64,000 nucleotides of DNA from Octopus bimaculoides (GCF_001194135.2 NC_068994.1:48235005-48299004), one strand, 5' to 3'; positions 1 through 64,000 are shown, counted from the first letter of the stretch. A program made the numbers and translations. The notes: generated by a model not told the origin, from the sequence alone.

Positions 1-95
1 CCAAAGCTATAGTAGAAGACATTTGCCCAAGGTATCACACAATGGGACTAAACCCGAAACCACGTGGTTCGGAAGCAAACTTCATACCACACACC
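1..95 (-). mobile_element. tRNA-derived SINE family A, 5' end (window edge)
   Basis: Reverse complement of the family-A head (tgtggtatgaag...ccgaaccacgtgg...gggcaaatgtcttctactatagc). Confidence 0.75.
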
Positions 96-3000
96 CGCGA
101 TAGATATATAGATAGACGTACAGACGAAAGTTGGTTTGGGTCACATGACAAAGAATTTCTAGGAGTAGCGTTTGCCTACTGGGGAACAACTCCCACGAAA
201 TATATAAGAATAGTCTCCTTTGCTTTCAAGTCATTCAGCATTTCAACATTACACAACACTAGAAGCAACAGTAATTTCGACAACATCAAATAGGGGGACG
301 CCAATGAAAATAACAACAGTAGTAACAACAATAATGAAAAACGAGTTCTGCCAAAATGAAAGCGAACCTCTAAAACAGTGCGCCAACCAGCCATTACAAT
401 GAGCTCGCGACTGCAATGCTATGTATGAATAACTTTGAGTCTTACAATAGCTACATCACGTCATGTCAGTCATTAATCTATTTGTACTGCAGTGAACTTA
501 TATGTTTCGCATTTAGCGATTAGTCATAAGTTGAACAAGGAAGGATTTGAAAGAACAATCTTTTTTGAATGGAATTCAGTTTCAAATTGCAAAAAAGCTT
601 ATACAGAGACTTTTCTATAGGGAGGATTGTTTGAGCTGTACGCAGTGTCATGAGTTAGACCAGCTCAAGAAGAGTATTCACTAAATACGATTGATTTCCC
701 ATGACAAATTAAATTAAAAAGTGAGTGTTGTGATCTGCGAAAATCCTCGCCTGACAGTTTTTCAAGTTTAAAGAGCTGTAAATATCTTTAAAAATTTGAG
801 CTACATGTTTTAAAAGAAAAATTTGAAGATATTTCGCGTTATTGCAAAATTTGTGCTGCGATTGTTGACAGTAGAAAAAGAGTACCTAATCACTGTTAGT
901 CGAGAGCGTTCTTTATTGTTCAAATACTGATGGAAATGTCTCGAATAGTATAACAGATGACGAAACATAGGTGTACAGCTTGATGTTGATCAAATCGCCT
1001 GGCCCCCTCCCGCCAAATTTCAAGCCCTTGTGCCTATAGTAGAAAGGATTATTATTATTATTATTACTTAACACAACATTTTCGCTGGAGAATGTAACGA
1101 AGTGTCTGCTGTGTACAACCAGAGGATTAAGATAACACGTTTCATTCAGATTTCGAGACCCCTGCAGAGGGTACGTGCAGTTCCAAGATACCTTGCCGTA
1201 TTTAGTCACTCTCCTCCAAGTTCTGAGTTCCCACACTACCGGGCTCGACACAGCCCGTCGCCTTTCAATGGTCGATAAAATACGTACCAGTAAAATAATG
1301 AGTGATTCCATTTGCTTCTCAAATTCCTGATTCCCTTTCTGTTTATGTCAGTATTGTTGTTGTTGCGATGGCAAAGATACTGCAGAGACGGCGTCGGTTT
1401 TAAAGCCTTACAGCAATCAGTTGTGTTTCTCTACATTCTAAGTTTAAACTTCGTTGGTGCTGACTTCACCTTTCTCCTCACTCCATCCCACTACTATCAC
1501 CCACTCCGGTTAATAAGATAAGCACCAGGAATTTACTGAACCTTATTACGATCGACTATATCAGAACTGTGATCATACGAAAATGTGGTCTGCTTCTGCT
1601 GTTGTCGTATTTACAGCCAGCGCTGCATAGATATTTATCAGGGAACTGTAGAAGTACCATCTCTCTCTCTCCCTCCCCTCCTCACTCCTTTCCTCTCTCT
1701 TTCTTTCTCATTCCCCCCCCCCCACACACACACACACACTCTCTCTCTTTCTCTCCAGGTTGTGCTGCTGGTAACATATGATCTAGGGCAGTGGTCGGGT
1801 CGTCAGTGACTAATTAGCCTAAGAAGGAGGGGTTTTGCTAAACCCAAAAGGAAAAACTGTAAAAAGGACTGTTGGGCTTAAATAAGATCAACATGAATTT
1901 AGTAATAGAGTGTAAGGACATTGAAACACTAGAGATGGCGTATAAGAACGCTGTTTGACCACTGCGAATGATGGGTAAATTTATGCTCATTAACCCCAAA
2001 CAAACCAATTGCTGTGTAATTATGATTTTATTCTACCAACAACGTCGGAAGCGGTCTACTTTTTATTGATTTGTAGAAAACCAAAGGAAAAAGTTATAAA
2101 TAATTCATTCTTGTTTTCATCTGTGCAATCATCTAATTTCCTACTTATCGTATAGCTAGTAGTTAGCTTTTTCGTTTTCGGTCTTTTCAGAATAACTTCT
2201 AGCACTTAAAAACACGGGCATTATTTACGACTACCTTGATTGTTGCCAATTTTTTGCATGTAGAATTTTGACTTTGCAATCAAGAAAATGTCTTAACATT
2301 TCTACACACATTACCAGACTTTAAAAATATCAAAATATATACACGCATTTTCCACAACACTTTTTTACAACACAAATTATCTAACTTTCCTAGTATTACA
2401 TTCACATTAGTAATTTTTATGTAAACTCTTCTTTCATTGGTGTTGTAAATTGATATCTGCTACATTTAGTTATTTTTGAATTCTGTCCAATTTTAACTTG
2501 AATTCACAAACTACGCACTGTCTAATTATTATGACTGTATTCTACCAATAAGATAAGAAGAGGTCTTATTTTTGTTGGCAGGTAGGAAATAAAATGAAAA
2601 ATGATATATGACTCATTCTTGCTTTTATCTCCACATACAATCCAATTTCCTGCATATCTGTTTGTCTTCTCTTTCATTACTAGTAGTATTATTACAGTTC
2701 ATCTCTGCTATTATTAAAGCTATTTATTGCTGTGTTTAGTCCCAGAACAATCAGGATTAAGCAACTTTATGTTCAAGTGCAATTCACTGGTGACCATCCC
2801 ATCTTTATTAGCAGTATATAGGACTAGATTATTGAATGTGTCCTTTTTTTAAGACGGTCAATTGTAATTTGGATTTGTTTGCGTTTTCAGCAGGTCTAGC
2901 AGCCTGCTCGACTCTCTATCGTTGGGTTTTTTTTTAATATCAAAGATTGTAAAACAGTAGACATCACCAAAATCAATGAAAAGACACACTACTGAGAAGA

Positions 3001-3106
3001 TGTTTGAGTGTGTGTGTGTGTGAGTTTAGTAATGTTTCCATGCAGGTGTACGGTTGCGTTTGTTTGTGAGTATGGGTATTTGTATCTTGTAATGCCTGTT
3101 TATAGC

Positions 3107-3428
3107 GAAGGTGCGTGGCTTAGTGGGTTAAGGCATTCGGCTCATGGTCGTAAGGTTGTGAGTTCAATTCCTGGCGGCGCGTTGTGTCCTTCAGCAAGAC
3201 ACTCCATTTTACGTTCCTCCAGTTCATTCAGCTGGTAAAAGTGAGCTGTGCCTGTAATTCAAAGGGCCAGCCTTGTCACATTCTGTGTCACGCTGAATCT
3301 TCTTAAGAACTACGTTAAGGGTTTGCGGGTTTGTGGAGTGCTCAGCGACTTAAACGTTAATTTCACGAGCAGGCTGTTCCGGTGATCGGATCAACTGGCA
3401 CACTCGTCATCGTAACCGATGGAGTGCC
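3107..3428 (+). mobile_element. tRNA-derived SINE (family D variant 1)
   Basis: A-box-like tggcttagtgg and B-box-like gagttcaattcc. Its 3' module (gcctgtaattcaaaggg...ggagtgcc) is shared with 4844-5231. Confidence 0.75.
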
Positions 3429-3467
3429 AGTGTCTTGTTTATAACGTATCGATGTGAGTTTTATAAT

Positions 3468-3616
3468 CACTAACATAGCTACGGGGTGGTGGTAGGGTCG
3501 CTCCTCCCCCGGGCGGCACTTTGGGGTTTGCTGTAAGCAATATGTGTTTTTGTGGGATCCGGAGGCGGCAAACGGAAGGGCCGCCCTGGGCGGCACACAC
3601 TCTAGCTACGCTAGTG
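3468..3616. mobile_element. short non-autonomous TIR element (hAT-like MITE)
   Basis: Imperfect TIRs cactaacatagctac / ctagctacgctagtg, a GC-rich interior, and degenerate 8-bp flanks tttataat / ttcgtaat. Confidence 0.45.
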
Positions 3617-4767
3617 TTCGTAATGTTTGCATGTAAGAATGTTACTCAGTGTGCGAGTGTATTGTAATATCTTTATGCAAACTTGCATTTGTGTGTGTGT
3701 ATATAAGCATTGTAATATCTTTATACATGTATGTACATATAGTAATATCTATGCATATGTGTGTTGTAACCACTATACGTGTGCATGAGCGAATTATTTT
3801 TTCTTTACTTGCTGGGTCGGGAGAAAGGAGCAGCATTTTGTACTGTAATGGCTGTATACGTGCGAATGCATTGTCACGAATGTATGCTTATATGTTTGTG
3901 TATGTGCGTGTTTACCAATCACCAGCCTTGCCGATCAGTTCTTAAGTATGTCGCTTGCTGTCTGCTAGTATGTTTGTCAAAGTAAAGCTCGTGGGAACAA
4001 CCCGGTACAGTTTTGTTGTCTTCATATGTAACAGTTATGGTAACTAGAACTGGCATCATTTTACGTTAGGGTAGGGCGGCTGTGTGTGTGTGTGTGTGTG
4101 TGTGTATGTCCGTGTGTGTGCGCGCATAAATATACCTATATACATGCTAGCATGTAAACATCACACACACATGCACAAACACACACATATATGTATATAT
4201 ATATATACATGGACACATTTTGAACATCTTCACATGAATGAGCATATGTATGATGTAGATAGATAGAATGATAGATACATTCATACATATATAGATATAT
4301 AAATATGAAAACATCTTGTAAACAAATTTATATATATCTATATATATCTATATATATATATATATATACAAAACGGTTCCCCATCTTATAAAAGTGGATA
4401 TGTATAAATACATAGATACATATACAGGGAGAGTGAGCTTATTTGTCAACGAGGAAAACTGTGCTTGTGTGTATGTATGTGTATGCGTGTGTTCGTACGT
4501 ACGTGTATGCGTGCGTTCGCGCGCGCGCGAACGTACCAGTTTATTAGTTTATGCTGTTTGACACAATTCTGAGTGTTTACGACTATGCGCGCGCGCGAGC
4601 GTATGTGTGTGTACAAAGGCATGTCAAAGTTCAGCAGTTGATCAGACACTGCATCATCCCATAATCTCAAATCAAATTTGTTGCGAAGCAGTCACGGAAT
4701 TATACCTACATATGTGCATTCATACATATATGCATCCACACATACATACATACATACATACATTAAA

Positions 4768-4813
<46 letters not shown>

Positions 4814-4843
4814 CATACATATATTACATATATGCATACACGT

Positions 4844-5231
4844 GGAGGCGCAATGGCCCAGTGGTTAGGGCAGCGGACTCGTGGTCATAGGATCGCGGTT
4901 TCGATTCCCAGACCGGGCGTTGTGAGTGTTTATTGAGCAAAAACACCTAAAGCTCCAGGAGGCTCCGGTAGGGGATGGTGACGAATCCTGCTGTACTCTT
5001 TCACCACAACTTTCTCTCACTCTTACTTCCTGTTTCTGTTGTGCCTGTAATTCAAAGGGACCAGCCTTGTCATACTCTGCCACGCTGAATATCCCCGAGA
5101 ACTACGTTAAGGGTACACGTGTCTGTGGAGTGCTCAGCCACTTGCACGTTAATTTCACGAGCAGGCTGTTCCGTTGATCGGACCAACTGGAACCCTCGAC
5201 GTCGTAAGCGACGGAGTGCCAACAACAACAA
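4844..5231 (+). mobile_element. tRNA-derived SINE (family D variant 2) with (AAC)n tail
   Basis: Head tggcccagtggttaggg...ggtttcgattccc, the shared 3' module at 5041-5220, and an aacaacaacaa tail. Confidence 0.8.
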
Positions 5232-5553
5232 TATGTTGACTTATAGGTGTTAGCTCCATCTACGTATAAATGTCTGGCATTGGAGTGATATTTGCTTCAT
5301 ATAACAAACAATAAAATGCAGCACACTGCGTGGTGTATATATATTATATGTTTCTGTGTTTCATCTGATCTCTTCACTTTGACATGCCTCAGGGATGTTC
5401 CCACGACCCTTACTTTCACAAACAAACAGGCTGGCATACAAACAGACAGACAGCGACATATATGACTGATTGACAAGTTTGGTGATTGACAACACGCACA
5501 CGCACATGCACATGCGCACTCACACAGACACGCACACACATACACGCACACAT

Positions 5554-5625
5554 CTTCATCATCATCATCACCATCATTATCATCATCATCCTCATCATCC
5601 TCACCACCATTATCATCATCATCAT
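5554..5625. repeat. (CAT)n trinucleotide microsatellite within a (CA)n/(CT)n cluster
   Basis: Directly visible imperfect catcatcat/caccat run. Confidence 0.9.
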
Positions 5626-5716
5626 ACTATCAACACATGCATGCTGGACATTGACGACATATGCGTACACATATATTCATTACAATATAAGCACTACCCC
5701 TTTTCCGCCATGCACA

Positions 5717-5765
<49 letters not shown>

Positions 5766-5970
5766 GGCGATCTGTATCAAAAATGGTGTAGGAACTAATG
5801 AAGGAAACAGTATACAACACACACACGCGCGCGCACACACACACTTTGTTCCGCCCTCAATGATCCCAGTAATGTGGTTATGTTGCACCAACGCGGAAAT
5901 CCTCCAACATATCTACGGTAGAATTTTCGTCAATAGCTAAGATTGTCAGAAATCATGAAGGAAAAAAATG

Positions 5971-6487
5971 GGCACTATCATGCTATTAGCTGTCAGAAGT
6001 GAAAGTGCTCACTGCTAGTGAAGTATCTGTCTGTCTGTCTGCCTGTTGCTGGCCTGTCGATTCTTTGGCTACTGACAGCTAATACCATGACTGGCCGGAG
6101 CGAGCTATATGTCTGTCTGTCTCTCTCTCTATCTATCTATCTATTACTCGAAAGTTCGCGCGTCCGCGCTAGCTAGTCGTGAGTGGTCGATCCTATTATT
6201 TTTAAACTTCAAACTTCATTTGTTTTCTATTTTGATAAATTCTCTCTGTTGAAAATTATATTTTTATATTTTAAATAATTTGCAATTTCAGGAAATATGT
6301 TTTTATATTAAATTTGTGTTTTCTACTCACGACTAGCCCTGCACGGACGCGCGAACTTTCGAGTAATAGATAGATAGATAGAGAGAGAGAGACAGACAGA
6401 CATATAGNNNNNNNNNNTGTCTGTCTGTCTGCCTGTTGCTGGCCTGTCGATTCTTTGGCTACTGACAGCTAATAGCATGATAGTGCC
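5971..6487. mobile_element. non-autonomous TIR element with 8-bp TSD (GGCAC termini; Merlin-compatible), carrying a nested fold-back element
   Basis: TIR ggcactatcatgctattagctgtcag (5971-5996) is the exact reverse complement of 6462-6487. TSD aaaaaatg occurs at 5963-5970 and 6488-6495. The element spans a 10-N gap. Confidence 0.8.
6105..6407. mobile_element. fold-back / MITE-like element with ~80-bp inverted arms
   Basis: 6105-6184 is a near-perfect reverse complement of 6325-6407, including the (GTCT)(CT)(ATCT) microsatellite run and tattactcgaaagttcgcgcgtcc. The spacer is AT-rich. Confidence 0.75.
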
Positions 6488-6671
6488 AAAAAATGCGTTC
6501 TAATTGATGTATCAATACCAGCAGATGACAACGTTTCTCTAAAAGAAATGGAGAAACTTTCAAAATACAAAGACATGGGATCTTTTCCCTTGAATAAAAT
6601 TAGTGCCGTAGTTTGTCATCAACAACTATCCGTCGTACTGTTATTTATGACATCGTTCGTGTGTTTGTACT

Positions 6672-6878
6672 GGTTTTAGCTTTAGGGTTTTAGGGTTAGA
6701 GTTCGGGTTAGTTTTAGGGTTACGGTTAGAGTTATGATTATTTTTGCCATAACCTCACTCATGACCCTAACCCTAACCCTAAAACCCTATAACTCATAAC
6801 CCTAACCCTAACCCCAACCCTAACTCTAACTCTAAAACCCGAACCCTAACCCTAAAACCCTAAACCCTAACTAGGGTT
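6672..6878. repeat. interstitial telomere-like repeats in head-to-head orientation: (TTAGGG)-like then (CCCTAA)-like
   Basis: Degenerate TTAGGG/TTTTAGGG/TTCGGG/TTAGAG units at 6681-6737 are followed by CCCTAA-type units at 6765-6870. Confidence 0.9.
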
Positions 6879-7361
6879 TGCTAATCCTGAACGTTGTGTA
6901 GGTCAGCATGCAATCTTATGCACCAGTAATAAATGTTTCAGTGTTGGACTGGAAAAAATGAAGTCAACTTTGACGGTTAAATTAATATCACAACATTCAT
7001 GATTAAACAATACATACACAATGCATAGTTACTTCCAAGATTATCATGTAAAGGGAAATAATTCTGGATATGTTTTTCTAATTTTGCTTCGTTCATGAAG
7101 GTTATTGCCCTTTAACAAAAAATGTGATGAGAACGTGTGAAGAATTTAAAATAATGAGAAAAATAATATTCCACGACTCACTTATTCATAATAAAATTGA
7201 CAGAAATACTAAGATAGGGATGATCCTTAAGAAACCAAAATATAGAACAGTGAAAGATTTTAATTAAATATACTTTCAAAAATTTTTAATCTAGACATCA
7301 TCATTAACATCACGATTAAAATCTTCTTCAACAATTAAGATTTTATGCGTGCTTCCCATTC

Positions 7362-7418
<57 letters not shown>

Positions 7419-7814
7419 CTTGTTTCAATTACTTGGAACTCATTATACTGGATTATATGTAACTGCCTTGTTTCCTGTGGGCATGAGCACATTGTTCTTC
7501 TAACAGCCCTCCTCCACATTCAAATAATGAAAGGTGTAGAAGTAGAGAAAAGCTAAACGTACAATTGTAAAACTCCTGTGATGTCGATAGCCTTTCGTCA
7601 CAATCCGGCTACACAACCTCATATAATAATAGTTGGGCCGTATATGAAAATGTATAATGTTAGGATTTGGAATAGACTATTAACTTTTTAAATAGCTTCT
7701 TATCAAAAGGCTAGTTATTAAAATACTACTGTAGCTATGCTATTAAAACAGGACACTTGAACTAACAGCTAAAACTTTTATGTAAGGTGTTGGTATGATT
7801 GTATGAATAAGAAT

Positions 7815-8195
7815 AGGTGCAAGCATGGCTGTGTGGTTAATAAGCTTGCTTTTTCAGCCACGTGGTTCAGTCCCATTGTGCAGTTTCTTGGGCAAGTGTC
7901 TTTCTACTATAGATCCGGGTTGACCAATGCCTTGCGAGTAAATCTAGTCGACAGAAACGATGTGGAAGCCCATTATGTGTGTGTGTGTATGTGAGTGTGT
8001 GTACACTCACATGCATTTGCATTTGTCTCCGACCACCACCACTTGGCAACCGGTGCTGGTTTGTTTATGTACCTGTAATTTAGCAGTTTAGCAAAACAGT
8101 CTGATAAAATAAGCATTAAACTTTAAATAATTTTTGAAAATAGTACTGGGGCTCCTTCTATTCTACTGAAACCCTTCAATGTGGTGCCCCAGCAT
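7815..8195 (+). mobile_element. SINE family A (full length, internal (TG)n tract)
   Basis: ggctgtgtggt...gggcaagtgtctttctactatag...gtggtgccccagcat; matches the other family-A copies. Confidence 0.8.
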
Positions 8196-8201
8196 ATATG
8201 A

Positions 8202-8245
<44 letters not shown>

Positions 8246-8948
8246 NNNNNNNNNNNNNNNNNNNNNNNNNNNNNNNNNNNNNNNNNNNNNNNNNNNNNNN
8301 NNNNNNNNNNNNNNNNNNNNNNNNNNNNNNNNNNNNNNNNNNNNNNNNNNNNNNNNNNNNNNNNNNNNNNNNNNNNNNNNNNNNNNNNNNNNNNNNNNNN
8401 NNNNNNNNNNNNNNNNNNNNNNNNNNNNNNNNNNNNNNNNNNNNNNNNNNNNNNNNNNNNNNNNNNNNNNNNNNNNNNNNNNNNNNNNNNNNNNNNNNNN
8501 NNNNNNNNNNNNNNNNNNNNNNNNNNNNNNNNNNNNNNNNNNNNNNNNNNNNNNNNNNNNNNNNNNNNNNNNNNNNNNNNNNNNNNNNNNNNNNNNNNNN
8601 NNNNNNNNNNNNNNNNNNNNNNNNNNNNNNNNNNNNNNNNNNNNNNNNNNNNNNNNNNNNNNNNNNNNNNNNNNNNNNNNNNNNNNNNNNNNNNNNNNNN
8701 NNNNNNNNNNNNNNNNNNNNNNNNNNNNNNNNNNNNNNNNNNNNNNNNNNNNNNNNNNNNNNNNNNNNNNNNNNNNNNNNNNNNNNNNNNNNNNNNNNNN
8801 NNNNNNNNNNNNNNNNNNNNNNNNNNNNNNNNNNNNNNNNNNNNNNNNNNNNNNNNNNNNNNNNNNNNNNNNNNNNNNNNNNNNNNNNNNNNNNNNNNNN
8901 NNNNNNNNNNNNNNNNNNNNNNNNNNNNNNNNNNNNNNNNNNNNNNNN
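8246..8948. other. assembly gap (N run)
   Basis: N run flanked by (TA)n. Other gaps are at 6408-6417, 32909-33021, 39339-39742, 52103-52399 and 56656-56665. Confidence 1.
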
Positions 8949-9275
8949 TAGGTTGTCTGGAAAGTTCTGAGCATGTTTTACTATGCAAAAACGGATGTAA
9001 ATAATTGACCTTTCAATAAATTTTATTCGATGAAATAATTTCCATTATTATTAATGACCTTTGCCCATCTATCAGGCAATTTAAATATTCCACCAGAATA
9101 AAATTTGACTGGTTTTGAAGAAAATTTTTTTTATCTAGATGCATTTTGACTCCATCTAAATCATTAAATGTGTTTCCTTGCCATGAGTCCTGTAGAGACA
9201 AAGACAGGTGGTAGTTGGATGGTGTAATATCAGGAGAATATGATGGATGGTGTAAGAGATCCGGGCCAAGCTCAT
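8949..9275 (-). mobile_element. mariner transposon 3' fragment (degenerate transposase C-terminus + TIR)
   Basis: Minus-strand ELGPDLLHHPSYSPDITPSNYHLSLSLQ corresponds to the mariner HPPYSPDLAPSDYHLF motif. A TIR-like taggttgtctggaaagttc abuts the gap. Confidence 0.8.
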
Positions 9276-9947
9276 GTAATATTGTTAGTGAGTGCTGTAA
9301 GCTCACACAACATAAATACAAAAGGAGTCATGACAATGTGGCCGGATATGTCCACTGGCTGTTGTGCAGTAAAGTGAACCTCCAGAGAGCCAAACAATGG
9401 TATGAACACAAGACAGAGGGAGTAATGGAAACCAAACATTACAAAATACTCTGGGATTTTAATATGCAGTGCAACCAAGTCATAGAGACAAGACAACCAG
9501 GTATTGTGCTCATCCATAATGATGAAAAAGAAGTGAAGATAATAGATGTTGCAATACCAGGTGATTTGAGGGTGAAATGTAAGGAAACAGGAAAGATAAA
9601 GAAATACCAGCCACAGCAGGACGAGATAAGAAAGTTAGGGGGCATGAGGAAAGTAATGATGATACCAGTGGTAATTGGAGCATTAGGAGCAGTTTCCAGG
9701 GGCTTTGAAAAACATATCAAGAATAGTGGAGCTGCTGTCAGGCTTGAGGTGATCCAGAAGACAGCATTGTTGGGTACAGCTTGCATTCTAAGGAGAGTAA
9801 TGTCTCTTTGAGTCACAGAAGAAGGCACTACTTGAAACCTTTGGTGATTTGTTATTGCCTGCTTTCAAGTAAAGAATAACCAGTAATTAAGAACTATCTG
9901 AGAGTCTTTCAGAATAACAACAACGACAACAACAATAATAATAATAA
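9273..9947 (+). mobile_element. 5'-truncated RLE-type LINE (R4/Dong-like), 3' end with (AAC/AAT)n tail
   Basis: ORF 9215-9811 contains ...HDNVAGYVHW...KILWDFNMQ...IIDVAIPGD...KETGKIKKY...PVVIGALG...IQKTALLGTACILRRV*, followed by a 3' UTR and an aataacaacaac...aataataat tail. Confidence 0.88.
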
Positions 9948-10254
9948 TATTGTTTACATTAAAATATTTGCAGTAAATTCATAATCTGATTCACAGGGTT
10001 ATTTCTCATTGCAAATACTGAAGCAAGGCGCAACATCTCAATGTATTGGACATTTCCAGTCAGCGCTAAGTGACTAACCCATTATCTTGCAGAGATACAA
10101 AAGCAGTAACACAAACAGAAAAAATAATATCAGAAAAATAGATAAAAGCACTTCAGCAGGCACCCTCTAGTGTAATTGGTGATGTAGTCTTCTAGTAAGG
10201 AATAAATAGCCTTCACGCTACAGAGAACATGTGACAATTTTCATAAAGTCGCTC

Positions 10255-10780
10255 ATATACCCAGCATGCTAACAGTTCTGCTAGCAAATTGCTTAGCAGC
10301 ATTTCATCAGTCCTTATGTTCTGAGTTCAAATTCTGCCGAGGTCAATTTTGCCTTTCATCTTTTCAGGGTTGATAAACTTGCTTCCCAAATATATGGTCT
10401 CAGGTTCAATCCCACTGTACAGTAAATGTCTTCTTCTGTAGCCCTGGGCCAACCAAAGCCTTGTGAGTGGATTTAATATACAGAAACTGAAAGAAGCCCG
10501 TCAATACACACACACACACATATACATGATATGCATGTTTGTGTGCACTCTTGTCTTAACATAACATGTTGGTTGTAAATAAGCACCACCGGCATACAAG
10601 TGATGCTATTTATTTCCAATCTTCCAAGGAAAACATGTCTGATCATAGAAAACATTCTCTTGCTTGGAGACAGGGGAGGATTGGTGACAGGTAGGGCACC
10701 AAGTAATAGAAAATCTGCAACAGATTCAATCTGGTCTATGCAAGCATGAAAAACTGGATTTTAAACGACGACGATGGTGA
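10255..10780 (+). mobile_element. composite of three SINE-family fragments (B head, A body, RTE-tailed family C)
   Basis: Family-B core (gagttcaaattctgccgaggtcaattttgcctttcatc), then family-A core (gttcaatcccactg...aaagccttgtgagtggat), then a tail gcaagcatgaaaaactggattttaaacgacgacgat. Confidence 0.6.
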
Positions 10781-11401
10781 TAATTGCTTATTTCAATTTA
10801 ATTTTTCCAATAAGCACAAGAAATTTCAGACATGTTTTTGTTTGCTTTATTCTAACTTCTTCAACCAAGCTAGCCCTCATTGTAATAAAGAAATAATAAT
10901 GAATGAGTAGGTAAATAAATATACACAATTGCACAATTGTTGATACGAATATATAGAATTATTTAGAGATTCCAAAACTTGAGAATAGTATCGAAGTTCA
11001 GAACTTGGAAACTGTCTCCCGTATTTGCAAAGTGAAAAAATAGAAGATGCTGGAGGTATTAGACATTAACTGATTTTCTTATTTGCTCGACATTTATTAA
11101 ATATGCTAACATTAACTGGCTTATTGTTTTTTAACACTAAATATATATATATAGATTCAACTACTTCTGCGTTGAAAACTAGAAAGATTTGAACCAAAAT
11201 AACGCAATAAATCAGAATAATAACTAATAAAATAGTGAAAACAAAATAAGACAAGCCAGCTGGTGGGATTATAAAAATAGAAGAAAATCATTGAGTAAGG
11301 GAAAGCTAAAAATAGCAAAAAGAAATCACTACTCAAGCGAAATAAATTAACATGCAGTGGAGACAATAGTTTAATGTTTGGTGAGAAAAATAGCTTAGAC
11401 G

Positions 11402-11646
11402 CAGTGTTTCTCAACCATTTAAAATCTATGGACCCCTTTGATATTTATTTTACTCGGACGGGCATTCATATGTTTAAAAAATTATATTATATTTTTGTAG
11501 TTAAATATTATTAGGAATTGTATTGAAAAATTGTTGAAATATTTTGTTTATTGTAGAAGTATAATAAATTTATTGCAGATAAATATTAGCTAGAAAATCT
11601 TATATGGACCCCTTAGGATCATGTGGACCCCCCGTTAAGAACCGTT
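11402..11646. mobile_element. hAT-like MITE
   Basis: Ends cagtgtttctcaacc ... gttaagaacc, with internal subterminal tatggacccc repeats. Confidence 0.55.
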
Positions 11647-11889
11647 CGGTTAGAATAATAATAGTTAAGGAGAGCGTTCGGTCAAAAAGAAAAAAAGAAA
11701 AAGTACAGAACGTTTGACTGAAGTAATAGTTTGGACCATTCAGTCAAGTGTACACCTCAGAGCTTTCACTTTCGTCAGAATAATAGTTTATAGTTAGTTG
11801 CTAAATAACAAAGAAAATCTATTATTGAATAAGGAAGCATGAAGTAAAAATAAGAGAAGAAAACTTTATAAGAGAAAGTAAACTGATTA

Positions 11890-11897
11890 TCACGTGA
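11890..11897 (+). promoter_or_regulatory. CLEAR-type palindromic E-box (TCACGTGA) upstream of the Rab gene
   Basis: Sequence ttaTCACGTGAcc lies about 260 bp 5' of the Rab ATG. Motif match only; function untested. Confidence 0.4.
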
Positions 11898-12154
11898 CCA
11901 AAACAAAAATGGTGTCATAGGAATGTTTTTGTGAGTTGAGCTAGCTTCGGTGTTAGGTTTATTTAGTTTTTTTATAACATATTGTTATTAACATTATTAT
12001 TATTTCGCCAAGAAAAAGTGTATATGCACGTAGAATATTAGTGCTACGTGAGAAGTAAGAAAACCAAGAGGATAGGTAGAAAAGTACGGGTTGTCGTCAG
12101 TCGCACTAACTCTTTCTGTCAAGTCGATCTGCGACTTTACTGAACACAGACACA

Positions 12155-12221
12155 ATGGAAGGTGGGGAAACAGAAGCGTACAAATCACTCGAAGCAAAAA
12201 TTGTTTTACTCGGATCGCAAG
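12155..12221 (+). CDS. Rab5-group GTPase (RabX1 / Rab22-Rab31-like), coding exon 1 of 7
   Basis: ATG at 12155 gives MEGGETEAYKSLEAKIVLLGSQ+g, followed by a GTAAGT donor at 12222 (phase 1). It joins exon 2 to form the P-loop GSQAVGKT. Confidence 0.92.
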
Positions 12222-13557
12222 GTAAGTAAATATTGTTTGGTATTTATATGTGTGTATATCTCTTTCTCTTTCTACACACACACTTTTATAAGCACAGGCA
12301 TACACACACACGCAAACATTCCACTTGCTACTTTCATCTATCTCGCATGGGGTACTTTGATAACTTTGATAAATCGAACAAATTTATATCGGTCGTTGTC
12401 ACTTTTATTTATAAATTTATTTTGCTTTTGCCAGAAAGGATTAGTGCTCTAAAAAAATCGTTTTTTTTGACAGAAGACGATGAAGATGACGAGAACAATA
12501 AAGAATGTCTGTGTCTAGAAAAAAAAAACTTGTATTGATTGTCTTTCTTTATATTTGTGTACAAAGTTTCTTTTCGTTGTTCAATACCACAATCGCATAT
12601 TAACGAGAGAACCTCTACGTTTCACTCGAATCATTAGCCAAATCTACCTCCTAATCATACCCCACCATATTAAAAAAAAGCGTACACGTAATTTTAGATA
12701 TCCCCAAAGGTGAGATGGTCACGGCTGGAATGCCTTCGATTGTAAACTCAATCAGAGCTGATGTTGAGTTAAACAACAATATAACCATTTCTCTAGAACT
12801 TCATTATTTATATAAACATTTGGTTTACTATTTTTCACATAGTAATGCTATCTTTGACAATCAAGTAAATACGTAACTATTGATTTATCTGTGTGTGTGT
12901 GTGTTTGGTGTTACAAACGTGAGCAAGAACTCTTGTATATATAAAGCAGAGAATATGTAAATGGTTATTTGCTAAAAATACTATAATGGTGTACTCGGGG
13001 GCTTACAGATTCGTTCCAAAGCACTTCTCAAACTTTGATATATGTATGTTGTGTGTGTGATTTATATCGGCTGATCCACTTTTATTGCGGAGTTTCTTGA
13101 CGTTTAGCCAGGTAGAAACGGACTCGAGGATGACAGAGAAAGAGATCGGTCCAAATAAATTATACTCTCTCTCTCTCTCCCATGATATTAAGGCAAGTAA
13201 TGGGTATGTGTGTGTTTGGAGAGAGAGAGAGACAGATAGACAGAGAGAACGCGCGCACGCTCATTTCATTGACTGAGATGAAATCAATTAAAGAAAGTTA
13301 ACTAATACTAGCGAATTGTTTTGAAAACAAAACACGATGTCAAGTATTAGTATTAAAGTAATTACACATTATCAACTTCTTTTCCATTTTGGCATGAGTT
13401 GGATGAGGCATTTATGTTCATATTCTCTAAGAATGACTGGCTTCTTAGATGGGACAGGAAATGCATATACTGTTGACGTTCCGATATTTAATTTCATTTC
13501 AAAGTTTCAGCTCAGAGCTGCGGCCATGCTGATGCACCACCGTATATATATATATAT

Positions 13558-13604
<47 letters not shown>

Positions 13605-13640
13605 CTACCCGGCGTTGCTCGGGGTTAAAATGGCATAGTT

Positions 13641-13843
13641 TTTTTTATTGTTTTATTTGTTTCGGTCATTTGACTGTGGCCATGCCGGAGCACCAACTTT
13701 AGTTGAAGAAATCGACCCCAGGATTTATTCTTTGTAAGCCAAGTACTTATTCTATCGGTGTATTTTGCAAAACGGGTAAGTTACGGGGACGTAAATACAG
13801 CAACATCGGTTGTCAAGCGATGCTGAGGATTCAAACACAGACC

Positions 13844-13883
<40 letters not shown>

Positions 13884-13965
13884 TATACACATATATACGA
13901 CAGTCTTCTTTCAGTTTCCGTGTACGAAATTCACTCACAAGGCTCTGGTGGGCCTGAGGCTATAG

Positions 13966-13966
<1 letters not shown>
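13641..13966 (-). mobile_element. SINE family A (minus, 5'-truncated)
   Basis: Reverse complement of the family-A 3' two thirds, with an internal (CA)n tract. Confidence 0.8.
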
Positions 13967-14006
<40 letters not shown>

Positions 14007-14011
<5 letters not shown>

Positions 14012-14520
14012 AAACATGGACCTTGTACAGCAGACAGGAAAGGTGCCTTGGCATTTTCCATCTCAGATGCCTCTGCAAGATCTTAGGCTTAACATGGCAC
14101 GACAAGGTCACCAATGTTGAAGTGCTGGCGCAGGCAAATCTTCAAAACATGACAGCTATCTTGTATATGCGAAGACTGAGGTGGCTGGGGGAAGTCAAAA
14201 GAATGGATGACCATCGAATCCCAAAGTAACTGTTGTATGGAGAACTGACCCAGGGCAAGAGACTAAGAGGAAGACCAAAACTGAGGTATAAGAACACTTG
14301 CAAAACTAGTTTGTCCAAGTGCGAGGTGGATGTCGGCACCTGGGAAGAGAGGGCTGAAGACAGAACAACATGGGGGACTGTGGTGAAGGAAGGAACTGCT
14401 TCGCTAGAGAGCAGCTACAGAAACAAACAAGTTGAGAAGTGTCAGCAGCGGAAGGAAAACAACAGAAATGCAGAGTGCCAAGCCATCCTCTTGGTATGCA
14501 AGTATTGTGACAGAAGCCGC
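14007..14520 (+). mobile_element. RTE-clade LINE 3' fragment
   Basis: CETWTLY...FHLRCLCKILGLTW...RRLRWLGEVKRMDDHRIPK*LLYGELTQGKRLRGRPKLRYK, the typical RTE C-terminus, with an internal stop. Confidence 0.88.
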
Positions 14521-15529
14521 AAGAAAAGGAGCCCCTACATCGGTTTATCGATTTTGATGAAACTTGACACGTGAGTAGAACTCATGTCTGGAAACCTTGT
14601 GATGTACTTAGATTGTTGAAAAAAATCAATAATAGGGCCCCTAGAAGGGATCCTTATATCTACTACATATAACTAATATTTTTGGTGGTCGTGGTGGTCA
14701 CCAAGGAGGAGGCAGCAGCTGCTGTGGTGGCAGTGGTGGTGTATTCGATCTGCACACAAATTGTCTTTCCAGCTTTCAGATGTACAAGTGAGTCTATGAC
14801 CCAAAGATATCTTCATTTGCAAAAATGCAAAGAGCAATGCATGTTGCTGTTTATATGTATCATAGCAGTGATGTGTGGAAACAGTCAAAATATCAAAACT
14901 ATAAATACATTAAATTTACTAAGCAAAAATATTTGGAAGAATGCTCAAATTACTAAAATTATTATTAAAAATAGAAATTAACTACAATTAATGAGCGGTT
15001 GTAATATTTACATGGATAAATATCTTACAATTAAGTGTTTTTGTTTCTTGCAAATGCTTCCATCATGGGAAAAGGTTAGTAGAAGTTGAAGGAATAGGTG
15101 TTTTAGTAAGCGGTATGACAAGTCGTTTGTGGATATAAACAGGGTAACAGTCAATCATTACTTTTGACACAAATTTCATATTTTCAGAACAGAAGCATAA
15201 ATAAATGTGTGTGTGTGTGGCTGTCAAGATTGTAGAAGATATAGTACAAATACAAATAGAGAACAGAATGGTCTCTTTGTACATCTTTCCTCTTCTTTTG
15301 TTTCTCTATAAGGGCCTATAAAATTCAGTGACCTTAATACAAAAAGGTCTCTTGCAACTATGATCAGCCTGCTGAGTTTGTGAAAGAGTTTACAGCTTTT
15401 CTCAAATGACATATCTTCAAATTTCACTTGAAAGAATTTTTATGTTATTTCAGTAGTGCTCTAGTAGAATAATTACTGACCATAAAAGACATTAATAGGA
15501 ATGCATTTGTTTTACATCCATTTGCTATC

Positions 15530-16480
15530 TCATTTATAATATCAGTGTACCACTGATTTGGCAGCATGATAGGATGTCTATAGTGGATATCATGTCCTTT
15601 CACTTGATCTTACAGACTTTGAAGATGAAAACTGTCCTATTGTTCTTAGTGTCTGTAACACAAGGTCCATAACTGTGCACGATACAATAGCATAGTTAGT
15701 ACCATTACTTTATATTTTTGTATTTTCATTGACAGGAAATATCTAAGTCATTTCAAAGCCAATTGGTCAGTCTGCCAAAACAACACTTGTTTTACTAATC
15801 TTCAAGGAGACTGAACATACCACTCTACAAGTAGATAAAATCCTCCACCTATTTTAGTACACTTTTGTTGGCAGTGATTTCTGGATTACTCAGGAAGCAA
15901 CTAGATCTGAGTTCAGTCCTCTTCATGCCGATTGTAACACCAAAGTTCCTTGCGGCAACCTGTGATTCTTTGAATATCTTCAAGTTTATGGACAAGAGTA
16001 GTCATCTGCAAAGAACAGCTTACAAGCATTTCTGATATTTTTTATTTAAGCGCGAATTGTTGCCATCAGTTTGAAATTGAACGTTGCAGTTAATTGTTGT
16101 ATCTTTGAAACTTGTGTCAAGCATAGCTGAGAAGTAAATGCTGAACAATGTTGTATCCTTGCCCCAACATTGCTTGACACCATTTGTATGAATGAGAATT
16201 CAACTATGGTTCCATTTCCAGTAATACTTGCTCATGTCCCATGGTGAAAAGATCCAATGATATCCACAAAATCAGGAGGACAGTCATTCTTGGTGGGAAC
16301 TTTCCTCAACCCCTCATAATGACACTATCAAATGCCTTAGTAAGATCAATGAAAACCATGAAGAGATCAAGGCTTCACTATCTTACATATTTCTAAAGTT
16401 GGCAAAGACTGAAAACCATATCAGTTGTACTTCGTCTGGCACAAAAGCCTCACTAACTTTCTGAGATGGGGACTTGTTTG
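15530..16480 (-). mobile_element. degenerate RTE-clade LINE reverse-transcriptase fragment
   Basis: Minus-strand DLFMVFIDLTKAFDSV (about 16321-16368) and KLFFADDY (about 15999-16022), with many disruptions. Confidence 0.8.
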
Positions 16481-17782
16481 AAAAATGTTCATTGAGATAC
16501 TTCTGGAGCATCTTGGCAATAACTTAAGACTTCATTTAGATCAAGGGTGGGGAACCCCCTGCCGCGGGCACAATTGCGTCCATGAGCCCATTTTATTGTA
16601 CCCGCAGGCTGGTATACTTGTCTGTACAAAATATAGTCAATTTTTCAATTATAAAATTTATACAATACTCGTATGCCTCTTTGCAACATCGGTCACATTT
16701 CCACTATGACTTAAAACAGTTAGACTCAAACAGAAAATTGTCCAGCAATTGCCATTTCCATGAAAATTTTGTTTTCACTATAAAACACATATATTTCTCC
16801 CCAATGATGTGGTCCCTGTAGTTCACTACCTTGCAATTTAGTACATTTCATGCCCTTGATCTGCATGCTGCAAAACATGTGCAAACCTCTGCTTTCTGCT
16901 TTTTTTAATTTTTATTACTAAGTATATCTAACATTTGACTGTTCTAGTTATCTGATATTTCCTCCTTTCTTCAAGTCTTTTCAGACTGACTCATAGATTT
17001 GTGACTATATATGGTACTATACCACCATCATGTCACCTATCTGACCGAAACCCTGTAGCAGTCACATATCTGGTGCGTAGGTTGTCTGCTGGGAGATTCA
17101 GATCAAATATGTGTCTGCTATATCAAACATGTTCCAAAGAAACCGGATTATATAAATAATATGTGTGTGTGTGTGTGTTAATTCTTATGGCTTTTGTTTA
17201 CTGTTTTGGGGAAGAGAGAAGTAATCTGGTTTGTCTGGCATTGGTTTGATACAGTGCCATTTTGATATTTAAATAGCTAACAGGATGTTATTCAGCTATA
17301 TGTATATGCCATAACAAACAGGTCTCCCTTCTTCCATTTGTTTCATACTTTGAAGAAGTATTTGACCCAACATTTATCAAAATTAAATAAGGAAAAGCAT
17401 TTAAATTTTTCTCTGTGTATATGATTAGTATATGAATGTATTTGAAGTTATTTTCAGACTCCTATTATAATCACTAGCATGCATCTGAATGACATTGTGT
17501 TTGATTTGTAACTATGCATGTGTGGATATATTTCTTTACGTACATGGTCAGTATTTGATTATATTTTGCACTACTGGCTATTGTCTTTCTCTTACTGTTG
17601 TCAGTATGCCAATATGTTTTGGGACTACTAATTATTAGTTCAACATATGTGAGCAGTATTACAATGTAATTATCATAGCCACTAATATCTGAAAAATATT
17701 GTATGTCTATGTAACTATATGCTTGTGGTTGTATCTCTGTTGCATGTATGTAAATATGCAGCTATATATATGTATGTATGCA

Positions 17783-17823
<41 letters not shown>

Positions 17824-17828
17824 ATATA

Positions 17829-18218
17829 GATGCAGGTGTGGCCGTGTGGTAAGAAGCTTGCTTCCCAACCACATGGTTGTGGATTCAGTTCCATTGTGTA
17901 GAACCTTAGACAAATACCTTCTACTGTGGTCTCGGGCCAGCCAAAACCTTGAGTGAATTTGGTAGATGGAAACTGAAAGAAGCTTGTCATGTGTTTGTGT
18001 CTTTGTGTCCGTGTTTGTACCCCCCCCCCCAATCACCGCTAGACAATTGGTGTTGGTGTGTTTACATCCCCATAACTTAGTGGTTCAGCAAAAGAGACCG
18101 ATGGAATAAGTACCACGTTCTAAAAAATAAGTGTTGGGGGTTGATTCATTCAACTAAAAAATTCTTCAAGGGTGGTGCTTCAGCATGGCCACAATCTAAT
18201 GATTGAAACAAATAAAAG
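17829..18218 (+). mobile_element. SINE family A
   Basis: Full head-to-tail match with the other copies; ends ggccacaatctaatgattgaaacaaataaaaga. Confidence 0.82.
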
Positions 18219-19508
18219 ATGTGTGTGTGTGTGTGTGTTTATGTGCATATAGATGTGTATGTATATGTGTGCGTGAAAAGGGGAAACATTCTATGTTTGT
18301 CAGTTTTGCAGAAAGTAAAGATGTTGAAGAAAACTCAGCAGCAAGTTTTTTGCAGCTGAAGAGTTTGACCTTAAGAAACAGAAGGACAAACTGTCGAAAA
18401 TCTATGCTGCAAATGATTAACAAATGTAAATACAAAATAGAAAATCATAACATAGAGTAAAAATTGAAGATCATGATTGTGTGTTGTAAGAATCCATTTA
18501 TCAGTATCAATGGGAACATATATTGTTTAAGGGACTACTGATCATGAAGCCAGTTAAATATTGAAGGTAATCATGTATATTGACAAGGCTTCTTATACAA
18601 ATTTAAGTCAAAGCATAGTTATAAATATTTAAAGAGTTGTGGTGATATGATATCTACTGATTGATTGTAGAGCAACTGAGAAATTTATTAATGTATTGGC
18701 AAACATCATCACTGATAAAAATTTTAATACCAGATGAAGTATACAATGGTGACAAAACATCATTGTTCTGGTGTTATTGTGGCAGGAAAGCATTCACTAC
18801 AGCTGATACACACATGCATGCACACATTTATATATGTGTGTGTGTGTCTATATATAACGTGGATTGTTTGTATGTCTGCTTTGCATTCAGAAGCTACAAA
18901 ACTAACACCTACCAGACCATGTATAGTATTTATTATCTTACAAGGAAGATTTGTGTAATGTTTATTTTGAGAAATAGCAGCCAAATCGCTCTCAAACCAC
19001 ACCTGATCTTCAGTGAATAAAGATGGGAAAAGGAAGGACATAGAATTGGAGTTGTATCAGCAATTAGCTAAAACAGATGAAGTTGCAAAAGAGTAAATAA
19101 AAATAGATTCAAAAATACATTTCTCTTGATATCAGATTCTGTTTTTCTTCCTACTTTGATCTCTCTTTAATTTTTTCTCTCTTTCTATCATTCTCTCTCT
19201 CTCTTCTCTCTTAGTCTCTCTTCCCTCTCTGTCTCACTCTCTCTGGTATAGTAGAATAGAGAGATATAATGAACAAGAACCACATACAAAGAGACAGACA
19301 TAATTAGAGCGACAGCAGGGAAAATGGTTTTGTTTAGATTTTTATCACTATCTTCTATGGCAGCTTCTGTAAACAATCATTGGGTTTCAACATTTTTTAA
19401 GTTCTAGAAATAGTAGCCAAATCCTAATGGTCAATATGTGTTCATAGGTTTGTACAAAGCAATGTTATCTCAGCCTGATGGAAATGGCTGATGAATCTCA
19501 TTGAAATC

Positions 19509-19660
19509 TCAGGTATGGCTGTGTGGTAAGCAGTTTGCTTCCCAACCACATGATTCTCAGTTCAGTCCCACTGCTGGGCAAGTGTCTTCTACTATAGCCT
19601 CAGGAGTGGATTTGGTAAATGGAAACTGAAAGAAACCTGTCGTGTATATATATGTATGTA
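19509..19660 (+). mobile_element. SINE family A (5' half)
   Basis: ggctgtgtggtaagcagtttgcttcccaaccacatg...gaaactgaaagaaacctgtcg followed by (TA)n. Confidence 0.75.
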
Positions 19661-19906
19661 TGTACTAGACCAGTTGTTCCCAAACTTTTTAGAGACATGA
19701 CCTACTATTTATGACACCAGTTTATGGCGACTCACTTAACTCTACTGGGTAAAAACATTAATGAAAGAAACAAATTTACTCATATCCCATTCCCAAGAAG
19801 TAAAATAGGACACATTACAGCATGTTTCCAAAGATCAAGTATTATCCCTATAAGAGAGAGAGAGAGAGAGAGATATTTTAATTACCAATTATTTTTCTAC
19901 TTTCAG

Positions 19907-20003
19907 CTGTAGGAAAAACCAGTCTTATCATTCGTTATGTTGGCGGCATATTCAGCAAGCACGTCAGTCCAACGATAGGGGCCTCATTTTTCACACATAA
20001 GTT
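19907..20003 (+). CDS. Rab GTPase exon 2
   Basis: Acceptor tttcAG. Encodes (A)VGKTSLIIRYVGGIFSKHVSPTIGASFFTHK(L), containing the G1 end and the switch I/RabF1 motif IGASF. Donor GTAAGT. Confidence 0.96.
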
Positions 20004-20452
20004 GTAAGTTATTTTTTGGATTCTCTACTTTTTCACATTTGTTAATGTTTACATTGGTGTTGTTATTTTCTTTTACTTCTTTTCTTACTTTAGTATTGTG
20101 GTGTGTGATTAATATTGTAAGAACCAAGTTTTACAAATGAAATGACAATTGTAATATATATATATATATAATTAATTACTAAAAATCAATACCACACTTT
20201 CTAATTCATTGTTAATTCATAGAGAGGAAGTTCAGCAAAAACAGCATTTACAGCTGATCAGACAATGAAATGTTGGCTTTCCTGTGTTGCTTACCATCAG
20301 CTCTTGTCCTGTGATGCATTTTTTAATGACTTAGTCAGAGGAAGAAAGGAAACACTCTGTGACCTTTTGAAGGACATTTCAGACTGGTGGTGGGAAAAGT
20401 GGGGAAGAAACCATGCGATAGGCATTGCTGATTTGTTGAGGATTTCACTTAG

Positions 20453-20720
20453 CAATCACATGGTTTCTGTTTCAGTCCCACTGCATGGCACCTTGAACAA
20501 GTGTCTTCTACTATAGCTCTGGGCCAACCAATACTTTGCCTTGTGAGTGAATTTGATAGACAGAAACTGTGTGGAAGCTTGTCATGTATAAGTGTGTGTT
20601 TGTGTCTGTCCAACCTCCTTGTATTGCTTGACTGTTTGGTGTTGGTTTGTTTATGTCCCTGTAACATATAGGTTCAGCAAAAGAGACCAATAGAATAAGT
20701 ACCACACTTTACAGAATAAA
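20453..20720 (+). mobile_element. SINE family A (partial)
   Basis: ttcagtcccactgcatggcaccttgaacaagtgtcttctactatagc...aaaagagaccaatagaataagtacc. Confidence 0.75.
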
Positions 20721-21512
20721 TACTGAAATAATTTGAAATTCTTCTTTGGTAATTGATACCTGCCTTGTAGTGATCTGATTCAAAAAGGTTCACTGTCTTA
20801 TTGTTATGCTGTATTGCTTCTTAAATAGTTTATAGAAATGGCTTCTTGCTTAATGACTTGCCAGATTCCTTTTTTTTTTTCTGCAAAGGGAGTCACTTTT
20901 CTTGATATCATCTTATATAGACATATACCACACACACCATAGCTCATCTTCTCTACCTTTGGCACATTGAAGGCAAATCAAGCGCTTTAAGTCTAGCCAC
21001 ACATGTATGCAAGCATTGATCCTGTTTCAGCCTACATCTTTGCAAGGATTACCACATTGTGCAGTTTAGTGAGAAAATTAAGTTTGATTGCAATCTAAAC
21101 AGAGATAAGGATTCACAGATACAAGTGTGTGCAGATAAACAACTGAATGCTATGTATCCTCAGATGAGAGAGAAATTTTCCTCTGGCCAGAATATAATTC
21201 AATCCTTCACTGGCTTCAGTCGTTGGACAAACTTGAAAACTAGTGTTGATTTTATGGACTTCTTTTTTTTTACCTAAAGTCACTGCTTTACTCACATAAC
21301 ACCATCAACTAAACAAATAAAAGGGTTCTGTTATCCTGAGCCAAACAGGTTCTGAACCTTTGTTAAAGTCATCATTTGTCTTTTTTTATATTTCATGTTA
21401 TATTTTATTCTAATTCCAACAATTTTTTGCTGTATTTTTCTTTGCATTTTTCTTTTATTATTTTTTATTAATTAATTTACTAATTAGTTAATTTTAATTA
21501 TGCATTTTGTAG

Positions 21513-21582
21513 GACTCTGGACAAATATAGAATTAAGCTACAAGTTTGGGATACTGCCGGACAGGAACGATTTCGCTCCATG
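21513..21582 (+). CDS. Rab GTPase exon 3
   Basis: Acceptor ttttgtAG. Encodes TLDKYRIKLQVWDTAGQERFRSM (G3 WDTAGQE, RabF2/F3). Donor GTAAAA, phase 0. Confidence 0.97.
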
Positions 21583-23049
21583 GTAAAATTTTCTTATCCT
21601 TATCAATGCATGTGTGTATTGAGTCCTCTTTTCATGTATATCCCTTCCTCACTTCACCACAACACTATACAATTTCAGCTAAATGTACTACGTTCTTTAG
21701 CTGTTTAGCGAGTTTTTAGCCCACTAATTTAATATAATGTTCGGTCATCCTTCTTTAGCTGTAGGAATTAATCCAGTGAGGAACAACAGCAACTCGTATG
21801 AGTTTTCGAAGACTTCATGTACATGGAGTGTTTATTCCGATCCGGAATGAGAGCATTTTGCACAGCTTGTATATTAACATTCAACAGAACAGAATGGAAG
21901 TTGAATAAGAAAAGGCTTTTGCCATGCCGCCTTCCATGAATGGTATAGAGGATTTAACAAAATTCAAATCAACGCAGAGTTGTCCCGTAGCAGGAACAGA
22001 GATGTATAAGACGTAGTTAGCTGCAGGCCACGTGGGAGAGGAGAAGAGGATGTTACTTGGCTGTGCGCGTCTTTTTAATGTCTGTCTAAAGAGTGCCATC
22101 TAGTTGTTAACGATGTGACAGGGGAGATAACTCTAGATGACTCTCATTAAAACCTGACGACACTGGATTCAAATAAGGTTGCCTACAGCTGCAACCTGCT
22201 CCCTCAAAGTATGGGATCTTGTGCATCATCATTATCGTTTAACATCCATTATCCATGCTGGCATGAGTTGGACGCTTTGACCAGAGCTGGCAAGCTAGGG
22301 AGCTGCACAAGATTCCAATCTTCCAGTAGATAGATATTCTGGATAGGATGCAGGGATGGCTCCAGACTGGAGATGCAATGTAAGTAAGGTAGTTTGATTG
22401 GCATGCCTCGAAAAACATGTAAAAATTATAATAATTCATACAGTTGCTCCTCTTCTCTCTCATCCATATATCATCCCAGTCTCTGTTTCACTTATTTTAC
22501 GCACCCCTCAATCTATCTACCAACTTTGATTGTGTATCTGCCTATCTGTTTGTCCATCTAACCACCAACCGACTAACCAACTTATTCTCTCCACCCACCA
22601 ATACCACTCAGCTGGTTTACCAAGCTTTCTATTCATAGAAATAAACTTAGAGTTGACTCATGCTGAACTTAGCTCAAATATTTTCTCCCTTTCCTTCTTT
22701 TCTCAAGCAGAGTACCTTAAATTAAACCTTTAATTGCCCTCTTCTTTCACTTGAATCTAAACCATAAGCTAATACTTGCTGTCTCTTGAATTTTTGTTTT
22801 TACTAACAACACTTCAACTGATCCTTTTGCAAACTTTTACACAGATTCCTTTAAAACCCTAAAGCTGACTCCTTCCAAGTTACTCTTTGTTTGAACTTTA
22901 CAGTAACTCCTTTTTTTTTAATCCTGGATTGAACCCCGTGTGTTTAATTTCAAATTAGCTCCTTCCTTGTCTTGGACAGTAAGTTGATTTTTTGTGTTGA
23001 ACATGAAGACCTGAAGCTAATCTCTTGTATTGAAACTCTTCTTCCACAG

Positions 23050-23143
23050 GCCCCTATGTATTATAGAAAGGCTAATGCTGCATTACTGATGTATGATATC
23101 ACATGTAAAGATAGCTATTATGAAATCAAGGACTGGGTCAAAG
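23050..23143 (+). CDS. Rab GTPase exon 4
   Basis: Acceptor cttccacAG. Encodes APMYYRKANAALLMYDITCKDSYYEIKDWVK (RabF4/F5). Donor GTAAGA. Confidence 0.96.
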
Positions 23144-23849
23144 GTAAGACACAAACCTTTTATAATTTGTGTGTGAGTAGGTGTTTAATTTTAGATTTTA
23201 GTTAATTTTGTAAAATTGCATTTTTATCCCTTTGCATTTTAAATTGAAACCTGCCAGTGTTGAATTTGCTTTCATCCATCTTTGTGGGGTGAAGTGAGTT
23301 GAGGTTTGGTAAGATAAAAGATTGAACTACCAGTGTTAGATATACTATGTCTGAAAACAAATAAAAAAAGATAAGAGGGGTCCTGACTATAATATGGTTG
23401 GTCATAAGCCTGCTTGATCAGAGCTGATCTGTAGCTAAACAACCTGGATAAAAATATGTGCCAACAAAGGAACTGCTATGCAGATGCATGACATATGGGA
23501 AATAGCAACCAAATCTCCCTCAGATCACACCATATTATCTTTATGAAGGAAAGACACATTAAGTAATGTTGTTCTTGGTATACAAAGTTTAGAAAGATGG
23601 GGTGGTCTGCTGAATAAGGGATGAACTGAGGCTAAAGAGTAAGAATAACCAAAGACTTTTGATAGAAAACATTGTTCCAAAAATGTATATTAAATGTCTA
23701 AATTTGTGCAAAGTGGAGAAATGATTTAATGAGATTAATAACAAACAAAGAATAAAGGAATTATAGAAAAAAAACATCTATACAGCTATGTATTAATGGT
23801 TTATATTTGATTGTAACTCTTGACTTTTTTTTTTACCTTTTATTTTCAG

Positions 23850-23879
23850 AGTTGAATAAAAATGTTGATACACCTATAG
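23850..23879 (+). CDS. Rab GTPase exon 5 (30-nt micro-exon)
   Basis: Long polypyrimidine tract plus tttcAG. Encodes (E)LNKNVDTPI. Donor GTAAGT. It keeps frame between exons 4 and 6 and supplies the expected residues between 'WVK' and 'VLCLLGNK'. Confidence 0.9.
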
Positions 23880-24421
23880 GTAAGTACTAAGCGTATCGTT
23901 GACGCATTCCTTTTATGCTTTTTTGTATAATGTTTTGTTGGAGTATTTAAGATATTGGCAGGCTTATATTGTTAGAAGTTCAGGTATTGACATGTTCATT
24001 GATATTCCATTCAGGTGGATTTATTTTAGGTGTAACATACAAAGGGGAGCATTTTGAAATACCTTGCTGGAAAGTGTGGAGTTACAGTGAATGAATGGTT
24101 AAGGTGTGTTGATATTGTAATTCCTTTCATTGGACATTACATGGGGATGCATCACAGGTGCTATCCATGGCAAGAAAACATCTTAAGACATGAGTAGAAT
24201 ATCTTATTACATGTGAATTCACCTGTGACATGGGGATTGCTTAGTAGTCCCACAGGTACAACTTGTATGATAAAGACACGCTACATAGTATTGGGAATAC
24301 CCTGTACCGTTGGAATCCTTATTGCATAAAAATCCATATTTAAACATGCTAATTTCCTTACTTTTCTTCTTCTACCTCTATATATTTCCTTATTACTTTT
24401 TCATTCTTCTTCTCCTTGCAG

Positions 24422-24547
24422 TGCTGTGCCTTCTTGGGAACAAACAGGATCTGGAACACCAAAGAAGAGTATCCTCGGCGGAAGCCCAACAATATGCCAA
24501 ATCCATTGGAGCATACTTCTTTGAGACATCAGCATTATTTAATACAG
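24422..24547 (+). CDS. Rab GTPase exon 6
   Basis: Acceptor ccttgcAG. Encodes (V)LCLLGNKQDLEHQRRVSSAEAQQYAKSIGAYFFETSALFNT (G4 NKQD, G5 ETSAL). Donor GTACAC. Confidence 0.95.
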
Positions 24548-25233
24548 GTACACTTGAAGACCTTGTTCAACATTAATATCCAAACTTTTTTACCACTTTT
24601 ACTGCAGTATCTGTTACATACGCATACAAATAGCAAAGTCCCTAAAGTAATATTTAAGGAAGCCTAAATAGATAAATGGAGGGAAACCCCCTTCTAGTAG
24701 TGAGGTCTTAGCTGGGGAGCCCACTAAACCACTACCCTGTTTCTATTGTGTGATCAGTAAGCTGTATCAGGCCACAGCAGAACAGCAGCTAATTCGCATA
24801 GTTGGGGACATCATGGATCTGTTATATGCCCAGTATGTCAGGTAAACCCACAAAACATACGCTGTCTAAACCCATGGTTCTCAACCTTTTTAATATCCAG
24901 GCCAGATCTAAAACCTGGATTTTTTTAGGTGCTACACCAAAAAAAGTAAAGCACAAGTCAATTAAAGAAAAATTTATTATATTTTTAGAGGGGAGACCAT
25001 CGAGGGCTGCCAGTAGGATGCTTGAGGGCCACGTGTGGCCACATGAGGGCCACTTGGGAGCTGCCGTTGGACTTAGCCCACATGGTTGATAATAATTATG
25101 ATAATAATTATATGATTGTATTAGTTATTATGTATTTAGTTCTTTAGGAGATTTTTCGGTGAATTAAACAACTGCTAGTTTTTTAAATATTTTTTGTCAT
25201 TTGTTTAATGCTCTTTTTTTTTTTTTTGTATAG

Positions 25234-25403
25234 GTATTGATGAAACATTTTTGAAATTAGCTCAAGGCCTCATCGAATTAAGTGAAAAACCAAACTCTGG
25301 ACTAAAAGTTCATAGTTCTCCCTCTTTTGAAGGATATGAAACAAACAACACAGTGCAATTGGACAAATCAAAACCCGATGATGAGACTAATTGCGCCTGC
25401 TGA
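25234..25403 (+). CDS. Rab GTPase exon 7 (terminal, CxC prenylation motif)
   Basis: Poly-T tract plus gtatAG. Encodes (G)IDETFLKLAQGLIEL...DDETNCAC, stop TGA at 25401-25403. Spliced CDS is 67+97+70+94+30+126+170 = 654 nt = 217 aa plus stop, and all introns are GT-AG. Confidence 0.94.
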
Positions 25404-27123
25404 ACTTAAACAATTACCAATTATTACAGTAAATATAATCGAGTCGAGATTGACAGGTGGTAATTGACTAACATATTGACATAGACTAGACACAAATTTG
25501 AAGGCAAACGAAACATAAAATACATTGACAAAAAAGATCCTTTTGATGCTGAATCTAACTATACCAAACAATTGTATAGAGGCTTCCTTGGAGTTAATGA
25601 AAGAACTGTAAAGTAATCACCAACCTACAGGCAATACCCTACAAGCCTCACAAAGCAAGAACACACTGGATGATGAAGTTCAATGTACACTATACCTGTA
25701 TAAAAGATGGGCTGATCACATCTGGAATATCTTTAATCACAGGTCTGCTTGATCAGGGTTAAACAACATATGCTAGCATATGCCCCATTAACAAATCATC
25801 TGCCTTCACTTTTTTCCTTTTTTTTTTATTACCAAAATGACTCTTTCCAACAAATTGTTGATTGTCACAAATAACTTTGTATCCCTGTGACTATATATTT
25901 TAATATGCTGTCAATTTTCCAAGACTAACATATATATATATAAATAATACAAAATGGGACATATATATATATATATATACATACATAGAAGTAATTAATC
26001 TCCATGCTGATCAGGCACTTTTGATGTGGTGCAGGGAATATAAATAAACAGACACCCAAACATAAAATACACTCACATACACACATTTGCAGTATCATTA
26101 CTGTTATACACTTAATTCCATCCACTGCCCTCTCTCACTCACAAAATACATTCACACATGTATATACCTCTGTATTCCTATACACAAATACATATATGCA
26201 TGCATACAAATACACACATGCATACCCATACATACATTTAAACCTGTAGTTTCCTCCTATCATCTATTTTATTACCTTATTGCTTTTCTATTTAAGTAGA
26301 ATCTACTGAGCCACTCTATATTTGCGATATGGTAGTATGTGATAGGAACTACTAAGGACAATAATATAGGAACTTAGTTAACCCATATTCATGCCAAAAT
26401 ATCAGTAGATTATACATGTAACGTTTTTGTGTGTCTGTGTGTGTGAGTAAAGAGAAACAAAGGAAGGTTTTTAATTATTATATATTTTATACATATAATT
26501 GGTTTCACAAACAGAAGAAAGTTGACTATTTTCTTTTTAGCTGAGAAGCTCCAAGAGATTCTGGAGTTTTATGCCAATGCACTTATCAAAGTTTGATAAG
26601 CACATTAGTGTGAAACTCTAGAGGGACCTGGAACCTGTTGGCTACTAGTGGTTAGGGTGTTTGGTTTACAGTTGTAATGTTGTGGGTTCAACCTCTGGAT
26701 CATGTGGTACTTTGTGTCCTTGTGAGTGGTACTTCATTTCATGTTGCTCCAGTCTACACAGCTGAAAGTGAGTACCAGCCTTGTGCTGGTGCAGTTCCCT
26801 CTCTCTCTCTAGTTGTCACATCCTGGGTATGCCCCTGGATGATAGAGAGGGAGAGTTGAGGGGGTATCTATGTGAGCTTGTAAAGAATTTAAAACAATTG
26901 GTGGAAGCATGGTACAAACTATTCTATATTTTTAGAATGAGGAATTATGTGCATTACTTACAATGGACAGATAGGAGTCCTCATCTTGTTTGTTAACACA
27001 ATGTTTCAGCTGATGTACTCTCCAGCCTTCATCAAGTGTTGTGGTGGACCTATCTGCCCATTGTAAATAATGGGCATGGTACATGCTACCAAGCCCTACT
27101 CATATATGGGTGACACTTGGCTC

Positions 27124-27162
<39 letters not shown>

Positions 27163-27199
27163 GCATACATATACTATATTTTTGTAAGGAAAATATTTG

Positions 27200-27530
27200 A
27201 CACAGACATGGCTGTGTGGTAAGAATTTTGCTTCCCAACCACGTGGTTCCAGGTTCAGTCCCACTGTGACACCTCCTACAAGTGTCTTCTTCAGCCAAAG
27301 CCTTGTGAATAGATTTGGTTGGCAGAAACTGAAAGAAGCCTGTCATGTGTGTGTGTAGGTGTGTCTGTATTTGTCCCTCACCACTGCTTCGTTACCAGTG
27401 TTGGTGTGTTTACATCCCCATAACTAAGCAGTTCGGAAAAAGATACTGATAGTATAAGTACCAGACTTAAAGAAAATAAGCTCATCTAAAAACTCTTTAA
27501 GGTGATGCCCCCAAAATGACCTCAGTCTAA
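27200..27530 (+). mobile_element. SINE family A
   Basis: Same head, core and tail as the other copies. Confidence 0.8.
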
Positions 27531-30240
27531 CGACCGACTGTGTAACCATGATTGGACTTGATCATAATATAATTAAAAGTTGTAAGAGAGCAGTATCCAT
27601 GAAGTTGGATAAGTTAAGAGGTATATACTGAATATCATACTCAAATTTTTAATTTATTGAAATTCACCGCTGCAACAGGCAAGGGAGATAAATTTATTTG
27701 GTGGCAACTGTTAAGAGCTCTAAAGCAAGGGGACATAATTTCATGAACTCCAATTCTCCGTTGGAATTGTTTGATGAAGAGAGATAACTAAAACATAGTG
27801 TTTCACTTTGACCTCAACTGCATAGTATAGCCTTAATTCTGCTACCAAATCACTTGTAGACAATTTTGTATATACAAAAAGAATCTAGTATATTTTTGTT
27901 CAAGGGGGATTTCCATAATTAAAAACTAAAACGAACAAATTCAAAGGAGACAGTGGCATGGATTAGGATAATTAACTTAAAATGGTGATACACTGAATGC
28001 TATATTCATCAAATTCTTAATTTCTTGAAATTTTCCTTAAAGACTAAGAAAGAAAACTAAAAACTAGCAGAAATTGTTAGTAACTCTGAAGAAGGAGGGG
28101 AGATAATTTCAAGACTATATTTCTGACTCATTTAACATGCTTGGGAAGTCTAAGCTCTCTATAGTGGTTGTGATTGAATCAGCCTTTAAGCCAAGGATTA
28201 CTTCCCTTTTGTTCCTTATGAAACAAAGAACTTGGGTTGGTAGAAGTGGCTAAAATCCCTTGAACCGAGCTTCAGTTCAATTACTAAAACCAATATAAAA
28301 GAGTTTAACTTCAGCTGCAAACTTCATTAAGCTTTTATTCCCATGAGTTAGCTTCAATTGCTTTATTTTAGGGGTCAGAGTGAATGTTTAAATTCATGCT
28401 AGCAAAGCTCAGTGTGGTTAACTCAAGTGAGTGAATGTTTAAATGCAGTTCATAAAATTTAATAAGTAAAAGTAAAACAACTACCTAAATATAACTTTAG
28501 ATTAATAATTCTAACTTCAAATCCACTGCAAGCATTTTGCTGTTTTGTAGGGCTGTACACATGATTCCTAGAACCACAGTTTTCCTACATTAATCTATGG
28601 TAGACAGGTTTCCTTTCCTTGAAGACAGTTATCTTACTCATCTCCTTCACATCACAAAACCAAGACCAAAATACTGGTCCTCAAAAATTCTGCTGAAATT
28701 TTTACATTTAATTGGCCCAAATACAAACCAACAAGGAAACCTTTAAGTAGTCATTCAATCTGCTAGAAATATCAACTAAATTTCCCTTGAATCACATCCT
28801 ACCATCTTTAATTAAAGGTGGATACAGTGGATTACTAACTTTATAGGGACATTTATCAATCAACCCTCATGATATTTAGCAGTCATATTCCACTATTAGA
28901 TAACCAAAATACTTTGTCAACGAGCCAGTCCAGCTGGTTATAAAATAGGTACCGCATGTTAGAATGGCTGGGTCCCACTGATGTAAGCAGTGGCAATAAT
29001 GTTATATTACCTTTGAATATTATTTTCTTCGGTTCATAGTGCTACAGTGTTCATGTGGTGGTGCATACTGTTAGTCCTAAGGACATGGTTCAAACTTCAG
29101 CTCTGCTTCAGAATAGGGACAAAGTGAATAGTCCCTGCTGCCATTTTCTCCCTATTTGCACACAACTCTGTATATTCACTGCTTATTGTGTCACTTTCTC
29201 CTATTATGACAAATCCTGTACATTATATAATCAGAAATCAAGGACTGAATTACTTTAGGAATCCATAAATCTTCTACATTCTGAAAATTGCCAAATTCTT
29301 TACAAAAAAAAAATTTTTTTTTTTTTTGCATAACTGAAGAAAAAACTTCATTTATGGGGTTTTTTTAAAAGGAAAAAAGAAAGAACAAATATATATATAT
29401 TGTTTCTATTTTGTCATTTTGTTATTTTTATTTTATCAAAATGGCTGTGAAGTATTGACCTACTAAGTTCAAACTCATTATCTGAATGTCTGAGATGCTA
29501 GACTAACAGCCTTAACATCTGATATTTAAATCTACACATTTCAAATAGTTTGATCTTGATCAAGATTAGGTGTCTTATTCTTGGATGTGCACATGGTCTG
29601 AAACAAGATTAAAATAAGGATCCTTTATTAGTACCATTACTTTAGAAATAAAGTTTCTTGGATCAAATCCAAACCAGTCCTATGTTTTCTATACCCATAT
29701 CAAGGAATAAAATAAAAGATAATGATTTGAGGGCTAATCAACCAAGGTGCAGAGTAGCTGTAAGATTTGTTTAAACAGTCAAAAGTATGGCTTTATGGTA
29801 AGAAGCTGTGTTACCTTTGGCAAGTGTCTTCTGCTATGGCCTTGAGTTGACCAAAGCCTTTTAAGTGGATTCAGTTGAAACCAATAATAGAGCTATCCTG
29901 CAATATGAAGGCTTATGGCCTAGTGGTCAGGATCTTGTACTCAAGATCATAAGATTGTGGTTTTGATTACCGGATTAGATGGCGTGTTGCATTCTTCATT
30001 TCATAATGCTCCAGTCCACTTAGCTGGCACAACTGAACCCCACAAATAGCTGGGGAGTTGACCCTACAATGGATCAATATCCCATTCAGCAGAGTGTTGT
30101 AATCCCAGTCACTTATATGCCAAGGAAATTGGGTAAAAGCTCCAGCTTTCTGAGTCCTTAGTCTCATGACAGACCTAAATTTATCTTGCAATGCCACTAC
30201 TGAAATAAAAACCAATACACCCAAGGAAGACACTAATAAT

Positions 30241-30790
30241 AATGGTTTCAAATTTTGGCGCAGGGCCAGCAAGTTCAAAGGGGTGGGTAAGTCAATTACA
30301 TTGACTCCAGTGCTGAACTGGTATTTATTTTATCGATCCTCAAAGAACAAAAGGCAAAGTCAACCTCGACAGAATTTGAACTCCGAATTTAAAGATTGAT
30401 GAAATGCCACAAAGCATTTTGCCTGGCGTACTAACGATTCTGCCAGCCTGCTGCCTTGAAGACTAATAATCCTTTCTATTATAGGTTCAATAGCTGAAAT
30501 TTGTGGGGAGGGGAACATCAACTCCAGTGTTTCACTGGTACTTAATTTATCGATCCCCGGAAGAATTTAAACTCAGAACATAGCAATAGGTGAAACATCA
30601 CTAAGCATTTTGCCTGGCATGCTAACAATTCTACCAGCTCACTGCCTTACCTTGAAGACTAATAATAATGACAATTTTTAGCATTCATACAGGATTACAA
30701 ATTTGGTGGGAAAGTAGCTAGTAATTCAAACCAGTACTCAGAGAATTAACCTCAACAGGATTTTAATTTAGAATATAAAACCATTGCCCA
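30241..30790 (-). mobile_element. head-to-tail run of family-B SINE copies
   Basis: Two near-complete copies and one degenerate copy (aaggcaaagtcaacctcgacagaatttgaactc...ctaacgattctgccagc), separated by gaagactaataat. Confidence 0.75.
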
Positions 30791-31319
30791 TAAATTTTAA
30801 CAAAAAGTCTTATGTGGACCTATAAGGGCCATACAGACCCCAGTTGAGATCTACTGTCATAGATGAATTGTTCACCTTGTAGATAATGGAGTGCATAACC
30901 AAACCAACAGAGGTGCCATTCGAGCAAGTCTCAAACAGCTACGTTTGATAGGAGTTGATGTTTAGCTTGAACTTTTGCTTCTTCAGCCTCAAATAAATAG
31001 TGACATTACAGTAAAACTCAAATTATCTGTTAACAAGTCAGCAATGTGGTATATTAAGACTGAATATTGGTTACAAATTTTGGCACAAAGCCATCAATTT
31101 TGAGGAAGTGAGTCAATTACATTGACCCCAGTGCTCAACTGGGATTCATTTTAGCGACCCCAAAAGGATGAAAGGCAAAGTTGACCCAGGTGGAAGAACA
31201 TAAAGGCAGATAAAATACCACCAAGCATTTTGCCCAGCAGGCTAAAAACTCTGCCAGCTCCCCACCTTGTTAATACTGAATTAATACACATTTAAACAGA
31301 ATCTTTTTATAATAAATTG

Positions 31320-31609
31320 CGAGCGAGTTCGTTGCCAGTCCGCCGAACTGGCTCCTGTGCAGGTGGCACATAAAATACACCATTTTGAGCGTAGCTGTTG
31401 CCAGTACCTCCTGACTGGCCTTCATGCCGGTGGCATGTAAAAGCACCCACTACACTCTCAGAGTGGTTGGCGTTAGGAAGGGCATCCAGCTGTAGAAACT
31501 CTGCCAAATCAGATTGGAGCCTGGTGTAGCCATCTGGTTCACCAGTCCTCAGTCAAATCGTCCAACCCATGCTAGCATGGAAAGCAGACCTTAAACGATG
31601 ATGATGATG
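31320..31609 (+). mobile_element. SINE family C (RTE-like tail ending (GAT)n)
   Basis: ...ggcgttaggaagggcatccagctgtagaaac...ccaacccatgctagcatggaaagcagaccttaaacgatgatgatgat. Confidence 0.75.
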
Positions 31610-32227
31610 CAATAAAGTGTATATAGAGAAAACATTTATAATCAAAACTTACATTAGCCACTGAGAGATGGCTAACTGCAGAACTGTTTTACCTCTAACA
31701 AAGGTTGTTTAGTTTAGACAGTTGGCTTATCTCATTTGCAATATCAGTATGTTCTGGCAGTAAAAGGAAAAGATACTTCTTTAACCTTCAAAGTCTAACT
31801 GTAGTTTAATATGGAATAATTCTTTTCTGATATGGGCACAAAGCCTGAAAACTTGTGGGAGTACATTGACCTCAGTATTCAATAGCTACTATTTTATTGA
31901 TCCCGAAACAAGGAAACAAAGTCAAACTGGGTAGAATTTGAACTTGGAACATGAAGACATGCTACCAATTCTGTCACCTCACTGCCTTGAAAACATGGAA
32001 TAATAAAATCAAAAGATCCAGTCATTGGTAATGTGAAAAAGCTAGCAATAAAGATCAAGTAGAGAGCATAAGTTTCCTACACTGTCTGGCATGTCATTTA
32101 ATGAGTTTATGATTTTTCAAACAAGCAAACAAAAACATGTTATTTTTACAGTGGAGAAACTTTATTTTTTAAAAACATACATTTTATCATGAAATGGTGA
32201 TGTAGGTGCATGTGTTTTTTAATGCCT

Positions 32228-32462
32228 GTATATATATATATATATAATGTACACATATATATATTGATATGCACATATATATGTATACACATACATATTG
32301 ATATGCATATGCATGTATATATATACATACATAGACACACACATATATATATATACTTACATGTACATACGCACACATGTATATATACTTACATGTACAT
32401 ACACACACATATATACTTACATATACATAGACATATATACTTACATATACATGCACACACAT

Positions 32463-32496
<34 letters not shown>

Positions 32497-32908
32497 ATAC
32501 ACACACATACATATACATACACACACATACTTACATATACATACATATAGATACATATACATATATATATATATATATATATATTCATCATCATCATCAT
32601 CGTTTAACGTCCGCTTTCCATGCTAGCATGGGTTGGACGATTTGACTGAGGACTGGTGAAACCGGATGGCAACACCAGGCTCCAATCTAATATATATATA
32701 GATATACATATAGATATACATACTTACATATGCATACATATATAGTCAATCCAAACATGAACAAGCAAGAAAAAACAACAACGCGAGGACGTGGAATAAG
32801 TACAGTGTTATTGGACGCTCAGGAAAGGAATATACATACATCTACATACATAAACATACACATACATATATACATGAGAGAGGTTGAGCTTGAAATATAT
32901 TATATATA
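32228..32908. repeat. cryptic (TA/CA)-rich compound microsatellite interrupted by a minus-strand SINE-C tail (32586-32688)
   Basis: Long atatacac/atacatat variants running into the N-gap at 32909-33021. Confidence 0.85.
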
Positions 32909-33097
32909 NNNNNNNNNNNNNNNNNNNNNNNNNNNNNNNNNNNNNNNNNNNNNNNNNNNNNNNNNNNNNNNNNNNNNNNNNNNNNNNNNNNNNNNNNNNN
33001 NNNNNNNNNNNNNNNNNNNNNTATATATATATATATATATATATATTATATTATAGATAATTATACATGTATTAGGGTAAGGCCCTAAGTGCAGCTA

Positions 33098-33331
33098 TCA
33101 TGACTGTATCGTGTTAGCTGGACGTTTGTCTGTGAAGAAGCTATGCAGAACTATGATCTGGCCAATTCCAACAACAATCACTGCCACTGTCTCACATATT
33201 GACCAAAAAAATACTCTCTCATTCAGGAACTCAGCAAAAGCTCGCCCACTGGACTCCCGCAGCTTGAAGTGAGTCTGATAGTCAGCAATGGTGTTCAGCT
33301 GTGCATGTGTATTCACTGAAGTCTGCTCCAT
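33098..33331 (-). CDS. TMED7: p24-gamma terminal exon, distal copy (3B): coiled coil + TM + FF tail
   Basis: Acceptor tttttttcttcttctctatcttcAG directly before ATG, phase 0. Encodes MEQTSVNTHAQLNTIADYQTHFKLRESSGRAFAEFLNERVFFWSICETVAVIVVGIGQIIVLHSFFTDKRPANTIQS, stop TGA followed by TAG. The reading frame is intact. Confidence 0.9.
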   Translation of the reverse strand: MEQTSVNTHAQLNTIADYQTHFKLRESSGRAFAEFLNERVFFWSICETVAVIVVGIGQIIVLHSFFTDKRPANTIQS

Positions 33332-36300
33332 CTGAAGATAGAGAAGAAGAAAAAAACGAAAATTATATTTTAGTCTTCAATAAAACAAGTGTTAATGGCA
33401 TTATTTCAAAGTGTTTAGAAGACACTTAAAATCAGATTTAAAAATGTATATACAAAACTGTGAGTGCAAATGTCTCAATGTGTGTATGTATGTGTGTGTG
33501 TGTGTGTCACTTAGGTAAAGTGATACTAATTATTTGGCATTAGTAGTAAACCTATATTAGCTTCAGAATAAAGTGTTGGTTGAGTACAAAGTGTAATATG
33601 ACAAAGGAACAGGAAATTATGCAATGAATTTCATCAACTTACAACTGTTCTCTGCTAGAAGATGCAGTGCACTCACAAATGAGTTATTTGGGAAGGCATT
33701 TACTAGCATTTCATTTTAGAAGCTCTGAGGAAGCTATAAGTTAGTGCACATGCATTCAGCGATGCATCTTGTAGCAGAAACAGCTTTAGGCTAATGAAGT
33801 TCATTGCCTAAATTCTTGTTTTGTCATTTAATTTCATATACAATTAGCCGAAAGTGATGAAGACCATTAGAGTGACTTTTGCCATTTATCAAACCAGAGC
33901 TCCCTTATTGCATGCCACTTACCAAACTGTGGCTACCTCATTGTCTCATGGCAGTACTATAACCTTTAATAAGCGTCATGCACAAAACTCACAAATCCTT
34001 TCTCACTTTCTGCCAAGTAAAAAGATTGACACACATACTCAGTTTACTGAGTTCTGTTTCTGCTGTTCTACCACTCAATATAAGAACATTCTTAAATCAA
34101 AAATGAAGGAGACCAGAAATTCAAAGAGTTATATTTTACAGATTCAATGTTTTAGTAAAGACAATCTGTTAGTTGACATGCAATTATATCATGTCACTAG
34201 CTATTCAACCTACAAGAAATAGCAACCGATGTTAATTTCCTTTCCTTTTCAGATGGCAGGACATGATTTTGAAGGAGATTTGGCTGTTATTTCTAATAGG
34301 TCTAGTGACTGCATAGAGACTCCCTCCCAATCATAACACTTTAAAACACTGTTTTGTTATCTTAAAAATACTGGTTGAACAGTTTTTTTTTTGTTTGTTT
34401 TTTTTTGTTACAGTGTACAAAGTTTATAAACACATGGCAAGAAGTCAGACAAATTTAGCAGAGAATTTCATTCAAATTTCTCCAGAATGCAACCCAAAAT
34501 CTCAATTTCAGTCATATGATCTCCATTTTAAATTTTGTAGAGGGAAATTTTGCTGCTTCATCGATCTTGCATATCATAGTACAGAATTTAAAGTTAATAA
34601 GTTTACTAGAGACTTAGTCACTATATGCAGCAAGTCAAGCAACTACATAACAACTGAAAAGAAACTGATGTTACACTTGGACAAGTCCACCTTGCATGCT
34701 TCTCCTTTGCTATAGTCATTCATACCAGCAAGCTAACAAGGGAGATTATGTAGTTACTTGACATGCTAGAAATAACAGCCGAATTTCTTCCAATCAAACC
34801 ATTTCAAAAAAAGTAGTCACTAACCAATATAGTCCTAGATATACAAAAAAGATTGGCTGATCATAGCTGGAACGCCTTTGGTCATAGGTCTGCTCAACTA
34901 GGGCTGACTCAGGGTTAAACATTAATAGCAGTTATTCAAGACTGGACAACAGAAGGAATGCAATACACTCCGACTCATAAACTGCATTCTACACAACAAA
35001 ATGACTGCATGTTGTATATAATATGGATGCCCTCAACCAGATACAAGTACCATAGGCTATTCCTAGTTATTTGAACAAGTACCTAGGTACCATAAACCTG
35101 CTTGAGCAAGGCTGACCTGCATTTCATAGCAACAACTAGAGAAGCTCCTTCACTGATTCATGTGATCCTCCATTTAGTCCCTTTTGATACCAAACTACCA
35201 GAGACTGGCTTTGGTTCTATGATACAATCTTCCTATTTTAAAGCGATTTCAGTTAAAACCTCCCATCAAAATTTCGTGTTGATTTTATGTTCCAAACATC
35301 AGCTTAATAACGACAAAGTTATTTTACTAAATACTCCATTATTTTCAAAATCAATTGAAACTAATGCAGTGCATTTCAACAGAAATATAATAACAAGAGG
35401 GTTACATATACTAAAGAGTTTGATGGTGGAGAAGATTTGGTGGTAACATTGAGCAGGCTGATTTCACAGAAGCTCTCTTGCTGGCTTATGTAAGATCACC
35501 TATTTTAAAGACAGTATTGTGTTTAAGGAAAAATTTGGCTGAGACACTGAGCAAGTCAAACTACAACATAGCTCCCTTGTCTGGTTTTTCTTTTATTTTT
35601 ACTTATTTAGACTGTGGGCACCACCTCAAAGAATTTTAGTTGAACAAATCAATGCCAGTACTAATTTTGTTAAGCCTCGTAGTTATTCTATTAGTCTCTA
35701 GGCTTAACAAAATAAGTTTATTGACCCTTCTGATACTTGAAGTTGTCTTCAATCTTATAATACAAAATTGTCTGAATTAAAATCATTTCCATTTAAAATA
35801 GAATCTCCCATTGTTATATAAAGTTATGTTCCAAACACCACTTTAATAATGAAAATATTATTTTATCATACCAAAGCCTTTCAAATTCTTGATTATATTC
35901 AAAATTAATTTAAACAATTAAGCACAGTAATTTAGTAAAAAATAAAGTCATGAAAAAACTTCAAAGAATTTCTGAAGTGGTATTTTGTTGGCATTAGAAA
36001 GGGCATCCAGCCATAGAAACCAAGTCAAAACAGACTGGAGCCTGGTGCAACTCTACAGCTTGCCTGTCCCAGTGAAACTGTCTGACCCATGCCAGCATGG
36101 AAAATGGATGCCAAATGATGATGATGCATTTGAATAAATATTTTGTATCTGTTTAATTAAATAAATACAATCTTTTAGACAATTTTATCATTAACGTTTC
36201 ATTCTAAAATAAATTTAAATAAATACCACTGAAAATAAGATAAGCAAGCAAATAGGGGTAAGCAGAGTTTTTTAATGCTTTTTTTTTTTTTTTCGTTAGA

Positions 36301-36543
36301 AAGCAAGCTGAAACAATTAGAATATATTAAAAGCAGAAAATAAGAGTCATGCTTGATTTTGTTGCTCAATAATCAACTTTTCTTTCTGATACTAATGCAT
36401 AATTCATCCACAGCAGAGGAATAAAAAAAAAAAATGATGTTAAAGCCAATCTCTGAAAATTTTGAACTCATTACAGAAAAGTATGATACTAAATGCTATA
36501 ATCTATTTAATCTAATATTCTACTGGTTCAGTCATGTACACCT

Positions 36544-36763
36544 TTAATCCTTTCGATACCAACCTGGCTGAAACCGCCTCTGTAGTACAAATGTCTTGTT
36601 TTCATAAGTTCTGAATAAAAACCTTCCACCAAACCTTAGTTGCAATTTATGTTCCTAACACCAGCTTAATGATAACTATGTTATTTTACTAAATTCTTTG
36701 TTATATTTAAAATTAATTGAAATACGGAGCATCTCAAAATAAATATGGTAACAAAAGGGTTAA
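36544..36763. mobile_element. piggyBac-like MITE with TTAA TSD
   Basis: TTAA|tcctttcgatacc ... ggtaacaaaaggg|TTAA. More degenerate copies of the same family lie at about 35179-35404 and 35760-35920. Confidence 0.7.
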
Positions 36764-38061
36764 GTAACATTAACAATAATGTTGATTTCTCACATTTGAG
36801 ACAGGGCCATAAATTTCTAGAGAAAGACCTAGCTAACTGAATCAAATTTAGTACATATATGTCAACTGCAATGATGACTGGACAGTTTTCATTACCAGTT
36901 ATTGCAAGAAGAGTTCATCAGTTTGAGGAAAGGGAAAATGATAGGAGTGTTAAAATTTTTCATAAACATCTTACCAACAGCCCTTGTCCAGCATGACCCC
37001 AGTTCTTTACTATACCTTGTTAGTAGAATGAGTTACAAAAAGCATCACATATGAGAATAAAGAAATTTTAAAAAGACATTTATTGTTCCTACAGTTTAGC
37101 CCCTGGCCACATGGTAAGGCTTGGCCCAGCAGACCTATAATTAAAGGCATTCAAGCCATGTTTTACTCAGACATACTGTATCTAGAACTACATTATCCAA
37201 CATGGTCTTTCTTTATCCAAACAACAGGCTGTTGTTTGAGGAAGATTTGACTGCTATTTCTGGCAGGACAAGTAGCTACATAAGCACTCCTTTGTTGGCT
37301 CTTGAAAATTACACTATGAGTTATGTGTATGTATGTGTGGAGAGATCAGAGGTTTACTCTTCAGGTTTCAGTATTCTCTGGAAAGTGTAACATGGCTATT
37401 TTCCAAAAATCAATACAATTAACCACCTGCTGATAGATGCATTTTATCAAAGCACATAGAAACCTAAAGCAATATTGGTTTATCACATTTTGTTTTTTAT
37501 TCTTTGATTTTTCTATTTTCCATTTTATTGTTTTCTTCTTTAGTTCCAGATCAGTTCCAATAGAGAAGATAGGTTTTTTAAGAAAGCAATTCCAACTATG
37601 ACCAACCCCTCATCTTCTTTAAGATATGATACAATATGTCCTTTTCTGTTTGAAAATGTGATTTGCAGAATTAAGATTTGGTTGTTATGTCTAGTAGAGG
37701 TTCCATCTCAATTTTGCTTTCATATGTGAGATCCATTATTAGTTGTTTTTGGCCCTTTTATTTATTTATTTACAGATATACTTTCTTCCTTTTTCACAGT
37801 TGGAGAATATCTATCTTATCAGTCAAGAAAACCAAACCATTGTGACAAGTCCCCTTCCCAAATAAAATCTGAGATTAAAACTGCAAGCTAATGAAAAGAA
37901 GAAAATACAATCCCTACTGCTTTCAGAAGTGAACTGTAGCTCTCCACCAGTTAATGACAATATAGCGCTTAAGTGGTGTGCATGAGGTTAGTAACCTAAT
38001 TTAAAACAGCAATAACTGTTTTGTTACTATACTGATTTTGACTACTTTTGTTCTAATTACT

Positions 38062-38262
38062 CTCTTTTACTTGTTTCAGTCATTTGACTGTGGCCATGCT
38101 GGAGCACCACCTTTAGTTGAGCAAATCGACTCCAGGGCTTATTCTTTGTAAGCCTAGTACTTATTCTATCGCTCACTTTTGCCAAACTGCTAAGTTACGG
38201 GGACAAACACACCAGCATCGGTTGTCAAGCAATGTTGGGGGAACAAACACACACACAAACAT

Positions 38263-38304
<42 letters not shown>

Positions 38305-38453
38305 CGGGATTCTTTCAGTTTCCGTCTACCAAATCCACTCACAAGGCTTTGGTTAGCCCAAGGCTATACTAGAAGACACTTGCCCAAGGTGCCACACAGT
38401 GGAACTGAACCCGCAACCATGAGGTTGGTAAGCAAGTTACTTAGCACACAGCT
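38062..38453 (-). mobile_element. SINE family A, full length (minus)
   Basis: Complete reverse-complement copy with an internal (TA)n(CA)n tract. Confidence 0.85.
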
Positions 38454-39742
38454 ACTATTTTGGAAAGAATAAATTCATTAGAATAACTTTCATTACTAGG
38501 TGATTGGAATATAGATTAACATGAATTTAAAGTAAAATTTAGAATATATATTTACAGCTTTTAATTTAAATCCATTTTAAAAGAATTTGTATCACAGAAC
38601 AAAAGGGTTAAATTCAGTTCTCCACAGAAAAAAAAAAAAATCCCAAAGTACATGGAAATGTGAAAATTTTGAAAAATAGCCAAAGAATATTTATTCTTGT
38701 CAATATATCCAGTTTTTCAAGATTTTTATTAACTTACCCATTGTCTTTGGAATTAGACTTGAAGAACATTCTTACAAGAGTACAAAGTCACAAATTTGCT
38801 GAAGAGGCTATACTTAAATATGATAGTGACAGTCAGTATATGATACTTTCACCCATAACACCCATTTAAGCAATCCCTACTACCCTAGGCTGAGAGAGAA
38901 GGCCAGTTTCACTCACTTCGGAAACCACTGTTTTATAGCACTTTTCTCAGACACCACATGCCTAATTTATTACAGTTCAAATTTTACCTCAATGAATAAG
39001 TAAAATAAAAATTCATATTTTGATGATAAAAAAAAAAAAAAACACTAACACTTTCACCAAAAGAGAAACATTTCATTTATTGATTTCTGGACAAAAACAA
39101 TCAAAATATTTTTTAAATCTTGAAAAATTACAAAAAAAAAATTTCTTAGATTATAAAAAAAATGTTTACAAAATTTACAATGAATTCAAAGAAAATCTTA
39201 AAATATGAACAATGCACTAGTCTGCTTATTTAAAAAAAAAAATTACAGATTATTTCCAATTAAAATAATCAAACTAAATGGTAATTTCAGTACAAATTTT
39301 TTTTTTTTTAAAGATGTTCTAGTATGAAATATCAAATTNNNNNNNNNNNNNNNNNNNNNNNNNNNNNNNNNNNNNNNNNNNNNNNNNNNNNNNNNNNNNN
39401 NNNNNNNNNNNNNNNNNNNNNNNNNNNNNNNNNNNNNNNNNNNNNNNNNNNNNNNNNNNNNNNNNNNNNNNNNNNNNNNNNNNNNNNNNNNNNNNNNNNN
39501 NNNNNNNNNNNNNNNNNNNNNNNNNNNNNNNNNNNNNNNNNNNNNNNNNNNNNNNNNNNNNNNNNNNNNNNNNNNNNNNNNNNNNNNNNNNNNNNNNNNN
39601 NNNNNNNNNNNNNNNNNNNNNNNNNNNNNNNNNNNNNNNNNNNNNNNNNNNNNNNNNNNNNNNNNNNNNNNNNNNNNNNNNNNNNNNNNNNNNNNNNNNN
39701 NNNNNNNNNNNNNNNNNNNNNNNNNNNNNNNNNNNNNNNNNN

Positions 39743-39795
<53 letters not shown>

Positions 39796-42700
39796 AACTC
39801 ATCTTGTAATAAAACTGTTTACCCAGAGTAATTCAACTAAGGTTGACAAAGTCAGTCTGAAAATGGAACTCACAACAAACTCATTCACTGCTTTGTAATT
39901 CAGAGATCATAACACCCTAATTTAGTGGGAGAAGTGTTCATTAAAAATAATTAAAAATTATGAATCAAAGACACACACATACAAAGTAAATTGTTCAGTA
40001 AACTAACTCAACCTCAGTTTACGTCTAGTATTTACTGATTGAGTGTATGGAGAATTAAATTCAATGTAGACAGATAAAACTATATAACGAAAGGCATAGC
40101 TTGGCTCTACCAATTTACAGTAATTATGATAATTACAAGACTTATGAGAATGAAGATGATAAAGATTTCTTAGTCACAAAGCTAATTTTTGTTACAGAGT
40201 TGTTGATATAAATGCACCAACCCCACTATAACATTGGTGTAATTTTATTGGTCATCGCGGAAATAAAAGGTAAAAACAAACAAGACAAGACTTGGATTTA
40301 GTAACAAGCAGAATGACACGGAGAAATACTACACATATAATACTGTACATACTACCCAATAATTTCATATAAATAAAAGTAAGTCCAACTTTCACAATGG
40401 CGAAGGGATGTAGACAGTTGAATCAACTTTAATGTATTACTACTACAACTCTATTAAACTGAGAGAAAGAGAGAGAGACGAAAAATGAAGTAAACTACAG
40501 AGAAATTTAAATTCTGAAAGGAGAGAAATGAAACCAAATACACAAAGACAATGAATGTTGACACACCACTCTCACCTAATAATCATAAAACACTGGAACA
40601 TTTGAAACTATTATATTTCACTACTTCTCTCCAAACTATATATAGTTATATTACATGACTGAATTTATATCAGTAAATGCAGTCAGTTTTAATACTGAAA
40701 TAATAAAAAATGATTTGTAACATAGGCATAAGGCCACAAATATTTGGAAAGTATTGTCAATCCAACTGACTCAAATATCTATTTTATCGAGTCCAAAAGA
40801 TGAAAAGCTGAATCAACCTTAGTAGGGTTTGAACTCAGAATGTAAAGTGATATAACTATACACTGTAAAGCATTCTGTCCAGTGTTTTACTAATTCTGAC
40901 ACTCAACCATCAGCACACAGGCATTGATATACAGTGAGAAGAATATTTGATTTAAATTACCCCAGAACTTGATTCATATTATGAAATATTCATTGATTCT
41001 GAAAGTATGAAATGCACAGTCAACTCTAATGGGATTTGAACTCATTATATATGAGAATATGATGGGTTTTATATTGGCACAAGGACAAACTTATAGAGGA
41101 GGAGCATAGTTGACTCAATTGAACCAACTATAAAATACTGTTTCTTATATTATTGACTTTAGCAAAATAAACAATAAAATTGCTTTGACAAAATCTGAAT
41201 TCAAAGAGTAAAAGGAGGCAGCTAAATACAGTGAGGAATTTTGCCTGAAACTCTACCTTTCATTTTCACTCTTTCCAATTGCTGGTCTTTTGTAAATAAA
41301 AATAATTTCTGATGTAGACAGAAGGCCAGAAATTCTTTTTATGGACTCCAGAAGGATGAAGGCAAAGTTGACTTTAGCAGGATTTCAAATCAGAGTGTAA
41401 AAGAGACCATAACTAACTGCTGCAAGGTATTTTGTTTGATGTTCTGAAGATTTCTGCCAATTCACCAAATGATAATAAAAAATACTGGCTTTCATGCAAC
41501 ATCTCCAAAGACATAAAATACAAACAAACATACAACCACATTGTCCTACGTGATAGATACCAAATTGGTATTCTCCTTACAACCAGATAAGAAATCACCA
41601 AAAGCTTGGTGCATTATCATACATTTAACTGTAATGTTTTATGTAATGATGGTTATGATAACGGCATAAGACCATAAATTTTTTAAAAATGTATAGTCAA
41701 TTGACCTCAGTACATAACTGGTACTTATTTTACCAAGAAAGATGTGACTAATACAGAAACATGAACTCAAATATTGTAAAGCAATTAGAATCAACACCAT
41801 GTTAATAATGAAGATAATAACAAAAATTAAATCACTCCTTGTACTTGACTGATAAAAAGTACCAGTCAAGTACTAAGTCAATTTAATTAACCAACCACCT
41901 TCACACAAATTTCAGACCTTGTACCTAAGCTGGAAACATTTTTAATATCATTAACATTATTAAGCTGGCAGAATCGTTAGCACATTGGATGAAATGCATA
42001 GTGGTTCTTCATCTGAGTTTTAATTCCACTGAGGGTGATTTTGGTTTTCATTTTTGGTGGGGTTGATGAAATAAGTACCAGTTGAGTACTGGGACTGATC
42101 TCACCAAAATTGCTGGCCTTGAGCCAAAATTTGAAACCACTAATTATCATTAAAATTGCAAAAAAAAAAAAAGGTTAACTGCCAGGCTTAACAGCTTGCT
42201 GTATTTAATCACTTTCATTTATGTTTTGAGTTCTCAGGGATCAATAAGTACCAGTCATATACTGAAGTCAATTAAATCAACTATGTTACTCATCCAAAAT
42301 TTGTGGCCTTATTGTTATTTAACAATAATAAATTAAAATACTAATATTCTGAAAATATAAAAGATATAAAATGAAAGTATTTTTTGTTTTTTATTTTTTT
42401 GCAAGTGTGGCATATATTAATACTTCCTTTCAAATATAAAATCTGTTTTAAATAGTTTTATATTTAAACCAACATTAGCTTATAATGTGTAGAAGGGGAT
42501 TACTGAATTACAAAGAAGTATTACACTTAATGAATGAATGTTAGTGCATTTCTTCAGTAATTAGTGGTTAAATTAGGTTCCAAACAGTTTGACGTTAAAT
42601 TGCTTCACTTTCACAGACCATGAAAAACAAATCATTCAAAAGTTATCCTTTTTCCTATGGATATTACTATGAGATGCTGAGTAATAAGTAATAAATTAAT

Positions 42701-43997
42701 ATACTACTTATTAGTAGAAAATGATAACTTAAATGTAATCAGAGATGACAAATTCAATTATTTTCACTGTTTCAAATTTCAAAATGATAAAACTATCATA
42801 GCCATCTTTCTTAATTTGAATTATGAATGAAAAATTTTTTTAAATCAACTGAAAAACAAAAAAAAAACTTAAAAACTGAAATCAAAATTTCAACTCAAAT
42901 CAAAATTCACTTCTTTTTTTAATCAATAATTTTGTTTTTATGTTAAAATGAATTTCAATTTTAACATTTTAAAATATTTTTAATTCTATTTATTCTTCCC
43001 TTTCATTGGCTCATTTATTTAAACATTTTAGTATCATTCATTTGAAATTTTAAACTGAAAACAAAAAAAAAAAAAACTTTTTAAGACCCTAGGTATCAGT
43101 CTTGTTGAAAATCTTTTTTCTTTCTCTTATTCTACATAACCAATAATAGACAAATGCCAGAAGAGGTAAAAAGATAAGGAATTGGATGGCTGGATAGATT
43201 AGCATTGTTTCACACCCACTTTTAGATGAGCAGGCGACTTCTACAGTTCATTTTGCTATGAGGGGAAAAGCTGGGTAAGTTACATGGGTTTTCAAGGAAA
43301 TGTGTAAAATTGATAGGAGGATGAGCAGAAAGTGATTATATAACTATTTCATGTACTTCACAGAAATAGCAAAAAAAAAAAACAAAACAATAATAATACT
43401 GAACCTTTGAATACTTTTCTCATTAAAAGATTAACTTAAGCATGGGTTGAAAGTCTCGAAGAAAACTTAAAGGAATTTATTATCAAGCAGGGTATAGTAA
43501 GACAAAGGGAAAGATGGTGCTGCTGTGTTGGATAAGGGTTGTTAGTTTTCATGGGAGAGGTTATCAATTAGAATTCTAGACAATTTTAAATTACAGCAGT
43601 AACTGTAGTTTGCAAATATAAACAAAAGAAATTATTTGCAGCTACTGGTATAATCTATAAGCCAGTGTCTTTCAGTTTGTCTGACAACGAAATATATGGT
43701 TGGCTTCATTTATAATTAAAGTTTAAATCTTCTCACAAAAGAAAAAAAAAAAAAATCAATTACAATGTCTGTTTTCTGATTGGATAAAATGTCCAAATTT
43801 CTGGTTTTTATTAATTTTTTTTTTAATAATAAACCCCATCCCTACTTTATTATGTTTGTTGTTGTTTATATATATATATATAATTGATGGGGTTTTTTTC
43901 TCTTCTTTCCAGTTAAAAAAAAAGGTAAGGTTGTGAAATATACAATGATCCGCATCTCATAACCTCTTTGTAGTTTTTCTTGCTTTCTGCCCTTGCC

Positions 43998-44222
43998 TTA
44001 CGTCTTGACCTCTCTTTTATCAGTGAAGAAACTCTTCATGATGAACACCTGCCCAACTGTGATGATTAAGATGACTAAAGACTGACCCACGGACCAGTAC
44101 AGCACACGCTCATTGAGGTCTTCAGCAAATGATCTAGCCTGGCTCTCTCTAAGTCGGAAATGAGTTTGATAGTCCACTATGTGATTTAAATTTTCATGGT
44201 TAACCACAGCTGAGCTCTCCAT
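43998..44222 (-). CDS. TMED7: p24-gamma terminal exon, proximal copy (3A): coiled coil + TM + FF tail
   Basis: Acceptor tttgtctgttctcttgtAG directly before ATG, phase 0. Encodes [74 protein letters not shown], stop TAA. AATAAA hexamers lie downstream on - (43846-43851, 43807-43812). Confidence 0.93.
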
Positions 44223-44585
44223 CTACAAGAGAACAGACAAACACCATTTTCCAGTTGACCGCACACAAACAAAAGTTAAATAAAAATAAGCAATTGATAA
44301 ATAATTGAAATAAACAAAATCAAAATAAATATAACAAAATGTAGCAAGGAATATTATTGTTGTTGCTGTGTTGTTCATGACTAACATAAGCTAATTATTC
44401 TGTTGTGCACAAATAAAAGCCATGGCTACAGTGGATTTGTACAGAGATTATGAGCCAACCAGCCAACCATTTCTTCTTAAGAGCTAATGTCTTGCTATGA
44501 TTATATTTGGTGTTGATGTTCCACTACCTTAAAGCTAATTTAACAACCTTGAATTAGCTTCTTATTAGTACTATTAGTATTAAAT

Positions 44586-44810
44586 GTGGCAAGCAGGCAG
44601 AACTGTTGCCACACCAGACAAAATGCTTAGCTGCATTTTATCTGTCTTTGTTTTGAGTTCAAATTCCACCGAGGGCAACTTTGCCTTTCATCCTTTCAGT
44701 GTTGATAAAATAAGTACCAGTCAAGAACTGGGGGTCAATGTAATTGACTAGCCCCTACCTAACCAAAATTTCAGGCACTGTGCCTATAATAGAAAGGATT
44801 ATTATTATCA
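44586..44810 (+). mobile_element. SINE family B, full length with (ATT)n tail
   Basis: gcaggcagaactgttgcc...gagttcaaattccaccgagggcaactttgcctttcatcc...gtgcctataatagaaaggattattattat. The same tail occurs at about 1010-1066. Confidence 0.8.
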
Positions 44811-47800
44811 TTGCTATTATTGTGGCCTAGTGGTTAGGGTATTAAACTCAAAATTGCAATATCGTGATTTCAATTCCTGGACTGGCCAGGGTATTGTGTT
44901 CTTGAGCAAACCTCTTCATTTCACCTTGCTCTGCATCTAATGTATGGCACACTGTGCATCTGTACAGGCAATGTCAGTTTGATGAAGGGAGTGAGCTAAC
45001 AATGTCCAGCACAAACATTTGATTACTATAAACAAATTTGTGCAGCTGGTTCAGCAAGAAATTGTGGAACTCATAATGATGATTATTATTAACAGTAGTA
45101 GTTCCTCCACATTTAATTCAATAACTACATTCTACTTGGGTCAGTTTCAACCTAAGGTAAAATAAAACAATATCATATACTGGTAAGATCAACTCAATTG
45201 CATATAAAACCTTCCCCAATTAAATATCTATTTAAGATTATCGTTATTATTATTATGGTGGATTTTGTGCAAATGCCAGAAAATATTATCATTAATACAA
45301 TAGCTAGGTGAGTAAGATATTGAACTATAGGCTCACAGCAATGTTTTATTCTCTGGCAACAACTTGCTTAATTACTTGTCTCAGTATTCCTCTTTTCTAA
45401 TCATTGTTTCCTTTTAAATAATTACCATTATCTTTATTCTACATCTATTTCATGCTAGAATAGGTTGGATAGTTCAACAAATGCACACATTTTCATGGAT
45501 AACGTTAATACAACCAAGGAGATAGAGAGCAAAGAAAGCAAGTGCTTAAATATGCATATCCAAATGTCTACGTGAAAACTAAAATGCCAGTGTGCATGCT
45601 GTTGCATATTAATAGATGCATTTGCCAATGTGCATATGTCAGTGTGCACAAATATGTAATTATACCTATTCATATTTATACAGGAATAAAAGCCATAGAT
45701 TTCATACAGGAAAGATATGAGATTGAATAACAATGATGCATTCAAGGACATTAAGCACAAAGGTCTCAATGAGAAATTAAAACAGGTTTATATTAATCAT
45801 TATCGCTACAAGCAAAACCAAATTTGCTATACAGGCAAGAACCACAAGTATTTGGAGTAAAAGGAAATGCAATTGTCTGATCAATCTAGTTTCAGTTGCA
45901 CTAAGTGATGCATGATAAGATAAAGAATAAAACATTGAAATAAAACACTCCATATGAAACCTGCACTGCTTTCATGAACAGAGACCTTGAAAACATTCTT
46001 CAATGGTGGGGTGAGATATGACAATCTTACATTTTTTTTGACAGCACAAAGTCAATCACTGCAAGCATCAAGGAAACAAGCTTGTATCTCATCCTTTCTA
46101 CTTCAAGAGAATCATTTTCTTCATGTACCATATCTAAGATAACAATAATCATGAACCTCCATGCCCTCTAGTACCCCAACACAACATAATTGGGATGGTT
46201 TTCCTGAAGCCAACAGGTAAAGCCATTAAGTATCTTCTCCCCTATCTGCTTCTTCTTTTCAGTTTCCCAGTTTCCCTTATGTCACTGAGAAGCTTTCCAA
46301 TGGTTTTTGCTCATCTAAGGAGCTCATTGCTTATTACTGTCTGCATACGATACCTTCAGCTTTCTTCTAAGGGACCACATCGTTGTAACACAATTTTGCA
46401 CTTGTTGATGTTCCAACACACAATAACCTCAAATGCTAAACCTGAAAATATGATCTTTCTTGGCAAGATCATCTTTCACATAACAAGATCTGCCTCCCAG
46501 CTTTCCGCTCAGGGTCAGCAACAAAGTTTAAGTAGGTCTACATCTAAGACAATTATGCTGCTACACACACAAACATATTCAACTGTATGCAACTGCATTC
46601 AACTGATTGCCTTATTCTGTTTAATTCCATTATTGCTGCAAGAAGGGCTCCTGCTTCTCAAAACTAGCTAGATGCATACCTCCTCTACTTAAATCTCTTA
46701 TCTACCACCTCTTGTCATCCATACTGTGTTATATATATATATATATATCCAAACCCCACACAAATTACTTCCCAATCCTTCAATACCAAAATTCCAAATG
46801 CTCGAAATCCCTTTCTATACGTATTTTCCTTGCAGATATTAAAATACAGATGTTTAAACTGAGCATCATTCATATCAATCTCACCAACCAATTTCAGTTT
46901 GAAAATCATGGAAGCCTAAACCAAACTACAATATTTGACAGCAACATAGGTGTACATGAATAGCAGTGATGAAGTGAATACACACAAATGGCTTGTATAT
47001 TGGCCAGGCCAGCCTGAGTTATGGATACATGATGAAATATGATTTTGTCATACAACTATGAAATAAAGGGGAACACATTGTGGGATAAGCAAACAATACA
47101 AAAATAGATATATTTTGTTGATACATAATAATAATTGACATGAGTAGAGAGGGTTTATTAATTTGAATGCCACTGAAGCAAGAATGGATAACTTTCCCGA
47201 TAGCTAACCATGCTATGGGATTACTCTACTTTTGTTAGAGCAAGTTAACTAAGGCCTTTTGATTTATGTGCATTGCTCAGGTTGTGGTAAAAAATTACAA
47301 CAGATTAATTGTACAGGTAAAATTTAAGCTCTTACCTTACTGTTTGGAGTCAGCAATGTAATTGTACAGTAAGGGAGTGCTGAACATATCTAATTCAATA
47401 AAATATCAGCTAACTGAGGGATCAGCAGTTTGTATCCAAAGAGTAACAGTGAGGTGTCCATGATCTAAACAATTTTCAGTTGATTGTGCAGAAGAAACCC
47501 AACAAGTTTCAACTGGTAGAAAGGCAATATCCAGCAACATCACCTGGTCGCCTCACTGCATTGCTGATAAAACCCCAATCATCTTGGATGCCATGCTATT
47601 GGTCCAGAAAGTAATCAGGGACAAGAGATTGGGGCTAACCATCCAGTGCAGGCCTTATTCACCATCATTTAAGCACAGTGTAAGTCAAGACTCAAACAAC
47701 TTCAAACCACACACACAGCAAACCTTTCACTGTAAGAAGCAGGGTATTGCAAGAATCTGCAACAATGAAGTGCAGCCACTTCTGTAGTTTCATTGCTTAG

Positions 47801-48789
47801 AAGGTGTAATTATAGGCAACAACAATCACAAATCTGATTGCCTGTGTAGATGCATCCCCCATTGTTGTGATGTATAGTAGTAAAGTTTTGGTCATTTTCA
47901 GAAACAAAGAACAACATCAGCCTATAATGCAGATGTGTTAAGAAGCCAAGACAGAAAAGAACTCATTTGCTAAAGCTTAGAAGTGGTAGTAATATTACAG
48001 CTGCGATAGATGTTAGTGTTATTATTTTGATGTTATTGTTATTTGAATTACTTTTGGATTAATAATTGTTTCTTAGATTAGAGAAATGATTGCTTAAACT
48101 GTTCTTGTAACATTTATCAATATAGGAGCACAGCCTTATATTGATTCATAACTGAAACTGTTCATAGACCAAGTGTATATGGAGAAAAGATATCATGGGT
48201 TTCCATTAATGATAGGTGTATATAATTTGGAAAAACTTTTGTTTGTTCTTGTTCCTCACTACATGTATATGTACATATATATATTTCAAACTAGGAGATA
48301 TGAAATACTATAGTACTTAGCAACTACTTGCATGTTAAAAAGTTTAAACATACCATCTAATGGAATAGTTTTATCTAAGATAATGTTATACAAAGATACA
48401 ACAATGGCAACTCAAAGGAGCTGCACAGAGCCACTTAACTTGCAAACAATAACCTATTTAATAAACTTCACTACACACACACCAACCAAAAGAGGAAATT
48501 TCAAATTGGAAGCAAAATAAGAACCAAAAGGCCTTTGAATAAATCTAAGATTAAAGTATTAGCATAAAAGAAAACAGGGCTCCATCATCATCCAGGAAAT
48601 GACCATGCTCGATATGCAGAAAAGAAGTGGGCAGGAATTCCAAATGATGTACTCAAAGTAAACTATGGATGCACAAGAAGTGTAGTGGGATCACAAGCAG
48701 TATAGGCAGGCTGACAGGAAAGATAAACTTCATATGTAACAGATATAATTAACAGTAAGAGTATACGTGAAATAAATTCCTTCAAATGC

Positions 48790-49280
48790 TCAAAAGGTTC
48801 CCTCTAAGTAGTTGATAGCTTTTTCTACTTAGGTGATCTAATTAGCAGTGGAGAAGAGTATTCTGAAAGCACAGCTGCCAGAGTAATAACAGTATGCAAA
48901 AAATTTGAGGAACTATTGACACTGCTAACAAAGGAATTCTCTCTCAGAGTGAAAGACAGATTGCATGATGCTTTTGTATGACATGCAATGTTGTATAGTA
49001 GCAAGACATGGGTATTAGATGCACAGAATATGCAAAGGCTGGAAAGAAATGAGGTGAGCATGCTCTGTTGGATGTGTCATATTAGTGTGCATAGACAGAG
49101 CACAAATGGGCTGAGAGAAAAAAAAAAAGATACAAGAGGAATCATAAGTAGCATGCAAAAGAGATGACCGAGTTGGTATAGACATGTGAGGCACCTTAAA
49201 CACGACTGTTGGGTAAAGCCTGACAATCTAAGTAGAAGGAACCTACAGGAGAGGAAAACCAAGGAAGACACAGGAAGAAA
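48790..49280 (+). mobile_element. degenerate RTE-clade LINE 3' fragment
   Basis: RLHDAFV*HAMLYSSKTW...RLERNEVSMLCWMC-type RTE C-terminal sequence. Confidence 0.65.
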
Positions 49281-49609
49281 TTAGGGAAAATGCAAAGTGT
49301 ATTGGTTATTTAGTGGGCTACAAATGGCAGATAGCCCAGATTACACTTTGTAGTATGCAACAAACATTAACTATCTCATTTCTTTTTCAAATGTATCAAC
49401 AGCATCAACATGGCAAATTCCAATTTGACACAAAAAATAAAAAGGCACACTGTGCATGTGGCTCTAGCAATTCAGAGATCACCAGCTTCTTGAATGTAGT
49501 GTTCAAGAAAAAACTAGAAGTCTCAAAGTAAGGGACTTGGCATCAATGGCTAAGATCTATTATAAAAATGAGAGCACCAGCAGACCAATGTGAATTATTA
49601 CCAAGAAGC

Positions 49610-50560
49610 TTAAAAGATATGTAGTGCAAAACACTAACCACTTGTCTATCCCTAGTTTCCACATTAACCACCAGATAAGGGATCAGGGGACCCTGTCAAA
49701 AGCTCTCTCCATGTCAACGAAAGCCAAGTACAGAGGTTTATCTTTGGCTAGGAATTTCTCCTACAGCTGTCTTACCAAAAACAGCATCAGTGGTGCTTCT
49801 CCTTGGCACAAACCCAAACTGCATCTCATCTAAACTAACTCTCTCCCTAATTAGTTGGGCTATGACCCTCTCCATGACTTTCATCACCTGATCCAACAAT
49901 TTGTTACCTCTGTAATTATTCCTATCTAAGGTATCACCTTTACCTTTGTAGCAGTTGACTATGGTGCTGCTACCCCAGTCATTGGGTATGATTCCCTCAT
50001 GAACCACCTGATTTACAATACGGGTGACTAGACCATAACCAACACCACCAGATATTTTAAGCATCTCAGCAGTGATTCCTGATGAGCTGGGGGCTTTCCC
50101 TGTCTTCACATCCTTAATTGCTTTATCTACCAAGGTACTGTCAATTTGAATAGCTGGTTGACATTTGGCAGACTCCCTTTCTCTCATTCATTCTCTTCAT
50201 TTAGCAACCTTTCATAGTGATGTCTCCAAGTCTCTCTCTCCTTGCAGCCTCATTAAATGCAAGTGAGCCATCATCCATGCGGACACATTTCTCTCCTGTG
50301 ACATCACTATTCTCTCTCACACACTGTCTTGCAATACAAAACACTTCAAGTCTCTGGTCCTCACAATGCAGAACATTGGCAGATTTTTTTCTTATCTGCT
50401 TCCCCTCTGGCTAAGTAAACCTGTCTCCTAGCTTCCCTTCTGGCAATCTGATAGTTCCCTGCTAACACCGCTCTTCCAGTCCTTCCATGCCTGTTTCTTT
50501 TCCCTAATGGCCCTGTCAACTACATCGTTCCACCACCACGTTACCCAGTGAGAGAAATAA
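49610..50560 (-). mobile_element. RTE-clade LINE reverse-transcriptase N-terminal fragment
   Basis: ORF 49738-50187 reads ...KTGKAPSSSGITAEMLK...IPNDW...YKGKGDTLDRNNYRG..LL....KVMERV...QFGFVPRRSTTDA. A WWWN motif lies near 50530. Confidence 0.88.
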
Positions 50561-51889
50561 ACAAAAATTATTCACGCTTGTGTGTATATTTGAAATAAAA
50601 ACAGATGTCACACCTAAAAGCACTAATCATTCACACGAACAAATACACTTGAAACACGCCTAAATATGTTACTGTATGCTTATATACCCGTGTATTATTG
50701 ACATAAATATCAATAGAACAGGTAGAATAGAAAATAAAATAACTGGATGAGAATACTAGATGAAATTTAGAAATTGTTTAGTTGATGAAATAATGAGAAG
50801 GCTGCTAGAGATACAAATAATCTATAGATTAAGACTATAGGGAGAACAGGTGGTAGATTAAATAGATACTTGAGATTAAAATGGAAGAAAAGCCAATAGT
50901 AACAAACTAACAAGCTTTCAGAAATAAAAAGGCTTGTAGCAACAGCTGGATTTCTTTCTAATTGAACATGGTAGAACCATTTAAATAATGCAAATTTCTA
51001 GTTCGTTAAATATGTATATAGACGATGGGGGGTGGGTAATAAAAGGTACTGAACAATCCAATAATTTTTTAATCCCTTTTAAAAAAATACCATTAACCAA
51101 ATTAACTTCCCAGAAACAAAAAAAAATGCTGTACTGACTTTAACTATAGAAGATTATTATTAAAATTTATTGATACTCAAAATGCTTAAAACTAATGAGC
51201 TGAATAAATAACTAAGAGGGCAGTAAGAAAAAAAAAACATGATATTTCATATAGCTTGAAAATACTGAATTTTCATCATTCTTTCTACTATAGATGCAAG
51301 GCCTGAAAAATTTCAAGGAAGACACTAGTCGATTACATTGACCCCAGCGCTCCACTTGGTATTTATTTTATCCACCCTGATAGGATGAATGGCAAAAATC
51401 AACCTCGACAGAATTTGAATTGACTGTAAAGTCAGAAGAAATGCCACTGAGCAGTTTGTTTGATGCAGAAATTATTTTGCCAGCTCAACAGCTTCACCAT
51501 TCCTGTAATACCATAAAACTTATATTTTACCACAGACAACTGTACGGTCACATGAATTCAATAATTGAATGAAGCCAGGCCAGCTCCTGTCAAACCATCC
51601 AACCCATGCCAGCATGGAAAACAGACATTAAATGATGAATGAATGATTGCTTAGAGGAAAATTTCAATAAACTACAAATTCATGTACAGGATTCAGTACA
51701 TGTCACATCATCTTATCCCACTTCATACCAGTGGCTCCTTTAAGATATTTCTTTGCTCCTTTTAATTATATAACATGAACCACATGCATACACATTCATT
51801 TGCTTGGAAGAAGTCACCATTGCCATTTATTACACATACCACATACTTTATCATAGTTGCTATTCAATTTCATTGCTTCCCTGATAGGC

Positions 51890-52040
51890 ACAGACATGGC
51901 TTTGTGATGAAGAACTTTGCTTCCCAACTACATAGTTTCAGGTTCAGTCCCACTGCATGACATTTTGGGCTATCTTTTACTATAGACCCAGAGCAATCAA
52001 AGTTGTGCAAGTAGATTTGATAGATGCTGTAGGAAGCCTG

Positions 52041-52102
<62 letters not shown>
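51890..52102 (+). mobile_element. SINE family A (5' half, ending in (TG)n at a gap)
   Basis: Degenerate head and core, then (TG)n running into the N-gap at 52103-52399. Confidence 0.7.
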
Positions 52103-54527
52103 NNNNNNNNNNNNNNNNNNNNNNNNNNNNNNNNNNNNNNNNNNNNNNNNNNNNNNNNNNNNNNNNNNNNNNNNNNNNNNNNNNNNNNNNNNNNNNNNNN
52201 NNNNNNNNNNNNNNNNNNNNNNNNNNNNNNNNNNNNNNNNNNNNNNNNNNNNNNNNNNNNNNNNNNNNNNNNNNNNNNNNNNNNNNNNNNNNNNNNNNNN
52301 NNNNNNNNNNNNNNNNNNNNNNNNNNNNNNNNNNNNNNNNNNNNNNNNNNNNNNNNNNNNNNNNNNNNNNNNNNNNNNNNNNNNNNNNNNNNNNNNNNNG
52401 TTCTCTGTCAGTTCTGAAATGCCGTTATTATTTATTTATTTACATATTCATATATTTTTTATTTCTGCCACTGGAAAAAAATAACTTCCAAAACAACATT
52501 TGTTTTAATACTATTTTAAGACCAAAACTCCTGTCAAACAATATTCACAAGAAACAAAAACATGTGAGTATGTGTACCTAAAAATTGAGCATATATTTTT
52601 CACATGAACATTTGAGCAATAACTGCTGGTCAAATACATGTACACCATACGAAAAAGTTGTCTAAATTACTTTTATAATTCTCAACATGTATTTTGATAG
52701 AACAGATGATTCAAATTTTGTTTCTTTTTTTTTTTTTTTAATTAAAATCTCAAATTTATAAAACAGATGCTTGCATAAAACCAAAAGTAGAGAAACAAGA
52801 AGTCAAATCAAGCAAAGAAGATTTTGATTCATGAAACTTGAATACCAGTTTATATGAAAAGAAGTAACTCAATTTTTCATAGATAAATGTATTTCAAAAT
52901 ATAGTACATGGAAAGTACTGGGAGGCTTAAGAGCTTATTAAGTAATTATATTCTAGCTTATTAAGGAATATATATTCTACTTTACTGATATGGTCAACTG
53001 GTCTAGTTAGTATTTGCAAAGTCTTGATAGTCTGACATTAATTGCAGCTAAACAAAGATTGGTGAAGGAAATTCATAGATATTATTGCCAAGGTTGTGAT
53101 ACAAGCAACTTCAAAGACAGGTATCAGTGATACATCAATGCTAAGAGTATTTCTGAAAGTTGAATCAGGAGGAAAGTTAACACTAATTAACTTAGCAGGG
53201 TTTCTAAGACTTGTGGAGGGAAAGGGAAGAGAAACCACATCTAATCAGGTACTGTCCAACAAACAAGCTTCTCCACAGGTTGGATTGACCAGGAGCATTG
53301 GTAGGTGAAACTTGCCTAAGCTGCCATGTGGTCGCATCAAAGCTGGAACCACATAATTGCAAAGCAAGTTTCTTAATAACACAGCCATGCCTGAGCCTGC
53401 ATTACCAGAAGGCTACAAATTTTGTAGGTGGATACATAAACCCTAGGAAGGCAAAGTCAACCTCTGTAGGAGTTGTACTTGGAAGCAAGACATCACAGAG
53501 CATTTAGTCTATTGTTTGAATATTTGTCACTCACCACCCTTATCAGTGCAAACTGTATTAATTCACTCAATATAAATCGAAGTGGGGGGGAGTCTATAAA
53601 ATAGAAAAACAAAACAAATATTTCAACACTAAAAGCAGGAGATATTTTACTCAAACTAGAAAATCCTCTCATATTTCTTTTAAAATAAACTTTCAACACC
53701 TGTAAACAATCTATACTCTTCTTTTTTAAAACTCCATATGGTGTTGTGTCAACGAAATGTCAAAGAGACTAAGCCAATGCACACAAACTGATTGCTCTAA
53801 CCATTTGCATGTACAGGTTGGAGGTAGATTTTTATTTCTTTCTAAATATTTAACTTATTGAAAGAAATGGGATTGTACACGTTGTTTGACAAAAATAATC
53901 AATAAAGACACTATCACTCAATGTTCGGAAAACATTTACATTAAATATTTACTTTTGTTCAGCAGCAACAACAAAAAAAAAAATGTTAATTACTATGCAC
54001 CACCAGGTGTCATAGTTTATAGTTAGATTAGTCAAAACCCTCTCTTGATGTTTTAATGCATTTCTGATCAAGATATTATTTACATCACTACCATTTTACA
54101 TTACCTCTATTAATGATAATGGGTGGAGGCTAGCAAAGTAGCAGTGAAAGGGGCATGTAGAAGACTAGCAGCTTTTTCTAATTAAAGATTCATCATCAAC
54201 TAATGCTACGGAAATGCATGGAGCACTGATGCTAAATACATGTATCATTTATATAACAATCATAAAAATTTTAAACAATACAACATGGATTAAGAATAAT
54301 TATGTAGGTTCCATTGGAGCAGCATTTCAGCATGGAAATATATTCCAAATGGAATGTAAATTGCTCCGGCAAACTTGCTTGAGGCACAGTCTTTATGACC
54401 AAGTTAACTGTAGAAGTTACAAATCTCAAATTAATTGAAGCTACTCTACTGCATAAACTCAAAATGCAACAATGAACTTTTACTAGGACAACAACAACAA
54501 TATGCTTAATAAATATATATAAGAATC

Positions 54528-54561
<34 letters not shown>

Positions 54562-56351
54562 ATCAGGCACTATGGTTCTATTACAGGGCCTTCAGCAACT
54601 TGGAATGAGGATTGAACATACTAGTTTCATCTTTATAATCCACACTATGTCAGTATTCAAGCTTTTAATGCTTGGGAATTAGCCTTGTTTTATTATTTTA
54701 TTATGTAAATGATATTGAGCCACTCATCACAAACTGGTTTACATTTTTAACAAGTAGTCCTATGCAACTTGCTTTCAGATGTTTGATAAATAAAGGTAAC
54801 TAATCCCTGATGAGTCTTAAAATATAAAAAAAAACATCCAACAATCTTTGCCCTAAGCTGCCAAAAGTACTGTAGTTTAATCATAAGGCCTAGCTTCATA
54901 GAATGTCTTTAAAATTATGACTGTATATGTATTCATATATATCAATCACAATAAATCAATATTTTTAAGTAGTTTACAATTAGATAATTAGATAAAAAGT
55001 AACAGCTAGCAAAGTCCTACTCACAAAGTAGCCATAATTTGTATCCAATAAAATGATATTGTGCTATACATATTTGAATCAGTGTGCTTTGGTGCAGATG
55101 GGTCCAGCATGGAAGTTTAATTTAATGCTGTAAGTAGCAAGCAAGGACAATGTATTACTAGCAAGTGATTTGTCAACTTAGAGTGATGCATACTCACCAA
55201 CACATTACATTTACTGACCAACAAAGGTGCTGCTTTTTATTATTTTCTGCCTCTTCTAACCATGACTACAATCACTTCTCCTCTTGAAGGTGGCAAGCTA
55301 CATATCTCCTACCTCGGTCTACTGAATGCACTTGTCCCATTCAAACTCTGTACTAAACATTTTGCAGAGTCAATTCTCAAAACTAGAACTCTCCTTGCTC
55401 GTGTTATTTTGCTAGTGGTATATCGCCAACATACTAGAAGCAGAAGTCTGAAAATTTCCATAAGATGCTCTTTTCAGGACACTTGAAGTGGATGCATTCT
55501 TCTTTGAGATAGAGAAAAGTCCAGAGTCTTCCCAATAGAACAGACAGATGTGAAAAGTAAACTCCTCATATAAAATATAAATAGTGGATTTTAAATGAAT
55601 GTCTTGGAACTGGTAAACTAATTCTGGTGACCACACATTTTACTTGAACAGGAGTTCCACCCATGTATGTGCACTGAATGAGGCAATACTTTAGGAGTTC
55701 CAGTAGTATCTTATTTAAACCCTGTGAGAATATCTTCTACATATCTAACAATCAGACATAGTTGGGTGTGATATAAAGGAAATTAGGCTGATATTTCTAA
55801 AGATCCATGCCGAGTCATATTGAATAACTTATTCCTAGATACACTATCTGAAAAAAGACTGGATGGTCACGGCTGGAATTCTTTTAATTAGAGCTGTCTG
55901 GGATTAAAGAAACAACAAAAGTTTCTCAAGCCATTATTTTTATTGACAAGTGGCTCCAACAGTACTTTTAGCTCAGTCCTATTTATACACCTTGTCACTA
56001 CATCAAACAGTCACTGTACCAAATCTTTAAGAAAGACTTTCACTCTAATCAACTATTCGATTACTTTCATTCTATTGAGCCATAAGAGAAACCACATAAA
56101 CAGTTTCTATAGTATTTGCTCTACAGAATCATAGTTTCCAAAGTTCTATTTTGAACCAACAATTCATTAGAATTTCATTCTTTCTCTTTTGTTTATCTTT
56201 AACTGTAATCATCAACGTTGGATAGATCTTTAACACTGTCTCATTACTTGTTGCATTCCAGCATCCCAAAATCAAACCTTACTACTTACTTTCTCATGGG
56301 CTTCTTGGCATTTCACTTATCATCCTTATCTTTTATATATACTTTTATATA

Positions 56352-56785
56352 TAGGTGTAGGAGTGGCTGTGTGGTAAGTAGCTTGCTTACGAACCACATG
56401 GTTCCGGGTTCAGTCCCACTGCATGGCACCTTGGGCAAGTGTCTTCTACTGTAGCCTCGGGCCAACCAAAGCCTTGTGAGTGGAGTTGGTAGACGGAAAC
56501 TGAAAGAAGCTAGTCATATATGTGTGTGTGTTTCCCCAACATCGCTTGACAACCAATGCTGGTGTGTTTATGTCCCCGTAACTTAGCAGTTCAGCAAAAG
56601 AGACCGATGGAATAAGTACTAGGCTTACAAAGAATAAGTCCTGGGGGTCGATTTGNNNNNNNNNNAAGAGACCGATGGAATAAGTACTAGGCTTACAAAG
56701 AATAAGTCCTGGGGGTCGATTTGCTTGGCTAAAGGCAGTGCTCCAGCATGGCCACAGTCAAATGACTGAAACAAGTAAAAGAGTA
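56352..56785 (+). mobile_element. SINE family A, full length; a ~58-bp internal segment is duplicated across a 10-N gap
   Basis: Complete copy. The segment aagagaccgatggaataag...gggtcgatttg appears on both sides of N 56656-56665. Confidence 0.85.
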
Positions 56786-59700
56786 CCTAAATCTCATCTT
56801 TCACCTAATGATAGCTAAAGTAGTTTACCACAAATTACTCAAACTTTTGGGAAAATAATTTTTGTTTCAATGATCTGGAGTGCAGTTTTATAAGAAAAAA
56901 AATAAGATATCTGATGACATTGATAGTACTATTTGAGTTATTATTTTTTTTGACTCTAATAAAGTTGAACCTGAAAAGATTTGAACTCAGAATAGTAGAG
57001 TAACAAACTTTCATGAAAGCTGTAAAGTATGTAAAGTACTATGAACTGTATCATAACAATGCATATATATATAAGAATAAAAAAATTATTAATCAAAAGA
57101 AGATAATGCTTATGTAAATTGTGCTTATGACAAAAATACATATTTAAAAACAAAAATTAGAAAAGTAAAATATGGGTATAAACCAAGTGTTTGTCTTTAA
57201 AACCTCAAAAAATAATTTACACAATTTAATTGTTAACTCTCAGTAAAACTCATTTATTTAAAAATAATTAAATTGGATAAGTGAATGAAAGTGCGTTGAT
57301 AAATAATTTGAAGGTAGTGAGTTCCAATCTGACTTCTGAAGTTCATAATCTTTAAGACAACGAATATTAGTTACTAATAAAATAACCTATTGCACTATAA
57401 AGATCTCACTGAAATAATCAAGTATTGTTTCTGATTTGTGTCAATATTCATAAGTAGTTCACTCAAGAGCTTAAAAATCTAGCACAGTAGCTGCAGACCA
57501 CTACTACAAAGCAAGCCTGTATGCATTCGTGTTTAACTGAAAGAAAATAGTCTACGTCTCCACTTCATGGTTGTCTGCTTAGTTTACTGTAGCAAAAGTA
57601 AAAATGAAATTTTAAAAAATATCTGTGTTTTTAAATGTAGGACGACTCCACTCAAGCATGAATAAATAATGTACGTGATTCTTACTTTAACTTATATTTT
57701 TAATATATGTACAATTATATTTTAAAATCTGTTTTTTTTTTTTTTAACTATTTTAAGCTCATTATTCCATATTAGTATAGATTTGATCATTCTATAAATT
57801 CAAGTTCCAGAACGTGATTTACTGGAAAAGCCTTTTGTATATTTTCTCCAGGTGGTTGGCTGTCTCTCTAAACAGTAAAGTTACACTTTTTCTTAACTAA
57901 TGGTTGCTCAAGTAATTGCTTAAGCAAACCTATGATCAAAAATATTCTAGCCATTACTACCCAAAGTTTTTTTTGTCTTTTCAGGCAGTATGCAATTCAG
58001 GACTACATTAATTTATTTGAAACTACACAATCTAATATGATCTTTTTCCTCACAATTTAGGAAATCTTTTGGGGACAATTAGCAGAAGGAACATACAATA
58101 TAATATCCATAAAGTTTAAACACAAACAATCATAGCCACTGGTTGGTTCACTAGATCAGTGCAAACTTGATCACTCCTTGAATAACAAGTCTTTCAGTCA
58201 AAGACTGATAACATGTCAACAGCAAAATTTGAATACTTTATATTCCCATTAATTATATTTTCATTTCCCCAGGAAAATGTCATGCAACTCAAGACTGATA
58301 CTAATTTACACATATTGGTGAACATATGTTCTTTATGTGCATTTACACCAGGTTAAAAGTATATATAAGCATGCACGTAAACATGTATAGACACACGTTT
58401 ATATTTGCCAATGTAACTATGTAATTATAATAATTATTCTACTTCTACTGAAATAATTATTGCATTGTGTATATCATGTCATAAGAATTTAATGGATATG
58501 TATTGTTACTTTTCTATTTTTATAGTTATTATTGTTTCTGCAAATTGACTCAGTCTTCTCTTCATTGTAAACAATATCAAACAGAAACTGATCTGAGTAA
58601 ACACCCAGTTATGTGTAACTATGGTATGTAGAATATATATCATCATCATTTTTGTGCTTGTTCTTTCATACTCATAAGGGTTGGGTGGAAGTTTTTGATA
58701 TAGTGAAGCTTATAAAATTTACATTTTTTTTTTTTAAATTTTATTTTGCTGATCACGTTTTCAGACAAGTTTCAGCAAGAAATATACACTAAATAGCAAC
58801 AAATATTCAACCAATGAGAAAGCTTGTATGTAGTTGCTCAACCTGCTAGAATAGACAAATCACTAAAATCACACGCAACTAGTTTAAAATAAAAAAGTTA
58901 TTTAAAGACAAGAAAGGCATGTTGGAAAATGTAGTTGGAGATAACTGTGTTTGAAAAGAGTTACAAATGGAATGTTCTTGATCATAGGTCTGCTGAATCA
59001 GAGATGATTTAAGCTAATTAACAGATATGTGTAACCATAAAAAAAATAAAATAAGAACAGTAAAAGATAAATAATGACTCATAAGTACAGGGAGAAATGA
59101 AAGGGGGAGTTGTGATGATTACTCTTTTTCCAAGAGCATAAATAACTAAAATGGAAAAGATTCCAATTGAGAAGTAAAATCAGAGTAAAATTAATAAATT
59201 TAGACATAACAGAAATTTTTTTAATATATTTTCTAATTACATTATAATGAATTACGTTAGACATTGTGTCTAATACCTGTAAAAGTCCCTTCTCAAATTG
59301 CTGAACCAAATGGGGAGTGTTTGATTTCTCAATATGCTAGAAATAGCAGCTAAATTTCCTTCAAATTACATCCAACCATGCAACATTTTAAGCTAAACTA
59401 TAATCATACAGCTTCATCCAGTTATTGTTAATCCTAGGAAAGATAGAGACAACTGGACATTTCTTAACTCACTAGGATAATCCAACAGCAATTTAATAGT
59501 TTTCATCTTGGTAGTTGAGTAGAAACAACCATGAGATTGACGGTTGTGCAAGGTTTTATAACAGGAAAGGAATGTTATAAGAGCAACTGGAACAAAAACA
59601 GTGCAGGCCCATAGAGATTGAAACTTTATATCTACTACATTTGATAGTCACATAAGTTCAAGTCCCACCAGTGGACCTGTTGCTCTTTATATATCAAACA

Positions 59701-60039
59701 GTTATAATATCTAATAACATTTACATTAAAATTTCAAGACGAGGTAAACCTGGTCCAAAAGCACCACAGAGACTTTTCAATGTAAAATCAATTTTGCTTA
59801 AATGTTGTAAAGAAGGAAGAGATTTGGGAGCTAAATTTAGCAGGTTAAATGGCTAAACAGAATCCTTCTTGCAGGATTTTACATAGTCACTCAAATTCAT
59901 CAAACAACCAGGATTAAGTACCAGATCAGATGGGTAATGTTAGCAGTTTTAGACCAGCATCCCATGAAGAGTAGTATTAATCTCTAACCTGCTTCTCAAC
60001 ATAGAAACGAAGATAAGCAGTGGCCATTTAGTACACAGA

Positions 60040-60905
60040 CAAGGTGGTATCAAAAAGTCCCAGGACTAGTTATGTTTAATAAAAAATAACTTATTTTACC
60101 TAAGTCTTATCATCTCCTTCAAGATAGTCACCTTGCACAGCAGTACACCAGTCCCAGCATTCCTGCCACTTTTGGAATTTGGCCTGAAATTTGTTTTCTG
60201 TAAGTGAGTTGAGGACCTTCTGCACTGGATTTCAACAACAGTGTTAGAACAGCAACTTTGGACTGCATTTTCATTTGAGGAAAAAACATGGAAGTCTGCA
60301 GGTGCTAAATCTTGGTGAACAGGGCAGGTACAGAAGCGATACCATGTTGTTTTTGGCAAGAAACTCACGGGGGAGGAGAGCTCAGTGACAGAGTGCATTG
60401 TCGTCATGAAGAATCCAGTTCTTCGTGTTCCACAGATCCGGTTGGTTTCACTGAATGTCCTCCCTCAAACACTTCAAAACATCACAGTAGAACTCTTGAT
60501 TGAAGGTCTGGCCCTACAGGATGAATTCTCAATGCACAATACCACATTTCTGGGGATGATGCTTATGGCAGATCTTTCAAGGATGTTCTACTTTTGAAGT
60601 GCCTTTGCCACTTGAGAAACATTGCATACAACCCATTGCCTTGTTGCCGTAAGCTTGCCGAAGCATGCTCAATGTCTCTGTAGCAGACTTCCGAAGTTTA
60701 ATGCAAAATTTAACATTAGCTCTTTGTTCCTGTCCATGACAAAATTACAGACTACAGTATGTGATTGCAAAAACACAAATTTCACAACTAGCGAAGTAAA
60801 CACAGCGATATCACTGCTAGCTCTCACTGCAGACGCAACCAAGTGCTGTCATCTGTTGGCACACTACAGAACTAGGCTGGGAACTTTTTTTGATAGCACC
60901 TCATA
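60040..60905 (-). mobile_element. internally deleted mariner element with both TIRs
   Basis: Left caaggtggtatcaaaaagtcccaggactagtt is roughly the reverse complement of right aactaggctgggaactttttttgatagcacctca|TA. The minus strand encodes HQDLAPADFHVF (mariner YSPDLAPxDF motif). Confidence 0.82.
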
Positions 60906-61439
60906 AATTTACAAGGTACTCAACAAATTTTAATCTGGGTCTAAAAGAATGGGTGTATAATCCTCAGTGAAAATGATATATAGATAAAAACATTTCACAG
61001 AAGTAAAGCTAAGTCCTTCTGCAGGCTTATTGCTCTTTCGATCTTAAACAGTGAAACAGTTACAGACAAACCTTGTTCCTAGCATTTTATTCTTGAAATT
61101 ATACTCTGCAATAGTTACTGTCAATTTTATTAGCTGGCATAAAATTAATTCCTCCCACTCACAAAAACAATAAAAGTAAAAAGTATCCAATATGAAAGTA
61201 TATGCAATGAGATATATTACTGGTATTAAATGACAATCAAGAGTGCAGGAAAAAAATAAGCATGCGACAGTGTTAAAACGTAGACAAGTAAATGAAGAGA
61301 AGTTAAATGTTGAAGTGTCAATGAACCGGTGACACTCCAACAGAATAAAGCAAGCAACACATAATACGAGACAGGTTTCCTGTTTCAATGACTGAAACCT
61401 ATAATGCGATTAATAGTTGTAAAGGTATAATATACTCAC

Positions 61440-61688
61440 CAAAGTCAGTGCCGTGGCATGTGAGTCAATTTCAGCAGTCAGAGGAGGCTTGTCGCCTACC
61501 TGGAAGTCAAAGTAGACAACCTTGTGGGAGAATGTGGAGAACTCATTACTAAAGCAGAATTTATACACGCCAGTCTGGTCAGCTGTCCACGTGAAGGTAT
61601 CATACTGTTTCTTAGTGTCTTTGTATAATATCTGACCACTTGGTGCTGAAAGTTCCATATCAACGTCATAACTACCACCAGTTATTAC
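61440..61688 (-). CDS. TMED7: p24-gamma / TMED7-TMED3-like cargo receptor, GOLD-domain exon (internal exon, phase 0/0)
   Basis: Acceptor ttgcAG (61690-61689) and donor GTGAGT (from 61439). The 83 codons [10 protein letters not shown]...KKQYDTF...[29 protein letters not shown]...ATALTL closely match recalled TMED7/TMED3 exon 2. The signal-peptide exon was not found in the window. Confidence 0.95.
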
Positions 61689-62863
61689 CTGCAACAGAAA
61701 CAAAACACTGTGTATTTTCTGATTATAAATAATAAACACCCAGTTTTAAAGCCATTATTGCCAATAATTAGTCTGGAGAAGCAAGAAAGTGGCCCTGATT
61801 TTTCCAAGCTCTTTGAAACTGCAGTATATGGATAGTTGGATGTGATTATTACAGTTAATATTCACATTAATACTCTTGATGTATATTAAGAAAATTATGG
61901 AAAGAGGCAACAGAACCAAGCAGTGTTTATAATGCAGCAATTTGGTTAGAAGACAACATAGAATAGTCAATGCTTGTATCAAATGGTTTTAAGATGGAAG
62001 TGGTATATTGTTAGCAAGACCTAGATAGTAGTGGAAAAGATATAGTGATGAACATAATTCATGAATGGGCAAGAAAAGATACTGTTATTGATGGTTTACA
62101 CAAGAAAAGATTGGATATGGCTAGCCACCAGATTGAGAGAAATGGTCAGAATTTCATATCATATCATTTGCCGGATTCTCAAACTTTCACTTTAAAAATT
62201 AGAATGAATGAAACCTATTGATTATTTTTAAGGTAGTTCTGGGGTGAGACAATAATAGCTGTGAACTAGTGCATCCTTCTCATACTTTTACCCCTCGTTA
62301 CCGTGGATAAAGCTGGCTCCTGAAAGTTTGTAGTTTTGCAAACTGTATAGCAGCTTAGTCCCATAATGGTTCATGTGATGCTGATCGTCTCCAAGCAAAA
62401 TATGAGGGACTTTCTAACACAGATCAACACAAAGGCTGGTGATTACTTGATATGAAAAATAAAAAGAAGTGTTAGAACATGATTACAGAAACCTTAAGCA
62501 CTTCATAAGGTTCCTCTATAAAAACGATTAACTTTGACACAACAGAAGAGTATAGTTGAATAAATTAACCCCACTACTTGATTGGTATATACTTTATCAA
62601 CCCTAAAGACGAAAACAAATTAGACTACAGTGGAATTTGAACTTGATGTTAAAAAAGAGATGTAACTTAATGCCAAATTGCTTAACTGCTATAAGTTAAA
62701 ATGGTCATGAAACTTAAACTCTAATAATCAAAATTCTAAGTGTGTGTGTGTGTGTTACAACATGGATAAGGTTTGATAAGAAGAATACCCAGCTGTAAAA
62801 GCCTGCCTCAAATAAGTACTTGCCCAACACATGCTGACATGGAAAAATGGATATTAAATGAAT

Positions 62864-62898
<35 letters not shown>

Positions 62899-63149
62899 TC
62901 AGCTAACTATAGACATTTAGGTCTACTTAACAGAAATTAGAAAAGAGTGCTCCTTAAAAATAAGAATGATTTCTAACATTGGCACAAACCCACAAATTTT
63001 GGGGGAGAAGTGACTGTGACTAGTCCGATTCCAGCACATGCCCGCTTTTTATTTTTGTCAACTTCAATTGAATAGAAGGCAAAGTCAACGCCTTAAGAAT
63101 GTGAATTCTGATAGTGAGAAATAGGATAACATTCTCAGAAACTCCAAGA

Positions 63150-63470
63150 TCTGTGCCGCAGACACGCTCTCTCCACACTGCCCTTTCTACCATGCTACAA
63201 TGACCCCTGCTCCTCAAATGTGACTGCTCTCGTGTCACTTTCGCGCAAGAACCCTCGATTCACTCTTTTCTCCGACTCTCAACACTGTTCACCACTACTC
63301 CACATATACACCACTTCCAAGACAGACACACTAACCACTACAATCAATCCTTTCGTCCCAGAATATCGACACTTGGGGATTCCCTCCCGGCACATATCCT
63401 TCAAGTATCGATCTCACCGGTCTCGGAGGGCCAGTGAAGGTCGTAGACACCTCTTCCTCCAGACTAAACT
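63150..63470 (+). mobile_element. CR1/L2-type LINE 3' end (degenerate)
   Basis: A frame reads HTNHYNQSFRPRISTLGDSLPAHI, resembling the CR1/L2 C-terminal 'RT..Y..SFFPRT..LWNSLP' motif. It is locally GC-richer. Confidence 0.6.
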
Positions 63471-64000
63471 ATTTAAAAAAAAATTTTTTTTTTAAATCAA
63501 TCCTGTCCCCTACCATTTTCGCCATTCCATCAGCTTGATTTTTATTATACATAAAACATACTCATACGGGATTAATAATAGATATTAAACTAAGCGTAAA
63601 CAACCAGTCCAATTTAATGCATGAGTGCGTATAAAACTGTCAAATTGCATTTTGTGTCAAATGATAATCTCCATATTTACAGATAAATACTGTTTGATTT
63701 TTATTTTTGATGTTTTCCTAGGTAATATTTAAATCTGTAAAATTTAGCCATTTGTACACCCAAATGTTTAGTCACTAAACCTTATTTTTATTATTATTAT
63801 TTAAATTCTTGGTTAAAATACACAACTTTCACACCTAATATGTATCATAATAACGTTGGTACGCTCCTAGTTAACGTGGCAGTATAAGCAACCCAATGGA
63901 GCCATCCATTCATTAAACCTTACATGAATTCATATAAATTATCTGTTAATATACGAAAAGATGGTCAGTAAATAACCTGAAGGGAGGAAGTACGTTCTAC

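Follow-up and report, generated by a model that had tools for sequence, protein, structure and literature searches.

p24-gamma subunits and duplicated exons

Members of the p24 family work as hetero-oligomers, and gamma is their most diversified subfamily. Alternative last exons, and alternative splicing at large, that arise from tandem exon duplication form a general class, in which the duplicated copy is kept, one copy is used per transcript, purifying selection acts on both and a single module of the protein is exchanged. Vertebrates also possess two closely related gamma subunits, TMED7 (gamma3) and TMED3 (gamma4); these are, however, products of separate genes and differ in the GOLD domain as well as in the C-terminal part. 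A p24 protein consists of a signal peptide, a luminal GOLD domain, a coiled coil, one transmembrane (TM) helix and a short tail in which an FF motif is combined with basic residues (PMC7045115); the roles assigned below to GOLD domain, coiled coil, TM helix and FF/KK tail are taken from this review. Two other cases are described in which splicing changes what follows the p24 GOLD domain. TAG joins the GOLD domain to a TRAM TIR domain (PMC9755862), the p24 C-terminus being replaced by an unrelated domain of the neighbouring gene. In Tmed2, a cassette micro-exon inserts 7 residues into the coiled coil (PMC8925968). Neither case involves duplicated homologous exons.

Closest to the locus analysed here are the X1 and X2 isoforms of mollusc TMED7/TMED3-like genes, which are identical in their N-terminal part and split at the residues 'ME'. 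These isoforms represent the same gene and the same event, with nothing different in kind, and the window, a stretch of 64,000 nucleotides matching Octopus bimaculoides chromosome CM046614.1 at 100% identity, holds the O. bimaculoides instance. Pairs splitting exactly at the 'ME' boundary were found in at least nine mollusc species, and annotated isoform pairs occur in O. sinensis, O. bimaculoides, Haliotis, Gigantopelta, Mytilus, Mizuhopecten, Ruditapes and Sinanodonta. The first-pass annotation had left open whether the arrangement is reported in other invertebrates. It is annotated in many molluscs, and the isoforms are already catalogued in RefSeq and UniProt, by automated annotation. A literature search pairing p24/TMED proteins with exon duplication, with alternative splicing or with the phylogeny of invertebrates retrieved no published description. 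Since the event is already present in these databases, comparative and experimental follow-up is what remains, rather than discovery.

Exon anatomy of the octopus locus

Every named best match of the locus was TMED7 or TMED3(-like), i.e. of the p24-gamma type and not of the alpha, beta, delta or gamma1/2 groups, and identity to vertebrate TMED7 amounted to 62-64% over 100% of the octopus query. The PF01105 (EMP24_GP25L) profile scored 168.6 bits for the isoform ending in the proximal terminal exon 3A (217 aa) and 162 bits for the isoform ending in the distal terminal exon 3B (220 aa), at a cut-off of 25.9; the exons alone yielded 60.5 bits (3A) and 54.2 bits (3B), at profile positions ~117-181. 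The best PDB match was TMED2, followed by TMED5, and no TMED7 or TMED3 chain was among the PDB matches listed; a TMED2/5/9/10 complex has been solved (PDB 21gl/21gm). Judged by sequence comparison, the gene is the O. bimaculoides orthologue of TMED7/TMED3 (p24-gamma), with three coding exons.

Exon 1, encoding the signal peptide, lies ~1.0-1.2 kb past the end of the window and thus outside it. Exon 2 (61440-61688, minus strand; 83 codons) encodes most of the GOLD domain. Both of its ends are in phase 0; ...ttgcag stands directly upstream, and the 5' splice site reads TTG/GTGAGT. The exon is common to both isoforms, its translation corresponding to residues 61-143 of both A0A0L8GJP4 and A0A0L8GJP0 with 100% identity. 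An intron of 17,217 nt (44223-61439, minus strand), with gaps at 52103-52399 and 56656-56665, separates exon 2 from 3A; it is collinear with the O. sinensis locus and without p24 matches. A weak reverse-transcriptase remnant lies inside this intron.

Exon 3A (43998-44222, minus strand; 74 codons plus TAA) is the conservative copy, and 3B (33098-33331, minus strand; 77 codons plus TGA) the divergent one. Each encodes a coiled-coil stalk, a TM helix, a tail and a stop, the tail of 3B ending in SFFTDKRPANTIQS. As read from the sequence, both display the p24 architecture, with a hydrophobic stretch (FWSICETVAVIVVGIGQIIVL in 3B) followed by SFFTDKR. In both, a pyrimidine tract and AG stand immediately upstream of ATGGAG, the tract being moderate at 3A (0.64) and strong at 3B (0.92). 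The first-pass annotation had described one GOLD exon followed on the same strand by two intact homologous terminal exons, and its coordinates, frames and splice signals were all reproduced. The gaps at 39339-39742, 52103-52399 and 56656-56665 are intronic; hence, no reading frame crosses a gap.

An AATAAA hexamer (43846-43851, minus strand) located 146 nt past the 3A stop is a candidate poly(A) signal of the 3A isoform. Being a consensus match in AT-rich DNA, it is weak evidence, and poly(A) hexamers in general were set aside as too frequent in such DNA. No other hexamer is found at a comparable distance across the three Octopus species; this one stands 131-146 nt past the 3A stop (146 nt in the window vs 131 nt in both O. 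sinensis and O. vulgaris). Between 3A and 3B (33332-43997, minus strand) lie the 3A 3'UTR, a gap (39339-39742) and the homologue of a cryptic exon in a third O. vulgaris isoform (168 aa), which was considered as a candidate third ending. This homologue (~41377-41450) is frameshifted in the window, and consequently does not represent a conserved coding exon. Past 3B, the first 76 nt of the 3'UTR (33022-33097, minus strand) enter a (TA)n microsatellite, followed by a gap at 32909-33021. Since this gap starts 77 nt past the 3B stop, and owing to the microsatellite, the 3B 3'UTR and poly(A) site are unreadable in the window.

This layout is best explained as follows. Exons 1 and 2 (signal peptide and GOLD domain) are spliced either to the proximal 3A or, past 3A, to the distal 3B, and in the latter case 33332-43997 must be removed together with 3A as intron. 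Exon 3A contributes a stop codon of its own and, probably, a separate poly(A) site. The two predicted proteins carry the same luminal GOLD head and differ in about half of the residues of stalk, TM helix and extreme C-terminus, both retaining SFFTDKR as the FF-plus-basic COP-binding core. The choice may be set by a weaker proximal acceptor and poly(A) site competing with a stronger distal acceptor, and the isoforms may differ in the p24 hetero-oligomers they join or in their trafficking. Mutually exclusive exons of the classical kind are internal and lead into common downstream exons, whereas the octopus copies are terminal; 3A and 3B both end in a stop, and tblastn of the window detected no p24 exon downstream of the pair. 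As either copy closes the transcript, bringing a stop and a 3'UTR of its own, the choice couples splicing to polyadenylation.

One gene with two endings

Homologous, arranged in tandem on the same strand and each provided with an acceptor, a compatible phase and a stop, 3A and 3B have the features of alternative last exons. They could also be read as belonging to tandem paralogues, 3B then terminating another p24-gamma gene, with its exons 1 and 2 concealed by the gap at 39339-39742; this gap of 404 N does lie between 3A and 3B, and gap lengths are merely estimates. However, in the collinear, gap-free O. sinensis locus it corresponds to only ~290 bp, and the gap at 52103-52399 to only ~260 bp, and the O. 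sinensis sequence matching the two gaps contains nothing p24-like. In O. sinensis and in O. vulgaris, the locus is free of gaps and consists of one exon 1, one exon 2, 3A and 3B, in this order, with no GOLD exon and nothing else p24-like between 3A and 3B. In the window itself, tblastn with full-length octopus and vertebrate proteins revealed no other p24 exon, the best other match having E=0.14. Weak matches at 27442-27540, 17893-18006, 24705-24794 and 38083-38148 (E >= 0.14) lacked conserved motifs and were treated as chance. These searches agree with the first-pass annotation, which had found no second GOLD exon between the copies and had held that a separate exon 1 and exon 2 between 33331 and 43998, gap included, would overturn its reading; the congener loci contain none.

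Deposited products and transcripts bear on the same question. Both O. bimaculoides products are deposited with 100% identity, that of 3A as A0A0L8GJP0 / XP_014780391.1 and that of 3B as UniProt A0A0L8GJP4. The two O. sinensis products are the RefSeq isoforms X1 and X2 of one gene (XP_029644669/XP_029644670), which speaks against paralogues. For O. bimaculoides, the evidence for both isoforms consists of deposited gene models, and transcript evidence comes from another, more distant cephalopod. Two spliced mRNA contigs of this species have 146 nt of 5'UTR and the whole of exons 1-2 in common, one SNP apart; from the exon 2/3 junction onward they part, with different last exons and 3'UTRs. Transcripts of this relative thus join the same upstream exons to either copy, again at odds with two genes. 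Since neither the window nor the congener loci without gaps contain separate upstream exons for the second copy, the locus is a single gene. The collinear gap-free loci, in which there is no extra GOLD exon, rule out a hidden tandem paralogue; tandem paralogy is already refuted for O. sinensis and O. vulgaris, and for the window we regard it as extremely improbable.

In an ungapped alignment, 38 of 74 residues are identical between 3A and 3B, the same count as obtained previously, with 58% nucleotide identity. At synonymous sites the copies have diverged to saturation (pS 0.83, pN 0.30). The first-pass annotation had considered both copies old and under purifying selection and had proposed a per-exon test. 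Saturated synonymous sites and a pN below pS support this view, the latter also for each exon in the deeper comparison of O. bimaculoides with the more distant cephalopod (3A, pN 0.117 vs pS 0.44; 3B, pN 0.147 vs pS 0.90). Between Octopus species the exons are 98-99% identical, vs 84-95% in the flanks.

An opposing explanation is that only one copy makes protein, the other being a pseudo-exon in decay or an artefact of annotation. The current NCBI record of the window's assembly indeed lists the 3A product only, the 3B product stemming from an older submission now in UniProt, and O. bimaculoides and O. sinensis differ in 3A by 4 nonsynonymous and 0 synonymous changes. These counts are small, and may be compatible with relaxed constraint on 3A within Octopus. 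Decay is nevertheless difficult to reconcile with the reading frames: both are intact in three Octopus species, and that of 3B is intact in Argonauta as well. Moreover, pN lies far below pS for both copies in the deeper comparison, both are better conserved than their own intron flanks, and both occur in spliced mRNA contigs, 3B being present in four independent sequencing runs. We therefore consider a pseudo-exon or artefact very unlikely.

Overall, the locus is with high probability best explained as a TMED7/3 orthologue whose last exon was tandem-duplicated long ago and which makes alternative use of the two copies. The copies are genuine alternative last exons that originated by tandem exon duplication. 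The earlier proposal that one locus gives rise to two p24-gamma proteins via last-exon choice is thereby upheld by the deposited isoforms, the congener loci, the spliced mRNAs and the purifying selection. Molluscs appear to diversify gamma by exchanging the stalk/TM/tail module alone, with the GOLD head held constant. The locus is a natural domain swap, in which the part played by the C-terminal module in assembly, lipid contact and COP binding is separable from the cargo-binding head, and a clean, long-conserved case of exon duplication standing in for gene duplication.

Distribution in molluscs and number of duplications

The genomic order exon 1, exon 2, A, B is also found in Haliotis (abalone) and Mizuhopecten (scallop); there, too, the proximal copy is the conservative and the distal copy the divergent one. 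A chiton, Lingula, Owenia (an annelid) and Biomphalaria have one terminal exon, with nothing within 10 kb downstream. The comparison across genomes suggested in the first-pass annotation thus yielded the two-exon layout in cephalopods, gastropods and bivalves and a single exon in these four. Because chiton, Lingula and Owenia carry a single terminal exon, the duplication is placed inside Mollusca, not before the protostome-deuterostome split, and is an event separate from and later than the origin of vertebrate TMED7 and TMED3. The comparison previously drawn with these two genes stands as an analogy; a shared origin does not, given the single terminal exon of chiton, brachiopod and annelid.

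Tentatively, a single duplication may have occurred in the conchiferan ancestor, prior to the split of cephalopods, gastropods and bivalves, and been kept as a regulated switch. The two gamma subunits, alike in the GOLD head and unlike in stalk, TM and tail, would assemble into distinct p24 complexes or traffic as such, with secondary loss of the switch in heterobranch gastropods. If so, molluscs would have achieved through splicing a counterpart of what vertebrates achieved through gene duplication, an expanded gamma subfamily. An independent origin of the two-exon layout in each of cephalopods, gastropods and bivalves is rather doubtful, yet it is favoured by several observations. The B copies of the three classes are 52-57% alike, no closer mutually than to A copies; a neighbour-joining (NJ) tree does not unite them; and chiton and Biomphalaria have a single exon. 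Parsimony required 358 steps for one duplication, 361 for three and 359 for an independent cephalopod event (bootstrap P 0.16-0.41). With 70 aligned residues, too few for this purpose, NJ bootstrap, the group identity matrix and constrained parsimony do not separate one from several duplications. Homologue searches were of no help in dating: exon 3B alone returned three fragments only, and a profile of 14 B-type exons mostly single-exon gene calls without taxonomy. Independent origin is opposed by the position of the B copies, each of which is equidistant from the A copies of all classes and not nearest to the A of its own class, as expected if the duplication preceded class-specific changes. 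The order, too, is the same in the three classes, conservative copy proximal and divergent copy distal. Finally, the B copies of all three classes are marked by a Ser at the end of the tail, whereas A copies and outgroups have Thr or short tails.

Exon structure and products of the octopus p24-gamma gene

The TMED7/3-like p24-gamma gene lies on the minus strand, and every element that the first-pass annotation had described there, one GOLD exon and two intact homologous terminal exons, was reproduced. Exon 2 (61440-61688, minus strand, 83 codons) is flanked by ...ttgcag on its 5' side and GTGAGT on its 3' side; its translation ends ...HATALTL and covers the larger part of the GOLD domain. Exon 3A (43998-44222, minus strand) and exon 3B (33098-33331, minus strand) are located approximately 17.2 kb and 28.1 kb downstream of exon 2, respectively, each after a pyrimidine tract plus AG. 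The product of exon 3B reads MEQTSVNTHAQLNTIADYQTHFKLRE...SFFTDKRPANTIQS*. Alignment of 3A with 3B again yielded 38 identical residues out of 74 (58% nucleotide identity), and the reported synonymous divergence was likewise recovered (pS 0.83, with synonymous sites saturated, versus pN 0.30). Exon 1, encoding the signal peptide and the start of the GOLD domain, was found about 1.0-1.2 kb past the high end of the window on O. bimaculoides chromosome CM046614.1 (GCA_001194135.2), which the window matches at 100%, gaps included. The next gene upstream, on the same strand, encodes ribosomal protein S3Ae (positions 1-1925 of locus L015, outside the window and some 8 kb upstream from exon 1). The neighbours are pyruvate kinase in Haliotis, MIB/HERC2 in Mizuhopecten and different again in Lingula; thus, synteny around the gene is not conserved.

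The feature is real. In O. bimaculoides, the protein of exons 2 and 3B is UniProt A0A0L8GJP4 and that of exons 2 and 3A is A0A0L8GJP0 (XP_014780391.1). That a single locus makes two p24-gamma subunits, as initially proposed, is supported by consecutive RefSeq isoforms of O. sinensis, XP_029644669 (X1, 3B) and XP_029644670 (X2, 3A), and by two cephalopod contigs of about 1 kb that part at the exon 2/3 junction. These Logan contigs (runs SRR24189495 and SRR24189501) each contain a full, intron-free coding sequence; 146 nt of 5'UTR and the coding sequence up to the junction are identical except for one SNP, after which one carries a 3A-type and the other a 3B-type ending, with different 3'UTRs. 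Their source is a cephalopod that is not an Octopus, and they are direct transcript evidence for the event in cephalopods. O. vulgaris has a third isoform in its annotation (CAI9732890.1, 168 aa): exon 2 is spliced to a short cryptic exon located between 3A and 3B, and the resulting protein terminates with no TM helix. Homologous sequence is present at 41377-41450 (minus strand) and at 34595-34669 of the O. sinensis locus L012. Because the window copy requires a frameshift, it is unlikely that a coding exon has been conserved here.

Alternative exons arising by tandem exon duplication are a well-established kind of event. The octopus gene differs from mutually exclusive splicing in that each copy is terminal, and hence this is alternative last-exon use. 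Other p24 splicing events, the 21-nt muscle exon within the Tmed2 coiled coil (PMC8925968) and the human GOLD-TIR fusion TAG (PMC9755862), do not involve duplicated exons, unlike the mollusc gene. The isoforms are already catalogued in RefSeq and UniProt, and no description of the mollusc event was found in the literature searched. The remaining interest lies in its long conservation across mollusc classes and in a natural "module swap" for p24 biology.

Assembly gaps and intronic sequence

The three gaps flagged for this locus (39339-39742, 52103-52399 and 56656-56665) are all intronic, so none of them interrupts a reading frame. The window is collinear in alignment with the gap-free O. sinensis locus. 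There, about 290 bp take the place of the 404-N gap that lies between 3A and 3B, and about 260 bp that of the 297-N gap. The possibility that the first of these gaps conceals a paralogue, with 3B as the end of a separate gene, was considered and rejected: when the full proteins were searched by tblastn in O. sinensis and O. vulgaris, whose loci have no gaps, exon 1, exon 2, 3A and 3B were matched and no further p24 exon, and in the readable window the best other match had E=0.14. The earlier observation, that no second GOLD exon was found between the copies, holds in the congeners as well.

A fourth gap (32909-33021) begins 77 nt past the 3B stop, within a microsatellite of (TA)n/(TATG)n repeats also found in O. 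sinensis, and consequently the 3B 3'UTR is unreadable in the window. Long arrays of (TA)n/(TATG)n/(TATGGA)n directly follow the 3' end of 3B in both octopus species (32187-32626 and 33022-33060; L012 48050-48600) and probably caused this gap. Beyond it, no window sequence could be aligned to the O. sinensis 3' flank. Around the 10-N gap, about 440 bp (56342-56784) are without a counterpart in L012, where the alignments on the two sides meet at 12046-12048; the stretch is either an O. bimaculoides insertion or a scaffolding join. In the intron between exons 2 and 3A, an ORF (49738-50187, minus strand) gave a weak RVT_1 match below the cut-off (E=0.006) and is probably a decayed retroelement. 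Another ORF (9215-9811, plus strand, 198 aa) had no Pfam match.

Distribution and origin of the duplicated exon

The NCBI annotation contains X1/X2 pairs whose sequences agree exactly as far as the "ME" opening the last exon and differ beyond it, in Gigantopelta, Haliotis, Mytilus, Mizuhopecten, Ruditapes and Sinanodonta; an oyster pair consists of one named and one transcript-derived protein. Exons mapped in the genome follow the order e1, e2, A, B in Haliotis rufescens (A 19961-20188, B 26022-26255) and Mizuhopecten yessoensis (A 20315-20539, B 26254-26487). As in octopus, both species have the copy that resembles the outgroups' single exon (A) in the proximal position and the divergent copy (B) in the distal one. 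The chiton Liolophura, Lingula, the annelid Owenia and the heterobranch Biomphalaria each have a single terminal exon, with no second one within 10 kb downstream. Hence, among the species compared, the duplication is mollusc-specific, occurs across three classes of conchiferans and has no connection with the gene split that gave TMED7 and TMED3 in vertebrates. In Biomphalaria glabrata (L014 11288-11413 and 12785-12994) an extra intron splits the GOLD exon and there is just one terminal exon, which suggests that B was lost or never gained in this lineage, together with an intron gain. The TMED7-like gene of amphioxus (Branchiostoma floridae) likewise has isoforms in its annotation, one of which, P0086, carries the label "isoform X2"; a comparable alternative terminal exon may thus exist outside molluscs.

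The terminal exon might have been duplicated more than once among the classes, since the B copies do not cluster in an NJ tree and are mutually only 52-57% identical across the three classes. However, each B copy is equidistant from the A copies of all classes, that of its own class not being nearest; the exon order is shared, and Ser is the last residue of the B tails throughout the three classes, whereas the tails of A copies and outgroups finish with Thr or are short. These features tip the balance modestly towards a single origin. Under constrained parsimony, a single duplication required 358 steps, three duplications 361 and a separate event in cephalopods 359, differences that are not significant.

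Constraint and the exchanged module

Compared with the more distant, non-Octopus cephalopod of the Logan contigs, O. bimaculoides showed pN 0.117 and pS 0.44 for 3A, 0.147 and 0.90 for 3B, and 0.116 and 0.88 for exon 2. Within Octopus, identity between species is 98-99% for the three exons and 84-95% for their 200-nt flanks. Against O. sinensis and O. vulgaris (L012 and L013), 3A has four nonsynonymous and no synonymous changes and 3B none and two to three, counts too small to interpret; the proximal 3A may be less constrained within Octopus, on numbers too small to test.

The p24 proteins comprise a luminal GOLD domain, a coiled coil, a TM helix that also contacts lipids, and a short tail whose FF and basic motifs bind COP coats (PMC7045115). 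The alternative exon encodes precisely the stalk, TM helix and tail; the solved TMED2/TMED5/TMED9/TMED10 complex (PDB 21gl/21gm) spans nearly the entire gamma chain, including the region aligned to the terminal exon. Both isoforms should be competent p24 subunits, since 3A and 3B retain the invariant TM-helix Q and SFFTDK[RK]. The two differ at roughly half the positions of the stalk and TM helix and in the C-terminal residues; within p24 hetero-oligomers the isoforms may choose different partners or be unequally stable, or they may cycle with different kinetics. The acceptor pyrimidine tract is 0.64 for 3A, which has an AATAAA at 43846-43851, and 0.92 for 3B; last-exon choice could be a competition between a proximal exon with the weaker tract and its own AATAAA and a distal exon with the stronger tract.
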